Assembly (NCBI GenBank): GCA_965153455.1
Contig: OZ234493.1
Coordinates: forward strand, 5,952,001 to 6,016,000
Reading direction: 5' to 3'
Length of the DNA stretch: 64,000 nucleotides
Origin: Sphagnum compactum
Lineage: Eukaryota
Below are positions 1 to 64,000 of the stretch, in pieces. The position numbers and the translations under genes are program-made. The notes beneath the pieces were generated by a model. It had not been told where the DNA came from. It made no database searches and was given only the letters and a program-made list of their open reading frames with translations. How positions within the stretch are numbered: the stretch's first letter is position 1; each line of letters begins with the position of its first letter.

Positions 1-861
1 ATGTTACAACCATTGTTGACATAATATGGAATGGTCAAGTCATTTGCCCTTTATGTTGGGGTACTACTCCAGGCATTATGTTGCCGTAATGGACTTGCCA
101 AGTGTGGTCGTACCCAACATAATGCACAAGGGTGAGACCATTCCATGACATTAAGGTATGGATTGGTGGACTCAAAGATTATAAAAAATTCTTATTTCCA
201 CAGAGATTTTGATCACTATTTACAAGTGTCTGATCATCACCAGAAGCTTATGTGATAGAATGTGATCAAGAAAATGACATAATCTGCCACCCCAAGTCCT
301 TAATAATGTAAGGGGGAGGCCATCATCAAGGGCATTACTTTGTCCAAGGGCAGTGGTCCAAGTTCCTTGTGCCCCAAAACAAAAGAATGGTCTCTGGTGC
401 TGCCCTTCCCCTCTGGGATACATTGACTTAAGTTGGAAGGAACATCCTGGGACATGGGGTTCATGTTTGATGGGGGAGATGTTCATCCAAACTGTCTTGT
501 GTTTGCACTTGGTGCACTCATTGGGGTTTAATGCTTCATTCCCTGATCTCCTCCTTATTGGTGGGAAAACTAGTTTGGGTCCCAGTTATTTCACTTTGTA
601 AAATTTTCATTCCCAGTTACACGTGTGTGATGCCCTATTATGGCCTCTAATAGCACAACTTTGCAATAACTCTAGCAAACAAAAAAAAAGGGGGGAGATG
701 AAACAGATTTTCTTCACTTGAATTGGTCCATCGCAAGAGTTTCAACCCCAGCTTAAGATTTGCCTTATTCATATTCTTCCATTAAATCAACGACATATCA
801 ACAATGAACTCCTGCAAAGGTTGAGAACTGACACCTAGTTTCATTAAATGACTATATCTAT

Positions 862-1112
862 TAGGTAGGTAGAAAAAGATAACCATCATGGTTAGTTAGG
901 GAACCATATCTGGTAGGTAGGTAGAAAAAGATAACCATCATGGTTAGTTAGGGAACCAAATCTGGTAGGTAGGTAGAAAAAGATAACCATCATGGTGAGA
1001 TAGGGAACCATATCTAGTAGGTAGGTAGAAAAAGATAACCATCATAATTAGTTGGGGAACCATATCTCGTTAGGTAGGTAGAAAAAGATAACCATCATGG
1101 TTAGTTAGGGAA
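862..1112. repeat. 52-bp tandem minisatellite, ~4.8 copies
   Basis: Unit TAGGTAGGTAGAAAAAGATAACCATCATGGTTAGTTAGGGAACCATATCTGG starts at 862, 914, 966, 1018 and 1071 with few substitutions. Confidence 0.95.
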
Positions 1113-2821
1113 CTCTGGAACCCAGCAGAAAAAAACACTGTTTTACTGACCATTTCTCATTCATTCATCATGTTTTACGGAGCACTGGTGGGTGCCTGGT
1201 TCATTCCGGCCAATAAAATAGTTGGAACTTGGTGCTAGCTAGAGATATTATTAGCTTGGAATGCACCTCCCAACTTCAATCTACCATCAAAAGGCCGCAC
1301 AGATCATGCCCATCGTGCTCTGATAGGTTAAACCCACATTGCCATAAAGGGTGAGTAAAAGGTTGTTTCTAGGCTTTCGAAGGATGAAGATCTTTGTAGC
1401 TTTTCACCAGTGCGGTCATTTGATGATTGGTGTATAGGCTGAAACCAATAAAACGACAATCTGAAGCCCGATCCCAGAACCCTGGTTAAATCACCCTAGT
1501 TATATGAGGGGTTTATGCAACAAGTGATCTTCCTTTTGCTCGAGCTTGATTTCTCAACACCTGAGAATGCACTTCACTAGAGCAAAAGGCTTTTTACGTG
1601 GGAAGAGTGACACTCGGCATGTAGGTAGTGTGTTTTTTAAAACCTTAGTGGCCCTGGAGTGTGGATCTTTGTTGTTATCAACACAACATGATGAGTCAAA
1701 GAGCCATTCATATTCTCTCTAACAATATTATCACTCATGGGTCATAGTGCAAAGGTACTAAACATGCATTCGGTATGATCAATGGAGGAAAGTCACCTCA
1801 CCCAAAGTATTAGTGCTTATATGATGTTATATACGGTGCTATTATGGTACACCGTATCACCCACGACGGCTGATAGATAGGCCTGTAGAAATCAAATAAG
1901 TTTTAAAAGTGCCCTAAATTTGCCTTTGTTGAATTTGCCATCTACACCTATTGTGAACCCTTTAAATGGGCAACTTTCTGTAGACAAAATTTCGCTATTT
2001 CGTGAGATTTTTTCATAAAAGCTTGAAAGTGTGAAAATTATTGCTATGAAAAATTTCCAGTGTAAAATTTTTTTCAGCAAAAAAATTGACATTTATTAAG
2101 GAAATAAAAAAAATTTGGGGGAAAAAAAAAACAAAAAAACTTGTTACATATTTGCAGGCTTGTGGGTTGTTAGAATGCTTTTCCCACTTGAGCTTCACTT
2201 CCCAAAAAATTATAACTAGTTGTTAGTCCCAAGAAAGGACTTGTTTATGGGACCAATGAATGTTTTGAGTACATAGTAGGCTTGGTGGTACCACCCTATT
2301 GGGCTCAAGTGCAGTTTGACCACTTAGTGTATTTTTCACACCTTCTCTTTCCCCCCCACCCCCCCCACTAAACTTACAATCAAAGTACTCTGCTTCATTT
2401 TTGGACAAAGAGAAAAATGGCCTAACAATAGGTAGGAACAATGATATGTAACAGGGTTGTTGCAACCCCATTGATCTTCTTCCCCCAGGGCAAAATGAAA
2501 GCCATTGGGAAAGTTACGTCCCAAAGTTACATCCCATCCATGATGGATGAAGGTCTTCATCTAACCTTGTTCCCCAAAAGATTTTTTTTGATTCATTGCG
2601 TTCCCAATGGTCATTCCCCCCACTGCATACTAGGCCAAGATGACAATCTTAACCTTATAATTCACCGATGCAATCTTACCATATTGTATATTTCACCACC
2701 AACATCTTGGCATTGCAAAAAAATAATTCACCTCAAGAGTTCTAATGCATGGGAACAAGGAACAAAGTAATCAATCATCCACCATTTTCCGTCCAGGTAA
2801 CTTCCGAAAGTGGTGGGTCAT

Positions 2822-2879
2822 TTAGGGTTTTTTTTGTGGGTTTAGCATTTAGGGTTTTTAGGGTTTAGGTTTAGGGTTT
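2822..2879. repeat. Degenerate interstitial plant telomere-like (TTTAGGG)n tract
   Basis: Several TTTAGGG(TTT) units and variants in series. Confidence 0.6.
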
Positions 2880-4393
2880 GGCCTTGCCTCGTTCTTGGTT
2901 TGAGATTTTAAAGCGTAGATTTTAATTTTTGAAACTTTTGTATCTAGTTTATAGCCAACTTTGGCTAAATTTTATTCTGGATGATGGTCACTTTGGCTAA
3001 TCACAACATTGAAAGAAAAGAGAAAAAAAACACTGGGACTTGCAAGAGTTGGCGAATTCTCGTCAATTTGCCAAAAATATTTTTGAGAAAAAGATTATTC
3101 CGCCACAAATTCTCTGTTTTTGAAAAAGTCGTCAAAAAAATAGGAAGATTAAAAAATCGCCAGAAATCGCCACAACTGCCTATAATATGAAACGGGGGTG
3201 TATCTTAAGATTGTTCTACTTGTATATTTTGAATATCGCCAAATTTGGCTAAAATATTCTTATGATGATCGCCACTCGAACAGCAAACATCACAAAATTG
3301 CCCGAAAAAAAAGAAAAAGAAAAGAAAAACACTGCCGCTGATTTTATTAAAAATCCTATAATAAATTTACCAATGGTAACAAAAAAATCTTTTACTCCTC
3401 CGGTGAACGGAATCAACGGCAGTAATTTGAGACTGCAGTTTCCTGTCTGGTCTGTGTCCGCCTGCTCCTTCTCCCTCCCTCCCTGCCTCTTGCAAAAATG
3501 GCGAAGTTTCTTAAAATTTGGTCGAATTATAGCTATTGAAAATCCCCAAAATCGCATAATTTTAGCCCTTTAAACTTCAAATATATCTTTTTGGCTATAG
3601 ATATCTCCTTCTCCCTCTTGTCCTCCTCTCCCTCCCTTCCCTCGCAAAACAAAGCCGCTTGTCGTCCGCTGCGCTTTCGCAACGCAACGTGCAAGCTCTC
3701 TCGCTCTCTCTGAAGCTCTCTCTCTTTTTTGACGATGCTCGCCGCGGTACCGCCTTCGATCCGTTGGCCCCTGCTTGTGTTTGTTTTGGTCTCTGTGATG
3801 TGAAATTTGGCTGCATTTTTCCAATTCTCTTCCAAACTGGGTTCTCATCGTGGCGACGCAACGTAGAAAGCCAAGGGAGGAGCATAGAGAAACAACCTGA
3901 AAGTTTCTGTGATTTCTCTTTTTGTGAAGTCTTATATGTGCATTGAGAATTGCTTTTGGTGCGACTACGCTTGTTGTTCATGCCGCTGCATCTATCTGTC
4001 TGTCTGTCTGTCTGTTTGTCTGTGTGGGATGTTTTGTCTCTTGGACCGAAGAAGGTGCTCGAAGAAAATGCAGGAAGAGAGACTTGTGAGAGTTTTTACG
4101 TGAGCTTTGTGTGAAATCTGTACCTCCGGAAAGTCTGAGGGAGCTTGCTGAGGCGGTACAGTAAATAACAATAGCTGTAAATGAAGTGGATATGTTGGAG
4201 GTGTTGCGGCTGCTGCTGTTTGTTTGTGGAAGAGCAGCCACACAGAGTAGGACGGATAATGAGCAAAAGTCATACATGAAGACGAACATCAGGTCGCAAG
4301 AATAGGGAGAGCTAACGGGAACTACTGTTGAGGAGAGTCTTTTCTTCTTCGGCCTGTCTCTATTTTTGTGTTTTGCAGTCAGGAGGGACGGCG

Positions 4394-7114
4394 ATGGCAT
4401 TCGAAGTAGCGAGAGTGCATGGCATCATCCGCTCCAACATTCGGGAGGATGGAATCTGCTCCAAGGCAGCCGCTTCATCACCATCGTCAATGCCTGGAAG
4501 TTTTGTTCTTATTCAGGAACAAGGAGAAGCTCTGGTTCATGTACAGAAGACGCAGCAGCAGCAGACTGGGGTTGCAGATCGGTCTTGTCCTCCTTCCGGT
4601 ATACGGCGGGACGCTAGCTTCAGTGCTGCGTCGTGGTCAGATGTGGTTCCGTGTTCTTCATCGCTCGCGTCCTCCTCTCATGACTCCACAGAAGAGACCG
4701 AAAACGACGAGGAGGACGACGATGAGCTCCTTTTGGCAGGACTCGCCCAACATGTGGCGCAAACTATGCTCAATGGTGCCGCAGCCGACGACGACGACAG
4801 CGTCCTTCACACTGCCAGTGGTGTTGATGGGAAAAAAACTCACAACAGTTTGTGCACTGAAGCGAACAAGGTAGGCAATCTCTTTCTCTTCACTCTTGTG
4901 TTCCTCGCGTGTCCTGAAGAAGCAAGTATGCTTCCCTGCGTTTCCTTTGAAACGATCTTTTTCAGGGAAAAAAAAAGCCTGTCGTTTGAGAACCGCTGTC
5001 AAACTGTGGCAGGCAGCGGAGTCTTCTCCTCCATCAAGCTGGTCTAGTGGAAGCTTGTTGCAATGGCCGCAATCGGCGACAAGCAGTAGTACAGCGAGTT
5101 CCAAGGGCTCTTCCCGTATGTCATCGCAAGTCTCTTCTCCGCCAACAACTCCTGTGGAAGCAAAGCGAAGCGATGCGTGGGATTTACTACACGCCGCAGC
5201 CGGAGAAGTCGTTAGATTGAAAATGCACCAGCAGAAGAAGTCCATCATGTCTTCTTCTTCTTCTCCTACAAACAGATATCATCCGAAGCAGCTTCATCAT
5301 GTTCAATGCCAACAACAACAACCTCTGCAAGCACACTGCTTCCAGGTCCCTCCTGCAGCAGCAGCTCCTCAGATACGAACGCTGCCTGGCTGCGGCATTG
5401 TAGCAACAAATGCCCCTCCTCCTACGACTGGTATCCTGCAAGCTGCAACGATCTTACCTCACCTTAGGAACACAAATGAGAGGCGGGCTCCAATACATGG
5501 ATCATCAGCCTATCATCAGCAAGGCTGGAACTCTGCTGTTGCAAGAGGCGAGGGTCACCAACATTACAGCACCCATGTAAGGTTTTTCTTTGTAGCGTCT
5601 TTCAATATGATAGCATCCATGTAAGCTTTCCTTTGTAGCTTCTTTCAATGTTACAGCACCCATGTAAGCTTTCCTTTGTAGCTTCTTTCAATATAACAGC
5701 ACCCATTTGAACTTCTGATTAGTGGCTTCTTTTAATTTTGTTACATGACATGTTGGCGCAATCCATTCTGATTATTGAAGTCTTTTAGTAATCATTTGAA
5801 TTCGGTTTTCTGCATCAGAAGTTAGGGTTTGGGTTGATCTCAGACTAGAAGAAGAAGATGATCAGGAGCTGCTGGGCATATGATCTCTCATCTGCAACAG
5901 CACTGCAGTTCACAAGCTCTCAAACTCTGATCCTTTCTGATTCAATCTTGGTTGTCTCAGCAGCTGCAGCAAATGGCAATGGAAACTGGTGGGCCTGGAG
6001 CAGTGCTCGGGTTTCAGGCCAGGTCCTATCCTGTATTTTATCACCAGCAGCAAAGCTGCAGGCCTGTTGTTTTGCAGAAGAGTTACCAAGGACAGTGCCA
6101 ATCAGACAGGTTGGTTGATTACCACACTCCACAGTGGACCACTACTGCTGCACAGCGGGGAGGGTTAGGAATGAGAGCTGTCTTCTTGGGATCTGGAAAC
6201 TCTCAGCGTAAGTCCAGTGGTACAGGGGTATTTCTTCCTCGCAGTGTGGGAAATGGTGCTGAACTAAAAAGAAAGCCTGGTGAGTGTTCTGATCTCCATT
6301 GCTAAGTGTACTGGAACTGTAAATGTCTTGTCAAGATGGGCTTCATCTTCCCATGCTTCCGGAAATGTGAAAGCAATCCCAGGACACAGATTTTGTAGAA
6401 TATTTTGCCCAGATTTTGGGCTGATTATTATTATATATTCATTCCACTGCACTGTTGGCAGCTGATGAAGTCAGTGCGAAGTCATGGCAACTAGTCACTG
6501 CTATTAGTGATGGAGAAGCAATCAGATGGTCTGACACTTTGTGAGTGACTCTTATAAGGTTATGACCACGCTCGTTGTTATGGAGATTTTCTCTGCAATT
6601 TGGTAGATATGTTGAACTCTGACAATGTTCACCTGTTGTGGCTGGATCAACAGTTTGTTCAACTGTGCTGCTTCCATCACGGATAGTGCAGGTGTTAAAC
6701 CTGAATGTGGAGAATATGTGTTCTCATCTGTCCTTGCCTTCATCTTTTGCTCATTGTACTTCATACTCAGGCAAGTCTTCTCTGTTTGAGTCAGTTTCTG
6801 TGTGCCAAGGATGAACAAATATGCTTCAAAATCCTATTCAGACAGTGCTCCTGATTTTGCATGATACCTGGTGACAGTTCCTTCCCAAGATCATTGGTCT
6901 AACAGAAATAATTATGATGAATTGTGCAGATCACTCAGCCTCAATGCCTGCTTCACCGAGTTTTTCTTGTAATTTAGGTGTCTCTGCTATGGGACGCTCC
7001 AAACAATCATTTGAAGAGGGTTGGCTTGCCTCTTGTGGGAAGAGTTGTCCCCCATCAATGCTACGACAGAATCCTCAACCAGAGCTCTGCCTTCCCTCAG
7101 AGTGGACATACTAG
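4394..7114 (+). CDS. Plant-specific uncharacterised protein with GMRAVFLGSG...SGTGVFLPR, KP-CSTVLLPSRIVQVLNL and C-terminal LPSEWTY motifs
   Basis: Phase-consistent exons 4394-4870, 5013-5576, 5961-6279, 6654-6770 (GC donor) and 6930-7114. The motifs match a conserved land-plant family of unknown function (recalled, not searched). Confidence 0.85.
5566..5706 (+). repeat. 43-44 bp tandem repeat (~3.3 copies) spanning the exon 2 donor site
   Basis: ACAGCACCCAT|GTAAG(G/C)TTT..CTTTGTAGC.TCTTTCAAT repeated; GTAAG at 5577, 5621 and 5664. Confidence 0.9.
6340..6600 (+). mobile_element. Dispersed ~270-nt structured repeat, copy A (intron 3 of gene 1)
   Basis: Shares GCCCA..TTTTGGGC, CACTG..GCTGATGAAGTCAGTG, GTCATGGCA.CT.GTCACTGC and ACTTTGTGAGTGAC..AGGTTATGAC blocks with the copies at 13977, 14560, 20434 and 45335. 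Confidence 0.8.
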
Positions 7115-9027
7115 CTCTCAGAGCTCGGAAACCCTTAAGATGACATCTGTTTTTGGAGGGCGTGTTGTTTTGCACAGTTAAATAATTTTTGGAGATCTCA
7201 ACGAGGTGGAACTAGACACAGCAATTCATTGGCTTCAGGGAGCACAACAATGTGGAGTATTCTACTACAGCATAGAAGATTTGTGAGACAGAAGAGTCAG
7301 AGGTAGGTGCAAAGGAAATTATCATGACAACAGTGAGAAAGTTGAGAGGAGTAGAATCGTTTTTCTCTTGCTAGTCAAAAAGATGTATAGTAAGCTACCC
7401 TGATATTTTTTACTGAAGGAATGAGCCTCCTGCTCTGTACAGTAGTAGCAAGCAAATGGGCTCATGAGTATGGGTTACATTTTGGAGGCCCTTTTTTTTT
7501 CCTATGGGATATATATATATATATATACATACATACGCCTCTAGGACAGGACAGAATAAGTTGCATCCCTTCTTGGGAACTACAGCCTTACATTAATAAG
7601 TGTGCCATTAGTATATGAGCGGAAGTGTCTGGTTGATTGCTTTGGGTCTTTGCCTATTGCCATAATTTCAGTATATATCTGGCTTGACTCCAGGATTATA
7701 TTCTCAACAGGTTGTAATTTTTCTTGTAGTGGCTTCTATCAGCAGGTGTAGTGAGCAGTTTGTATGACGTATTTTTCCATCTCTGAATGTTTTCTTCATT
7801 TGTGGCTCAGCTTTGCAACAACTAACAAAGTATGATGCTACAACTCTGTTTGGTTTTTGAGATTCCCCTGAACTCTCAAGCTCTTGACCTACTTGGATGA
7901 ATAAAAAGGGCATCTTGGTAGGTTATGTACATGTTGAAAATTCAGTACAAGTGGGCTAAGGTTATTAACTGGTTATAAAATTCACTAACCGGATGGTAGG
8001 CTATGGATACCCAGGTTAATAACTCGGTCAAAACTCAAGCAGTGGACACTGGGTAAAACCCTAAACCCCAGTGTGTGTGTGTGTGTGTGTGTGTGGTGGG
8101 TGTAGTGAGAGCTTTGTGCAACCTTTAGAATGCTCTCTTTGTAACTCACAATTCTCATGCAACCCTAGAATGTATAGATGGCCATTAGTCGGACCTGGCA
8201 GAATGGCAGGTGGCATTCAGCCAGGTTTTACAATGGGCCATTATTTGACATAATTGTCGTTGGGACGCGGTAGGAACAATTTGCTGCCTTTGCACGTTCT
8301 ATGTGACAGATGAATTTGAAAGCGCAGCTGACAAGAAGAGGAAGCTTTGGGGTGAGGAGGAGCAGAATTTCACACCAGTTCATTACGCCATTCAGGAATC
8401 AGCAACAGCAAAATCCCAAATCTACTAAATCTTAAATCTACTCAAAATGTACATCTCTTTGTCACTTTGTGTGTACCACGTTTAATCTATACTACTGTTC
8501 AATGCCCCATCCATACTTCTCAATCCATTATGATAAGTCTCTGGTTTTGGTAACTTGTACAGAGTCCAGCCCTGTTAGGGGCAGTAAAGTCACATGGCCA
8601 GTGTTGGCTGTTGGGTGGTGGTTTTCTCTTTTTTTAAATGAAAGAACAGGTAGGTAAAAGGTAACCTAAATGGGCCTTCTTAGGAAAGACAGAAATTTGA
8701 AATTCTTTTGGGGTTTATGTGTTTTGTTCCCCTTTATTGTTCCCAATAACGTTCCAAAGGGTGTTCTCAATGGTACCCCAGTTCATTTTCATGTCCACAA
8801 CATTTGTTCTTTGATTGCATCCCCTATGCTTTATGAAATGTTCCTTATCTTGTTCCCTCAGTTCCCATTTTTCTTCTACATATGTTCCTTGTTTATATGT
8901 CATATGTTTTGTCAATTGTGCCCATGTTCTTCCCTCAGTTCTCAAGTGTCCTGATGTCAATCCCACTAGCCCCAATTCTTGTCTCCCATATTCCTTTGCC
9001 CAATGCCTCACTCTTCTAGCCGATGGA

Positions 9028-9126
9028 CCAGATGGAAAAGATGGCCTCAGTGGCCAGCTCCCACCAGTGCACCATCCAGATGGAAAAGATGGCCTCAGTG
9101 GCCAGCTCCCACCAGTGCACCATCCA
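9028..9126. repeat. Perfect 48-bp tandem duplication
   Basis: CCAGATGGAAAAGATGGCCTCAGTGGCCAGCTCCCACCAGTGCACCAT occurs twice. Confidence 0.95.
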
Positions 9127-12107
9127 AAAAATCTCGCTTAACCTACTTGGCACAATGCAATATTCTCATTTGGTTTTGTGCGTAGGTACATACATAGATA
9201 GATAGGTGGGCGAGTAAGAAGGTAGCTGGGAGTATAGTAAATAAGTAGATGGGGGAGGGAGTAGGCTTTTGTTTTTTTTTTGGCATAGGGAGGCAGGGGT
9301 GGGGTGAGGCAAAAAATAAATAAAAGGTTCCCAAAAATGAAAAAACTAAAAACCAAGTGCCAAAAGGGCTGAGGAAAGGAAAAGGAAAAAGTCAACATGT
9401 GCTAACCACCTTGGTTAGCACAGGGACATATGTAACGTAACTCAAATACAATTTCCACTATTTTCCGCTAACTAGTGAAATATATATGCATGAGCATTTT
9501 TAAAAAGCTTTTCACCAAAAGCTTTCCATCTACGAGTGATATATATTATGTCTCATTTTGCCCAAATCATCCAATTATTATTTTCTGCCATATCATCCAT
9601 ACTAGTTTGTGTAAGTCAATGTCTACAGATAACAACAGAAGTAGTTTAGACTCAAACTAACTTATGCATAAAGATCCATGGATGAACCTATTGCATGCAT
9701 GACAAGATTCATCCATGGTCATTTGATGTTTTGATACCATCAACTATTAGAAATCTAACATGACTTGCCCCCCCCCATCCAATTACATCTTGCCACCTCA
9801 TTCAAGTTATATGTTTATACAATTATTGCATTGTCAACCAAAACTTTAAAACATTTTATATGCATGAAAATAGTCCCACTTCCAACAAATTTACCATGCT
9901 CCAAATGCATGCTTGCAATAAAAAAATAAGCTTAAGAGCAGGTCCACACATACCCCCTTACTTGTGCCTCTAACTGATATTAATCACATCCAACATGGAG
10001 TGCTGCCCACATATCACTGCAATTGCCAACAATGAATGTTTGATGTACATAGATTATAGTGCGAAAAAATAGTGAAGTTTATGACTATAAAACATTCAAA
10101 ATTTTATGGAAAAAAAATTAACCACAAAGTTTTTTTAAAAAACAAAATTTGGGTCTCATTTGGATTGAACAAACTTTCTAAAAGAATGAAAATCAACAAC
10201 AAATTCCTTAACTTGGGAAGCAATCTCACAAGACATGGCAATGGAAGCTGTAGGTACCTACATCACCACCTTACAACAAACTCCAATGCCTTCAATTCAT
10301 GTTTTGACAATCAAAGTTAGGTGTTACAAATTCATAGTAACCATGAACTATGGAATTCAAGTCAGATGTTAGCCAAATCATTCATAACCATGAACTACAG
10401 AATGCTTTAATCTAACACCGTATCTAGTATCCTTATGCTTACAGTCTTATGTTGAAGACACTCCATTTCAATTGACCACATGTAGCAAGCTTTTACCCCA
10501 GCACTGGTTTGATGGCAACCTTGGGAATCCAAAATATCTGTTGCCACTACTGTACCAAAAACCAAAAACATGATGGAAATCCCATTAAGAAATCAGTCTG
10601 TAAACTCAAATGAATAAACAGCATATCATGTAGGAAACTTATCAAGTAATAACATAAATGAATGTTGCATCCAAACTCAACAAATATAAATGGATCATGT
10701 GTATTTAGACTTCATCCCTTTTCATCACCGACAAATAACTACACTGCAAATCTGATCATGTAAGCAAGAAAAACATATAATTTGGGCACGAAGCTAGATT
10801 TAGTGGGCATGAGTACATTCTAAGGTCTCTTGAAAAATCATTCAACAAGAATCATATCTTCTCTCTGGCCTTCCATCCTGCTGTTTTTGTCACAAGGGAA
10901 TATCAGGATTAGTTTCCTCATGACTCTACATAGGACTGGGTAGCCCATCACCATGCCTCTGCCCCTGCACAACTGATCATGTACTAGTACTAATATCTTC
11001 CAAGCTCTGATGCATGACCCACATTGAATCTCCTGCCAGATTGAACAAGAAAAGATCTAAGAGGGGCTGCCAGCACAGTACAGGTGCCTTGGGCAAGACT
11101 ACTCTTTGCCACTATGTGGCCTTAGGAAAGTCGTGACCATTACTGTTTTCAGCAAAAAATAGATAACACTGGAGGGTTATTAAAGAACATGGGCCCAAAC
11201 CCCCATAACTTTTGGCCACTGGCTATATCTGCTCCCGCTCAACCAGCAAATCCTAGATTCACAATCAAGGTATAGCCTTTGCTATGTATGGGGTGGAGCT
11301 GTAGAGTTCTGCTGTAGCAAAATAGGGTTGCAAGTTGAAAAGCACTAGCTTGATTCACAATTGCAGATTGTATGTACATCCATAGTTGGGGCTTTGCAAC
11401 TTGAGGACCATGCAGTGTGTTAACTTAATATTGACTGTTCTAACTCATTGGAAACAACCTTCTTGAGCTGACCAGCAAGGGTCCAACCATCTAAACAGTA
11501 CCAGATCTTAGATCGTCTTCAGGAGGTGAAAAAAAATATGACATTTGGTCCACGTCAATCTAAGTGATTGGAGTCCAACTAAATTCACACCACTCACAAG
11601 ATGGTGGCCACAGCCTTCTGACCCTAAAATCTGTGCCCAGTTTGGAACAAGCAAGACCTACAGTTCAAAAAGAGCAGTAATGGAGATAGCTGGCATTTGA
11701 GGTAAGTGGGAGTGCACACCTGAGTCTACTGTACTGTACGGGACCTGTCAGGGCTTCTTCAAGTCATGCCTGTCAGCTGCTGCCAGCAAAACGAAATTCT
11801 CTTAGATCATTCCAGCAGCTTATCCATGTACTTACACCAGATGCATTGTCTCTCCTTCACCAAATACCTATTTACAGTGTGATTTATTCACAAACTCAGC
11901 ATATACTACGAGTGCTTCATCCAGCAAGCTGTATTAGACTTTTGAAAGAGTGGACTGCAAACATTTCCTGCTCCTGAGAATGTTCAGTATGTCCATCACT
12001 CATTCCCTGAACTCTAGGTAAATAGATCACACATAGTGCGCAATCTCTTGACAATTGCTCTTGGCAAGGTAGCTTATCATCTTCTGAATGGCTATAATGG
12101 TCCTAAA

Positions 12108-15100
12108 TCACATGTTGACATCCTTCCCTGTACCTGACTTGTCCCACAGCAATTCAGAGGTATTGTTATCATCTTCTGGCAGCATCACTGCAGCTCCATT
12201 TTCTGCAGCAAGTAGTGGATCAGACACACCACTCTCTTTTACCTGCTTCACCCCAATGATTCCCAAAATATCCCAGCACAGCAAATTTCAAAATCCCTCA
12301 CCAATGAGGACCCTGCTAGAGACAACTGCTATAGAGAGTGACGAAGAAAACAAAACATTTCTGATAATTTCACATGGTAAAGACTTGAGACCCCATAGAT
12401 TGCATTTTAGTGCATCTGTGCAAGGAAAACCGTAAGGATTCTGGTAAACCACGAACAAATTACCTGCAAAGATGTAGCTGTATTGTCCTGAGCCTTTTGC
12501 TGACTTTCCAGAATACAGGCATGACTATAAAGTCCCATTCCAGACAATGCAATGAGAATCCCACATACATTGCGCCAACTGAAAGGATTGTTGAGTACAA
12601 GGTATCCAAGGGCCAAAATCAGGCATGTCTTCAGATGCCCCAGTACTTGATATGTAACTGCAGATGTCTTTCCAATCACCAAAAAAGTGCTAAAGTTGAC
12701 CGAAACTGAAATCATACATGACAGTACAATGAACATCTGTCATCCACACAGACAACACCAGGCATTCGAGAAGTTGAGAATTGAGCCCAATCAGATGACA
12801 CAAAGTATTCCAGGAAACCTCAGATATTAAACCACAAAAAGGAATCCAGAACTCAAGCCACATATACCAAGAAGTTGTCTAAATGGACACAAGATGGGAA
12901 ACTCACCAAGATATAAGAAGTGTAGTCAAAAGCAAACACATTCTTTTTGGTCAAAGCAGCATCCAGAAAAGGCCCTGTGATAAACAAGGTCACTGCTTGG
13001 TATGGGCAAGACTGGTACAGCAGCTGCGTGGATGACAGCTTGAAATGCTTTTGAATTTTGTTGGTCATCTGGAAAAAGGAGCAGTTAAGAAAAGAACCCT
13101 AAAAAGAAGTCATATAGGATAAGATGAATCTGGTAGCTCATATAATGAGTATAGAGTACTCAATAGCATCAAGCCAGTAGGCCAAGGGTCACAGGAACCA
13201 CCGAATTGAAGATGTTGCCCATGATAACAAATATAGCTAAGATGGAAGTCACCAAAATGGTCACACAATGTGTGGAATCTTAGGGGCTATTGGGTCCTTT
13301 GGAAAAAACCAGGTGAGCACATTGCCTCTATTAAAATGTGTACCATCAGAAAAAAAAAGAGGACACTAAGAGTGCTTGCTCAGGAAACCCTGGTATCCTT
13401 CATCCTCTAAGGCTACATAAGAAAGGATACAATTTGTGCCACACATGTAGTCATGACAGCTAATATAGCAACAATGGAGCCCAGCACATTAAGTTGCAAA
13501 TCAGTGACAGTTGCAATACCCACACCCACCAATAGTGTCATAAGTGAGAGCTGAATTCTTTGGCTGCAACAAGACAGTTCATTAAGCACTGTACTGCAAG
13601 GACATACAACTGAAATCTATGGATCAGCAGGGTTGTCAATTTATTTCACCTTAGTGGTTTGCTAATTTTTGTCCAAAGTGTGAGAGCCAAGTGATAGACC
13701 ATACAGAAGACTTAGTGACAATGTCAGCTAGCAGTCCAGAGAAATAGCTAATAAAAAGCCAACAGTATCCTCTCAAGCTGCAACAAGATTGTAAGGGTAA
13801 GCTTCATTTCATTATAGCTTGCCCCTGTACAAGCAAAAAATAAGCAAGAAATTTCAAAGGAGAGTGTATCTTTGCAGCCATCAAAATCCAAGGGGTTCAA
13901 CAGATTGCAACATCATAATGTGGCTCAAGGAAGCCGTCCCTTGAAATCTTAGACCCCACTTGAAAAGATCGATGAAGTTGCAGAGAAATCTCCACAACAA
14001 CAATTAAAGGTAACACGACAATGAGTGCAGTCATAACCTCATGAGAGTCGCTCACAAAGTGACAGACCATCACCTTCATCACGAACGGCAGTGACGAGCT
14101 GCCATGACTACCCACTGAGTTCATCAGCTCCCAACAGTGGGTGTAGATAAGCATATAATAATCTTCCCAAAAAACTTGGGCAAACCATTATACACTATCT
14201 GCGTCCTGAGTTTCTGTTGCCTTTCCGGAAGCAATGGGAAGACTCAGACGTGATGTTGGCTAGCACTCAAGAGACATTGCTAATCAAAAAAGTCAACAGT
14301 ATCCTCATTCAAGCTGCAACAAGCTTCTGAAGGAAAGAGCTTTTATTTCATTTTAGCATGTCCCTGTATATGCAAGCATCTATGCCTAAAGGACATAGAA
14401 GCCTATATAAAGGGTAGTGGTTGGGCCCTCCTGCACCCTGAACATATCCTTTAAGACCCCACTTGAAAACTGAAAAATGGTTATGAAAAACATATGCCTG
14501 CTAATTACAGGTTCAATGCTTACAACAAACAATCCCAAAAAGCATAACTGTGAGATTGTGGACAAAACTCCACAACAAAACTTGAAGGTAACATAATGAT
14601 GAGTGCAGTCATAACCCTATGACTGTCACTCACAAAGTATTAGACCATCACCTTCATCATGAATAGCAGTGACAAGCTGCAAAAACTACCCCACTCACTT
14701 CAACAGCTCCTGATGGTGGGTGTGGATAGGTGTATAATGTCCTGCCCAAAATTTTGGGTAAACCATGTAATATAAACATTTGCATACTGAGTTTCTGTCA
14801 TATTTCCACAGGCAACAGGAAGATTCAGTCAAACAGTGCAAAAAGAGGAGCAGGGAGTGAGAGTACCTGAACTGCTTGCCAAAGAAAAAAGTTTCAAGAA
14901 ACACTGTGCAGGGAATAATTGCAAGTTTAGACATCTGCAAAATTGGTTGGCCACAGGGTTAAGGCTTACAATCAGCAACAGAGATAATTCAGTCTCTCAA
15001 GTGTGGCCTCAGGATGGGAAGAAGATAACAATCCATATCAATCATATCAATGCCTAGAACTCCAAGAAACAAATGGCTTACTCAAATGGGAGTGTGTACA

Positions 15101-15746
15101 CTGTTACCTGATAGAAACCAACAGAGTTGAAACCCAGGCATAAGTTCAGAAGGCCAATGGAAATGCCATTGAGAATGCCAAAGCCCATGATCACTGTGCG
15201 GGAGTCAAATGGCTTGTTCTCAAACAGGTGAATCCATTGTGCAACATGAAGTGAGCAAAAAGTCACTATTAAGTGCCAACTTGTCAATGTTGTTGCTGGA
15301 TGACAAGAAACAATGGCAATGGTCAGAATCCCAGCTATGACGATGTTCTTGCAGAGCATGGGATTCCAAAGTTTTTCTTTTTGTAAGTTCAGAAAGTGTT
15401 TCGGGACATGAAGACTAAAGGTATTAGGGTTTTCAAACAAGCTGCCTAGCATTGTAGCCAGTCTTCCAGAACAGAGAGCCAAATAGAACTAAAAATAAGA
15501 TCAATCTGTATTGGATCTGACCATATGGACTTTGCAGTACTAGCCGAGGAGTGTTTGTGCAACAAGATCTAAACAACGAGGAACAGCACAATTTCCACGG
15601 CAAAAGGCAGGGGAAAGGTTACCAAAAGTGAATCCGAGAGTGCTGATGAGAGCCTTGTTGCAAATGACAATTGCTACCGATGATATCACCGACAGACATA
15701 ACGCTCCCACAGTTCCCAGCTGAGAACGACCTGAAGCTTCTGCCAT
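12108..15746 (-). CDS. UXT: Nucleotide-sugar transporter, UDP-xylose transporter (UXT)-like, TPT/NST family
   Basis: Exons 15746-15623, 15295-15108, 14934-14867, 13563-13431, 13068-12907, 12736-12464 and 12242-12108, all GT-AG and phase-consistent. Motifs: GTVGALCLSVISSVAIVICNKAL, NSVGFYQMSKLAIIP, VNFSTFLVIGKTSAVTYQVLGHLKT. Confidence 0.93.
13977..14270 (-). mobile_element. Dispersed structured repeat, copy B (UXT intron 3)
   Basis: The reverse complement aligns by eye to 6340-6600 and 45335-45630. Confidence 0.8.
14560..14832 (-). mobile_element. Dispersed structured repeat, copy C (UXT intron 3)
   Basis: Similar to copy B; part of a larger ~550-bp tandem duplication in this intron. Confidence 0.8.
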
Positions 15747-15999
15747 GTCTTTCAAACTCTTCAACGCCAAAACGTTCCAAAAATCGCAATGGTCGTCTTC
15801 CTCGTCCTCTTCTTGTTCTTGTTCGTCTTGACGCAACCAGAAAAGATGTGCGGTACCGTCACTCCTTCTTCTTTGCAATACTTCGCCAAAACTTCTTGCA
15901 CTGTCTGCCTCCAAACACTATTTTCTCGCACTCGCTCCAAACAATAATTCCAGCACTTGCTCTAGGACAAATGCGATAAAACAAAAAAGGAAACCAAAC

Positions 16000-16036
16000 G
16001 AAGAAGCAGAAGAAGAAGAAGAAGAAGAAGAAGAAG
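16000..16036. repeat. (GAA)n / (TTC)n microsatellite in the UXT 5' leader
   Basis: Direct inspection. Confidence 0.9.
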
Positions 16037-16925
16037 CAGCCTGGAGCTCACATACGCAGAAAGGGAAGCAAAGTGCAAGGAAACAAGAAGACAGCAAAGA
16101 AAACCAAAGAAAACACTTTCTTCGTGAAAAAAACGATGCAATGCTCCAGCGGCAATAGGTACCCCGGGAGTAAAACACGCGCAGTAGTAGTGGAACGTGC
16201 TTCGCGTTCACCTCCGGTACAACCAAAAACAAAAAGAAAAACCGGAAATCAAAGAATACATAATAACGTGCAAGCAGACTGCCAGCGGATCTAGAACGCA
16301 GCAGCAGTAGACGTGGTAATTACTACTAGAACCGCAGCAGACGTCGTAGCACGATGTGCAACAAACGTGGGAAGCAGCAGCGAGGCACGGGCCCATGCAA
16401 AAACACTCGCCGTTGCGCAGCAACCAGAAGACATTGCAAGGGGGGGGCCTTTTACATATCCTCCGGTTCTAAATAGGACCGGGTTTCTATGTTCGCACTT
16501 CGGCTGCTCCTGCTCCGGCGGGCATATATATCCACCCCCAAAGGTTTGAGGCGGGGAGACCTATGATTCAATAAGTAGGTGTCCTGAATATTCTCAAAAG
16601 GAGGGCCTATGTGTAGGCTAACGCCTGAGACATTAATGGAATAAGGGCCTGTGAGAGGTTGCTGGCTGGTACCTTCCGCTGGTGAGAAGATCCCGCTTGC
16701 TGAAAACAGGTTTCTTCGGGCAAGCAAGGGAGCTGAAAATACAAAGGAAAAATCCAGGCAGTGCTTTACGTAGGCATAATACCCAATCCTAATTTATAGT
16801 TTTTACTCGAACCTTGGCCCAGGTAAAGAAAGTGGGGGGTAAAAATGCTTCATTATGTGGGACCGATAAGCATAAGAGGCAACAATACAATCAATAATTG
16901 ACGATTTTGTGAAGCGCAAACATCA

Positions 16926-16982
16926 AACCCTAAGCTAATTATTAGTGAGTTCGGACTAAGCCCTAAAACCCCGAAACCCTAA
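16926..16982 (+). promoter_or_regulatory. Telo-box motifs (AAACCCTAA) upstream of RPS12
   Basis: AAACCCTAA at ~16926 and ~16974. Telo-boxes are typical of plant ribosomal-protein promoters. Confidence 0.65.
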
Positions 16983-17173
16983 AACCAACCCACCCGCACA
17001 CGAGTGCTTCGTTTCGTCACCCGCCGTTGCGCAGCCGCATCTCGCCGCACAGCCGCATCTCGTCGCAGCCCCGACAGTGGTGCGCGTTTCCGCGACTCCA
17101 GTGTCCTCTTCTCGTCCTCCTCTGCAATAGCTCCTCCTTGGTCACAAAGGTCGAGTTCCGAGTCTTGATACTA

Positions 17174-18462
17174 ATGGCGGATGGGTATGTATGTTGCTTC
17201 CTTCTTGCGTTCTGTGGCACTTACAGGGCAGAAATTAGGCTTTGTGTATATGCTATTAATCTTCAGATGAGATTGGAAGAGTGGAGTATCTGAATTTTGT
17301 TGGAATTCGGAGAACCTCATGTTTGTGTTCTATTGTGGCAAAAAATCTTTTTGAGTGCTGTTGAAGAAGCTCATCTTTTTTTATGTGGCTAACATTTTTT
17401 TTGACTTGAAATGCTGCTGCAGAGAGGAGCCTGTTGCAGATGTTTCAGCCGAGAAGCCAGCAGTTGCGGCTGAGCCTGTATTGGGAGAGCCCATGGATAT
17501 CTTGACTGGTCTGCAACTTGTGTTGAAGAAGTCCTTGGCCCATGATGGGCTTGCAAGGGGCCTTCACGAGGCTGCAAAGGCTATTGAGAAGCATGCTGCT
17601 CAGCTGTGTGTCTTGGCTGAGGATTGCAACCAGCCAGATTACTCTAAGCTGGTCCAAGCGCTCTGCTCAGAGCACAATGTCAACCTCATCTCTGTGCCCA
17701 GTGCTAAGAAGCTAGGAGAGTGGGTTGGGGTAAGCGTCTTTAATTTTGCATGGCATTTTCGGTTTCTGGAAGCCTACATCCTGTTGAGAAATTTTGCAAC
17801 TTACTTGTCTCGTCATTGAAGAAGAAGAAGGGAACTCATAGTCGAGGATGATGGTTGTTTCTGGGAGTAGAAAAATGCCAGAGAAACATGTGGAGTAGAA
17901 ATAATTATTGTTGCTGAGTAGTATTGGAGGAGACTGTTTTTGAAATAGAGAAGGTAACAAGGGATTGGGGTTACAGTGGGAGTCCTGTGACAGAGTTGTC
18001 ATCCCTTGGTTTGTATATGTAGAAAATGGAACCTCAATTGTGTTGTGGATAATGTGCAGCTTTGCAAGATTGATTCAGAGGGCAAGGCTCGCAAGGTGGT
18101 GGGCTGTTCTTGTGTAGTTGTGAAGGTATGAATTTCTCTGACATGGTTTGACAGTCATCCATCTGTGTTGGTAACACTAGCTCGCTTTAAAAGTGTGGAA
18201 TCTTTTTCCCCCTATTTTTTAAGAGCTTGTCATGCTTTTTGTGTTCATTGATTTCTGGTCTTAATATTGGATTCTGTTCAGGGAACAGTATCACAGGATA
18301 AGAAAAGTGATTCATCAGGTTATGAGAATATTGTTTGTAGCTGGCACTCATGATTCACATTATGAATTGGCCATACTTGCTGGTTAATTGACTTGTTGTC
18401 AGGACTATGGTGAGGAGACGGAAGGACTGAATGTCGTTCAGGAATATGTCAAGAGCCATTGA
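17174..18462 (+). CDS. RPS12: Cytosolic 40S ribosomal protein S12 (eS12)
   Basis: Exons 17174-17184, 17423-17729, 18060-18125 and 18403-18462. Motifs: [59 protein letters not shown]. Confidence 0.97.
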
Positions 18463-20433
18463 GACAGCGTGTTCCTAGCGTGGGATTTTTTTTAAGCCTA
18501 ATTTGGTTTTGAAAGGTGTATTCATGAATCTACAATGTTGACCTGTTTTTTCATTTCTACTCACATCCAGACTTTTGGATTTGGTGAGGTCGAACAGTAT
18601 GGCACATTTTTTTAGTAAGTTCAAGAGGTTTTTGAATCAAAGCTGAGGGCCAATACAGCAAGAGGGATTTATGTACACTATCTGTCCCATTGCTGAAATT
18701 CATTGGCAAGTGATCAACTAGTGGTTGATCTCATCTTTATGCATGCATGTGAAGTTGAATTGGTCTTCATTTTGAGTCAGCAAATTCCTCTGTGGCTTCT
18801 GGTGTTTTGTTAGCTTATATTGACTCATCTGCTAAAACTCACAGCTATCAATTTGCTGAACAAGATGTGACATAGATGTGATGATGTAACCTGAGACAGC
18901 ATTGCCTTCCAGAAGTTGAACAGAAACTCTAAATTTGAATTTTTGTGTGTTTGTTTGACTAAAGTTTTGAGCAGATTACTCTGTATGCACTTGAAGAAGC
19001 TGATGTTGCCAGTCGGGTTGTAATGTTAGCTAGTCACCACAATTCCTGGTGATGGTTTGGTTCCACAATTCCACAGTTATATCCATATTTGCAAGAAGCT
19101 ATGACTCATTTGTCATGTTTATTTTAGTTTTGGTGGAAGTGAGTTTTACTTCAAAGTGATACTGTGAGGTTTCCACAACATCTCACAGATATGTGACATG
19201 ACAAAGAGTTATGCACTTGGAGTTTGGCAGTGGACAAATTGTCATAACAATGTGAAACCAAAGGGTGACACTTGAACATAAGCATTGTACAAATGGTTGG
19301 ACATGTGATATAAGTAGTGATAACATCATTTATTGAGCGAAATTACTTAGTACCTGGAAAAATCCCCATCTTGCCCAGATTTACATCAAACTGGTTTTTT
19401 CACCATCTTTAGATCTTTGGTTGTCTGGCATCGGTGTTTTCTTTTAGCAATTTTGTGATTGTAGCCAAAGTTGCAAATGTCCAAAAACAGATTCTGCATG
19501 GATTGGCAACACAATTTGTGGAAAATTGCCAAAACAGTAGCCAGTTTTCATAAATGTTGTCACACTCAACCAAAGCAAAAAAAAGCCCTTGAAATCTGTT
19601 GAATATTTTCTTTGAAAAAAAGTTGTGACAGAATATTCCATTAAAAAGAAGTGTACCCTCCGTGCATAAATTTGCCACAAAAAACAACATGTTATCACAC
19701 CTGCACGTTTGGTGTGAATTTTGAAATACATGAGTTAAAGGCAAATCAATATGTTAAAACCAACAATGGTGAAATGCTTGGTGATAAAAGTAATCATCTT
19801 TTCAACCAAGTCATCAAGAAAATTATTCTGAACAAAGGGTATTTCAAGAACTCTATTCCATATTTTGCCTGATCAAGGCAACCTCAGAAAGATCAGACCT
19901 TACCCTACGATTCCACTGGAACACAGCATGCCATAACCATTTCTAGTTCAGTAATTGTAAAGCCCTATTCTATCTATAGCTTGACCAAGGCGATCTCTAC
20001 AAGATCCACTTACTCTATACTTCCAAAAACCCCAGATGCCATAAACATTCCATGTACCATGGTAGTTCAGTTTTATATCAGAGAGAAACATCAACCTGTT
20101 GCCAACTGCAAATGCATTTATGCCAGCAGGAACTTTGTGAGTAGGATGTTCACTGCCCTGCTGTGGTTCAGGAAAGAATTAAGGATCACCAGGAAGTGCA
20201 TGAGCATTCTAATCTTGTTCTTGCAAGTCAAAATCACCAATCAACCTAAAATATAGCTAGCAAGCTCAGATATTCACAGTTGCACTTATTCTCACCATGG
20301 GACTGTATAGATACTTTGTGCGTAGGTCAAATTTTGTCAATCGCATCTTCCATCTCAGAAAATAGAACACATCAGATTCCAAGGTTCATTGATCAGCCAT
20401 TGAATTCTAGGATTGTTCTCATATCTATGAGAA

Positions 20434-20660
20434 GTGCAAAGAAACCCCACAATAACACTTTAAAGATAACCATTGGGTCAATTCCAGGAAACCAAAACCA
20501 CCACAACATGGATGACTGACGTCATAACCTTATGATTGTCACTCACAAAGTATCAAATCATTACCTGGACAAAGAATAGCAGTGACTAGCTGCCATGACT
20601 CTCCACCTGACTTCATCAGCTTCTCACAGTGGATGTAGACGAGTATATAACATTGTCCTC
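20434..20660 (-). mobile_element. Dispersed structured repeat, copy D (just 3' of the gene 4 stop)
   Basis: The minus strand reads TCCACTG..GCTGATGAAGTCAGGTGGA GAGTCATGGCAGCTAGTCACTGC..ACTTTGTGAGTGAC..AGGTTATGAC. Confidence 0.75.
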
Positions 20661-20825
20661 ACTAAAAGAAATTCCAAGATGGATTCTCTACCAACATGGT
20701 CAACTTTTCAAGGAGATACACATTTCCAACTTACTCTTGTTTTCTTTCTTTATCATTGGCACTGCTATTCATGTCAAAAGCAGGACCAGGACAAACATAA
20801 TAGAACACTTAGAAATTTATTGATT

Positions 20826-22836
20826 TTACACATTGGCATAATCTCCTACTCGCAATCCAACAACCATCCAACAATCCTTGAAGGCCCCACTTTGAACCTG
20901 CAAGAATATCCAACCAATGCAAAACTTTGTTCTCATTCTCCATTGTCAAGCTTCTAACCCTGCAGGTTGGGTCCAAATTTTCTGTACTTCCTAAATGATC
21001 ATGCTGTTGTATGTTTTTGGATGGTCATGAGGTTCAAACATGATCTTGCATGCCCAGAGTACACAAAAATGTTACTAGATCATGGAGGATCACCAAAAGA
21101 TATTGTTAATAGCACTTGCAAATGAGCAACTTCATGAGGAACTTTACCTTCTCAAGACAAAATGTGAAAACCCTGCTCAGTACATCCCCTTGCTCTGAAT
21201 GAGATGCCACTCTCACAGCCTGCAACCCCCTTTTATCTTGTGGTCCATGGAATATGAGTGGAGATGCAATCTGATGAAAAGCCCATTAATCCAATATCAG
21301 GGAACAATGCATCCTCACTGTCATTATGTTTTCCATCAGGAATGTCAAACAACATGCTGTTCAGTGCAGGAAAAAACTGCAATACTTTGCTCATGGAGAG
21401 AAAAGAAGTACCTCCCACTGTGAACAATTGATCAGGGGTGAATACATGGGTTGCCTGAGAACATTGCCAAATTCCTCCAGGCTTAGATATCTCTCTGCTG
21501 CATCCCAAGCCCTTGCAGCATTTATGGTTCCTCTCACCTGCACTGAAAAAGACTTCCTTTTAACCACAGCTGAAGTTGCATTGCAAAGACTTAAACACGG
21601 GGTTAAGTGTTTCTTGGAACCCAAGACAATACTTTAAAACCCTTGAGATTAAAAAACCCTCATGAAAGCTTCAATCCTCAACCCGAATAGAGATGTGTTA
21701 TATCTACCATGGTTAAGCAGTAACTAAGTGCCAGACAGATGGACTCTTGTTCGTCAAGAATGTGATTCCCATACCTGACCAGCAAGTATCTCATCAACAC
21801 GGGCAGGCATGGCAAAGGCAAATGCAGTTTTGATACCACTGTTCTCCTCAGGCCAGTCATTCCGCATCAACGCATCCATCTAAAGGAAAACCAAGAAAGG
21901 ATATGGTTATCAAGATTCTCAGTCATATGATAAGCAACATTCTAAACAAACCTATCATTGGGATATCATACAGTAGGCAGAATGCTATGGAAAACTGATC
22001 TATATGCTCCCAAACTGCTGCAAAATTGAGTTCCTCAAGGATTGAAGATTTTAAGCTTGGCCTTGTTGCAAACTGATGACATAACCTAATTTACTTCTTG
22101 AACCACGAAACATGTGCAATAGAATGACTACGTGCATTGTGCATCTTATTCTTGGTGAAACACCAAACCCTAAATTCGGAACATTGCCCTTTCTTCACCT
22201 GATATTAAATGCCAGGAAAACGAATCCTACATTCTGAAACCCTAATCCCAGAGAAGTCAGGTAGGAGAGAGAGATTGTGTGTGTGGGTGTGTGGGTGTGT
22301 GTAGGGCCAACATCAAAACCTGAACCCTAACAACAGTGGTTGGGGGCATCAGTGCAGTCGGATTCCGTCCCTCCAATGGCCATAGCTGCTTGGTCGTATT
22401 CACGTACTGCATAAACTCCGCCAGCATTGAATCCCCCGTCCTCGCCCCTTCCTCGCTACTACTTCCTTCTTCTTCTTCATCGTCACAACCCGCATTACCC
22501 CCTGGAAACCGTCAGCAACGAACTCACAGTGTGCACACACCTCGCGGCAAAAATAATTCAGAAAAAATTAAAAATTAAAAATTTAATCTTCCAAATGATG
22601 AAAAGGGGGAGAGAGGGAGAACCACAGCCAGCCAGTGCGAGCACGTGAGACCGAAGCCGTTGCCGCTGAATTGCTCTAACTTTGCGAAAACTGGACGAAA
22701 AACAAAAAGAAAAAAGCGCAATCGGACTACTACAGCTGCTACAGCTTCTGGAAGAAGCAAATAAGGGAGATTCCGAGCTCAATTTCCATGCGAATTTCGA
22801 AGCAACAGAGCAAGAGCAGGCCATTGCCTGCGCCAT
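20826..22836 (-). CDS. Uncharacterised, probably plastid-targeted protein (DUF4864/NTF2-like fold suspected)
   Basis: Exons 22836-22623 (donor uncertain), 22501-22320, 21879-21775, 21537-21412, 21270-21148 and 20897-20826. Ser/Ala/Arg-rich N-terminus; core PTTVVRVQMDALMRNDWPEENSGIKTAFAF...YSPLINC..W...FTFCLEK...GAFKDCWMVVG. Confidence 0.8.
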
Positions 22837-24267
22837 AGCTGCGACCAAAAACAAAGAAGCAACAATTGACGCTGCACAAGCTCCATCAAACGCAGTTTCC
22901 TTCTTGGGATCGTGACGGTCCAGATCTCGCATCCAGATCTTCTCAACGCTCCAGATCGTCCACCCAAACCCTAATCTCAAGTAGGTAAATAAATATCTTA
23001 TCCAAAGATGAAATTCTAATCGGACGGTCAAAAGCTTCCTATCGCAGAACTTCTCAACCCAATGGACGGTCATGACTTTCCCTCTAATCGCAAACGGTCA
23101 AGCTCTAGAATCTCCGACTGCGTCTATTCACATTTTACGAATTCGGTGAATAATGAACGGCTCAGATTTAGGGCAAATCACAATTGGACGGTCAAAAAAC
23201 ACAGTCAGAAACCGACCTGTTCTTTACGGGGAAATTTCTGCCTACGTTATTTTCTTAAGGTAAATCGACCGCTGTAAACCGACGGCCGAGATCCATGAGA
23301 TTAGAAGATTGGATGGTCGGATATATTCGCCTGATTTGTGAATTTGTAATCGATATTTTTGAATTTTCCATTTTTTATCATTAACGAATTTTGAAAAAAA
23401 TTGGTTCAATTTTTATCAATTTTTACACATTGCACCTTTTTTTTTTCCCTGAGTAATTAGTCCCACTTTTTCTTTACTTTTTCCCCATGGGTTATTTACC
23501 CTTGAAGTAAACTATGGTAAATGTTTCACCATTAAAATAAATTTGGATTACTTTGGATTTTCATATGGATATTAAGTTCCCTTTTAAGTATAGTATTGTA
23601 AATTTTCTTAATTTTAAATTTTAAATAATGGTGCTTCTTATTTATTCCCATTGGATTATTACCCATGGACAAATATATAATTGTTATAATATTAATCAAT
23701 TGACGAACGTCATTGGACTAATTGCTTTTTTGTATGTTCCTTGGGAAAAACCAATTATTAAATTTGGGCGTCATGTTGCTTTGCACTATCAATGACAATG
23801 ATTTTTTAAAAAATTGTGGACATAATAATTTTGTTTGTAATCAATTTTTATCTTTTCAAAAAATAAAAGTTTATAAATTTCATTATATGTCATTTTGTTT
23901 CATTAAAAAAAAAATTCATTTTTGATTTGGTAGGCAAAATGTCAATGGAAGTTCAATTCATTAAATAAGTTCACAACAAAATACAAATAGACAAAAAGAT
24001 TAAGAACATTGAAAGGGTGTAAAATAAATAATAGGATACAAATAGTCGATAACATTGCAAAGGTGCAAAACAGACAACAAGAAACAATTCTAAAATGAAA
24101 TTTGATTTATAACGAATTATAATCCAAAATGACTTTGGAATTGTTAAACATTTTTCTTTTTTTAACTTAAATGTAGCAAGGGATTATTCCTTAAAACAAT
24201 TAGTGAAATGGGTTCACACTTGTTAAGCACGTGGTTAAATACATGTTGAGTATTTTGCACAAAGGAT

Positions 24268-25216
24268 TGTAATGGAAAATGGGGTTACCCTAACTTCTGA
24301 GCGCCCACTGATCAGGGAGCCTAATTGACGTTTCTTTGAGCCGTTTTGTGTCTCTGACGGCCGCCTTTGCATTACATCTGCATGGGTTGCACCTTGGTCG
24401 AGGATCTGTGACGGCTGACTGAATGGGCATGGAGTCTGTATGGCGGCTCCGAATTATGATGAAGGATCGTGCTGCATTTATGAAGGATGGCGGTTTGGAA
24501 GCGTAAGGAGGAAGCCAAGGCGATTGGGAAGGAAGATCGAACCAAATAGAAGAGAGGCGAGGATTTTTGGGGGTCTGATGTAAGAGATATTCTGTCTGCA
24601 GAAGAATGGAGCGATGGTTAGGAAAGGATAGTGTGTAGAGGTCAGTGAAGTAGGATAGGAGCTGTGCAAATTCGGTCTCTTTTTGGAGCAGAAGCATCTG
24701 TCTGCGTAGGAAGCCGACGATGTTGAGAGAAGGCAAGTAGAGTCGGACAGAAGGAAAGGAGAAGATTCGATAGCTCGGTAGCAAGGAGTTGGTAGCCATG
24801 ATCGTGATCTTCCGCTGCGTCTGATGTATGGCTAAGCTCGTTGCTACAGGAGTTCCTAGGAGAGAGTGTGTGTGTTTTAAGGAATGATCAGACCCTCTGG
24901 TTGTGAGGAGTTGAAGTTCGAGGGCAATGCTTGTGCTCTCGGACTATGTATATAATTTGATAATGAGAATCCGGGTATTTTCTTGAGTACATTCATCTGT
25001 GAGGCATGATCAGAGTCGCATCTCGTGTCGAGTCTTGTGTTGCTGAGTCTGTTGCAACTCGGATCGAGCTGGATCGGAGATCGGGCAGGTAGGCCGTTCC
25101 CAGATAGGATGGGATAAGTGTACATGGATGTGAATCGGACTGTAAGAATGTGAGTACCCAGGGTCTGAGGGGGGGTGCAGCGCATCGGGCTGTAGGTTTC
25201 TTGGACCCGCTCTTTT
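24268..25216 (+). repeat. 5' LTR (lacks terminal TTACA)
   Basis: Starts TGTAATGG and matches 31431-32388. Ends ...CGCTCTTTT directly followed by the PBS. TATA-like TATATAA at ~24949. Confidence 0.93.
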
Positions 25217-25228
25217 TGGTATCAGAGC
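25217..25228 (+). other. Primer binding site complementary to the tRNA-iMet 3' end
   Basis: TGGTATCAGAGC, the canonical plant iMet PBS. Confidence 0.92.
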
Positions 25229-25450
25229 AGTTGCGATCTGGTAGTTCTGGATCGAACTTGAGAGTGTGGATGAGATGTCAGATGAGCGATCATGTCATCG
25301 TCAAGTCCAGAAGAAATATCGCCCGAGATATTAACACGGGTAACCCGTGAGGAAAGGCTCCTCCTTTGTTTTGATTTCTACATTAGTTAGGGAGGACCTA
25401 CCAGGGGCGCCGTAGTTTTGCGTTTTGAGGGATTTGGTGTGGTGACCATT

Positions 25451-25967
25451 ATGGGATTCGACCCGGAAGCAGCTCGCGTAGGAGACATCGCAGTCGAAAT
25501 TGATCACAGTGGATTCCATACAAGGGCAGAAGTTTGGGTGAAGGCGAGGAATGGACCGAGTGGATGGGTCTCAACCTCACGAATGCAGCACCAATATTAC
25601 TTCACGACGTACCTTGCATAAAGTGACGCCATCGTTGGCCGAGGAACTGCGTAGTATACCAAGAGTCGGTGACATCTGGGTGCCCAAGTCGATGCCCACA
25701 GCAAACCATTTTCCCCGAATATACATCCCTGGAATGGAAGATCTGTTCCAGACAGGGGATCGGGTCATCAGGATAGAACATGGAGGATCGCGCTCGCGTT
25801 TGATCTGTTGGCAGATCTGGCGTGATGCAGGAGATAGTTGGCAGTTCCAGCTAGAATCTTCAGATGAGCAAGATTTCTCTCTCAGTCCCTCTAACTTTTC
25901 AGCTTTGCCTTTGAGACCTGTTCATGAAGGCGAGCAGGCTACATTCCACGGTCGGAATAACATTTGA
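25451..25967 (+). pseudogene. Extra ORF upstream of gag (frameshifted), unknown function
   Basis: ATG 25451 MGFDPEAARVGDIAVE... overlaps the ORF 25551-25967 ...PRVGDIWVP...; protein-like composition. Confidence 0.5.
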
Positions 25968-26007
25968 TTTTTGAGAATTTTGCATTAGGAGTGAGCTTCT
26001 TAGCAGG

Positions 26008-29000
26008 ATGGCGAGTCCACAAGGACTAGATGATCTGTTCTGGGGACGTGACTGTGAGGACGTCACCGACTGGGCTGAGCGACTGACTATGGCCGCAGAA
26101 GTCCGGGATCTGACACCTGACAAATTATTCAAAATTGCCAAACTGAACCTACGAGGCCGGGCGAAAGAATGGGTTCGGCAATTGCAACTGGCGCCTGCTG
26201 ACTGGGCGGCGCTACGCACGCTCATGATACAGAAATATGGGAACATCGACGCCGATGACATCCGCATGAAGCTGGATGCCATCAAGCAAGAACCCAAGGA
26301 GCGCGTCCAAAAGTACTTCGAGCGATCGGACAAGTTGTTCTGAAAAGGTCAGATTCAGGATGTCGAACAGAGAAGGAGGTTTTTGGCCAGTTTAAGGCCA
26401 AAAATTCGGAAATTGTGTGTTGTGCGGGTGTTCGCAAATATTGAAGAACTCGTTGGAGCTGCGATTGAGGTGGAAAGAGTTCTTGGCGAACTTGGAGGGA
26501 CGCCATATGAAGCTCTTCAGGAGGAGCAGGAGGAGGATACATCCGAGAGTACCATGGAGAAGCAGGTTACCGCACTGAACAATACCCTCATCAATCTCTT
26601 CAAGGGGAATTCGCATGACTCAGCACCATCATCTTCTTCCACTGCCTTTGGAGGATGCCAGCTCTGTAAGGGTAAGGACCATCTGGCCACTGCCTGTCCG
26701 AGGCTACATGAAGCACGGCCGAAATGTGCCAAGTGTCATCTGCCGCATAGGACGGAGAACTGTGGTGTCAAATGCACTTTCTGTACAGGACTTGGTCACT
26801 CTGAGGATAAATGCTGGAAGAAGACTAAGGATGGGAAGTCAGCATCTGGGCCGACGAATTTCTTGGAGGTGATGCTTGATGACGAGGCGGCGACCGAACA
26901 GCGACTCAACAGACTATGTGGGGGTAAGAATGCATTCTCATACACTCGGGTGCCGAGAAGAAGAACTCCTGTCGATGTGACGCCAGGAGGGATCGCACCA
27001 GTTCCTGAGGCTGGGAGAGAGGGAGCTGGCCTGAACAGGGAGGTTCCTGTAAAATCCAAAATTCTCTCGCATTTTATCAAAGGGAAAATTGCTTTGTCCC
27101 ACATGGAAACTGTCCTTATGATACTAGGTGAGCTGGAGCACTTGGAAAGTTTGGTCAAACTCGCAAGAAGGAAAAGAGATTCGGAGACCACCGAAAATTA
27201 GGTTTCAGTGGTCTCTGCAACTCCATCGCTCCGAAAGATTTGCGTTAGTAAGACGCATCGGAGTAAGACTCTGCACTTACCTGTAGAGATCAGTGATTGT
27301 GTCATTGAAGGACCAGTGGATACCGGGGCATCCATGTCGGTTTTGGCTGCCGCTGCAGTGAGGGAACTAGGCATAATGCATCTTGTAACTGGAAATGAAA
27401 GTTACAAGACAGCATCTGGGGTAGTCACTCGGGCACTGGGTCGAGTGGATGAGGTACAGGTGAAAGTCGGGGGAGTACAATGTACCATGACTTTTACGGT
27501 CGTGGATACGGATGGGTACGACGTGTTACTAGGCCTGGATTTTCTGATGAAGATCGGGGCTGTGGTTGACGTAGACGAGGATTGATTCAGGTGAGGCACG
27601 GACCTGGGACACACGTGGAGGTCTTGCCACTCACCGTGGTCAATTTACTACAGAGAGTGAGCACGGGTCAAGGAGAGAATGGGACAGTGACCTGTGTGAA
27701 GAATACACTTGCTGATCGGAGTGTCTGTGTGGAATCCAATCAAGATCAGGAGGGAGCCGAAGGAGAGAAGGACGTATCCAGCTCGGATTCCGATAATGAG
27801 AATGACGAGGATGAGTTTCATGACTCAGAGTGTAATCCTCTGGAGCAGTGTGATTCTGACGATGAGTTTATGGACCCTGAACTTGAGGAGCTGATAAACT
27901 CAGAAGGAGCACAGGGAATGTTGCAACTGATGTTGCAAGATTGGACTGATGGGATCATGACGGAGGAGAACTCGGATGGAGATGACTACGCTGATTGGAT
28001 TAAGTGGTCATCCGATGCAGAAGGGAACAGGTCAACTAAGTGTGAGACCGCACGCGATGTGCTCGGGAAAGTGCTGTTACAGCAGGACAAGCCCGATCAT
28101 GGCTCAGTGATCCCAGCAATATTTCAAACCACTCACGCGAGGACTAAAGAATCTAATCGCAAGACTAAAGAGGGGTGCGTATTAGGCAACCACTCTGAGT
28201 TAGAGATTAGATGGAAGGAAATCTGTGAGCGGATCAAGGTCGACGCTGAGCTGGATGAGCAAGGGCAGCAACAACTCTGGGCAACGCTAGAGAAATACAA
28301 GGACGTCTTTGCTTGGAACAAAGGCGAACTGGGCCACTGCACTATCGGTGAGCACAGCATTGATACGCAGGGATTTCCGCCTTGCAATGCATCTCTTGGA
28401 CGACTGTCTTTCTGGGAGGAGGCTGATGTCAAAAGGCAGATTGATGTCCTGGTAGACCTAGGTAAGATGCGGCCTAGCAACTCAGAATATGCCTGTAGAG
28501 TGACGCTGCCAGTAAAGAAAGACGGGAGTAGGCGTTTATGTGGAGACTACAGACCTCTCAATGCTCAAACGCGACAAGACATGTTTCCAATGCCGCTCGT
28601 CGAAGACGTAATTGATCAGCTAGGCAAGTCAATATGGTTTACTGCTCTTAACCTACAATCTGGTTTTTGGCAAATCCGCATGGCTCCAGAAGATATGAAG
28701 AAGACAGCGCTGATCACCAAAACTGGACTCTATGATTGGACTGTGATGCCATTCGGACTAAAAAACGCGACAAGTACGTTCACACAAACCATGTCCAAGG
28801 TATTCAAGGATTTAGGGGGTGCGTTTCTGAAAGTGTTCGTGGACGACCTCAATGTAAACAGTGAGACATGGGACGACCACCTTCGGCATTTGGAGGCTGT
28901 GCTTGGCAAACTAAGGGAAGTAAATCTGAAACTCAATCCTAGCAAGTGTTGTTTCGCTGCTAAAAGCATCACCTTCTTAGGGCATGTTGTGAGCAGGGAA

Positions 29001-31412
29001 GGTATACAACCTGATCCTGGAAAGGTTAAAGCAGTCCTACACTTCCCAACTCCGAAAAGTGTTACATGTGTCAGATCTTTCCTAGGACTAACAGGCTATT
29101 ACCGAAAATACATTAAGGGCTATTCGAATCTAGCAGGCCCTTTGTTTGAGTTAACAAGAAAGGATGTTGTATTCGCATGGAATGTGAATTGTGAGCAGGC
29201 ATACCAGGCACTGAAGGCAGCACTGGTGCATGCGCCTATACTCACACGACCGGATTTTAGACGAACTTTCTGGCTGGACGTGGACTGGTCGCCCAAAGGG
29301 GTGGGAGCCATCCTGTCCCAGAAGGAAGGAAAATTTGAAAGGGTGGTGGCATATGCCAGCAAGAGCTTGACTGACACACAAAGGAGGTTTCATCCGATGG
29401 AGGGGGAGTGCTACGCTCTAATCTGGGGAATAATGCACTTCAGACAGTACTTGCATATGAAGCACTTTATCCTGCGAACGGATCACAAACCGCTAGAGTG
29501 GCTAGCGACTGTCTCTGATACGCATGGTCGAAGGGGCAGATGGGTCGGAATGTTGCAGGATTTTAGTTTTAAGATAGTGCACCGACCAGGGCTGAGGCAT
29601 ATGAACGTTGATGCCTTGAGCAGGAACCCGGTCGGATTGGCGGAGGAGGATGAGGATTTCGGTGAAGAAATCCGGGACATTGTAGGTGCCCACCCTGATG
29701 CACCTGAAGAGGAAACAGAACTCCTCTGTGTCACAGCAGGCAAGGATACTGACTGGATGGGCATCAGAAGAAAGGACAGAAGGTGTGTATAGCACAATGC
29801 CTGTTGTTTTGGCATCAATCATCAGACGGATGGCCACAGCCATTAGTTGTTCATGTTGGGTGTTGAATCTGAGGAGGAGGATTTGGAGGAATATGTTCCG
29901 GATGAAGAAGTAGCACCAGCGCCTGATGCACCTGTGCAAGAGAATGAAGAACAGGTGGTCCTGAAAAGGAAGAGGCCACAATATTACGACAGAAGACAAC
30001 AGTTGGAATTAGTGCTGGCAGCCCAGGAGCTGTCTAAATTTGGGGACCCTGATTTGAGCCCCATAGAGCTCGATGAGGAGGAAGGGTATGGTGCGGAGCA
30101 CAACTGTGCTGACATCTGGCAAGACACGGAGTGTCTGAGACTGATAAGGGAAGGTACACTGTCTGACGCAGTAGACTATCATGAGTGTAGAAGGATTCGA
30201 AAAAGGGCAAGCAATTACTGCTGGAAGGAGCAGAAGCTCTTCTTCAAGACATTGTTAGTGCCCAAACCCGAGGAGAGGCTGTCTCTGGTAAAACAGATGC
30301 ACGAAGACCTAGGGCATTTTGGTGAACAGCGAACGTTGGCAGAAATTCGACGTAAATATGTCTGGAACAGTCTAACTACAGATGTGAAGGCGATGGTCAG
30401 AGGTTGCCAACAATGCCAATTGGTGAGAAGCTCAAGAAGCATCCGATCAGGGGATGAACAACTGAAGAGCATCCCTGTTTGTGACTTTTTTCATCGAGTT
30501 GCCCTAGACACAGCAGGGCCGTTGCCCGAGACTAGATCCGGCAACAAATACATCCTGGTGGCTGTTGACCACTACTCCAAGTGGTGTGAAGCGAAGGCAG
30601 TTGCTGATCATGGAGCCAAGACAGCAGCTCGATTTCTGGAGGACGACCTGATCTGTAGGTTCGGTGTCCCGAAATTCATACTAACTGACAATGGGGGGGA
30701 ATGGGGTGCAAAATTCGAAACCATGTGCAAAGACTACGCCATCCACCACCAACGCACTGCACCACAATGGCCTCAGTGCAATGGGATGGCAGAACGAATG
30801 ATCAAAACGCTTAAGCACGGCATCACTGTTCTGGCTGCTAACCCTGCCAATATGAATTGCTGGGATGAACACCTAGCCAAAGTGCTGTTTGGATACCGAT
30901 GTGGAATCCAGGCAAGCACTAAGTTCTCTCCTTTCATGACTCTCACTAGCCACACACCTCGTTTGCGGGCTGACAACTACTTGCAGGCTTTGACTACTGA
31001 GACTGACGATGGGGATGACATAGAAGAGGCTGCAGCGCAGTTTCTGCAGAAAATGGAGCTCATTGGAAGCATCCATAACAGCGTCCTGTGTAATGTGGAG
31101 CAGGCGCAAAAACAGCAGAAGAAAGTCTATGCTGCTCGGAGAGGTAAGCATTTATTTGAGGGACTGATTGCAGGTCAAACCATGGTGAAGATGAAGAAGC
31201 CAGGGAAGAGAAGGGCTTTGAGTGCAAGTTGGGAGGGACCCTACCAGTTTATTGGACACACAGATGGAAAAGGGAACCTGGATTTTGAGGAAGGCTCCCG
31301 ACTGTGCATCATTCAGGATGGCGAAGGTCACCAATGGGAAAGATCTCGACGGGACCTCCAAATCTTCTACATTCCACCAGATCAGATGGAGCTGAGGGAC
31401 TCAACTGTTTAA
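26008..31412 (+). pseudogene. Gag-Pol polyprotein with 3 in-frame stops and 1 frameshift
   Basis: Gag from ATG 26008 with zinc knuckles; protease VDTGAS; RT LCGDYRPLN, MPFGLKNA, FVDD; RNase H DVDWS..GVGAIL..TDHKPL; integrase HEDLGH..CQQC, D-D-E and WEGPY. Stops at 26341, 27199 and 29790; frameshift at ~27575. Confidence 0.95.
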
Positions 31413-31423
31413 GAAGGGAAGGG
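31411..31423 (+). other. Polypurine tract
   Basis: AAGAAGGGAAGGG, separated from the 3' LTR by TTACATA. Confidence 0.85.
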
Positions 31424-31430
31424 TTACATA

Positions 31431-32388
31431 TGTAATGGAAAATGGGGTTACCCTAACTTCTGAGCGCCCACTGATCAGGGAGCCTAATTGACGTTTCTTT
31501 GAGCCGTTTTGTGTCTCTGACGGCCGCCTTTGCATTACATCTGCATGGGTTGCACCTTGGTCGAGGATCTGTGACGGCTGACTGAATGGGCATGGAGTCT
31601 GTATGGCGGCTCCGAATTATGATGAAGGATCGTGCTGCATTTATGAAGGATGGCGGTTTGGAAGCGTAAGGAGGAAGCCAAGGCGATTGGGAAGGAAGAT
31701 CGAACCAAATAGAAGAGAGGCGAGGATTTTTGGGGGTCTGATGTAAGAGATATTCTGTCTGCAGAAGAATGGAGCGATGGTTAGGAAAGGATAGTGTGTA
31801 GAGGTCAGTGAAGTAGGATAGGAGCTGTGCAAATTCGGTCTCTTTTTGGAGCAGAAGCATCTGTCTGCGTAGGAAGCCGACGATGTTGAGAGAAGGCAAG
31901 TAGAGTCGGACAGAAGGAAAGGAGAAGATTCGATAGCTCGGTAGCAAGGAGTTGGTAGCCATGATCGTGATCTTCCGCTGCGTCTGATGTATGGTTCAGC
32001 TCGTTGCTGCAGGAGTTCCTAGGAGAGAGAGTGTGTGTTTTGAGGAATGATCAGACCCTCTGGTTGTGAGGAGTTGAAGTTCGAGGGCAATGCTTGTGCT
32101 CTCGGACTATGTATATAATTTGATAATGAGAATCCGGGTATTTTCTTGAGTACATTCATCTGTGAGGCATGGTCAGAGTCGCATCTCGTGTCGAGTTTTG
32201 TGTTGCTGAGTCTGTTGCAACTCGGATCGAGCTGGATCGGAGATCGGGCAGGTAGGCCGTTCCCAGATAGGATGGGATAAGTGTACATGGATGTGAATCG
32301 GACTGTAAGAGTGTGAGTACCCAGGGTCTGAGGGGGGGTGCAGCGCATCGGGCTGTAGGTTTCTTGGACCCGCTCTTTTTTGGTTACA
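31431..32388 (+). repeat. 3' LTR (958 bp)
   Basis: TGTAATGG...TTTTTTGGTTACA followed by the TSD GGAT. Confidence 0.95.
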
Positions 32389-35300
32389 GGATCATTGCCA
32401 TTGGCCCCAAGTGCAAACAAAATATGTAACTAGTTTAAATGTCAATAGGACCTAGACAATAGAGGTCAATTGTGAAAAGATTATTTTTAATTTTTAATTA
32501 TTTTCTAATCATGAAAATTACTCAAATTCAAATTTTCCCCCACCTTAGGTCTACAAATTATGAAATCGTCACCAAGAAACTCCACTCATCAAGGTTTTTC
32601 CAACAATACCAAAAATTCACCCCAATTACCTTTTAATACTTAAAGTTTTCATTTTCTTGGATTTTTTGACAAAATTGTCCAATATTCAATTTAGTGCAAT
32701 AATATTGGAATCATTTTTCAATCAAATGGTTGAATATTGAATAAATTTTCAAATAAAAACATTCCAAATTCAATTGGATTTTTGAAATTTTTAATGCCAA
32801 AAATGTCAAATTGTTGAAATTTCAAGCTACATAATGCCAAAAATTCTAAAAATCTAGAAAGTTTATAAGCCATGGTCATTAACATGTCATTACAATTATA
32901 TGCACTTTGTTTTGCAAATAATCTAGGATTAAAATTTGGTGAAAAATGGGATATAATGTGTGCAATTTTTTCCTAAATATCAACATCTAACATTTGGTTT
33001 TTGAATTCATGGAAATTTCTTGCTTAAATTTCTCACCCATTGTCAACAACACAAATCTTCCACACATCCTCATGCAATTAATTACATTTTGAGGTTAGTA
33101 AATGTGAATTGAAATGTTATAAACCTTTAGAAAAACACCAAAGAAAATGTAAACAAGAATGAAAAAATGTAACACATCAATATCTATATCAAAATGGATG
33201 AAAAAGATTGACATCCTCATTCATGGAAAAAATATGATTTTTTTTTAAATGCAAGTTGAAAATCTTGGAAAATATTATATTACATGTCAAGATGCATTTT
33301 AATAATTAAATCAATTATTTTACACTAAGGCGCCAAATTTGTTAAAGTATTATAGTAGGTTTTTTGACCCTATTATAAAATGGGTGTTTTTCCACAAATT
33401 TATCCAATTGAACATCTTTTTTTTATTAAAATCATCCCAAGTTGTTTGAATTTTTTTCCACTCAACACATCCTTTGCCACCACCATTTATCATCATTATT
33501 ATGGCAAGAATAGAGATGACCCTTTTGTTAAATCCTTATAAGGTCCATAACTCCAATTTGTTCAATTTCATTTTGTCATATTATTACATTAGCAACCAAA
33601 GCTCAATAACTTCAAGAAAAATAGGTATCAAAGTACCATTAGAAGATCATATGTGGTTAGTAAACTTCTTTCATATCATAACCATTTTTGGGGGCTAAAT
33701 TTTCATCGCTTGGAAACACACCAAAAAAAAAGGCATCACACATCCTACAAAGGTTCTTTTTTGGGAAAAAATGGCCCAAATTCACTGATTTTGAAAAATA
33801 AAATAAAATCACCATATTTAAACATTAAAATCTAGCATGTCACCAAAATGTAGCAAAAATTAAGAATCTCCTCCTTGTCTTCCATTTCAATCACCTTTAT
33901 ATGCTTAAAAGCCTTTCTTTTTCCATATATGTTTTTGTTTCATTCTTGTCCCGTTGGAACAAGATGAATGTTTCACAAGATTCACGACACATTTGAATTT
34001 TTATCATGTTTTAACATATAACTCGCTTTCTTTGATATATTTTAGCATATAATTTTTTTCTCTTTGATATGGTCTTTCTATTTCATCCTTTTTTTTCCCG
34101 TTTTATTTTTATTTTTCTCCATGTCTGCCTCTTTTTCTCCATTTTTTTATTTACTTATGTTAAGGGTAAAAATTCCTAAGCTAATTAGTTCCATGGTCAT
34201 CCTAGTAATTAGATGGTTATTAGTGGTAAATTTATCGTGTTTTACCAAAGATTGAAGCTAAGGGGGTGGGTTAGTTGAATGGTCATCCTACTAATCATCT
34301 AGTGGATTTTTAAGAAAGATTAGGATAAGGACCTAGGTATTTTCACGAAGTTCATATGGGCCTTGTGTGGTCTTGTCAAAAAAAAGAAATTAAAAGGACA
34401 AAAGGAGAACTTTAGATTATTTTATGATATTGTAGATTGAATTTGGGGGGGGGGGGGGGGGGTGTTCATTACAAGAACAAAAATAATGTATGTGACATTG
34501 GATAGGAGGAGACTATGGAAGCAAGTTGTATTCTCATTCTTGTAGTGGAAAATGGTTGATGGAATCACCTAGTTTTTTCTTGTTTTTTGTTTTATTTGAA
34601 GTATGAGAGAGAGACATGGTGCATAGTTCATATTATGACTATATAAAGTTTGTTGTGTTCATATATTAGTTTTGCGTTTCTTCTATAAGATTAAGAATAT
34701 TATCTACTATATGTGGTAGTTTTTGGAATAAAAAGTACATTCTATCACAAGATGGTAACTGCCATTGAAAGGGAGTAACAAGGAGGTAGACCTCACATTT
34801 GAGGTCTACAAAGAGGGTAATGTTGTTGGAGTTGGCATGCAATAGCCACAGAGGGTCTATAGGTGTTGTTGAGGGGAAACATGTGAGACTTGCAAACCCA
34901 TTGTTTGAATAATTTATCACCATATATTAGAGGGTCTTGAAGGTAATTACCTTCCAACCCCCTCTCTCTAATTTTCTAGTTTAAACTCCTTTACTACATG
35001 GGTTTTACTAAATCGAATAGTGTTATGATTAAATAGTAAAACTATCCTCATAGGATACGTCCTTCATATTGCATTTCCTTCTACATAAAATACTACTCAA
35101 TAATAGAGTTAGTGAGTGATAATCGTTCTCTTGGAGGTAGAAATAATTTTTATATGTTGTCCTCAACATTTCCCTCGTGAGGACAATACTGTTTAGGGAT
35201 CGCATTTTCACCCCATTACAACTTTTCTCTCATTATTTCTCTTTCTTCATACTAGTATGGAAAGGTGGATGGTATGAATTCTTTAATCATAGACCACACA

Positions 35301-35399
35301 TAGCCCATATGAAGTTTCATTTCCCATGTTCATTCATGGGATTTCTAAATTCATTGGATCCACATGTGGAATCCTCATACCAACTTTTTTTTTTAACAA

Positions 35400-35970
35400 G
35401 GACATGGATTATGATCTTGGACAACCACAAGGCCTCAATATCCAACCATGAATCATTACTTCATAAGTACCAGCAGTAGCCATTTGAAAACACATTCATT
35501 GTGGCTTTCTTCACATACATTATCAAAGGATAATTTGATATAAAAGTGAAAGTTTGAGCATTGGCTAAGTGGTCACACTTGATTTATTCTTGTAAAGGAT
35601 ATACAACCCATGATCTTGAACAACTATTAAGCCCCAATATTTGACCATGGGTCATTACTAAATAAGTAGTGGCAATAGTCATTTTGAAACACTTCCACCA
35701 TGGGTTTCTTCACATATCCTATTAAAGGATGGTTGGTTAAAAAAAAAAGTTTGAGTGGTGACTAAGTGATGGTGTTAAAATATTTTTCGCAAAAGACATG
35801 GCTTATGATCTTGAATGACTATTGGGCCCCAATTTCCTACCAAGTGTCATTATTCCATAAGTAGTGCCAATAATTATTTGGAAACACATTCAATGTGGGT
35901 TCTTCAAACACCCTATCAAGGGACAATTGGTTGAAAAATAAAAGTTTGAACCATGACTAGATGGTGGTGT
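35400..35970. repeat. Degenerate ~195-bp tandem repeat, 3 copies
   Basis: Recurring blocks ATGATCTTG.ACAAC, TCATTA.T.CATAAGTAG, AAACAC.TTCA..GTGGG.TTCTTCA and AAAGTTTGA at ~35411, ~35610 and ~35805. Confidence 0.75.
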
Positions 35971-37142
35971 TCAACAATTAATCAACATTATTTAGAATAT
36001 CATAATAGGTGTTTGTGAATACATCAATGAGTGTTTTGTCAAGCACCATGTCAAAGGACAAGGATTTTTTTTAAATGTCAAACTATTATGAAGTCCTACT
36101 ATCCAACCTTATATAATAACCCATTTTAGTTATTAAATAAAGGGCCAAGGTGAACCAACACCTACATTGGTACCATATTGAGTGAAAGTGGACAAGATGT
36201 GTTGCAAAATATCATTCATTTTTCATGACCAAAAGCCAAGGCTTTCAAAATAAAGAGTTGGTAATGGCCCATTTGACTTATTATTTTTAGTCTTTGAAAA
36301 TGGCAAATTGAATCCTCCTCTTCAAGCTTTCATAAACAGAAGGTTGAAAATGGCCCACATATTTTAATATTTTACATTTGTGAAAAATGTCATGAATATT
36401 CTTCCCCCCAATGGGTGCGGCTTTTTATTTCTTTAGGGAATCGATCACAATTTGATTCAAAAGTGGCACCACAATTATTTGAGTTCTTATTTTTGCTCAA
36501 ATTAATCTAGCTTATAATTTTACCCTTTAAAACCCCCTCACACATTAATGTACATTTTTGACAAATATTGCATTTAACCATATTATTGTAAATTTTGGAG
36601 GTTAAATGCACCATAGGTCTAAGGTTGCAAACCTTGGAAAATGAACTAGAAATGTTGCATCTTTAACTTCAATTTTATTTAAATGTGTCTTAGTGTTTGT
36701 TATAAAACTTTGGGAAAACCATCATTCTTATAGGAAGTATTGCAAATGAGCTTTGGAAAAAATATGTCACTAATCCCATGGACAAATTTGTAAAATAACT
36801 ATTTTATTATTATTATTTCAGTAGATAATTTATGATTGATTGAAAGTTCATTTTAAAACCACCATTATGTTGTTCATTTATTGTGATAATATATATAACA
36901 TAATATTATGTTAAGTATATTGTAACATTTAGAACATAGCCAAAATTGTGAAAGGTTTCACACAAGGTATAACAAAAAATCTAGTAAATAACATTTTGTG
37001 GTAGGTATAACGTATACACTTGTGATAAGTATACCACAAAATCCAACAAGATTCAAATATGTGACATGTATAAAATATGCATTTGCGACAAATATAACAT
37101 AAAATTTTAACAAATCATCAAAATTATGACATGGGTATACAC

Positions 37143-37849
37143 CAGTGTTGGGCGGATATTCAGATTTTTAGGATATAAGCCTCATATATCATTAGGAATG
37201 ATATCCGACTTAATATCTGGGATGATGGATACCACCCATCATGATATCTGACACCTTAATATCCATGAATTATGCCAAATATAAAAGATATTAATATTCA
37301 ACCTAAAATATATCAGGTTTAGAGCTAGATATTAGGGTTAATAGTTAGTAAATAATTTAGGTTATTAATTAAGTTAGATTTGTATGCTCACACCTAATTA
37401 TGTTTTTTTTCATTTTCTTAATGCAACTAGGGTGTGAAAATCCTTATACGATTTTAGATTGTTTTAGGCACACAATTTTAGAGGTATCTTTGAAGTTAGA
37501 GTCGATAGTAGTTGTTATTATGCCTATAACTTTTTAAAATAATCTATGATTTTTTCTGCAATTCAAAAAAAAAAGACATTGCATTTTGGAGATTTTTCTC
37601 GCAAAAAAAAAACCATCACCTAGCATAATTAGTAGGTGAATTTATGATATCTAAATCTACTGATAATCGACTAATAAATAAATGGTGGATATCCAAGAGC
37701 ACTGATATCCGAGTTAGATTGAAAAATGTGAAAATCTCATATCTAATGAGGATATTTAAATTTTTTAAAAATGTATTAGATATAATATCCATATCTAACA
37801 TATGAAAGAGACACGAATATCCCCAAATGGTGATATTCCCCCAACACTA
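37143..37849. mobile_element. Non-autonomous hAT-like DNA transposon / MITE
   Basis: TIRs CAGTGTTGGGCGGATAT and ATATTCCCCCAACACTA; degenerate 8-bp TSD GTATACAC / GTATGCAT. Confidence 0.75.
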
Positions 37850-38059
37850 GTATGCATTTTTGTTTGGTATAACTCACATTTATTTTCATAAGACCTCATG
37901 TTAAGGTTAGGTATTTATTTCTTGTGCACATAAAATATTACATTGTTTCATCTTGCAATCAATTTATTTTTTGTTTTATAGAGCAATATGGTGAGGGCTA
38001 AGGTTATAATTCATGCCTAAAACCCTCACAAATTCTTTGATTTTTTTAAGGACTTAAAA

Positions 38060-39150
38060 TGCAAGATGAAGACAAGGAAAAGATTCAAGAAAAGAATTGT
38101 CCTAATGCAATTCCGATACATGTTGAAATGGGGTCATAATGGAGTAAATTATATTGGTGCAACCTTCGAGACTAATGACATGAAATTACACAAGTGAACA
38201 CTTGTGGAATTCCAATTATTTATGTATAATTAATGTTAGGCATTATTTTTTCAAAAGTGTCTTTTAATACATGACATTACTTTTTAATTATGGCATGTAT
38301 TAAAAAATTGGAATAAGTTCATTTTTAAATAAATCAAGATATGGCATTATGCACCCAAGTATTCAACCACTTGAGGAACATCATGTACATCAAACTTGTC
38401 CACGGAGAGAACCCAAAGAAATTTTTAGTGTCATTACAATATTTTGTTCGCATGATGATAGAAAGGATGGACAATGCCCTTGATGAAATTTACCAATATT
38501 TTTGGCAACGTTATGATTTAGTTATTTGGTAGTAGTTTCAAGTTTTTTTTTCCAAATATGTTTGGTTTGATGCGATGATTGTAGTATAAGAATGGGCATA
38601 AAGCAATATTGATGAGATTTTGTTTATAAGATTACGGGCAAATGGAGTGCAAAAGGTTCCATGTGCCACCATGGAGACTCAATGAAGTTCATCAAATCTT
38701 TATCATGGGGCATTGGAAAGATGGATGAATATCAATACCCATGGATTATGAAGGAGAAAAGTTGATTGGTTAATGTGATGATTGACCAATTTGGTTGCAA
38801 TTCACACTAGGTACATACAATAGAGAAAAATCAATGGGTTTGTGTTCAACAAGGTGGTTGAAAGTGTTGTTCAAATGAATTTAATGTGAACATGGACTAT
38901 CATGGTTAAGCACACCTTGCCCCCCTCTACTTCTAGGGGTATTTGGATGGTGAAATCACAATATGCCAAAGATTTATGGTACATGTGGTCAATTGCCCTT
39001 TCACCAAGTATGTTTCTTGCTTGTGTGAGTGGACGCTACATGCAAATTTTCTCTAACGTCAATGTGTAATTATCCTTCATAATACAAATGTCACCAAATA
39101 ATTCTTATTAGAATATTGTGGATTGTATTATGGGTACAACCATGGCAATC
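38060..39150 (+). pseudogene. Heavily decayed MULE/SWIM-type transposase remnant
   Basis: Fragments translate to WGHNGVNYIGATFETNDMKLH and FTKYVSCLCEWTLHANF..CVIILHNTNVT..LLEYCG (SWIM-like CxC), with many stops and frameshifts. Confidence 0.45.
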
Positions 39151-42100
39151 TTGAAACTATGATTGCATTACATTGTTGTTAATGAATGGAAGGTGAAAAA
39201 CCAAAACACCACAAAAAATGGTTGCAAAACCAAAACATAACACTAAAAGAAATTTCACAATTGGTGGCCTACAAATTATGTGTGATTTGGTTAGTTTATT
39301 TGAAAAAATGCAACAAAAATTTAAAAAATTAAGGTGACTATTTATAGACCAGAATGATGAAGGGCTAGTCATAAGCAACATCATCATCACTCCCGTCTTC
39401 ATCATTGTTATATCATTTTTTTCATTTTCATTTGCATTTGCATTTGAATATTCATTTGAATATTTGTTGTATTTGTTCCATTTGATGTTTTCTCAAAGAA
39501 AAGTAGCACACTTCAATTAGTAGTCATCTCTAATTGTAGGGGCCTATTTCAATTAAAAGGTTTTTATTCTAGTATTCCCTTTGATCATTTCAACATTTGC
39601 AAAAAACCTTTCTCTCATTTAACTTCTTGAAAAGCTTGGGATCAATCACTCTCCCATATTCTAGAATCCCAATGAGTTCCATTAACTTTGGTTTCATGAG
39701 CATTGCCAAAAGAAGCTTAGACATGTCACGGCTAGACGTCATAATTGTTATGGTGAGTTTGTCCCATTCCATCATAGTTTCATTCTATCACCTCCTTTCA
39801 ACATTTTATGATTATTTATACTTCTTACGCATTTCATCAACCATGATAAAAATAATGTATTTATGATGGTTAGTGAGCCTTGGTGACCCAAGGTTAATTC
39901 ATTGATGCCCAACTTTTTACCACTTTGTAAAAAACTATCTTAAAAAAAATACCTATGGAAATGAAGGTAGTTTCAATGTTTTGTACATGCCACCTCTACA
40001 ATATTCCAAAAGGCAACTTGTACATATTGGCATCAACATAAAGCTCCCAATGGATGCCTTTTTTGGTAAGTGGAAAATTCTCAAAATTCATTATGAAGTT
40101 TGGAGTAGTTGAAAGGCCTACCATAGTTGTGAAACCCAATCAAAACCCAATAGAATTAAAATTCAAGTCTTGCAAGAATAAAAAAATATCCAAATACAAT
40201 AAAGTTATTTCATGATAGGTATAACAACCAATTTTTGTAACATGTATGATAATTATAACAAATAAAATTTCATAATAAGTATAAGAAAATGATTGAAAAT
40301 TTATGAGTATGAATTGAGTTGAACAAATAAAGGATTGGTTTATTGAACAAATAGAGGAGATGAAGTCAATAATAATGTGCATGTGGATTTTGCTAAAAGT
40401 TGGAACACATTGAAATTTGAACACACAATACATAAATGTAATTTGCACATTAACAATTGGAACAAAATTTGATAAAATAAACAAATTTTGCTGGAAATAT
40501 TCCAACTTCATAATTGAAAATGCTTGCATTTTCAACGTACAATTTAAACATAATGTAAAATGATTCTTAATGCATCCAAAACTAAAAGTCTTATATAAAA
40601 ACCAAATTGATTATAAATCTAAAACATTGAAATGCAATCATAATGCTCAAGAGTTGTATTGTTGTTTTTGCACGTTTCAATGTGTTTGCCTAAAACACTA
40701 ACAAACTTAAATTATTTAGGACACTTAATTACAACATTTTGGTTAATACCTTTCAAGGGATGAACAATTTGAATTGTGTGAATTTCATGAGCATTAATGC
40801 TACTCATTTAAACTTGTATACTTCCAAACCAATAACCCATCATGTAATTAAAAATACCCACAACTACCATTAACATTAAACACTAATAATGAATGACTAT
40901 TATTCATTATTTGCTTGGTGCTATGTTTGTTTACATGTCACATAAGATCTATGAATAACTCCTCACCCACTCATAATTAGAACAAACAACACTAAAAACC
41001 ATTATAAGTAAATATTACTTCATATTATATTATTAACCAACATGCAATGTGCATACCCTTTTAAATTATGTGAATTTGGTAAAAAAAGAAGTGTGGTCTT
41101 TCATTATAACAAATCTTGCATTTCCAATATAATAAAATCTATTAATTAATATGAATCTAATTGTTTGTGTGAGGTTTGTATAGTTCCTATTTAACAATAT
41201 TAGATGTCCTAATCTTTCATTAATCGAATTGTTGTTGTTTGCTTAAAGTTGAGGGTTTAAGGATTTTATAAATTCTTTAATAGTAAAAGAACATAAGCAT
41301 TGGTGTTGCTAATCCTAATGGTGCCATTACACATCTCACACCCTTTCTTTTCAAAGGTCACTTTTGGCTCTAATATTCTAAGTGTGATAGTTCATGGACC
41401 TTGTTAACTTGTTCAATTTTAGGAATATATCTTGATTGTTGGCCATCTTTGGTCTTACTTTTCATAATAATGACTTAAAGAACTTGACTCACTTATATTA
41501 TATTAACAAATGTAGTTCCTTCACAACCAAGGTCATAAAATCTTTATATATTAACAAGTGGAGTTGTGTTCACACACTCTATTATCACAAGTTCTAATAT
41601 AATGTAAACATTGTTAATGTAACTTCATATTGAGAATTAACATTAGTGCATCATGGACATGTCAAGTCCACATAAACATGAGATTCAAAAACCTAAACTA
41701 AATACCCAATGAAAGAACACATGATTTACTGAACAATTTGGATAATGAAAACATCCATAGATTTTCATATTGAAAGACTCAATGTGCTAACTCATCAATT
41801 ATCGAACATTCATTTGTAAAAGTCGACTAATTTACTTAGTTAATTGACAAACAAGACAATATTGGCATTTTATTTCATAAGAAATTTTTTGATGAAAAAC
41901 CAACTTAAAAACATAATATAAATTTGAATAAACGAATAAACAAGCGGTTCATGATTCATTGCATAATGATTCTACACACCTTGTGACAAGTTCAAACCAA
42001 TAGTTCAATTAAAAATAAAATTCACAAAGAAATGAATTCACATTTTTTGAATAAACACTTGTTGAGCATTCCTTCAAATGGGACACAAAGAAAGCTACCT

Positions 42101-42726
42101 TTATTGCAAGTTCTTGAATCTTCCCCCTTTGAGGTAGAGTTGGAACCAATAAATGAACATGCTTTAGAATGAACCACTAAGGGCACATGGGCTTCCTTTG
42201 ATGGTGGGAAGTGGAAGCCTATGGATTGCAATTCTTAAGCTTATAACAATTTTGGTGTCAACTAAAATTGCAAATGTATTCCAATTGCAATTATAGTGAA
42301 CCAAATAATAATTTTTTTGAATAATTACAAAATTCTATTATTTGGCACTAATAAATAATTATGAATAAAAGGATTTATGGGTTTTGAGAAATCCTTAAGG
42401 TGTACATTAAAAGGTGCATTTAAAAATTAAAAAATTGAGAATTGTGACACAAATGAATTTGTTAATGTTGATTTTTAAAAATTTTCTTTAGTGATTTCTT
42501 GAATCCTTGGTTTGCTTTCTTTAGTGACTTTCTTTGGGACTCGTTGTGGGGCTTCTTTTAGGGTTTTGGAGCGTTGGTCGAAGAAAACGCGAGAAAAGAA
42601 AAAGGGGAAGCAAAGAGGGACGGAGAGGCGAGAGAGGAAGAGGAAGGGGCGCGGGCACGCACATGCTCGCGCTGCTGTGACGAATTCTACCTCCTAAGTA
42701 GCGGCAGTAGGAGTGCAGCTACAGTC

Positions 42727-45700
42727 ATGGATGCGCGTGCTGTTCCAACTTGGCTTCACGCGCAGATCGAGTATCTCCGGAACAATGCTCCACTTCCCTT
42801 GAAGGTTCGTTGTCGTCACGTGTTGTTCCCCTCCTCTGCTTCTTTCTACATTGTACTTATTGGCTGCTGGTTGTGCAATTTTAAGGCGAGGGGTTAGATC
42901 CGGATGCAACACTGTTCTTCTTGGCAGAGATCGCCCATGCCCATGTGTCAACTTAGTGCTCGTCATGTGCTCCTTCTGTGTCCTCGTGAGCTCGATAGTT
43001 TTAGGGTTAGGGTTACTGCCATCATTTGTCGAGTTCGTCTGTGTGTGGGTTTTGTGACTTTCGTAGTTTTCTTGTTTTTCCTCGCATTTCCTGTTTTCTT
43101 AGAGGGTCGTTCTCAGGTAATATCTGTAGCTATGAATACAGATACCTCCTGTAAGCCACCTGGGTTCACAGGACCCTGACTACTAACCTATGAGCCCTAA
43201 ACCTCCTAGCGGGGGTTGCTATAGCTCCCCAGATCCTACCCCAGGGCTTGGAAAGTCCCTTCATGCACTGACTGCAATTATATCTGAGGTGATGCTTATT
43301 GTGATATCTGCCACACACCTATTAGTTTTGATTTGAATGCAATTCCACTTGCAGGTTTGCAGGGATCTTGTCCATGATGATTTTGAATTGAGACTATTTA
43401 AGGAAGTGACTGATGAATGAATTGAACACAAATGTCTGCAGGTTGAGAATTTGAGAGCAGGCACTCGTGGTGGGCATGTCATGGATCGGTTCACAGTGCT
43501 TGTTCCCTGCTGCCTTTCCAATGTCAAGTGTATGTTGTTCATCTTCTGATTCACAGCTCTTCTCCTTCTGTATTCATCATTGTTGCACATATATATCACA
43601 ACGACCTGTGCTTTTACAAATTTCCTAGCCAGTTGACCTGAAATCACAGGATGTCGAAGCTATTGTCTGCCTGAGACACTAAAAGAACATGTGAGACATG
43701 CCTTGCCAACCTTAGCAGAAATCTGTTGGGAAACTCTTCTTGTGACTCTAGGAGGACTTCATTATTATAACCTCAAGCCTTGTTCATTGAAGTGGGCAAT
43801 GGAAGTGAGTATGACATTGCCATGCCTGGTGTGCATGTTTGGGACCATGGCATTCATAGTATAAACCACTGAATTTCATACCTCATTGTCAAAAAGTCAT
43901 TCACGTGTGTAGTTTGAACCAGGTCATAGACGACATAGGATCCCACAATGTTACAGACATTCAATCGATGGTCTGACAATTGCGTGTGTGAAGAATGATA
44001 TTGGCCACTACATTAAGTGTAGGACCTGGAGGAGTTATAAAGTCAAAATTTCATGAATATCAGATATCGCTTTGAAAGGTTAGATCCAGTGTAAGCCTGG
44101 TATGCATGATTGGGACCATGGGAATTCCATGTTTTTTTGGTTGTGAGAAGGTGACACAAAATGATTTGGGAATACAGTCACAAGAATTGTGTGCAGCCTG
44201 TAGAAATGAAACATTTGTTGTTGAGGACATTCTGTTGAATGGAAGAGGGCACTGGGTAGGAATTTAGAGCCACCAAAGTGTTCAGGGCCAGGAGCTAGAG
44301 TCAAAGCCTGGGCCCAGAATTTCATCCCTTGCACCCATTCCAAAGCTGGATGAATGGCAATTCTGCTGTATTGCTGTTAGCAGCTGCTCAACAAGGATGA
44401 TCTTTGATTGGGGTTGCTTTGTGCTGTAGTTTTGAAAGAGCTTGCATGGCAGGGGAGGTGGTGTTCAATGGCCTTGATGCAAAGGTGGCACCAGATATTA
44501 TATTTGGTGTGGATGATGAGAGCTTTCAACCGCTTGCAAATAGTAGTGAGTTTTCACCAGGCTCTTTTCTTCGAGATTGGACAGTCACAGAACCCAACAG
44601 TCTTTTGAAACTTATCCTTGTGACAAGGTATGACTTTTTTCTTCATGTTATGGGAATCAAGCGTATACAAGAACCAATATGCCTGTACCTTCTTTGTGTT
44701 TGTGAAATTGCATGTTTGTGGGGAAGTTGATGGGTTCTTTATTTTTCTGTGAATTGACAACCTTGTGTCTCTTAAGAAAGATCCCATTGATCCTGATCAA
44801 ATGGTAATACTCATATTTGAATGTTTATCACCACTCACAAACTGTCATGGACTCTCCATAATAAACTCAGTCAGTTTTTGAAACTAAACTTTTGCTCATC
44901 TCCATTTGTGCTATTTCCAAGATACTACATTGTGCTTGATGGTGAGAAATAATGGTCTTTTGGACTAAAATGCCTGTATCATGTTATCAATAGTTTGGTG
45001 GATGCTGCATAATTCAGGGAGAGAGATCATGTTTGATTCTGCCTACGAGGGCTGAGATGCCTGAAGGCTAACAATTTAAAACAGAGAGCTCCATTGACCA
45101 AAAGCTCCAGAAATTTCATTTTCGAGTTGTTGGTGCTAAAGGACTTGAACCCAGAGTAGTGCAGTGAGACAATGTCAGCAAGGGGATGTTGATTTGGAAA
45201 GGTGGGCACATGTGGCAGGGGTTCCTATCTGGATTATCAGCGACACAGAGTTGAGGCTGTTAATGATCCTCGAGTTAAATTTGAGATTAACACCATGAGT
45301 GGTCTCCAGGTGTGCACAAATTTATCAGTTATGTATGTCTTCTGGGTGCTAGCCAACATCATGACCAAGTCTTCCTGTTGCTTCTGGAAATACATCAGAA
45401 ACTCAGGATGCAGATTCTGTACAATATTTTGCCTGAAATTTTGGGCAGATTATTCTAGACTTAGTTAAATCCCACTGCCAGGAGGCAATGAAGTCAGTGG
45501 TATTTGTGGCAGCTTGTCACTGCTGTTTGTGATGAAGTGGGACAGTCTTACACTTTGCGAGTGATTCGCATAATGTTATGACTATGCTCATATTACCTTT
45601 AGAGTGTCATTGTGCAGATTTCTCTGCAATCTAATTGATATGCATAAGATGTATCAATCATAATATAGGCTGTATTTAGAATCTGATGACCCAAATTGGT

Positions 45701-48700
45701 CTCTCATGGGCAGATGCAGTTGGGTCTTTTCCATGAAAGACCAACTTCAAATTGTGATTGTTGGTTTTTTGGGTAGGGTTTAGGGTTTAGGGTTTATTGG
45801 TTTGATACATGCATGAAACTGGTTCTAAAGGAGGTGAGTCTTGTTGTTGCAGGGCTTGGAAATGTGTATAACTACTGCATCTGATCGGGTGAGTTTTGCA
45901 ATATGAAACTTTCAGCTGTGAGTTCTTCATGCTCACACATGCTGATATACTGCATCAGAATGGCAACCGTGACCTGCTTCTTTGCCAAAAGAACTTGACT
46001 TTTGTTTGCATAACCACTTTGTGATGATACTTTCCAATGGCTTGTGACCAATAAAGGAACTGTGTGTTCTTGCAAGAACAGTCAGAGGAGGTGAATTTTG
46101 CTGTGCCATTGGTCCTTGAGGTGGAAGCACCCCATCTTCAAGGCTCACATCTTCCTTCATCCACTCTTTGGAATGACATTTCATTACAAGTAAGGCTCTT
46201 GACCATTAGCCTCTTTTTTGCTGAGGCTCTTAGGAGTCATGTTCAGGCTCTTTTTCCTTATGTTGCTAGTTGCATGTATTATGTATGAGGATGGCACTGG
46301 TTAGCCTTGCCCACATTGTTGCAGCTTGTGCTGTATGACCTGGTCACCTAAGCAGGTCCACCAGGTACCCATTAGTTAAAACTGCATTGCATGAGCTACA
46401 GCTTTACTGAAACTGGTGCAAGTGTCATGCAGTCCTGGGGACCATAGCTTTTGTGTTTTGTATTGTGGCATTCTGGTCTTTGGCACAGTGAGATATGCCT
46501 GATCTTGATGTACATTGGATATTAGTGCTTCTATTTAAATTTACAGGCATTGGCAGTATTCTTACATAATACCAATTGATTTGTGGGTACTCGGCAGGTT
46601 TTTGTTTCCCTGAGTATGTCTTGAGGAATGGGTAAATTGTCATGATGATGCTACAGGTCAAGTTCCCTTTGCAAAGGGGCCAAACATCAGCAGGCCCTCC
46701 TCAGCTAAAGCTTGTGGCACCTCCAGCCATGCGCGAGGTGTTTGACGTTGATGATGTCAGGCTTCCAGTATGGCCTGGGAACATGTGAGTGTTCCCCCAC
46801 AGCATTTACTGAGGTTGATTAGGGTGGATAGTGAATTGACTGCCATGAATCCAGTAGCCTTTGACCTGGCAACCTGCAATTGGCTATGACATTAATTTCA
46901 TTTTGATCAGTGCTAGGTGCTCCTCATGTTAGTAAAACTAGCTGTAAGTGCATTGAGTTCACCTATAATTTGTACTCATGTGAACCAAAGGCTGCTGAGT
47001 CCTTGGGGGCATAATTGGCCAAGTATGATTGGAATCCAACTTTGAAACTGGCAGTACCTATCATATCAGCAGAGACAGTGTCCCTCTTGACGATCATAGG
47101 AGTGGGTGCAGATGTTTGGTGGAGTACATCCCGTCTCTGCAACAGACACTTCAACAGCAGGTCTAATGGCTCATCTTCTTTGTATTTCTGGGCTTCCAAT
47201 TTCCATGATCAGGGAGCTCATAGAGGAAGGATGAGATGCATTTGTAGATCAGTGTCTGATTTTGGACATCAGGTACGAGAGGCACGTGCATCAATTGCTT
47301 TGCGAAGGAGTTTCATGGAGGCACTGTTCCCATTTTTTGGACGTCCTCTTGAGGCAGATGCGGTAGGTCCTTTTGTGACCATTCACCTCTATAGGCAAGA
47401 AGGGGGTGTCAACTCTCAGATTGTTTATATTGTCTCTTCTGCCCATTGTCTTTGGACATCAAAAGAGTTCTCCAGAAAGTAAAAAAATTCCTTTCAGCAA
47501 GGATATTGCTGTCAGAATATGTGCCATGAGGTTTTGAGCATACTGTTGCAAATTCTATACCAACCATTAGGCAGACAACTTCAGTGATAGTGTACCCACA
47601 CTGCCGGGTTGGATTCTTTTTGTTCTTAGTGTTCTCTCTCATTGGTTCTGTTTTGTTTCTCTCCTTGTTGTTCCTGCTCACCAGGATTATTGGGCTTTCA
47701 CAAAGTAGGCCTTGTCTTTTGTCATGAGCATGTGGACTTCATTTCTGGAGTCCAACTGCATACTTAATTGGTCCACAGAAAGATGGGCACCTTGAACCCC
47801 CTTTACTCTCTAACAATTGTGTGACTGGTGATGTTGGGGGTGGTCATGGCCAGACCTATTGTCGAAGGATTTCATTGCTAGCTTCATCTGGAGCCTTCAC
47901 CTTTTTGGTACATTTCTATCTGTGATGCTGCCTATTTGCAGGAAAGAAAGGCTAATGCTGGTGCTTTCTTGCAATTTGATTGTTGTGTTGTGTTGTGGTT
48001 TTGTAGGTCCACTTAGCTTTGCCAATTCAGTTTCCAAAAGTGCAGCCAACTCTGACCTTCCAGAGCTCCCAGGTCTGTATCATTTATTACTGCTGATGTG
48101 CTCTGAATGTGGTGTTGACTGGTGCTGGATATCTACCAAACAAGGACCGACCTAATTGTTCTTACAAACTGAAAGATGTATGCATGATGGGTTATCATGG
48201 AGTTGTTATGTTATTACCCAACATTTGCATTTCTAAGATGGGCAATTCTTGTCCAAGATGGGGATGCCTTACCAGAAGCCTTTCAGATACCTATGCTTTT
48301 GAAGAAATTCAGTGTGCCCAGATGCAGCTGTGCCAAAGAAAATGGTTATAATTCAGTACCCAGGAACAGAGTGAAGGATAACATGCAAAATCTAGTATGA
48401 GTTTAGGGGTTTGGATTTTAATATCAAGCCAGGGAGTCAGAAAACCTGCCAGCTATGGATTGTATAAAAATGTCCCCTTTTCATGCACCTTTTTGAGTAG
48501 ATTTGGTGGATCACAAGTTTGGTGGATCACAAAAATGTCCCTTTTGTGATCTACCAAATATTTTGTGGATCACAAGTTTGGCTCATCAAATTTTAAATCT
48601 GGAACCTCTTTTGAGGCTTGTTATCCTAGCTTCCAACTGACCACCAATCAACATGTAGCACTTCGTCAATATCATAGAGATGCTGAGTCTTGTTTTGCTG

Positions 48701-49820
48701 CAAATGTGGGCTCCAAAAACTGGTATCATATTTTCAGAATGGGTGTTATATGTTACATGGCAGCACTTTGACACACGAGGGCGGCCACTTGTGTCACGTA
48801 CTTATATGGATTATCCATGGAGTCCACGGTGGGATGCACCTCAAATGGCACAACGCATTATGTACACTCTCAAAACTCTGTTGGGCTGTAGAAAGTTAGT
48901 TTAAGCTCCCTAGTTTACAGCTTAGTATATAGTAAATGTATTTCCCATGCTAGGCAGCACCCTAGTACCTTGGCAGCTTCAACACTAATTGTATTATTTT
49001 CATAAGTGTTGAAAATTTCAAAAAATATTTCAAATAACAAAAAAATTGTCAAGGAAAATACTGAATCTTCAAGAATATTCTATTTGTTGAAATGAATATT
49101 TCAAAATTAATTATTTATTCAACAGATGTGTCAAAGCTGCCAAGGTACTACAGTACTATGTTTTGGGTGCCAGTCAGGCTATATGCCAAATTTACCTTCA
49201 TTTGCTAGCAAATCAGTTTGCTGATCCAACGCCAACTGACCTGGGTAAAGATTAGTTTACTGCAAACAAAAAGTGTCCTTATTACAGGAACACTAATGAA
49301 GAGAGTAATTGGGTTGTATTTGCTTGGAATGTGGCAATTCTGAAACTTTACAACTTCTGAACAACAGATACAAGAGTATCGGGTCCAATTTAAATGAATA
49401 AACTGGATTTGTACCAGAACCGCCTTGCCTGTCCGTACTTTAAAATGTACAAAGTGAGTACATTTTTTATGTTCTTGTCTTTGTGATTCCATGATGAAGT
49501 TGGAAACTGAGAACCTTAGATTGCTTGCTGACATAAGTCCAGTCTGGGTAAGGTAAATACCTTGTATGATTTCTGGTCTCTATTTGGAAGGTGCTCTGAT
49601 CTCCTGTGCTCAGATACCCATAATTGAGGCAGCTACAACATTGGATTTGTTGTTTCCTTTGTGAATGCTATTCCATAAATTTGGTTCAGGGGAATGTGGT
49701 ACAATTTCTTCAGCTGACTGAGCTGTTGTTTTTTCTGGTGATAATGTCAGGGATTTTGTGGCAGATGAGTGTATTGCTTTCAAGAAACAGTGCAATGATC
49801 TTCTCCACCATCAACGTTGA
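42727..49820 (+). CDS. BABAM2: BRISC and BRCA1-A complex member 2 (BRE/BRCC45) homologue
   Basis: 13 phase-consistent exons: 42727-42804, 43442-43529, 44453-44627, 45219-45309, 45853-45888, 46082-46189, 46657-46784, 47112-47160, 47273-47362, 47854-47907, 48007-48072, 48764-48861 and 49751-49820. Motifs: DRFTVLVPCC, WEVVFN..APDIIFG, RRSFMEAL..FGRPLEAD, QFPKVQP, YPWSPRW, FKKQC. Confidence 0.92.
45335..45630 (+). mobile_element. Dispersed structured repeat, copy E (BRE intron 4)
   Basis: GTGCTAGCCAACATC..GTCTTCC..GAAACTCAGGA..GCCTGAAATTTTGGGC..CCCACTG..ATGAAGTCAGTGG..GGCAGCTTGTCACTGC..ACTTTGCGAGTGA..GTTATGAC..GATTTCTCTGCAA. Confidence 0.8.
45774..45796. repeat. Interstitial telomeric repeat (TAGGGTT)3 in BRE intron 4
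   Basis: TAGGGTTTAGGGTTTAGGGTTTA. Confidence 0.8.
48963..49150. mobile_element. ~190-bp MITE in BRE intron 12
   Basis: Terminal inverted repeats TAGTACCTTGGCAGCTT.AACAC and GTGT.AAAGCTGCCAAGGTACTA; AT-rich interior; TA at both ends (possible TSD). Confidence 0.75.
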
Positions 49821-52684
49821 TTATCCCTGTTTGCTCTGGCTGTAAGTCATTCTTATCATGCTACTCAGAAAAAGAGGATTGTGGTCAGTTCTTGTGCCTA
49901 AGAATTTGGTACAGGAATCACAGTTCTGGTGTAGATACTTTTCTCTTGTACCTTTTTCTCTCCAAACAAAAGCAGAAGGGCAAAGCAAACTATGAAGTGC
50001 CTTTTGAAGCTGATCCTTTTGTCAAGATATACATGTGGATGATTGCTTCAATGACACTGGGTTAAACAGGGATTGGAGTGAAGTTGTGTCCTATCGTAAA
50101 CCATCTCGTACCAGACTTTTGAATATTGCCATGCAACATGGTACAGGAGAATGGCCTAATGTCTACCAAGTAGGGTGACCCAGACTCATTACTGTCATGG
50201 GTATTGGTGCCTTTCTAGAGGTGGAGACTTTCTCAGGGCCAGAACATGGGCAACAGGGTTGCCCACATCATTTTGAGGACTTGAGAGCCCCAGTGGTTTC
50301 CTCATTTTGGATGACTGACCACCGGGTCCCAGTCTAATTGGGTTGGCTTGCATGGAGTTAACGTTGATGACTAGTGTAGTGCAACTAGTGTGCATAGTAT
50401 GTTTCCCTCTGTGACCAAACTAGTAGCACATTGAGCTGAATGACATGGTAATAGTCAAATTTGCAGTTGTAGGCTAGTCAGCTGAGAAATCTCAAGATCC
50501 CCAACATACCATCTTCTGACAAAAACATGTGAAAGTGCTGCCAGGCATTGTTTCATACTTTTCATTCCTGCTGTGCCATGCCTGCACTTGCAAGAGTGGT
50601 TGAATTTCTGAGTCATGTTAATTTAGGTCTATTACTGTCCACTACAATTTTTCCAAGTTAACATGACAGTAAAGCAATCAGTGGTACGTGATGATTGCTC
50701 CTAGACTCAAAACAGGTGATGCAGCTACTGCACTGGAAAAGGGACGAGCATTATAAAGACAATGGCAGATAGCATTCACATTTTCCAAATATGGTAGACC
50801 TTCTTCACAAGACCTTTGTCAAACCTGACCAAAACTTCCAATTGGATTGGGGCTATCAGGAGTTCATTCTTGCAGTGTAGCTACAAGTGAATATTCTGTT
50901 GTAATTTGTCAAATATAAATTTGGAGCATCAATTGATTCTTGAAAGTGTTCTTTACTACTTTGAATATGAGTATTTACTCTTGCTGGTTGCCTTGTCTTT
51001 CCCATGCGCACTGGTTGGGGTGTCCAAATAATTCTGAAATAAATGGAAAATTCTGTCAAACAAGTAGGATTTAGTATTGATTGTGGTAATTGCCCTTAAG
51101 GTGGACATCAATTGGAGTTGACTTCGTATTCAAGGTTTTTATTTTGTTTTCCTTCTTGTATTATTTTAGTTATGCAGGTTCATGGAACTTCTCTAAGTGC
51201 AAGAAAGCAATAACCGCACAAGTTGATAAGTTCAGATGTCAAGCTTCAAACTGGGAAGTAAGAACTTGAAAGTTCAAATTGAATGTTCTATCACCTCTTA
51301 ACATTTGTGAACCATTATTCACTGATCCACTTGGACCTACCTCAAGGATCACTGCCTCTTTTTTGGTGCTGTGTTTTTTGCTTGTAAAACTTGACATTGC
51401 CTCGACAAATTTTTGGAGGGGTGCCACCTGAGAGGCTGAAGTCTGAACCTCTGACTGTGGGGTGGGCAATGTTGGGTGGCTTGAAAGTTAAAACTGTATG
51501 CTACAGGTTGATGAGCTGATTTTGGATTGTTGTTGAAGGATCAGCTAAAGAATTTCCAATCTTGTGACTTGTAACCCTAAGAGCCTAAGCCCTTTCTGCA
51601 CTGAATTTATCTCTATTTGAGCCTTGAGATATAAATCTGGTCCAGTCTGCTCATTCATGAATGGAATCACAAAAGCAACCATTGGAAGTTCAAGTTTACA
51701 CAATAAAGTCTTTGGCAGACATTACTACACAAACTTGCGCTCTCCATGTATATGTGCTTTTACAACACTTTTACTAACAATGTGTTTAAGATTATGCTAA
51801 CGAAATGTTGATACAATCATATACAATCATTGACATGATGTTGTGATATCATTTTGACACATTGTGATGATTACTCATTGTATTACAATGTGGATTATAA
51901 CATCATATCAACGATTGATCAGCACTCCACTAGGACTCAACCTTTGAATACATTTGAAAAATGTTATAAAAACCATATATACATGAAGAGGGCACGTTTG
52001 TGATTAGTACAGCCAAAATCAAGGAATTGATGATGAGATAGCAAAGCGTGATCGGTCTCATGTGAGACCAAGCAAAGTGTTACTCAAGCTTGGATCTAAA
52101 CTTTGACCTACCCAAGGACTTTTGATGTGGCACTCACACATGCATCTTAATATCACACTCAATGGTCTAGGTTGCTGTAAAAAATTGCTTGAAAGAAGTT
52201 TAAGCCCCTGCCATAGATCCAGCATTGTACAATAGACAGCAGATTTTGTGAAGTACAAGAATTTGAAAAGTCACCATTTGATTATGTATGGTGCAACACA
52301 ACATGTTGTGTTGACAAGTGGACAACAAAAGCGGGTTCCCAGCTCGGGCCAGAGCCAACCAGCAATCGCCTCACCAGTGGATTGAGTATGAGGGATGGAT
52401 AGTAGCTGAGCAGGAAACACATTTTTCATTGGGTTCCTATCCCGTAGCCAGTCGTTGAGAGGTGCCTTGCACTCTGATTGGTTGGCTGGACATGGGTTAT
52501 AACTCATAACCAGCCTGATTGGCTGAGGTGATAACCTTGTTCCCTGTTGGTAGGAGCACACACAAGTGGCGGAGCTTCACTTCATAACTTGTGTGTGTTA
52601 GCTTGATTTTTGCAGGAACACACGGTATTGGGCAGGTTTCTACTATGCCTAGTGAGGAGGGAGTAACTGCAGACTCAGTGCCCC

Positions 52685-52814
52685 TCAATGACTGGTTATA
52701 ACCAGACATATGACCGGACATAACCAGTCATTGATTATTGACCTTTGAAGGGCAAACCTACTTTGACTATTTGGAGGATAAAATAGGTTTGCCCTTCAAA
52801 GGTCAATAATCAAT
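52685..52814. repeat. Two abutting perfect inverted repeats (15-bp and 31-bp arms)
   Basis: Arms 52685-52699 / 52720-52734 and 52730-52760 / 52784-52814. Confidence 0.92.
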
Positions 52815-52816
52815 AC

Positions 52817-53180
52817 CAGTGTTGTGCGGTTCTTAGGTTTTGCTATCAACCTTCAGTTTGGCTTGTTCCAGTTTTTTTGAAAAGCTTTGGAAAACTTCCA
52901 GTTCCGAGTTCTCAAATTCTTTTCAAAGAACTGGTGGTTATCATGAAAGAACCGACAAAGAACCAGGAGTTTAGGGTAGGTTCTTTGTCCTGGTTCTTTG
53001 ATGTTTTATAGAACCCCAGCTAAGGGACAAAACTGATACTTTGATTTTGAGAACCAGCATCACCTGTCATTGATCATAACTGGTTCTTTCACTTTTGAGA
53101 ATTGCTAGTCAAGGATCCATATACCCAACACTTAGCTGCCAGTTATTTCTTTTCAAAAAGAGAGAACCTCACAAACACTA
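52817..53180. mobile_element. MITE with CAGTGTT-type TIRs
   Basis: CAGTGTTGTGCGGTTCT ... AGAACCTCACAAACACTA; internal GGTTCT/AGAACC subrepeats; TSD not convincing. Confidence 0.65.
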
Positions 53181-54820
53181 GTTGATAGTCAAGCATGTCA
53201 AATAAAGCAAGTTGACAAAGGTTTATACCCACTGTTGGCTGGTTCTTTTCACGGGACGCCAAGCGATTTCACTAGATTTTGACTTTGAGTGAATTCATTA
53301 ATCGTAGTGAACTTGACCTAATGGGGATACAATGAATTCACTTGTTCACTGAACAAGGACTGTTGAACTCCACCCAAATTTTGTAGAGAACCCTTTTAAG
53401 AAAACCTCCTTTCTAATTCCTGGATCCAGTTCTCGAACCAGTTTGCACAAAAGGATGCTCACTTGGGTCTGGGTCACAATAACCTGAACCCTGCATTTAA
53501 CCCTACAAACCAGGGAACCTGCCAACACTGGTTTGTACCCAAGCCTGTAAAATAAAGTTGGCAACGGTGGTTTCGGTACCCAAGCCTGTACTTGCAATGC
53601 CCACAGCTGGACTGAAATGTAAGCCCTAGATTTTCCTTGTCCTGCAGACATGTAACAGAAAGACCCAAAGAATGTCCTTTGCTTTGCAACATTGGCTGGT
53701 TTCACCAAGATATACCATTGTAGAATTGACACACCACACAAGACCGATTTCGTTAGATCTTGTACATCCACCATTCCAACAAGTTGCAACATGTGTAAAG
53801 CATACAAAAACAGGGGCGTGCAGTTCAAACCTCTGAGGACATGAGGTTTGGACTGCACCCACACACCTCATGTTCACATATTGGGTGTGGGTGGATCTGC
53901 TCTAAAGAGTCTACAAAAAGTTATGGCAGGGGAAGAGGTGCCTGAAGGACATCAACAAGTCCAGATGTTGTCTTCAAAGGACCAATCAGTGACAGCTGCA
54001 AAAGCAAACAACAAAGGACTCCAAGAGAAGAAAACAACACAAGTAGTAATAAAAAGCTCCACCCTCTTGTTTTCCCAAGGAAAATATGGCTGCAAAACGG
54101 GCCAAATCTAAATCAAGCACAAGGTTCAAAGCTCAATCCTCTCATTTTGCTATTGACATAAAGCAGAGAATTTGCAATCACATGCAATGAACAATCATAA
54201 CCAAGAAGATGCTCAGAGAGCTTGTTACATACAAAGAAACCACACCAAACAGAAATTGCAATAGGAGATTTCTTTAAGGTCCAATATTTCACATCCCAAA
54301 AGTTTCACCCAAAAAGGATGAAGCAATGACCTTAAATTCTCCAGGTACAACCAACTGCTGGTTGAAGGCCGCAGATGTGTTCCAGATGTGTTCTAAACCA
54401 TTGACAGTTCCTACATGATGATGCCCCAGCTACAATTCTAGGAGAATGAGTCTCCTGCATGTGAAGCAAACCAAGGACGATCCTTGATTCCTCCAGCCAG
54501 TCATTTCCACAACTTTCCAAATGGTAACAATGATCGTGAAACTAACAAGCTCTCCTACTTCAAGCTACTGAGCTAATTCCTCAAACCAAATGCACATTCA
54601 TATACCCACCACAATGAGCATATGACATACCTATTGCTTGTCATACAACAAATGACAGCATTTCAAAAACAGCGATTGCACTGCAGCAATGTACACTCAT
54701 GGATGAGATTGTGATTCGCAGAGTATCACATAAGACCTCCAAGTATAAGTTGTACAGCAGCCAAGGGTGGCGTTACTACACATTTCAGGTCCCACAGACT
54801 GCACAAGCAAATGCCCAGAT

Positions 54821-55456
54821 TCACTTGGGTAATAGTCTGCCATCTGTAGATAGTTGCACAGCAGGTGGTACAGCAGAGGCAGATGGAACAGTCTCTGGGA
54901 CAATCACCGCAGCAGGTACAGTCACCACCGGGCCCATGGGAACAACAGAAGGGGCAGCAGGAGCTGCAAATGCAGGAACTTGGGGTGGGGGAATTGTCTC
55001 ATCTCTCTTGATGTGCCTCACTGTCGGTGCAACATCATTCATCTTGGAAATAGGCAAAGACAAGCCAGGTCCGAAGACAACACCACGAAGAACGGTGTTA
55101 GTATTCCCCACCCTCACACTCAAGAGGTAACCGGCATCAAAAGACCCATCCAGTACACCAGTCACTGGCTGGCCTACAAGAGCCACATCAACAATAGCTG
55201 GAGCTGCTGATTCACCTTTTCTCTTCCTTATCCTTTTGGGCTTGGTGTCAGACTTCTTAGGTGTTGGACCTTGAACAGGTTTTTGAGGTGTTGCACCACT
55301 CGGTACCCCAGGAGTGGCAGACTCACTCTTTCGAGGACGTCCCCGGCCTCGCTTTGGAGGTGGCACTGATTTGGCATCAGCCTCCATCTCAGGATTTGTT
55401 TTTCTAGCTTCTGAAGTACCTGGGGTTCCCGAATCACTTAAATCTTTGGCCACCAT
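54821..55456 (-). CDS. AT-hook protein, METABOLIC NETWORK MODULATOR 1 (MNM1)-like family
   Basis: Single coding exon from ATG 55456; AT-hook KRGRGRPRK; conserved LVGQPVTGVLDGSFDAGYLLSVRVG..VLRGVVF.PG..NDVAP domain; leader acceptor at 55597. Confidence 0.88.
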   Translation of the reverse strand: MVAKDLSDSGTPGTSEARKTNPEMEADAKSVPPPKRGRGRPRKSESATPGVPSGATPQKPVQGPTPKKSDTKPKRIRKRKGESAAPAIVDVALVGQPVTGVLDGSFDAGYLLSVRVGNTNTVLRGVVFGPGLSLPISKMNDVAPTVRHIKRDETIPPPQVPAFAAPAAPSVVPMGPVVTVPAAVIVPETVPSASAVPPAVQLSTDGRLLPK

Positions 55457-56084
55457 CTCATATTGTGATCTCAAGAGGAGTATTAGTGGAAGCAATCTCC
55501 TTCCCCTTTGGACTTGAATTGCAATACCAGAAGTGAAACTGCCCTGTTTTGAACCAGTCCTAGTACCTCCAGCACCTGCTCAATGTCCTGAGCCTCCTGT
55601 CAACAGCACAGAGTTTCAAGTAGTGTCAGATGAATTGTAGTAGGGTTGTACCCATGAAACAAGCAACCAGTGAAGAAGATATAGAACACCTATCAGAAAA
55701 CCAAAAAACACTAAACACAAACATGACACCCCTTAAAACAAGTTCAGCCCTCAAAACAGATTTGGTCACATAATAAAACACACTTTTAGCCATATACATT
55801 TGTCCAATCTGAGAATAACAGTGTTGTGATCCACACCAACTTTGACAAAGAAACTTCAGAAGTATCAAGAACTTCTCCATACATCTGACAAAAGTCAATG
55901 AGAATGCAATTCAGACATGACCCAACAATCAGGTTACATAGATTTCAGGTCTGATAACATATTGGCAAAGAGGGAAAAAAGGGCGACCCAGAGCCCTACA
56001 AGACACTACAAAAAGCTGTGGAGCAGTTTGAAACAACAGTGACAGTCACACACATGTTCAGTGAATTTCAACAGCAACATGTAT

Positions 56085-56140
56085 GGTAATGACCAGCAGC
56101 TACCATAACATCCCTACAGACTTCATCAGCTCCCAGGAGA
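56085..56140 (-). mobile_element. Fragment of the dispersed structured repeat, copy F (AT-hook gene leader intron)
   Basis: The minus strand reads GGGAGCTGATGAAGTCTGTAGGGATGTTATGGTAGCTGCTGGTCATTAC. Confidence 0.5.
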
Positions 56141-57280
56141 GGATAGGGATCCAGACCAGCTTGGATAAAGAGTAGAATGCAATACAGAGGACAAATGCTT
56201 ACCAAATTCTCATGTCCTATTCTCCATCAACTTCCTTAAATCATACCCCTTTTTCCACACATTTCCAGTTCCCACCTACAAGCATCAAATAATAAACTAT
56301 GAGATACACTGATCAGAAGATACACCCACCCATTACTAGAAATTGGGAATGCAAGACTCACACTTCCACAGCACACATCAGAAGACTCATAACAGGGGGG
56401 ATGAAGCAAAGTAACAGGCAACTCCGCTTCATCAAACAGAGGATAAAAGCCATGACCTCTAAAGTAACCCCAAGTAGAGGTGCTTAACACCACTACTAAG
56501 ATCATTGCTATAAGGAAGGTTCTACTGTTATTACAACATAGACAAGCAAGGACACTTGTCTGAAGTGGGCAATCTGAAATGCCTTCTTCAACTGCGCCCA
56601 CACCAAAAACAACACAACATTACTGCTAATGTACAAACTGCAGGTAAATCACAAATGAGCTAAACAAAACAAACATGCACCCCTGAACTCTTGGTTATTC
56701 AAAGCTCATTTGAAAAATACAGCAAACAAAGGAAAAGTGCTAAAAATCAACAAACCAAAGCAACGATATGAAGTCTTTATAATTGTAATGAAAGTTACAA
56801 AGGTCATATCATTGTAACTGCAACATTGACAAAAAAGACAGCAAGCCTCAACAGACAGACAGGTATGCTCAATAACATGCCAAATCTGTTTCATTTTCTG
56901 TATCTTGTTGAAGCCCATCAATCTGCTGGTTTATAAATGTGAATTTGTTCTAGGTATGCATCATCTGATCATAAGCATCACCAGATGACAAAAATGATCT
57001 CTTCCACAGCTGCCGCTGTGAGCATAACACTGACTGATGTGGCTTTCCCACATCACAAGTTTCGCTTCTGAACTCCATGAGCTGAAAAACACAGACAAAT
57101 CATGGAGACTCAAAGATGGTAGCAGCAGTGCAAGTGACTCAATTCCACCAGATGAACACCACACACAACTCAGACAAGACAAGAAGGTAACAATACACAA
57201 GGTTTCAATCTCTGCAAGTGTGCTTTACGTATGTCCATAGAAATAGAAAGGCAGACATATTTGGTCAAATCACATTACTG

Positions 57281-57382
57281 CTCTTGCTAGAATTGCAGAT
57301 AGGTGCCACCCTCTCCTAGGAGCAGGACTCGCTCTTGCTAGGATTGCAGATGGGTGACCCACCCTTTCCTAGGATGAGGACT
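57281..57382. repeat. ~51-bp imperfect tandem duplication
   Basis: CTCTTGCTAG.ATTGCAGAT.GGTG..CACCCT.TCCTAGGA..AGGACT occurs twice. Confidence 0.85.
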
Positions 57383-60055
57383 TTCTCTCAGTATTGGAAG
57401 ACAACTGGGAACCTCTAGCTACAAGGGTGACATCAAGGGCGAACATGGACACAAGGGCACTGTCAAATTTACATTCTGCTTCTGTCTGTCTGTCTGCAGG
57501 ATGGGCAACTCACATCACTTCCTGTTTCAAAACTGCCATGGTGTATGGCTACTTAGGATGCCATTTTCTTGCAAAACATGCGGTGGCTTCAAGAGTGTGG
57601 TTTCACAGTAAGAGACTGATAGAATGCTGAGTCAAACAGCCCAAAAATGAAGCACTTCGCCCCCATCCCACAAAGGCGACAACAGCAGCACGAGGAGAAA
57701 AGCCTGCAGGTGAAGCTGGAGATGTACTTAGTACAGCCAAGTTCACTACAGTAGTAGTGGGTGGAAGAAAAACTTGAGCTGACAAAGGAGAAACTGGGTA
57801 TCTATCTATCTATCTACCTATCTATCTATCTATCTGTGTTGTCCTGCAATGGGTGGTGGGTTTCAACAGGCAGCAGCAGAGCTGCAATCACTTCCATCCA
57901 AACCATAGCTCAGATCTTCAATAGGGGGAACATCACAGCCATTTTCTCCTATTCTGCCTCAGAGCCATATCTCCTCTTATTCTATCTATCACTTGGATTG
58001 CAAACAAAATGAGGGAACCATAAGAAAGTTGCTCTATTACCAATGCAACCAAATTGTGTCAAGCTCACCATGAGCCACTACTGCTGCTGCTGCAAAACAA
58101 AGCCAACCACAGGGAGACACACACAAATGGGCTACCGAAAAAAAAAAGATTTACTGTGAAGCTTAGCTGGTTGGGGATTACTACTTCCAAGTCCCAAACA
58201 GTTTGCTGGTTTCTTAGACAACAAACAACATCAAGGCCACATACATACATGCACGCATGCATACATACATACATACATACATACAAACTCTAAGAAAGAA
58301 GGATTTTATATGAGAGAAAATAAAATTATTCCAACGTTTTTTCCTCACCAACCCAACACTAGGTCAAAACTCACACACCCCATGAAATACTGCTGCAAGC
58401 CTGAAACAAAAGGCAATACTGCTGAGGAGGAGGTGGAGGAGGAGTCATGTAAGGACTGGTGGGTGCTGGAGTAAAACCAAGCAAGCAGACTAAAACAAAC
58501 AAGTCAAAAGGGAAGAAAAAGAAGAAGAAAAACATCCCAGCTCCCACAGCAATGGACAAAAGAAGTATATTAATAATATATCATTCTTGCTTCCAGGAGC
58601 AAAACACTCCAGGCTTCAACCTGGGCAGAAAGTTGTAACAAAAACAACATACAAAAACCATTATGGTTGGTGGTGAGGTTATCATGCTTTGCTTGCTTGC
58701 TTGCTTGGGTCAAACACTCCTTCATATCCCTCAAGGAGCGAAAACACACCCACAGACAAAATGGGTGAATTCATTCTCATCATGCTTGCTTGATTGCATG
58801 CATCAAACTCCCTGAATCCTGAACGAAAAAAACACTCAACATTGACAAAAAGCAAATGGGTATATGTTATTCACGTTGTGATCATGCTTGCACTCAAACT
58901 CACGTCAATCCCCAAAGAGAAACAAAGCAAGCAATCAAGCAAGCAAGAAAGGAGAAACAATCACAGACCAAATAATTAGGGTATCTGTCTGTTATCATGC
59001 TTTGTATCAATCTCCTTCATTCAATCCCGAAAGGGGAAAGGAAGGAAAAAACCAAATGCACCCCCCACTGCTTTCACGGCTGAACAGAAAAACAACAAAA
59101 GAAGGAAGGATGAGTGGGCGGGGGGCGTGGGCGTGGGAGGGGAAGTTGAAGAGACATGTAGGTGAGGTGTGTATGATGAGATGTTGTGAAGCAAACAAAC
59201 TGCAGATGAGATTTTTGAAGAAGACGAAAACACAAAAAAAAAAAGCCTAAGAAGCAACAACAAAACCCAACAAAAGCCCAAAGGAATAAGAACAACTCAA
59301 CAAACAAAACAAGACAATCAAACAACGAATCCAGAGTTTTGTGGTTTTTTCGTTTTTCGGTATGTAAAACGAAGATTGGAGATGACAAGTTTCAAGGAAG
59401 CACCAATTTCAAAAAGTTTGAAAAAACTTACTTACGGAAGAGGGAAGAAGGAAGGAAGGGAGGGAGGGAGGGAGGGAGGCAGGAGATGAGCCCTGACCGT
59501 TGGCCTTCTTCACACCAGTCGAAAGGTCTACAGCCCACCTTCCCACACTGGGCCAGCCAAAAGCCAAGCCAAGCCAAAACCAAACCAAACCAAACCAAAA
59601 CCAGGCGGGCTGCTGCTGCTGCTGCTGCTGCTGATATTGAACCAACCAACAAACCAAATCCTCCTTACTTACTTACTTATTGTTTTGCTCTAACAAACAA
59701 ACCAAACAAACCAAAAACCAACCAACCAACCAACCAACCAACCCCTCTTCCACCCCCCACCCAAAACAAACCAAAAAACCCACCACAAACAAAACAAAAC
59801 AAAAGGGTTTTGTTCAAGGTTCAAACCACAAAAACAACAAAATACCCCTCCCTCTCTCGCCACTTACAAATCCCTACCAAAAAAAAACAAAACAAAATAA
59901 CCCAACCCCACACACTCACTCACTCACGCAACTCCACCCCCCTTTTTGCCTCCTTTGATTTTTAAGTCCAGTCCTAGCCACCCACATAAGGTGTGATTTT
60001 GTGTCAAAAACTCCCCACTTCCTACAATCTCTCTCAAGGAAATACTTAGTTTTTC

Positions 60056-60340
60056 ACCCCCCCCCCGGTCCCCTCCCTTCTCTCCCTTTCTTCCTCTTCT
60101 TGCCTTTCACTATTGGACCGCACATGCATAGAAAACCAACCCGGAGGATAAACGGCCACCCCCCGGGCACTCCTTCCCCGCCCCCCCCCCCCCCTTCGCC
60201 CGCCTGGCCCGCTGGCCCGCTGGCTGGCTGGCGCCCAAAATCCCCGCCCTTTTTACCCTGCGCGCTCCAAGGACCTGACAACGCATGCGCTGACTCCTCA
60301 ATTTCAGAGGGAAACCAACCCACTCCCCCCCCCCCCCCAA
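60056..60340 (-). promoter_or_regulatory. GC-rich putative promoter of the AT-hook gene with G-runs (G-quadruplex potential)
   Basis: Multiple long C-runs on + immediately upstream of the microsatellite-rich leader, bordered by AT-rich intergenic DNA. Confidence 0.4.
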
Positions 60341-63300
60341 ATTAAAAAATAAATAAAGAAGCCTAATCTAATCTAAAATTGATTTTTTCTTGATTTTTTT
60401 TTTCCTTTTAGTTAGGTCACAAACTTTTGTATGTATTTGATGATCTTTTTCTTTGCAATCATGTAAAAAAATTCAATTCATCATTTCAATTTTATAATTT
60501 AAAAAAATTAAAATTTTATTTTAAAAAAAAATTGTTTTGTCAATTGATGATATACACAACAAAAGGGATTTATTTTATTTTTAAAAAAATTTGGGGGTTT
60601 TTATTGGGTTTGAAAACATTGTTGATGTTTTGGTTTAAGTTTGTCTGGTGGGGGGGGGGGGGGGGGGGGAGGGTGGTTTGTATAGGCAATAATAAGTACT
60701 ACACATTAATTTTTTTAAATTTTTTTCCTTGTACATTTTAATTTAATAATGTCAGCTCTCCTGGGCCCCTGGGAATAATAACAACTTCCCTCCCTTTGGA
60801 TGCTTTCAAGCTTGTTGACTCTTTGTTTGTTATTCCTTCCTTTTTGTTTGCCACAAGGGACCGTCCTTCTTCATAACTTTTTGTTATGTGTTTTGTTCAA
60901 ACAAACTTCTTCGAAACATTGCTTGCACATTGATTGACTAGAATGAATCGAACTATATATATTATTAACATAGATGTCCAACCAAGAATTTTTAATGGAA
61001 ATAAATTCAGGCTCTACCCTTTTAACGGGAACTTACACTTGGTTGCATTTTCACAAAATATTTGCATTGGTTGTTCTTTGTTTGTTTCTAGCTAGGTTGT
61101 TTTTACACAAAAAGTTTTTCTTAAAAATGTTTCTGAAGGACAAAAATGGGAAATGGAAAAAAAATATTAAAAATGTAACATGTCTTCAAATTGATGATTT
61201 CAAATTTGGACATGTCCGTGAACAAAACAAACAAATTTATGATAAGTTCCAAAAAAAAAAATCCAAATTAATTTTTATCATCCATCGATGATGAGAATCG
61301 TTACCTACCCAATATAGCATCATCACCTTTTCGAGGTTGGTTTGACACCATACCACACCAAATAATGTATTAAAAATGGTGCTACGCTATGACTTTAGGT
61401 TCAAAAGAAAGCTTGTTAACATTCACTTTTCAACTTCCCAAACCATGAAAAGCATTGGAGTTAGAGTGCATAGAAGCTTGGACACATAGAAATTGGGGTG
61501 CACAAATTACATAGTACATACCATCATGACTTTGGAGGACTCTTATTATTATTATTGTACTTGTGATTGATGTTTTTAACACAAAATAATTTGTAAAAAT
61601 GTCTAGTTGAAAACAAAAATATACATCTTTTGATATGTGGCCAAATTGATGAGAATCAAACTCCCAACTTGTGCAAAAACAATTTATTGTCCCAACCAAC
61701 CATTGGGTTATTATTACAAAAAATACGCATTAAAGGTGCAATTTTGCATAATTATTTCTTAATTGTTGAAAATTTGAGAAATTCAATTTGAAAATGCCTA
61801 ACCTTATTTTTTTTAAATAAATAAACATTCAACAAAGAAGTGTCGCACATCAATAGTATGCATCGTAATGTGAATCTTTTAATATTATTATATTTTCAAA
61901 TGAAACTCTTGGGGGGGAGGGGGAGGAGATCAATGCTTTCAAAACTAGGTTAGCAATAGGCACATGTGCAAAAAAGAAAGAGAGAGAGAGGCACCAATCA
62001 TACTTGCATATCCCATTGAAACAAACATTAGAAATAAGGTTCCAAGTGTGAAATTATATATGTGCATAGTTGATGGGTTTTGTGTGTAAGATATTTCAAT
62101 TATAACATTGCATGTTAAATTTGCATGTGGTATTGTGTTATGCTTTATGCATAGATATTGTTTTTTACCTCAATCTAGAGTTAATCGTGAGGCATACGAA
62201 ACACATACAACAACTCAATGTTGTTATAATGTCCCAAATGTTCAAAAAAAAATTCCAATCAATAGAACAAAATTTGAGTTCAGCAATCAATTGTTGAACT
62301 AGTTTGAAGCCATTTAATTTTGGTGAAGGAGGAGGAATTTGTTAATGCAGATAGCACTACAGTAAATAAATTAATTAAAAATTTGATCGATCTCAAGATA
62401 TAGAAGAAGCAAAGACATTGCTATATACTTTTGTATATCCCAAAACTGAAAATTTTCCAACATGCATGTCTTGCAAACTTTTGAATTTATTTTGGGGCAC
62501 ACAACCAAAAAATCAAAGTAGGTGCTTGATAAATTGTGTGTGAAGACATTGATAAGTTGAGTTCATGAATACCTACCTTTTCACTTGCACGAGTATTTGA
62601 TAGAATAGGTTTTTTTTTACACATGTAGACGTTTTATAACTTTGTAAAATTTGTGAAAGATATTCATTTGAATGAACTAGCTCTTTCTCACAAAACCATC
62701 CTCGTCGATTTAAGCGGCCCCTGATACGTACAACCTTTTCAAGGTCAACTCATAGTACAATTGGTCAGATTGCGCAAATTTGATGGTTAAATGTCTTCAC
62801 ATATGCATCGTGTAGGAAAATCAGCCAGCCAGAAGTGGATCAGTCATAATAAGTGTTACCCACCTGCCCCCTTCCTCCGAACCCATGAATGGATGATGTT
62901 TTCATTCAGCTAGTTGGATCCGAAATCTCGCCCCTTATTTTCATCCAAACCCCTCCTAAGTTGACATGTACTTCCCAATCTCCTCTGTCAACATGTCATT
63001 TTGCAACTTATGATCGCACTCCACATGGCCCAAAAAGAGCTTTTGAAAAGATTGAAGTCATTTTGGAACTAGCACACACTTCTAGGGGCTAAACAATTGT
63101 TGGAGATTCTAAGGACATACATACAACAAATGTAAATCCAAGACATTGCAAAGAGCACTTGCCCTCTTCACACACAGAAAAAGACTCTTTATGGATGAAA
63201 AGTAGATTACATCTATGCTCAAGAAGGTCATTAGGGTTATGAGAAATAATGCTCATCTCAACGACTAATCAAAAGACAACACGTCAACAAGGTGTGCCTT

Positions 63301-64000
63301 CCGATTGATTATGGGACCCATGATTCACAACAAGATAAAAAAAGACATCAACCAAAGTCCACATGATATAAGAAGGCCCTTTGTTATAAATTATAACTTA
63401 TAACCCCTTTTGGACCCAAGAGTTCAAGCCTTACCAACACGACACTCTAGCAATGGACTTAAATGATCTAATGTGTTGTGAAGTGTAGTGCTTTCATAAC
63501 AAGCTGAAATTGTATAGTTTGAATATTTTGTGCATTATTGATTTAACACTAGAGTGTTCTTATCTTATATACGTTTTTCCTTTTATTTTTCCTTCCTGAT
63601 ATTGTGATTAATTTTGTTTTACCAATCATTTTCCATTCTTATAGGTTGGATATGTATGATATAATCTATCATTTTTTTGCATATTTTGAACCCTATCTAG
63701 ATCATGATTAATTAAGTTTCTTAAGGGTTTGTTGATACAATTTGTGGGGCCCAAATCAAGGGTGTGACATCAAAGTTGAACTCTACTACGGCTATCAAAG
63801 TGCTTGGGTGAAAGTTTTATGAAACACATGCATGGATATAATATCACGAACTAGCTCAAGGGAATTGCGGGGGGTATAGTGGTTTTTCTTAGTTTTTTGA
63901 CGCCTCTAGTAAATCATCTAATTTGTGGATTTGTCAATAGAATTTGGAATCTTGCTTCACATCATCTAATTTTCTTAGTGCATGTATTTGTTGTTGAAAT

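What the first reader, a model, noticed from the sequence alone, without database searches (positions are those of the whole stretch)
6340..56140. Sense-oriented, hairpin-rich ~270-nt element with compensatory changes in five different host genes
Seen: copies at 6340-6600 (+, gene 1), 13977-14270 and 14560-14832 (-, UXT), 20434-20660 (-, 3' of gene 4), 45335-45630 (+, BRE) and a fragment at 56085-56140 (-, AT-hook leader). Every copy is sense to its host transcript (5 independent loci), and none was seen in the gene-free 32.4-42.5 kb region. Three copies start ~25-60 nt after a 5' splice donor (6280, 14866, 45310). Predicted structure (by eye): hairpin GCCCA..TTTTGGGC; a stem enclosing GCTGATGAAGT that covaries (CCCACTG/CAGTGGG in B, GCACTG/CAGTGC in A, TCCAC/GTGGA in D); and a multibranch GTCAT...ATGAC enclosing GGCAG-loop-CTGCC and further small hairpins. 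Inference: a structured intronic RNA family or SINE-like retroelement under RNA-level constraint, such as an intron-encoded ncRNA, splicing regulator or degenerate ribozyme.
Basis: partly seen in the sequence, partly recalled or inferred. Interest (0 to 1): 0.72.

Follow-up and report, generated by a model that had tools for sequence, protein, structure and literature searches.

The report
Moss retroelement with rearranged hammerhead motif
The repeated intron segment is the tail of a small, recently active jumping element of a moss that almost always lands inside genes facing the same way as the gene, and it carries the parts of a self-cutting hammerhead RNA in a rearranged order so far known only from environmental sequences.

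Summary
The copies are real, and one more was found. They are not a host ncRNA. They are 5'-truncated copies of a 544-nt non-autonomous retroelement (about 10^4 copies; precise 3' end, 13-20-nt TSDs, head-to-tail arrays with an invariant junction). It shares its core domain and 3' hairpin with the tail of a Naiad/Chlamys-type Penelope-like element (PLE) in this genome.

Insertion is almost strictly sense and genic: 22 of 22 loci with a Pfam-defined gene strand and 37 of 37 young copies by skew, against 67% expected from the target motif.

The conserved core holds all hammerhead core nucleotides, stems I and III and the 'I' helix in the non-circular SGC order. The same cyclic order, with unrelated stem sequences, occurs in 2 of 15 distant PLE 3' regions held here and, by eye, in 9 of 12 non-coding places of published Naiads. 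This may explain why that clade was reported to lack hammerheads.

Against: covariation within the family is weak, the youngest subfamily has no stem II, no 5' ends map to the cut site, and cleavage is untested. The scan noted this family before, without the permutation.

The parts
13967..14455 (-). Copy B: young insertion, unit positions 55-543 of the 544-nt monomer
   Evidence: One difference from the unit of L003; 40 of 40 scored genome matches 99-100% identical
14454..14469 (-). Upstream target-site duplication of copy B (16 nt)
13951..13966 (-). Downstream target-site duplication of copy B (16 nt, begins with T-run)
14235..14247 (-). Block S: stem III 5' strand, GUC triplet (C17 = 14241; predicted cut between 14241 and 14240), stem I strand
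   Evidence: Descriptor hit SGC, stem I 6 bp, stem III 7 bp; conservation table
14206..14216 (-). Block G: CA-GAAA plus stem III 3' strand
14111..14141 (-). Block C (stem I strand + CUGAUGA at 14127-14121) enclosed by the 7-bp 'I' helix (14141-14135 with 14117-14111)
   Evidence: 84.5% of cells paired
13977..13998 (-). 3'-terminal hairpin whose apex is shared with the PLE tail; inferred RT recognition signal
   Evidence: z -4.2 here, -3.5 in the PLE
14551..14833 (-). Copy C, old, core word mutated
13705..13836 (-). Old fragment of the 5' half of the unit
   Evidence: Self-BLAST with 14253-14375
6325..6603 (+). Copy A, old
18893..19179 (+).
   Evidence: nhmmer E 2e-14
20431..20664 (-). Copy D, old, truncated 5' of block C
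45327..45639 (+). Copy E, old, in a BRE intron, core word mutated
56040..56150 (-). Fragment F, closer in sequence to the PLE-tail type (by eye)

Best explanation
The copies are 5'-truncated insertions of a non-autonomous retroelement (544-nt monomer in the youngest subfamily) moved in trans by an N-terminal-endonuclease (Naiad/Chlamys-type) Penelope-like element.

Step 1 (shown): precise 3' end, T-rich target start, TSDs, truncation, and a PLE partner that shares the core domain and the 3' hairpin. Inferred: target-primed reverse transcription starting just 3' of that hairpin.

Step 2 (shown): insertion is genic and sense. Inferred: the enzyme primes on the template strand of transcribed genes, so each new copy is transcribed as part of a host intron in the orientation it needs.

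Step 3 (shown): arrays cross an invariant junction and their units share private variants. Inferred: RT runs more than once round a circular monomer RNA.

Step 4 (shown as sequence and pairing potential only): the conserved core is a hammerhead with its blocks in the non-circular S-G-C order, a form that recurs in other Naiad-type PLEs. Inferred: in the PLE it is a slow or conditional self-cleaving ribozyme that can release monomers from tandem transcripts; in the youngest 544-nt subfamily it is weakened or a relic.

My odds by step: retroelement of a PLE 0.95; bias set at integration 0.65; circular template 0.6; core is a permuted-hammerhead homolog 0.75; the young subfamily still cleaves 0.3.
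For: Mobility; TSDs of 13-20 nt found by script in 26 of 37 young insertions; first target base T in 59 of 61.

Partner: RT ORF with the core about 120 nt behind its stop; 106 matches in the genome; tail alignment of 17 copies and shared 3' hairpin apex; upstream frame matches the GIY-YIG-bearing N-terminus of P0017 (E 2e-7); CxC and DK motifs by eye.

Sense: 22 of 22 loci with a Pfam hit, of 50 scanned with three ORFs per strand; skew 27 of 27 and 29 of 29, 37 of 37, 16 of 17 random clusters and 28 of 31 PLE loci from metagenomes; target motif predicts 67%; 0 of 61 sites in flanks under 33% GC, which hold 37% of target weight. De novo Chlamys insertions in Chlamydomonas were all intronic (10.1101/2022.05.23.493040, passages).

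Circle: 13 of 13 junctions identical; A229C in both units of L020, T454C in both units of L134, the minor A314 allele (4 of 30) in all three units of L003; a closed 573-nt contig (543 + 30) in RNA run X1.

Hammerhead: core words, stem I 5-6 bp and stem III 7-8 bp in 28 of 30 PLE-type and 33 of 36 young copies; shuffles 4 of 3000 and 4 of 1500; 2 of 15 distant PLE 3' regions hit (L274 SGC, L280 CSG), 0 antisense, shuffles 2 of 1500; published Naiad consensi by eye; a mismatch next to A9 and G12 also occurs in tabulated PLE hammerheads.
Against: Stem II is the weak point: 2 bp next to the core in the moss PLE and 0 bp in 35 of 36 young copies; the 6-9-bp upstream partner in the PLE lies in G/U-rich sequence and is reached by 866 of 5000 shuffles. 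Eckert et al. needed all four helices for cleavage. The predicted minimum-energy fold pairs GAA with the stem I strand, an off state. Covariation inside the family is weak. No 5' end of 37 young copies lies at the predicted cut (nearest 254 and 284); they cluster at 222-254 instead (10 of 37, p about 1e-4). The X1 contig keeps the stem-II-less variant, and contig depth is flat by construction, so it cannot tell a circle from tandem DNA or pre-mRNA. 13 of 15 distant PLE regions gave no hit, several being short; I saw no permuted form at the CTGATGA places of the algal Chlamys consensi. Copies in a reference genome have passed through selection, so the sense bias may be partly purging.
Confidence: 0.65

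Rival explanations
1. Same PLE-dependent retroelement, but the core is a non-catalytic folded domain (protein binding or RNA stability), at most a dead hammerhead relic. Tandems come from read-through of tandem master copies or RT template jumps, with no circle.
For: No stem II in the most active subfamily; off-state fold; no ends at the cut site; hammerhead mutants did not affect insertion by a Poseidon PLE in vitro (PMC11167929, passages); longest array seen is 2.55 units, which a fixed master could supply.
Against: 13 core nucleotides and two helices in exact register are rare by chance and stay conserved between PLE and non-autonomous families while linkers diverge; complete forms with unrelated stems occur in other Naiads; junctions show no heterogeneity (13 of 13).
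Confidence: 0.25
2. Insertion is only weakly strand-biased (T-rich targets in open chromatin) and the near-absolute sense orientation comes from purging of antisense copies in the haploid plant.
For: All copies examined are survivors in one assembly; no de novo or rare insertions were seen. In mammals selection shapes intronic orientation (recalled).
Against: Copies identical over the last 100 nt are 37 of 37 sense; purging cannot explain 0 of 61 in low-GC DNA; orientation bias can arise at insertion (L1, PMC5717806, abstract, there against sense).
Confidence: 0.3
3. A host-encoded structured intronic ncRNA or splicing regulator family.
For: Sense, intronic, structured; present in RNA libraries.
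Against: TSDs, truncation, near-identical dispersed copies, PLE homology; old copies carry broken cores; no Rfam family reached its gathering score; no donor enrichment.
Confidence: 0.03

Closest known systems
Non-autonomous Chlamys PLEs such as MRC1 and Chlamys-N4_cRei (Craig et al. 2021, PMC8557442, section 10 read; 10.1101/2022.05.23.493040, passages)
   Same: Non-coding, 3' similarity to an autonomous N-terminal-EN PLE, head-to-tail insertions, heavy 5' truncation, intronic targeting.
   Different: Here clear 13-20-nt TSDs and T-rich, non-microsatellite targets; near-absolute sense orientation (no orientation statement in the passages I read); a hammerhead-type core, whereas the clade is described as lacking canonical hammerheads.
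Type-SGC and type-CSG non-circularly permuted hammerheads (Eckert et al. 2023, PMC10085705; parts 2-5 of 8 and supplement passages read)
   Same: Block order S-G-C, all core nucleotides, stems I and III, and an 'I' helix joining the flanks of block C.
   Different: Known only from metatranscriptomes (SGC) and metagenomes (CSG), none in genomes of known organisms. They have a 5-bp stem II directly after the core and a 3-4-nt linker; here stem II is 2 bp or displaced upstream, and absent in the young subfamily.
Non-LTR retrozymes of animals (Cervera and de la Pena 2020, PMC7229834, passages; 10.64898/2026.07.22.740005, part 1 and passages)
   Same: Small non-coding tandem units linked to PLEs, TSDs longer than 4 bp, proposed circular intermediate.
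   Different: They carry canonical type I hammerheads, are metazoan and are depleted from introns; this element is in a plant, is genic and sense, and its ribozyme motif is permuted.
Poseidon PLE PAc (Frangieh et al. 2024, PMC11167929, passages)
   Same: RT starts at a fixed internal stem-loop, which would give a precise 3' end on a read-through or circular RNA; AT-rich cleavage.
   Different: C-terminal endonuclease, canonical hammerhead, autonomous.

Membership tests
Non-autonomous Naiad/Chlamys PLE derivative | 3' similarity to an autonomous PLE of the same genome | tested here: met
   82% over 67 nt at the core, shared block C and 3' hairpin apex
Non-autonomous Naiad/Chlamys PLE derivative | Partner has an N-terminal GIY-YIG, CxC and DK motifs, C-terminal RT | tested here: met
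   The endonuclease part sits in a separate upstream frame in L176 and has no Pfam hit of its own; it is assigned through P0017. CxC and DK motifs read by eye
Non-autonomous Naiad/Chlamys PLE derivative | Head-to-tail or partial tandem insertions, 5' truncation | tested here: met
Non-autonomous Naiad/Chlamys PLE derivative | Placement in Naiad versus Chlamys subclade by phylogeny | not tested
   Reference proteins were not held as tool sequences
Non-autonomous Naiad/Chlamys PLE derivative | Mobilisation in trans by the PLE protein | not testable with these tools
   Inferred from shared signals
Type-SGC hammerhead ribozyme | CUGAnGA, GAAA and UH in S-G-C order | tested here: met
Type-SGC hammerhead ribozyme | Stems I and III in register, 'I' helix | tested here: met
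   89%, 79% and 84.5% of cells paired over 52 copies
Type-SGC hammerhead ribozyme | Stem II directly after the core | tested here: not met
   2 bp in 28 of 30 PLE-type copies, 0 bp in 35 of 36 young copies
Type-SGC hammerhead ribozyme | Significant covariation | tested here: inconclusive
   Weak in the family; unrelated stem sequences in distant PLEs cannot be aligned
Type-SGC hammerhead ribozyme | Self-cleavage at C17 | not testable with these tools
   Only contig-level RNA runs were offered
Non-LTR retrozyme | Canonical type I hammerhead in each unit | tested here: not met
   No Rfam hammerhead hit at E up to 10; descriptor finds SGC order
Non-LTR retrozyme | Accumulating circular monomer RNA | tested here: inconclusive
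   Closed contig in X1, but contigs cannot separate circle from tandem
tRNA/5S/7SL-derived SINE | Pol III RNA-derived head | tested here: not met
   No such Rfam match on full units; ARAGORN not run
MITE | Terminal inverted repeats, fixed short TSD, intact ends | tested here: not met
   One fixed end, variable 5' ends, TSDs of 13-20 nt

The most novel reading that the evidence does not exclude
Naiad/Chlamys-type Penelope-like elements do not lack hammerheads: many carry active non-circularly permuted ones (CSG, and an S-G-C form whose stem II 5' strand is detached from the catalytic core). In this moss such a ribozyme serves a promoter-less, circular-RNA parasite that integrates on the template strand of transcribed genes and so lives as sense intron RNA. 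These would be the first non-circular permuted ribozymes in eukaryotic genomes and a plant counterpart of non-LTR retrozymes.
Probability: 0.4. Interest if true: 0.9.

Novelty: new variant of a known kind. Interest (0 to 1): 0.76.

Why it matters
Craig et al. report that Naiad/Chlamys elements lack canonical hammerheads yet often keep 'core' or 'half-core' words; Eckert et al. found non-circular permutations in no genome of a known organism with covariation support. A permuted topology joins the two reports and can be tested with one in vitro transcription gel. Separately, a retroelement that inserts almost only in sense inside genes is the reverse of L1's bias; if set at integration it points to an undescribed coupling of target-primed reverse transcription to the template strand and to a way for a promoter-less element to borrow host transcription.

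Tried and rejected
Rfam: no match at gathering score in the window (8 weak hits) or on full units (13 weak snoRNA/miRNA hits); snoRNA and canonical ribozyme readings dropped. Hairpin-ribozyme, HDV-like and back-splicing (shared AG|GT site) readings were considered by eye and dropped for lack of the required parts.

My by-eye covariation in stem I (CA/UG against UG/CA) did not hold: position 274/378 shows 3 C-A cells against about 4 expected, and 275/377 pairs in 20 of 50. Insertion into older copies is not the cause of the sense bias (1 of 61). Donor proximity rejected.

The PF00078 genome search showed no partner (loci not analysed further). Viral-contig scans found no PLE relative. The four distant metagenome loci with 3' sequence had no motif. 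PDB search gave nothing.

Run depths (5' half better covered in RNA run X5 than in X19; junction contig depth 5297 in X5, 211 in X8) are summed contig means and are not used as evidence. The length column was faulty and was recomputed, which itself failed to chain four arrays (L058, L155, L163, L166); positions were used for these.

Literature searches showed no paper on permuted hammerheads in PLEs or on Penelope-like elements in Sphagnum; most subscription papers are outside the library. In the Craig supplement only the word CTGATGA was looked up. bioRxiv supplements were not seen and may hold orientation data for Chlamys insertions.
Full report
OBSERVATION. Pfam confirms the strand of three window genes: TPT/UXT (-), L7Ae (+), BRE (+). 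All 7 window clusters sit on the G+T-rich strand. Two details fail. Donor proximity is not enriched (8 of 61 insertion sites against 34 of 183 controls). Covariation across 52 representative copies is weak.

WHAT IT IS. Copy B has 3154 first-look candidates in the 382-Mb genome, and the 40 scored are 99-100% identical. Their flanks show one precise 3' end, variable 5' ends, direct repeats, and tandems of period 544. A sample chosen only by identity of the last 100 nt (40 matches; 37 insertions analysed after merging array units and losing one locus) gave TSDs of 13-20 nt in 26 of 37. The first target base is T in 59 of 61 young insertions. Seventeen clusters in 560 kb of arbitrarily chosen stretches extrapolate to about 1.2 x 10^4 copies of all ages, PLE-tail types included. 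Copy B spans 14455-13967 with a 16-nt TSD.

THE PARTNER. Earlier notes pointed to a Penelope-like element, which I checked. L131 and L132 carry an RT frame with the conserved core about 120 nt behind the stop; the genome gives 106 matches. Relatives include a fern protein at 54% and proteins with GIY-YIG domains at about 29%. The frame upstream in L176 matches the GIY-YIG-bearing N-terminus of P0017, and CxC and DK motifs precede the RT (by eye). This is the Naiad/Chlamys layout (PMC8557442, passages). PLE tail and 544-nt unit share two things only: the core domain, and a 3' hairpin with the same apex, a different lower stem and a similar distance to the 3' end. I infer that the hairpin sets the RT start, as an internal stem-loop does for a Poseidon PLE (PMC11167929, passages).

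SENSE, GENIC INSERTION. With three ORFs per strand scanned for each of 50 loci, 22 loci gave a Pfam hit and all 22 are on the element's strand. Skew, which agreed with three known genes, gives 27 of 27 and 29 of 29 selected loci, 37 of 37 in the end-chosen sample (these sets overlap), 16 of 17 random clusters and 28 of 31 PLE loci from metagenomes. A target-site matrix predicts 67% sense, and 0 of 61 sites have flanks under 33% GC although such DNA holds 37% of the target weight. Sense insertion means the cDNA is primed on the gene's template strand. L1 shows the opposite bias, set partly at insertion (PMC5717806, abstract). De novo Chlamys insertions in an alga were all intronic (10.1101/2022.05.23.493040, passages). 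Purging of antisense copies remains possible, since only survivors were seen.

TANDEMS. Thirteen of 13 junctions are identical. Of 37 insertions 8 reach unit position 1; 7 clearly cross the junction, one by 2 nt, and none starts at positions 1-19, so there is no 'full-length' class with a fixed 5' end. Private variants are shared between units of one array (L020, L134), and the minor A314 allele (4 of 30) is in all three units of L003. This rejects jumps between unrelated RNAs and fits a circle or a homogenised tandem master. RNA run X1 yields one closed contig of 543 + 30 nt at depth 54 with other contigs at 2-12. This is compatible with a circle but no proof, as tandem DNA or pre-mRNA would close the same path.

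THE CORE. Rfam finds no ribozyme. Yet the unit holds GUC (C17 = unit 269), GAAAC (296) and CUGAUGA (383) with stem I of 6 bp and stem III of 7 bp in register, in the order S-G-C. Such a set arose in 4 of 3000 shuffles (thresholds chosen after seeing the motif). The blocks stay conserved between PLE and non-autonomous families while linkers change. Stem II does not meet the type: 2 bp flanked by A and A in the PLE, 0 bp in 35 of 36 young copies. A mismatch at that place is tabulated for other PLE hammerheads (File S2). An upstream partner exists in the PLE but is not distinctive (866 of 5000 shuffles). The predicted fold gives the two nested helices with block C open, and sequesters GAA in an off state. 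No 5' end maps to the cut; 10 of 37 cluster at 222-254, the 3' strand of a long predicted helix, where RT may stall. I therefore do not file it as a type-SGC ribozyme; it works like one at best.

BEYOND THE MOSS. Among 15 3' regions of distant PLE-type loci held here, 2 fit a descriptor that lets the stem II 5' strand lie upstream of S: L274 (SGC) and L280 (CSG), both sense, both with a 6-bp Watson-Crick stem II, against 0 antisense and 2 of 1500 shuffles (the stem III threshold was lowered to 4 after I saw L280). In the Craig supplement I read all 62 places of CTGATGA. Twelve lie in non-coding Naiad 3' regions. By eye, 9 of these (six lineages) form all three stems in the S-G-C cyclic order, 2 are partial and 1 has none. 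Two nematode records are complete type CSG with a long 'I' helix: by file order Naiad-3_Nbra, flagged 'HHR_half_core', and Naiad_Hcon. The Acropora and Octopus records and two records whose headers I could not see have stem II upstream, like L274 and possibly the moss PLE. At the places in the algal Chlamys file I saw only the canonical motifs already tabulated. These readings were not computed. The paper states that the clade lacks canonical hammerheads and that half cores lie 35-50 nt apart on either side, which a permuted order would explain. Ten literature searches showed no report of this.

MECHANISM. Most likely the PLE protein binds the 3' hairpin, nicks the template strand of a transcribed gene at a T-rich site and copies the RNA, usually stopping early. 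Sense copies are then transcribed as introns; tandem copies give multimeric RNA from which a monomer circle can be cut and joined; RT rolling on it makes new tandems. Mobility, partner, orientation and array structure are shown. Trans-mobilisation, strand choice at integration, the circle and cleavage are inferred, the last being weakest for the youngest subfamily.

VERDICT. The element is a new member of a known kind and the scan has met it before. The permuted hammerhead reading, its recurrence in Naiads, and the measured strictness of sense insertion make it a new variant with a cheap decisive test; a word search of earlier findings for the permutation returned none. Interest 0.76.

Noticed in passing
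window 24268-32380: LTR retrotransposon with 950-bp LTRs 99.2% identical and RT, RNase H and integrase frames on +, inserted upstream of gene 4.
   Followed up: no
L032 (G000:C1:6104656-6104956) and window 45335-45635: Old copy E has a 99% identical twin about 107 kb away on the other strand with matching flank statistics: probably a duplicated BRE segment, not a transposition.
   Followed up: no
L274:1-2640: Naiad-type RT fused to a C-terminal ubiquitin hydrolase domain (UCH, E 6e-27), with the SGC motif about 580 nt behind the stop.
   Followed up: partly
L271-L290: Eukaryotic PLE sequences sit in contigs of prokaryote genome assemblies, most likely host or environmental carry-over.
   Followed up: no
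L176:4270-4320 region: One PLE copy has a 13-nt duplication of the block C word.
   Followed up: no
unit 222-254 (window 14288-14256): Hot spot of 5' truncation (10 of 37), next to a T6 run and an acceptor-like AG, and where homology to the PLE tail begins; unexplained beyond a possible RT stall.
   Followed up: partly
window 851-1113, 5564-5739, 35398-35974, 52685-52814: Unrelated tandem repeats and an 85-nt inverted-repeat hairpin.
   Followed up: no
P0013: A fern (Ceratopteris) protein 54% identical to the moss PLE RT; its 3' UTR could not be fetched and would be the best intermediate test of the motif.
   Followed up: no

What the first reader, a model, noticed from the sequence alone, without database searches (positions are those of the whole stretch)
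31411..31435. Gypsy element carries a circle-junction-like att palindrome next to its PPT, while its 5' LTR lacks the terminal TTACA
Seen: the 5' LTR ends ...CGCTCTTTT and runs directly into the PBS TGGTATCAGAGC (25217) with no CA. The 3' LTR ends ...CGCTCTTTTT-TGG-TTACA plus the TSD. Between the PPT and the 3' LTR lies TTACA-TA-TGTAA (31424-31435), a perfect 12-bp palindrome equal to right end + 2 nt + left end. Established: in canonical reverse transcription both U5 ends are copied from the 5' LTR, so the 3'-terminal TTACA has no template here. Two-LTR circle junctions are palindromes that some retroviral integrases can cleave. Inference: the linear cDNA starts TTACATATGTAA (after the PPT) and ends ...TTTT-TGG (LTR plus the first PBS/tRNA-CCA bases). 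End-joining would give ...TTTTTGG-TTACA-TA-TGTAA, and integrase cleavage at the central TA would give the observed termini (apart from one extra T in the T-run). That would be integration via an obligate circular intermediate with an internally encoded att site.
Basis: partly seen in the sequence, partly recalled or inferred. Interest (0 to 1): 0.85.

Follow-up and report, generated by a model that had tools for sequence, protein, structure and literature searches.

The report
Retrotransposon whose right end is stored internally
A family of gypsy-type jumping genes, probably from a moss, keeps the DNA letters of its right-hand tip not in its terminal repeat but in a small palindrome inside the element, so ordinary retrovirus-style copying cannot make that tip and the two ends of the new DNA copy probably have to be joined first.

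Summary
The element (24268-32388, 8,121 bp, 4-bp TSD GGAT) is a Ty3/gypsy LTR retrotransposon. Its 5' LTR runs ...CTCTTTT straight into the initiator-tRNA PBS. Its 3' LTR ends ...CTCTTTT(T)-TGG-TTACA. Between PPT and 3' LTR lies TTACA-TA-TGTAA.

A metagenome scan gave 23 family LTR ends. Twenty-two, from 13 different insertion sites, read ...CTCTTTT-T(T)GG-T[T/G]ACA + flank, with two mutated variants. One reads ...CTCTTTT-TGGTATCA (PBS) with no TTACA. Four solo LTRs have clean 4-bp TSDs. Two related families (integrase 66-71% identical) also run U5 directly into the PBS and keep a 7-nt T[T/G]ACA[T/G]A spacer after the PPT. No copy has TTACA in front of a PBS.

Canonical reverse transcription cannot supply the right-end CA. 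The best reading (about 0.6) is that the cDNA's right end is joined to its left end, by ligation or by a reverse-transcriptase jump on GGT microhomology, and integrase cuts the CA-TA-TG palindrome. No junction molecule was seen, so a circle is not shown. I found no description in eight literature searches. Interest is high.

The parts
24264..24267 (.). 5' copy of the 4-bp target site duplication GGAT
   Evidence: The empty-site contig in run X3 skips 8125 = 8121 + 4 bases. 4-bp TSDs flank four solo LTRs of the family.
24268..25216 (+). 5' LTR (starts TGTAATGG, U5 ends CGCTCTTTT). It has no terminal TTACA/CA. Identity with the 3' LTR runs on through TGGT to 25220.
   Evidence: Alignment of the two LTRs; blastn 950 nt, 99.16%.
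25217..25228 (+). Primer binding site TGGTATCAGAGC, of the type complementary to the 3' end of plant initiator tRNA-Met (the tRNA sequence is recalled, not from a call)
   Evidence: The same PBS directly follows U5 in L022 and L001, and a decayed form follows it in L002.
25542..27201 (+). gag-like region, broken by stop codons (no Pfam hit)
27202..27585 (+). Aspartic protease
   Evidence: PF13975 E 9.4e-15.
27570..29792 (+). Reverse transcriptase + RNase H. It lies in another frame than the protease because this copy lacks one base near 27574 that all four laid runs have.
   Evidence: PF00078 E 9.1e-30, PF17917 E 2.1e-30; table 4.
29847..31412 (+). Integrase (HHCC zinc finger + rve DDE core). 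No chromodomain and no tyrosine recombinase were found.
   Evidence: PF17921 E 1.9e-17, PF00665 E 1e-12. Nearest solved chains are Ty3 Gag-Pol 7q5b (2.3e-18) and PFV integrase (1.5e-16).
31411..31423 (+). Polypurine tract AAGAAGGGAAGGG (overlaps the integrase stop codon)
   Evidence: PPTs ending in at least 3 G's sit at the same place in L025, L001 and L002.
31424..31430 (+). 7-nt post-PPT spacer TTACATA, equal to the right-end att pentamer TTACA plus dinucleotide TA. With the LTR start it forms the palindrome TTACA-TA-TGTAA (31424-31435).
   Evidence: Identical in L025. TTACAGA in L001 and TGACATA in L002.
31431..32388 (+). 3' LTR. It ends CGCTC-T6-GG-TTACA (T run 32376-32381, GG 32382-32383, TTACA 32384-32388).
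   Evidence: The same end occurs at 13 further insertion sites.
32389..32392 (.). 3' copy of the TSD GGAT

Best explanation
This is a Ty3/gypsy LTR retrotransposon of a clade, probably of mosses, in which the right-hand integrase recognition end (T[T/G]ACA) has been moved out of U5. In the RNA genome that end exists only once, directly 3' of the polypurine tract, followed by two bases and the left end (TGTRA). Shown: U5 runs directly into the tRNA PBS with no CA. Integrated right ends nevertheless read U5-TGG-TTACA and are flanked by exact 4-bp duplications, so integrase inserted a proper TG...CA molecule. Inferred: (1) Plus-strand DNA starts right after the PPT, so the left end of the cDNA is TTACATA-TGTAA... 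(2) The right end of the cDNA is U5 plus the first 3-4 bases copied from the tRNA primer, TGG(T). (3) The right end becomes joined to the left end, giving ...CTCTTTT-TGG-TTACA-TA-TGTAATGG..., an LTR-LTR junction. (4) Integrase cuts after both CA's of the CA-TA-TG palindrome, the same 2-nt stagger as normal 3' processing, and inserts the element. The daughter then has exactly the observed layout, and that layout is heritable. Step 3 can happen in two ways. Alternatively, reverse transcriptase could jump from the tRNA remnant to the complement of the PPT end, using the GGT shared by TGGT (PBS) and GGGT (PPT + first spacer base). I lean slightly (about 55:45) to the RT jump, because the GGT overlap is kept in all three families and the TGG is exact at every site.
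For: The evidence falls into seven groups. (1) Family-wide asymmetry: the metagenome scan gave 24 loci, of which 23 belong to the family (L011 is a chance hit). Twenty-two, from 13 distinct sites, end ...CTCTTTT-T(T)GG-TTACA + unique flank (variants: L018 TTATA, L026/27 TGACA, L029 TTTGTTACA). One (L022) reads ...CTCTTTT-TGGTATCAAAGC with no TTACA. (2) Four solo LTRs have perfect 4-bp TSDs (ATAC, CCAG, ATAA, GTAC) and TGTAA/TATAA...TTACA/TTATA ends. An empty-site contig in run X3 shows this copy is a true insertion of 8121 + 4 bases. (3) The spacer is conserved: L025 has GGGG-TTACATA-TGTAATGG, L001 has GGGG-TTACAGA-TGTGACC, and L002 has GGGG-TGACATA-TGTAACC. In both L001 and L002, U5 (..CACTTTCTTT and ..CCCTCTTCTTT) runs directly into the PBS. 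Their integrases are 66-71% identical to this one. (4) In 10 of 14 independent 3' ends the T run is five long, so the sequence equals U5 + TGG + post-PPT pentamer with no change. (5) No T[TG]ACA lies within 12 nt upstream of a PBS in the window or the loci scanned, i.e. all held loci except the 29 chance-hit ones. (6) By established knowledge of the reverse transcription of retroviruses and LTR elements, both U5 copies derive from the 5' U5 of the RNA. (7) Precedent: foamy-virus and HIV-1 integrases cut the palindrome at LTR-LTR junctions in vitro (PMC1180852, abstract and section 9; PMC1905944, abstract).
Against: No junction molecule was seen. None of the 23 family LTR ends is followed by TATGTAATGG. 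No TGGT[TG]ACA[TG]ATGT junction occurs in the scanned loci; the one regex hit, inside L002 coding sequence, is unrelated. No such joint is among the 15 listed, though 6 more were not shown. A 2-LTR circle would hold two identical palindromes, and a cut at the PPT-side one should leave tandem-LTR insertions, which were not found. Either integrase tells the two apart or no full circle is made. The sharpest sequence test is whether L001-type right ends read TTACA rather than TCACA, and L002-type TGACA rather than TTACA. It could not be run because no 3' ends of those families were found. Four of 14 sites, this copy included, have one extra T. Only 4 independent 5' junctions were seen. The X1 contig across 25216 may be built from this very locus and is not counted. 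L001 and L002 are collapsed assemblies. No RNA data define R, so it is assumed rather than shown that the 3' LTR tip is absent from the RNA.
Confidence: 0.6

Rival explanations
1. Private deletion. This copy once had ...TTTTTGGTTACA + PBS and lost 8 bases between two TGGT repeats.
For: TGGT occurs at the end of the 3' LTR and at the start of the PBS, so slippage is conceivable. The T run also differs by one between the two LTRs.
Against: The same TTACA-less junction is present in another family copy at a different locus (L022) and in two related families (L001, L002). No copy with TTACA before a PBS was found.
Confidence: 0.01
2. Canonical replication from unseen master copies. A few masters have a complete 5' LTR (..TTACA + PBS). 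The copies seen are dead-end daughters in which reverse transcription or later slippage regularly removes the tip of the 5' LTR.
For: Only 4 independent 5' junctions were seen. All copies examined here are decayed, with stop codons in the window copy, L001 and L002. The metagenome scan needed an exact 20-mer and recovered just one 5' junction.
Against: No step of canonical reverse transcription deletes the U5 tip from the 5' LTR only. The same layout in three families whose integrases differ by about 30% points to inheritance, not recurrent accident. L001 and L002 are majority paths of multi-copy assemblies. No indel at 25213-25220 is listed for any of four runs (table 4), although contigs break near the junction in three of them.
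Confidence: 0.08
3. Linear pathway with the tip copied from the primer. RNase H leaves 8 nucleotides of the minus-strand primer, and the plus strand copies them, so TGGTTACA is a copy of a primer ending ...UGUAACCA.
For: TGGTTACA resembles the first 8 bases of the PBS, TGGTATCA: same length, same TGGT and same CA. A retained primer base that gets copied is known for HIV-1 (recalled).
Against: The PBS fits initiator tRNA-Met, whose copy would read TGGTATCA, not TGGTTACA. All 12 unmutated family ends read TTACA. A tRNA beginning UACA would be most unusual (established tRNA knowledge, recalled). This rival does not explain why the same pentamer sits after the PPT, nor why a subfamily ends TGACA (L026/27) like the post-PPT pentamer of L002.
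Confidence: 0.04
4. Some other non-junction route. For example, integrase joins only the left end, and the right end is completed by host repair that copies from the element's internal TTACA-TA-TGTAA. Alternatively, the palindrome serves another role (RNase H positioning at the PPT, integrase docking) and the right tip has a source not yet thought of.
For: No junction molecule was seen. The palindrome is also simply the inverted repeat of the LTR start, so its conservation could reflect integrase binding alone.
Against: Exact 4-bp TSDs at 5 of 5 checkable sites are the signature of concerted two-ended integration by a DDE integrase. Repair-based completion would be expected to give ragged right ends, but 14 of 14 are exact apart from one T and point mutations.
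Confidence: 0.15

Closest known systems
Ty3/gypsy (Metaviridae) LTR retrotransposons of plants, non-chromovirus type (short moss elements such as the Phygy clade of Neumann et al. 2019)
   Same: It has two LTRs with TG...CA integrated ends, an initiator-tRNA PBS, a PPT, PR-RT-RNaseH-IN domain order, and a polyprotein that fills the interior. TSDs of 4 bp occur in a minority of plant lineages (6.2% of elements; PMC6317226, passages read).
   Different: U5 has no CA next to the PBS. There is a 7-nt conserved spacer between the PPT and the LTR that repeats the right tip. The TSDs (GGAT, ATAC, CCAG, ATAA, GTAC) do not fit the NCGN preference reported for Phygy. Clade membership was not tested by a tree, because no reference sequences were on hand.
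Integrase cleavage of the palindromic LTR-LTR junction of retroviral 2-LTR circles (prototype foamy virus, HIV-1; Delelis et al. 2005, 2007)
   Same: The junction has the form ...CA-NN-TG... A single concerted cut gives two 3'-processed ends. In PFV only two bases lie between the CA and the TG, as here (PMC1180852 section 9; PMC1905944 abstract). PFV integrase is the second-best solved match of this integrase.
   Different: In retroviruses U5 itself carries the CA, linear DNA is integration-competent, and circles are at most an optional side route. Here the linear product of canonical synthesis would lack the right CA altogether, so a junction, or a copy of one, would be obligatory. Nothing was shown biochemically here.
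Internal complementary region (ICR) of DIRS-1 and the split direct repeats of Ngaro/PAT elements
   Same: An internal segment holds the two element tips side by side and is used to restore end sequence that the RNA and cDNA lack. The ICR is essential for DIRS-1 retrotransposition (PMC7192593, passages read).
   Different: DIRS elements use a tyrosine recombinase, have inverted or split repeats, and have an 88-bp ICR. This element has a DDE integrase, ordinary direct LTRs, 4-bp TSDs and a 12-bp junction copy. The likeness lies in logic, not ancestry.
LTR/PBS overlap in insect gypsy-lineage elements
   Same: [quoted passage not shown] Here TGG(T) is shared in the same way.
   Different: In those elements the two LTRs are still equal. 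Here four to five further bases (T)TACA follow in the 3' LTR only.

Membership tests
Ty3/gypsy (Metaviridae) LTR retrotransposon | Pol domain order protease - RT - RNase H - integrase | tested here: met
   Pfam hits lie in that order along 27202-31412. Ty3 Gag-Pol is the best solved match of the integrase.
Ty3/gypsy (Metaviridae) LTR retrotransposon | Two direct LTRs, integrated ends TG...CA, short TSD | tested here: met
   LTRs are 99.16% identical over 950 nt. Ends are TGTAA...TTACA. The 4-bp TSD is seen here and at four solo LTRs. An empty site was found.
Ty3/gypsy (Metaviridae) LTR retrotransposon | tRNA PBS next to the 5' LTR and PPT next to the 3' LTR | tested here: met
   PBS at 25217-25228; PPT at 31411-31423.
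Ty3/gypsy (Metaviridae) LTR retrotransposon | Both LTRs carry the same U5 tip, with CA (plus 0-3 nt) directly before the PBS, as canonical reverse transcription requires | tested here: not met
   There is no CA within ~45 nt upstream of the PBS in the window copy. It is equally absent in L022, L001 and L002. This concerns the replication scheme, not the protein-based family.
Chromovirus branch of Ty3/gypsy | Chromodomain at the integrase C-terminus | tested here: not met
   There is no chromodomain hit at E <= 0.001 in the integrase ORF, which ends at the PPT. A weaker search was not run.
Retroelements that integrate through cleavage of an LTR-LTR junction | Junction sequence of the form right-end CA - 2 nt - TG left end, palindromic | tested here: met
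   TTACA-TA-TGTAA at 31424-31435, conserved in L025 and with one mismatch each in L001 and L002.
Retroelements that integrate through cleavage of an LTR-LTR junction | Junction-bearing extrachromosomal DNA exists and is cut by the element's integrase | not testable with these tools
   Only assembled contigs of DNA runs were available. None shows a junction. No biochemistry was possible.
DIRS/Ngaro tyrosine-recombinase retroelements | Tyrosine recombinase instead of DDE integrase | tested here: not met
   The rve DDE integrase and HHCC finger are present. No recombinase hit occurs in the 5 ORFs scanned.

The most novel reading that the evidence does not exclude
A clade of moss Ty3/gypsy retrotransposons has given up the U5 copy of its right att end and stores it once, as half of a circle-junction-like palindrome behind the PPT. 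Every transposition then has to pass through an LTR-LTR junction, either a 2-LTR circle or an RT-made open circle or concatemer, that the element's own DDE integrase cuts. It would be the first natural retroelement with a retroviral-type integrase for which the 'dead-end' junction form is the obligatory integration precursor.
Probability: 0.5. Interest if true: 0.9.

Novelty: new variant of a known kind. Interest (0 to 1): 0.8.

Why it matters
[quoted passage not shown] By recollection the debate dates from the 1980s; the papers read here are from 2005 and 2007. Only in vitro or indirect support exists for foamy virus and HIV. An element whose linear cDNA cannot have a right att end, yet which has inserted many times with clean target duplications, would make that question directly testable in a harmless plant system. 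One would change the post-PPT pentamer and read the right tip of new insertions. The finding would also show that the logic of DIRS-type 'internal copies of the ends' arose independently in an integrase-bearing LTR element. On the practical side, LTR finders that expect identical LTR tips, TG..CA in both LTRs and a TSD directly next to the repeat may set the boundary 4 nt short and miss the TSD. If so, such families could be mis-annotated or discarded.

Tried and rejected
- **Whole genome:** none is held for the window, so copies had to come from public runs and metagenome contigs.
- **Window self-search:** there is no second copy.
- **Earlier findings of this scan:** nothing by place, sequence or words.
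- **Viral contigs, 17-mer from the LTR end:** 4 hits, all unrelated chance matches.
- **Viral contigs, RT protein:** only L001.
- **Viral contigs, integrase alignment A1:** only L001 and L002 again.
- **Viral contigs, degenerate PPT-spacer-LTR motif:** only L001 and L002.
- **Viral contigs, L001 LTR-end 18-mer:** L001 plus 24 unrelated low-complexity hits.
- **Viral contigs, L002 LTR-end 18-mer:** only L002 itself.
- **Genome contigs with A1:** 268 pattern matches, none a relative.
- **blastn of L001/L002 LTRs against the window and all loci held at that call (L001-L030):** nothing. The key test on those two families could therefore not be run.
- **tblastn of RT and IN against the held loci:** no further element of the clade; one 27% hit in L013 belongs to another gypsy type.
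- **The genome search on the records behind metagenome loci:** not held.
- **Read laying:** the unitigs of X3, X10 and X15 break near 25182-25228, so those runs say nothing firm about the 5' junction. The X1 contig across it may derive from this very locus and is not counted as independent. Parts without cover are not evidence.
- **T5 versus T6 at right ends:** the T6 sites L015/30 and L021/23/25 share one LTR variant, while the window copy and L008 do not. It is undecided whether the extra T is inherited or made anew at each junction.
- **Protein atlas:** generic RT/RNase H clusters from many phyla, of no help for the clade.
- **Literature:** eight searches found no description of an LTR element whose 5' LTR lacks the att tip or whose PPT spacer repeats it. 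The library lacks most subscription journals, and supplements (e.g. the element tables of PMC6317226) were closed, so a prior description cannot be excluded.
Full report
**What is there.** Window 24268-32388 is one 8,121-bp LTR retrotransposon. The two LTRs (24268-25216 and 31431-32388) have 8 differences in 950 aligned bases (99.16%). No other copy lies in the window. The interior encodes an aspartic protease, reverse transcriptase, RNase H and a DDE integrase with an HHCC finger, in that order (2 of the 5 ORFs scanned had no family). That order is the Ty3/gypsy arrangement. The best solved match of the integrase is Ty3 Gag-Pol, followed by foamy-virus integrase. This copy is dead. It has in-frame stops and lacks one base near 27574 that contigs of all four laid runs carry.

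**The observation.**
- The 5' LTR ends ...GGACCCGCTCTTTT and is followed at once by TGGTATCAGAGC (25217-25228).
- The nearest CA upstream is about 45 nt away.
- The 3' LTR ends ...GGACCCGCTC-TTTTTT-GG-TTACA at 32388.
- The PPT AAGAAGGGAAGGG (31411-31423) is followed by TTACATA and then the LTR start TGTAATGG, which gives the perfect palindrome TTACA-TA-TGTAA (31424-31435).
- The palindrome alone is not statistically remarkable. In one search, 18 of 100 shuffles gave a 15-mer match at up to 2 mismatches, and a chance copy sits in the AT-rich flank of L010/L024.

Two details need correcting. The target duplication is 4 bp (GGAT), and the extra T is a minority variant (see below).

**It is a real, fairly recent insertion.** A contig of run X3 joins 24262 to 32388 and skips 8,125 bases, with 5 ambiguous letters. 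That equals 8,121 bp of element plus a 4-bp TSD; the fifth shared letter is a coincidental A. The 4-bp length is settled by four solo LTRs from metagenome contigs with perfect duplications: ATAC, CCAG, ATAA and GTAC. In the survey of Neumann et al., 93.4% of plant LTR elements had 5-bp and 6.2% had 4-bp TSDs (PMC6317226, passages).

**Private defect or family design?** No genome is held for the window. I searched public runs (24 listed, 18 holding part of the stretch, three labelled 'moss metagenome', the others coded) and contig collections.

One scan of metagenome contigs with a 20-mer from the LTR end gave 24 loci. One of them, L011, is a chance hit. Of the 23 family hits:
- Twenty-two are LTR ends followed by unique flank. 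After removing the same site seen in several samples, they represent 13 insertion sites.
- All of them read ...CTCTTTT-T(T)GG-TTACA + flank, apart from L018 (TTATA), L029 (TTTGTTACA, the same site as L008) and the diverged subfamily L026/27 (TGACA).
- The remaining hit, L022, is a 5' LTR at a different locus. It reads ...CTCTTTT-TGGTATCAAAGC..., running straight into the PBS with no TTACA.
- L025 shows a 3' LTR preceded by AAGAAGGGAGGGG-TTACATA-TGTAATGG.

Counting the window copy, 10 of 14 independent right ends have five T's and 4 have six. With five T's the sequence is exactly U5 (CTCTTTT) + TGG + TTACA.

**Relatives.** A protein search of IMG/VR contigs found two elements whose integrases are 66-71% identical to this one. 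Both are collapsed 'circular' assemblies, one LTR plus the interior, with end overlaps of 97 and 122 nt.
- L001: the PPT ends GGGG, then TTACAGA, then the LTR start TGTGACC. Its LTR ends ...CCACTTTCTTT directly before TGGTATCAGAGC.
- L002: GGGG, then TGACATA, then TGTAACC. Its LTR ends ...CCCTCTTCTTT directly before a decayed PBS, TAGTATCAGAGT.

So in 4 of 4 independent 5' junctions (window, L022, L001, L002) U5 has no CA tip. In 4 of 4 PPT/LTR junctions (window, L025, L001, L002) a 7-nt spacer T[T/G]ACA[T/G]A separates PPT and LTR. A regex for T[TG]ACA within 12 nt upstream of a PBS found nothing in the window or the loci scanned, i.e. all held loci except the 29 chance-hit ones. The private-deletion rival is therefore refuted. 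The 900-nt X1 contig that crosses 25216 without a gap agrees, but it may be built from this very locus, so I do not count it.

**Why this is a problem for the textbook scheme.** This rests on established knowledge of retroviral and LTR-element reverse transcription. Minus-strand DNA starts at the base next to the PBS. Both U5 copies of the product therefore derive from the 5' U5 of the RNA, and the right end of the linear cDNA is U5 plus at most a few bases copied from what RNase H leaves of the tRNA. Here that end would be ...CTCTTTT(TGG), with no CA for integrase. Yet the integrated right ends are exact TG...CA ends with clean 4-bp duplications, which is the signature of concerted DDE integration. 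The only TTACA available in the RNA genome is the one after the PPT. It is preceded by GG, like the right tip, so GGTTACA matches over 7 of 7 letters.

**Most likely mechanism (inferred; about 0.6).**
1. Plus-strand synthesis starts after the G run of the PPT, so the cDNA's left end is TTACATA-TGTAA...
2. The right end, U5-TGG(T), becomes continuous with that left end, giving ...CTCTTTT-TGG-TTACA-TA-TGTAATGG...
3. Integrase cuts after the CA on each strand of CA-TA-TG, the same 2-nt stagger as normal 3' processing, and inserts the element.
4. The product has exactly the layout seen, and that layout reproduces itself in the next round.

It could also be a reverse-transcriptase jump from the tRNA remnant to the complement of the PPT end. 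The PBS begins TGGT and the PPT plus the first spacer base reads GGGT in all three families, so three bases (GGT) of overlap are always available. I lean slightly to the jump, for two reasons. The TGG is exact at all 14 sites. A full 2-LTR circle would also hold two identical palindromes, and cuts at the PPT-side one should leave tandem-LTR insertions, none of which is among the 23 LTR ends. Sequence alone cannot decide between the routes.

**What speaks against it.**
- No junction molecule was seen in any contig.
- The sharpest comparative test could not be run, because no right ends of the L001 and L002 families were found. That test asks whether right tips follow the post-PPT pentamer or the inverted repeat of the LTR start; the two differ in L001 and L002.
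- The subfamily L026/27 ends TGACA, the pentamer that L002 has after its PPT, but its own PPT region is not on the contigs.
- The extra T at 4 of 14 sites is unexplained. Two of those sites share an LTR variant, and the others do not.
- R is not mapped.

**Compared with what is known.**
- The proteins and overall build are ordinary Ty3/gypsy. No chromodomain was detected.
- A one-base LTR/PBS overlap is described for the insect gypsy lineage (PMC3286476, passage). Here the overlap is TGG(T), and four to five more bases follow in the 3' LTR only.
- Foamy-virus integrase was reported to cut the LTR-LTR junction palindrome and so yield both processed ends in one reaction. The two bases between CA and TG are lost on integration (PMC1180852, abstract and section 9). 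HIV-1 integrase tetramers cut their cognate junction in vitro (PMC1905944, abstract). In those viruses U5 still carries the CA and linear DNA suffices.
- DIRS-1 keeps both tips side by side in an internal complementary region that is essential for retrotransposition (PMC7192593, passages). It uses a tyrosine recombinase, however, which is absent here.
- Eight literature searches found no description of an integrase-bearing LTR element with this arrangement. The library is incomplete and supplements were closed.

**Verdict.** The core inference, that the right att end must be templated from the post-PPT junction copy, is well supported by comparative sequence. The circle itself remains unproven. 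I rate this a new variant of a known kind, with interest 0.8.

Noticed in passing
window 24262/32388 (run X3 contig): An empty-site allele: a 1,316-nt contig of coded organism B joins the two flanks exactly, so the insertion is absent there. Run X15 has a looser joint, 24171->32480, with 8 other letters between. The element is polymorphic among the organisms that hold this region.
   Followed up: partly
window 26341-26343, 27199-27201, ~27574: This copy is defective. It has in-frame stop codons and a one-base gap relative to the contigs of all four laid runs (27574), and at 27199 all four runs read another letter. The copies in the runs therefore look less decayed than the window copy.
   Followed up: partly
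L010/L024, L013, L017, L018 and window 24264-24267 / 32389-32392: The family makes 4-bp target duplications (ATAC, CCAG, ATAA, GTAC, GGAT), the minority length among plant LTR elements. They show no NCGN preference, unlike the moss Phygy clade described in PMC6317226.
   Followed up: yes
L025 1-343 (oriented as): A family 3' LTR is preceded by only about 40 nt that match the window element (from CTGAGGGACTC through the PPT and spacer). Upstream of that is unrelated sequence up to the contig end. It could be a non-autonomous derivative that keeps just the cis-acting PPT/junction segment, or a rearranged copy.
   Followed up: no
L001 (1-97 = 7724-7820) and L002 (1-122 = 7080-7201): Two IMG/VR 'viral genomes' are collapsed assemblies of LTR retrotransposons, one LTR plus the interior closed on itself through the repeat. 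They are not free viruses, and both have many stop codons.
   Followed up: partly
window 24554 / 31716: Other copies carry a 23-24-nt insertion in U3 (runs X10 and X3, one contig each) next to a one-base gap. This is a length polymorphism of the LTR.
   Followed up: no
window 31435 (run X1, loose ends): Three X1 contigs match the interior up to and including TGTAA and then continue with a different LTR beginning (CCCTAAATTAGGTTACATC...). A sister subfamily therefore shares the PPT-spacer-TGTAA segment but has a diverged U3.
   Followed up: no
window 25209-25228: The last bases of U5 (GCTCT) are complementary to the end of the PBS (AGAGC), a possible 5-bp hairpin across the U5/PBS junction. It is not conserved in L001, so it is probably of no weight.
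   Followed up: no
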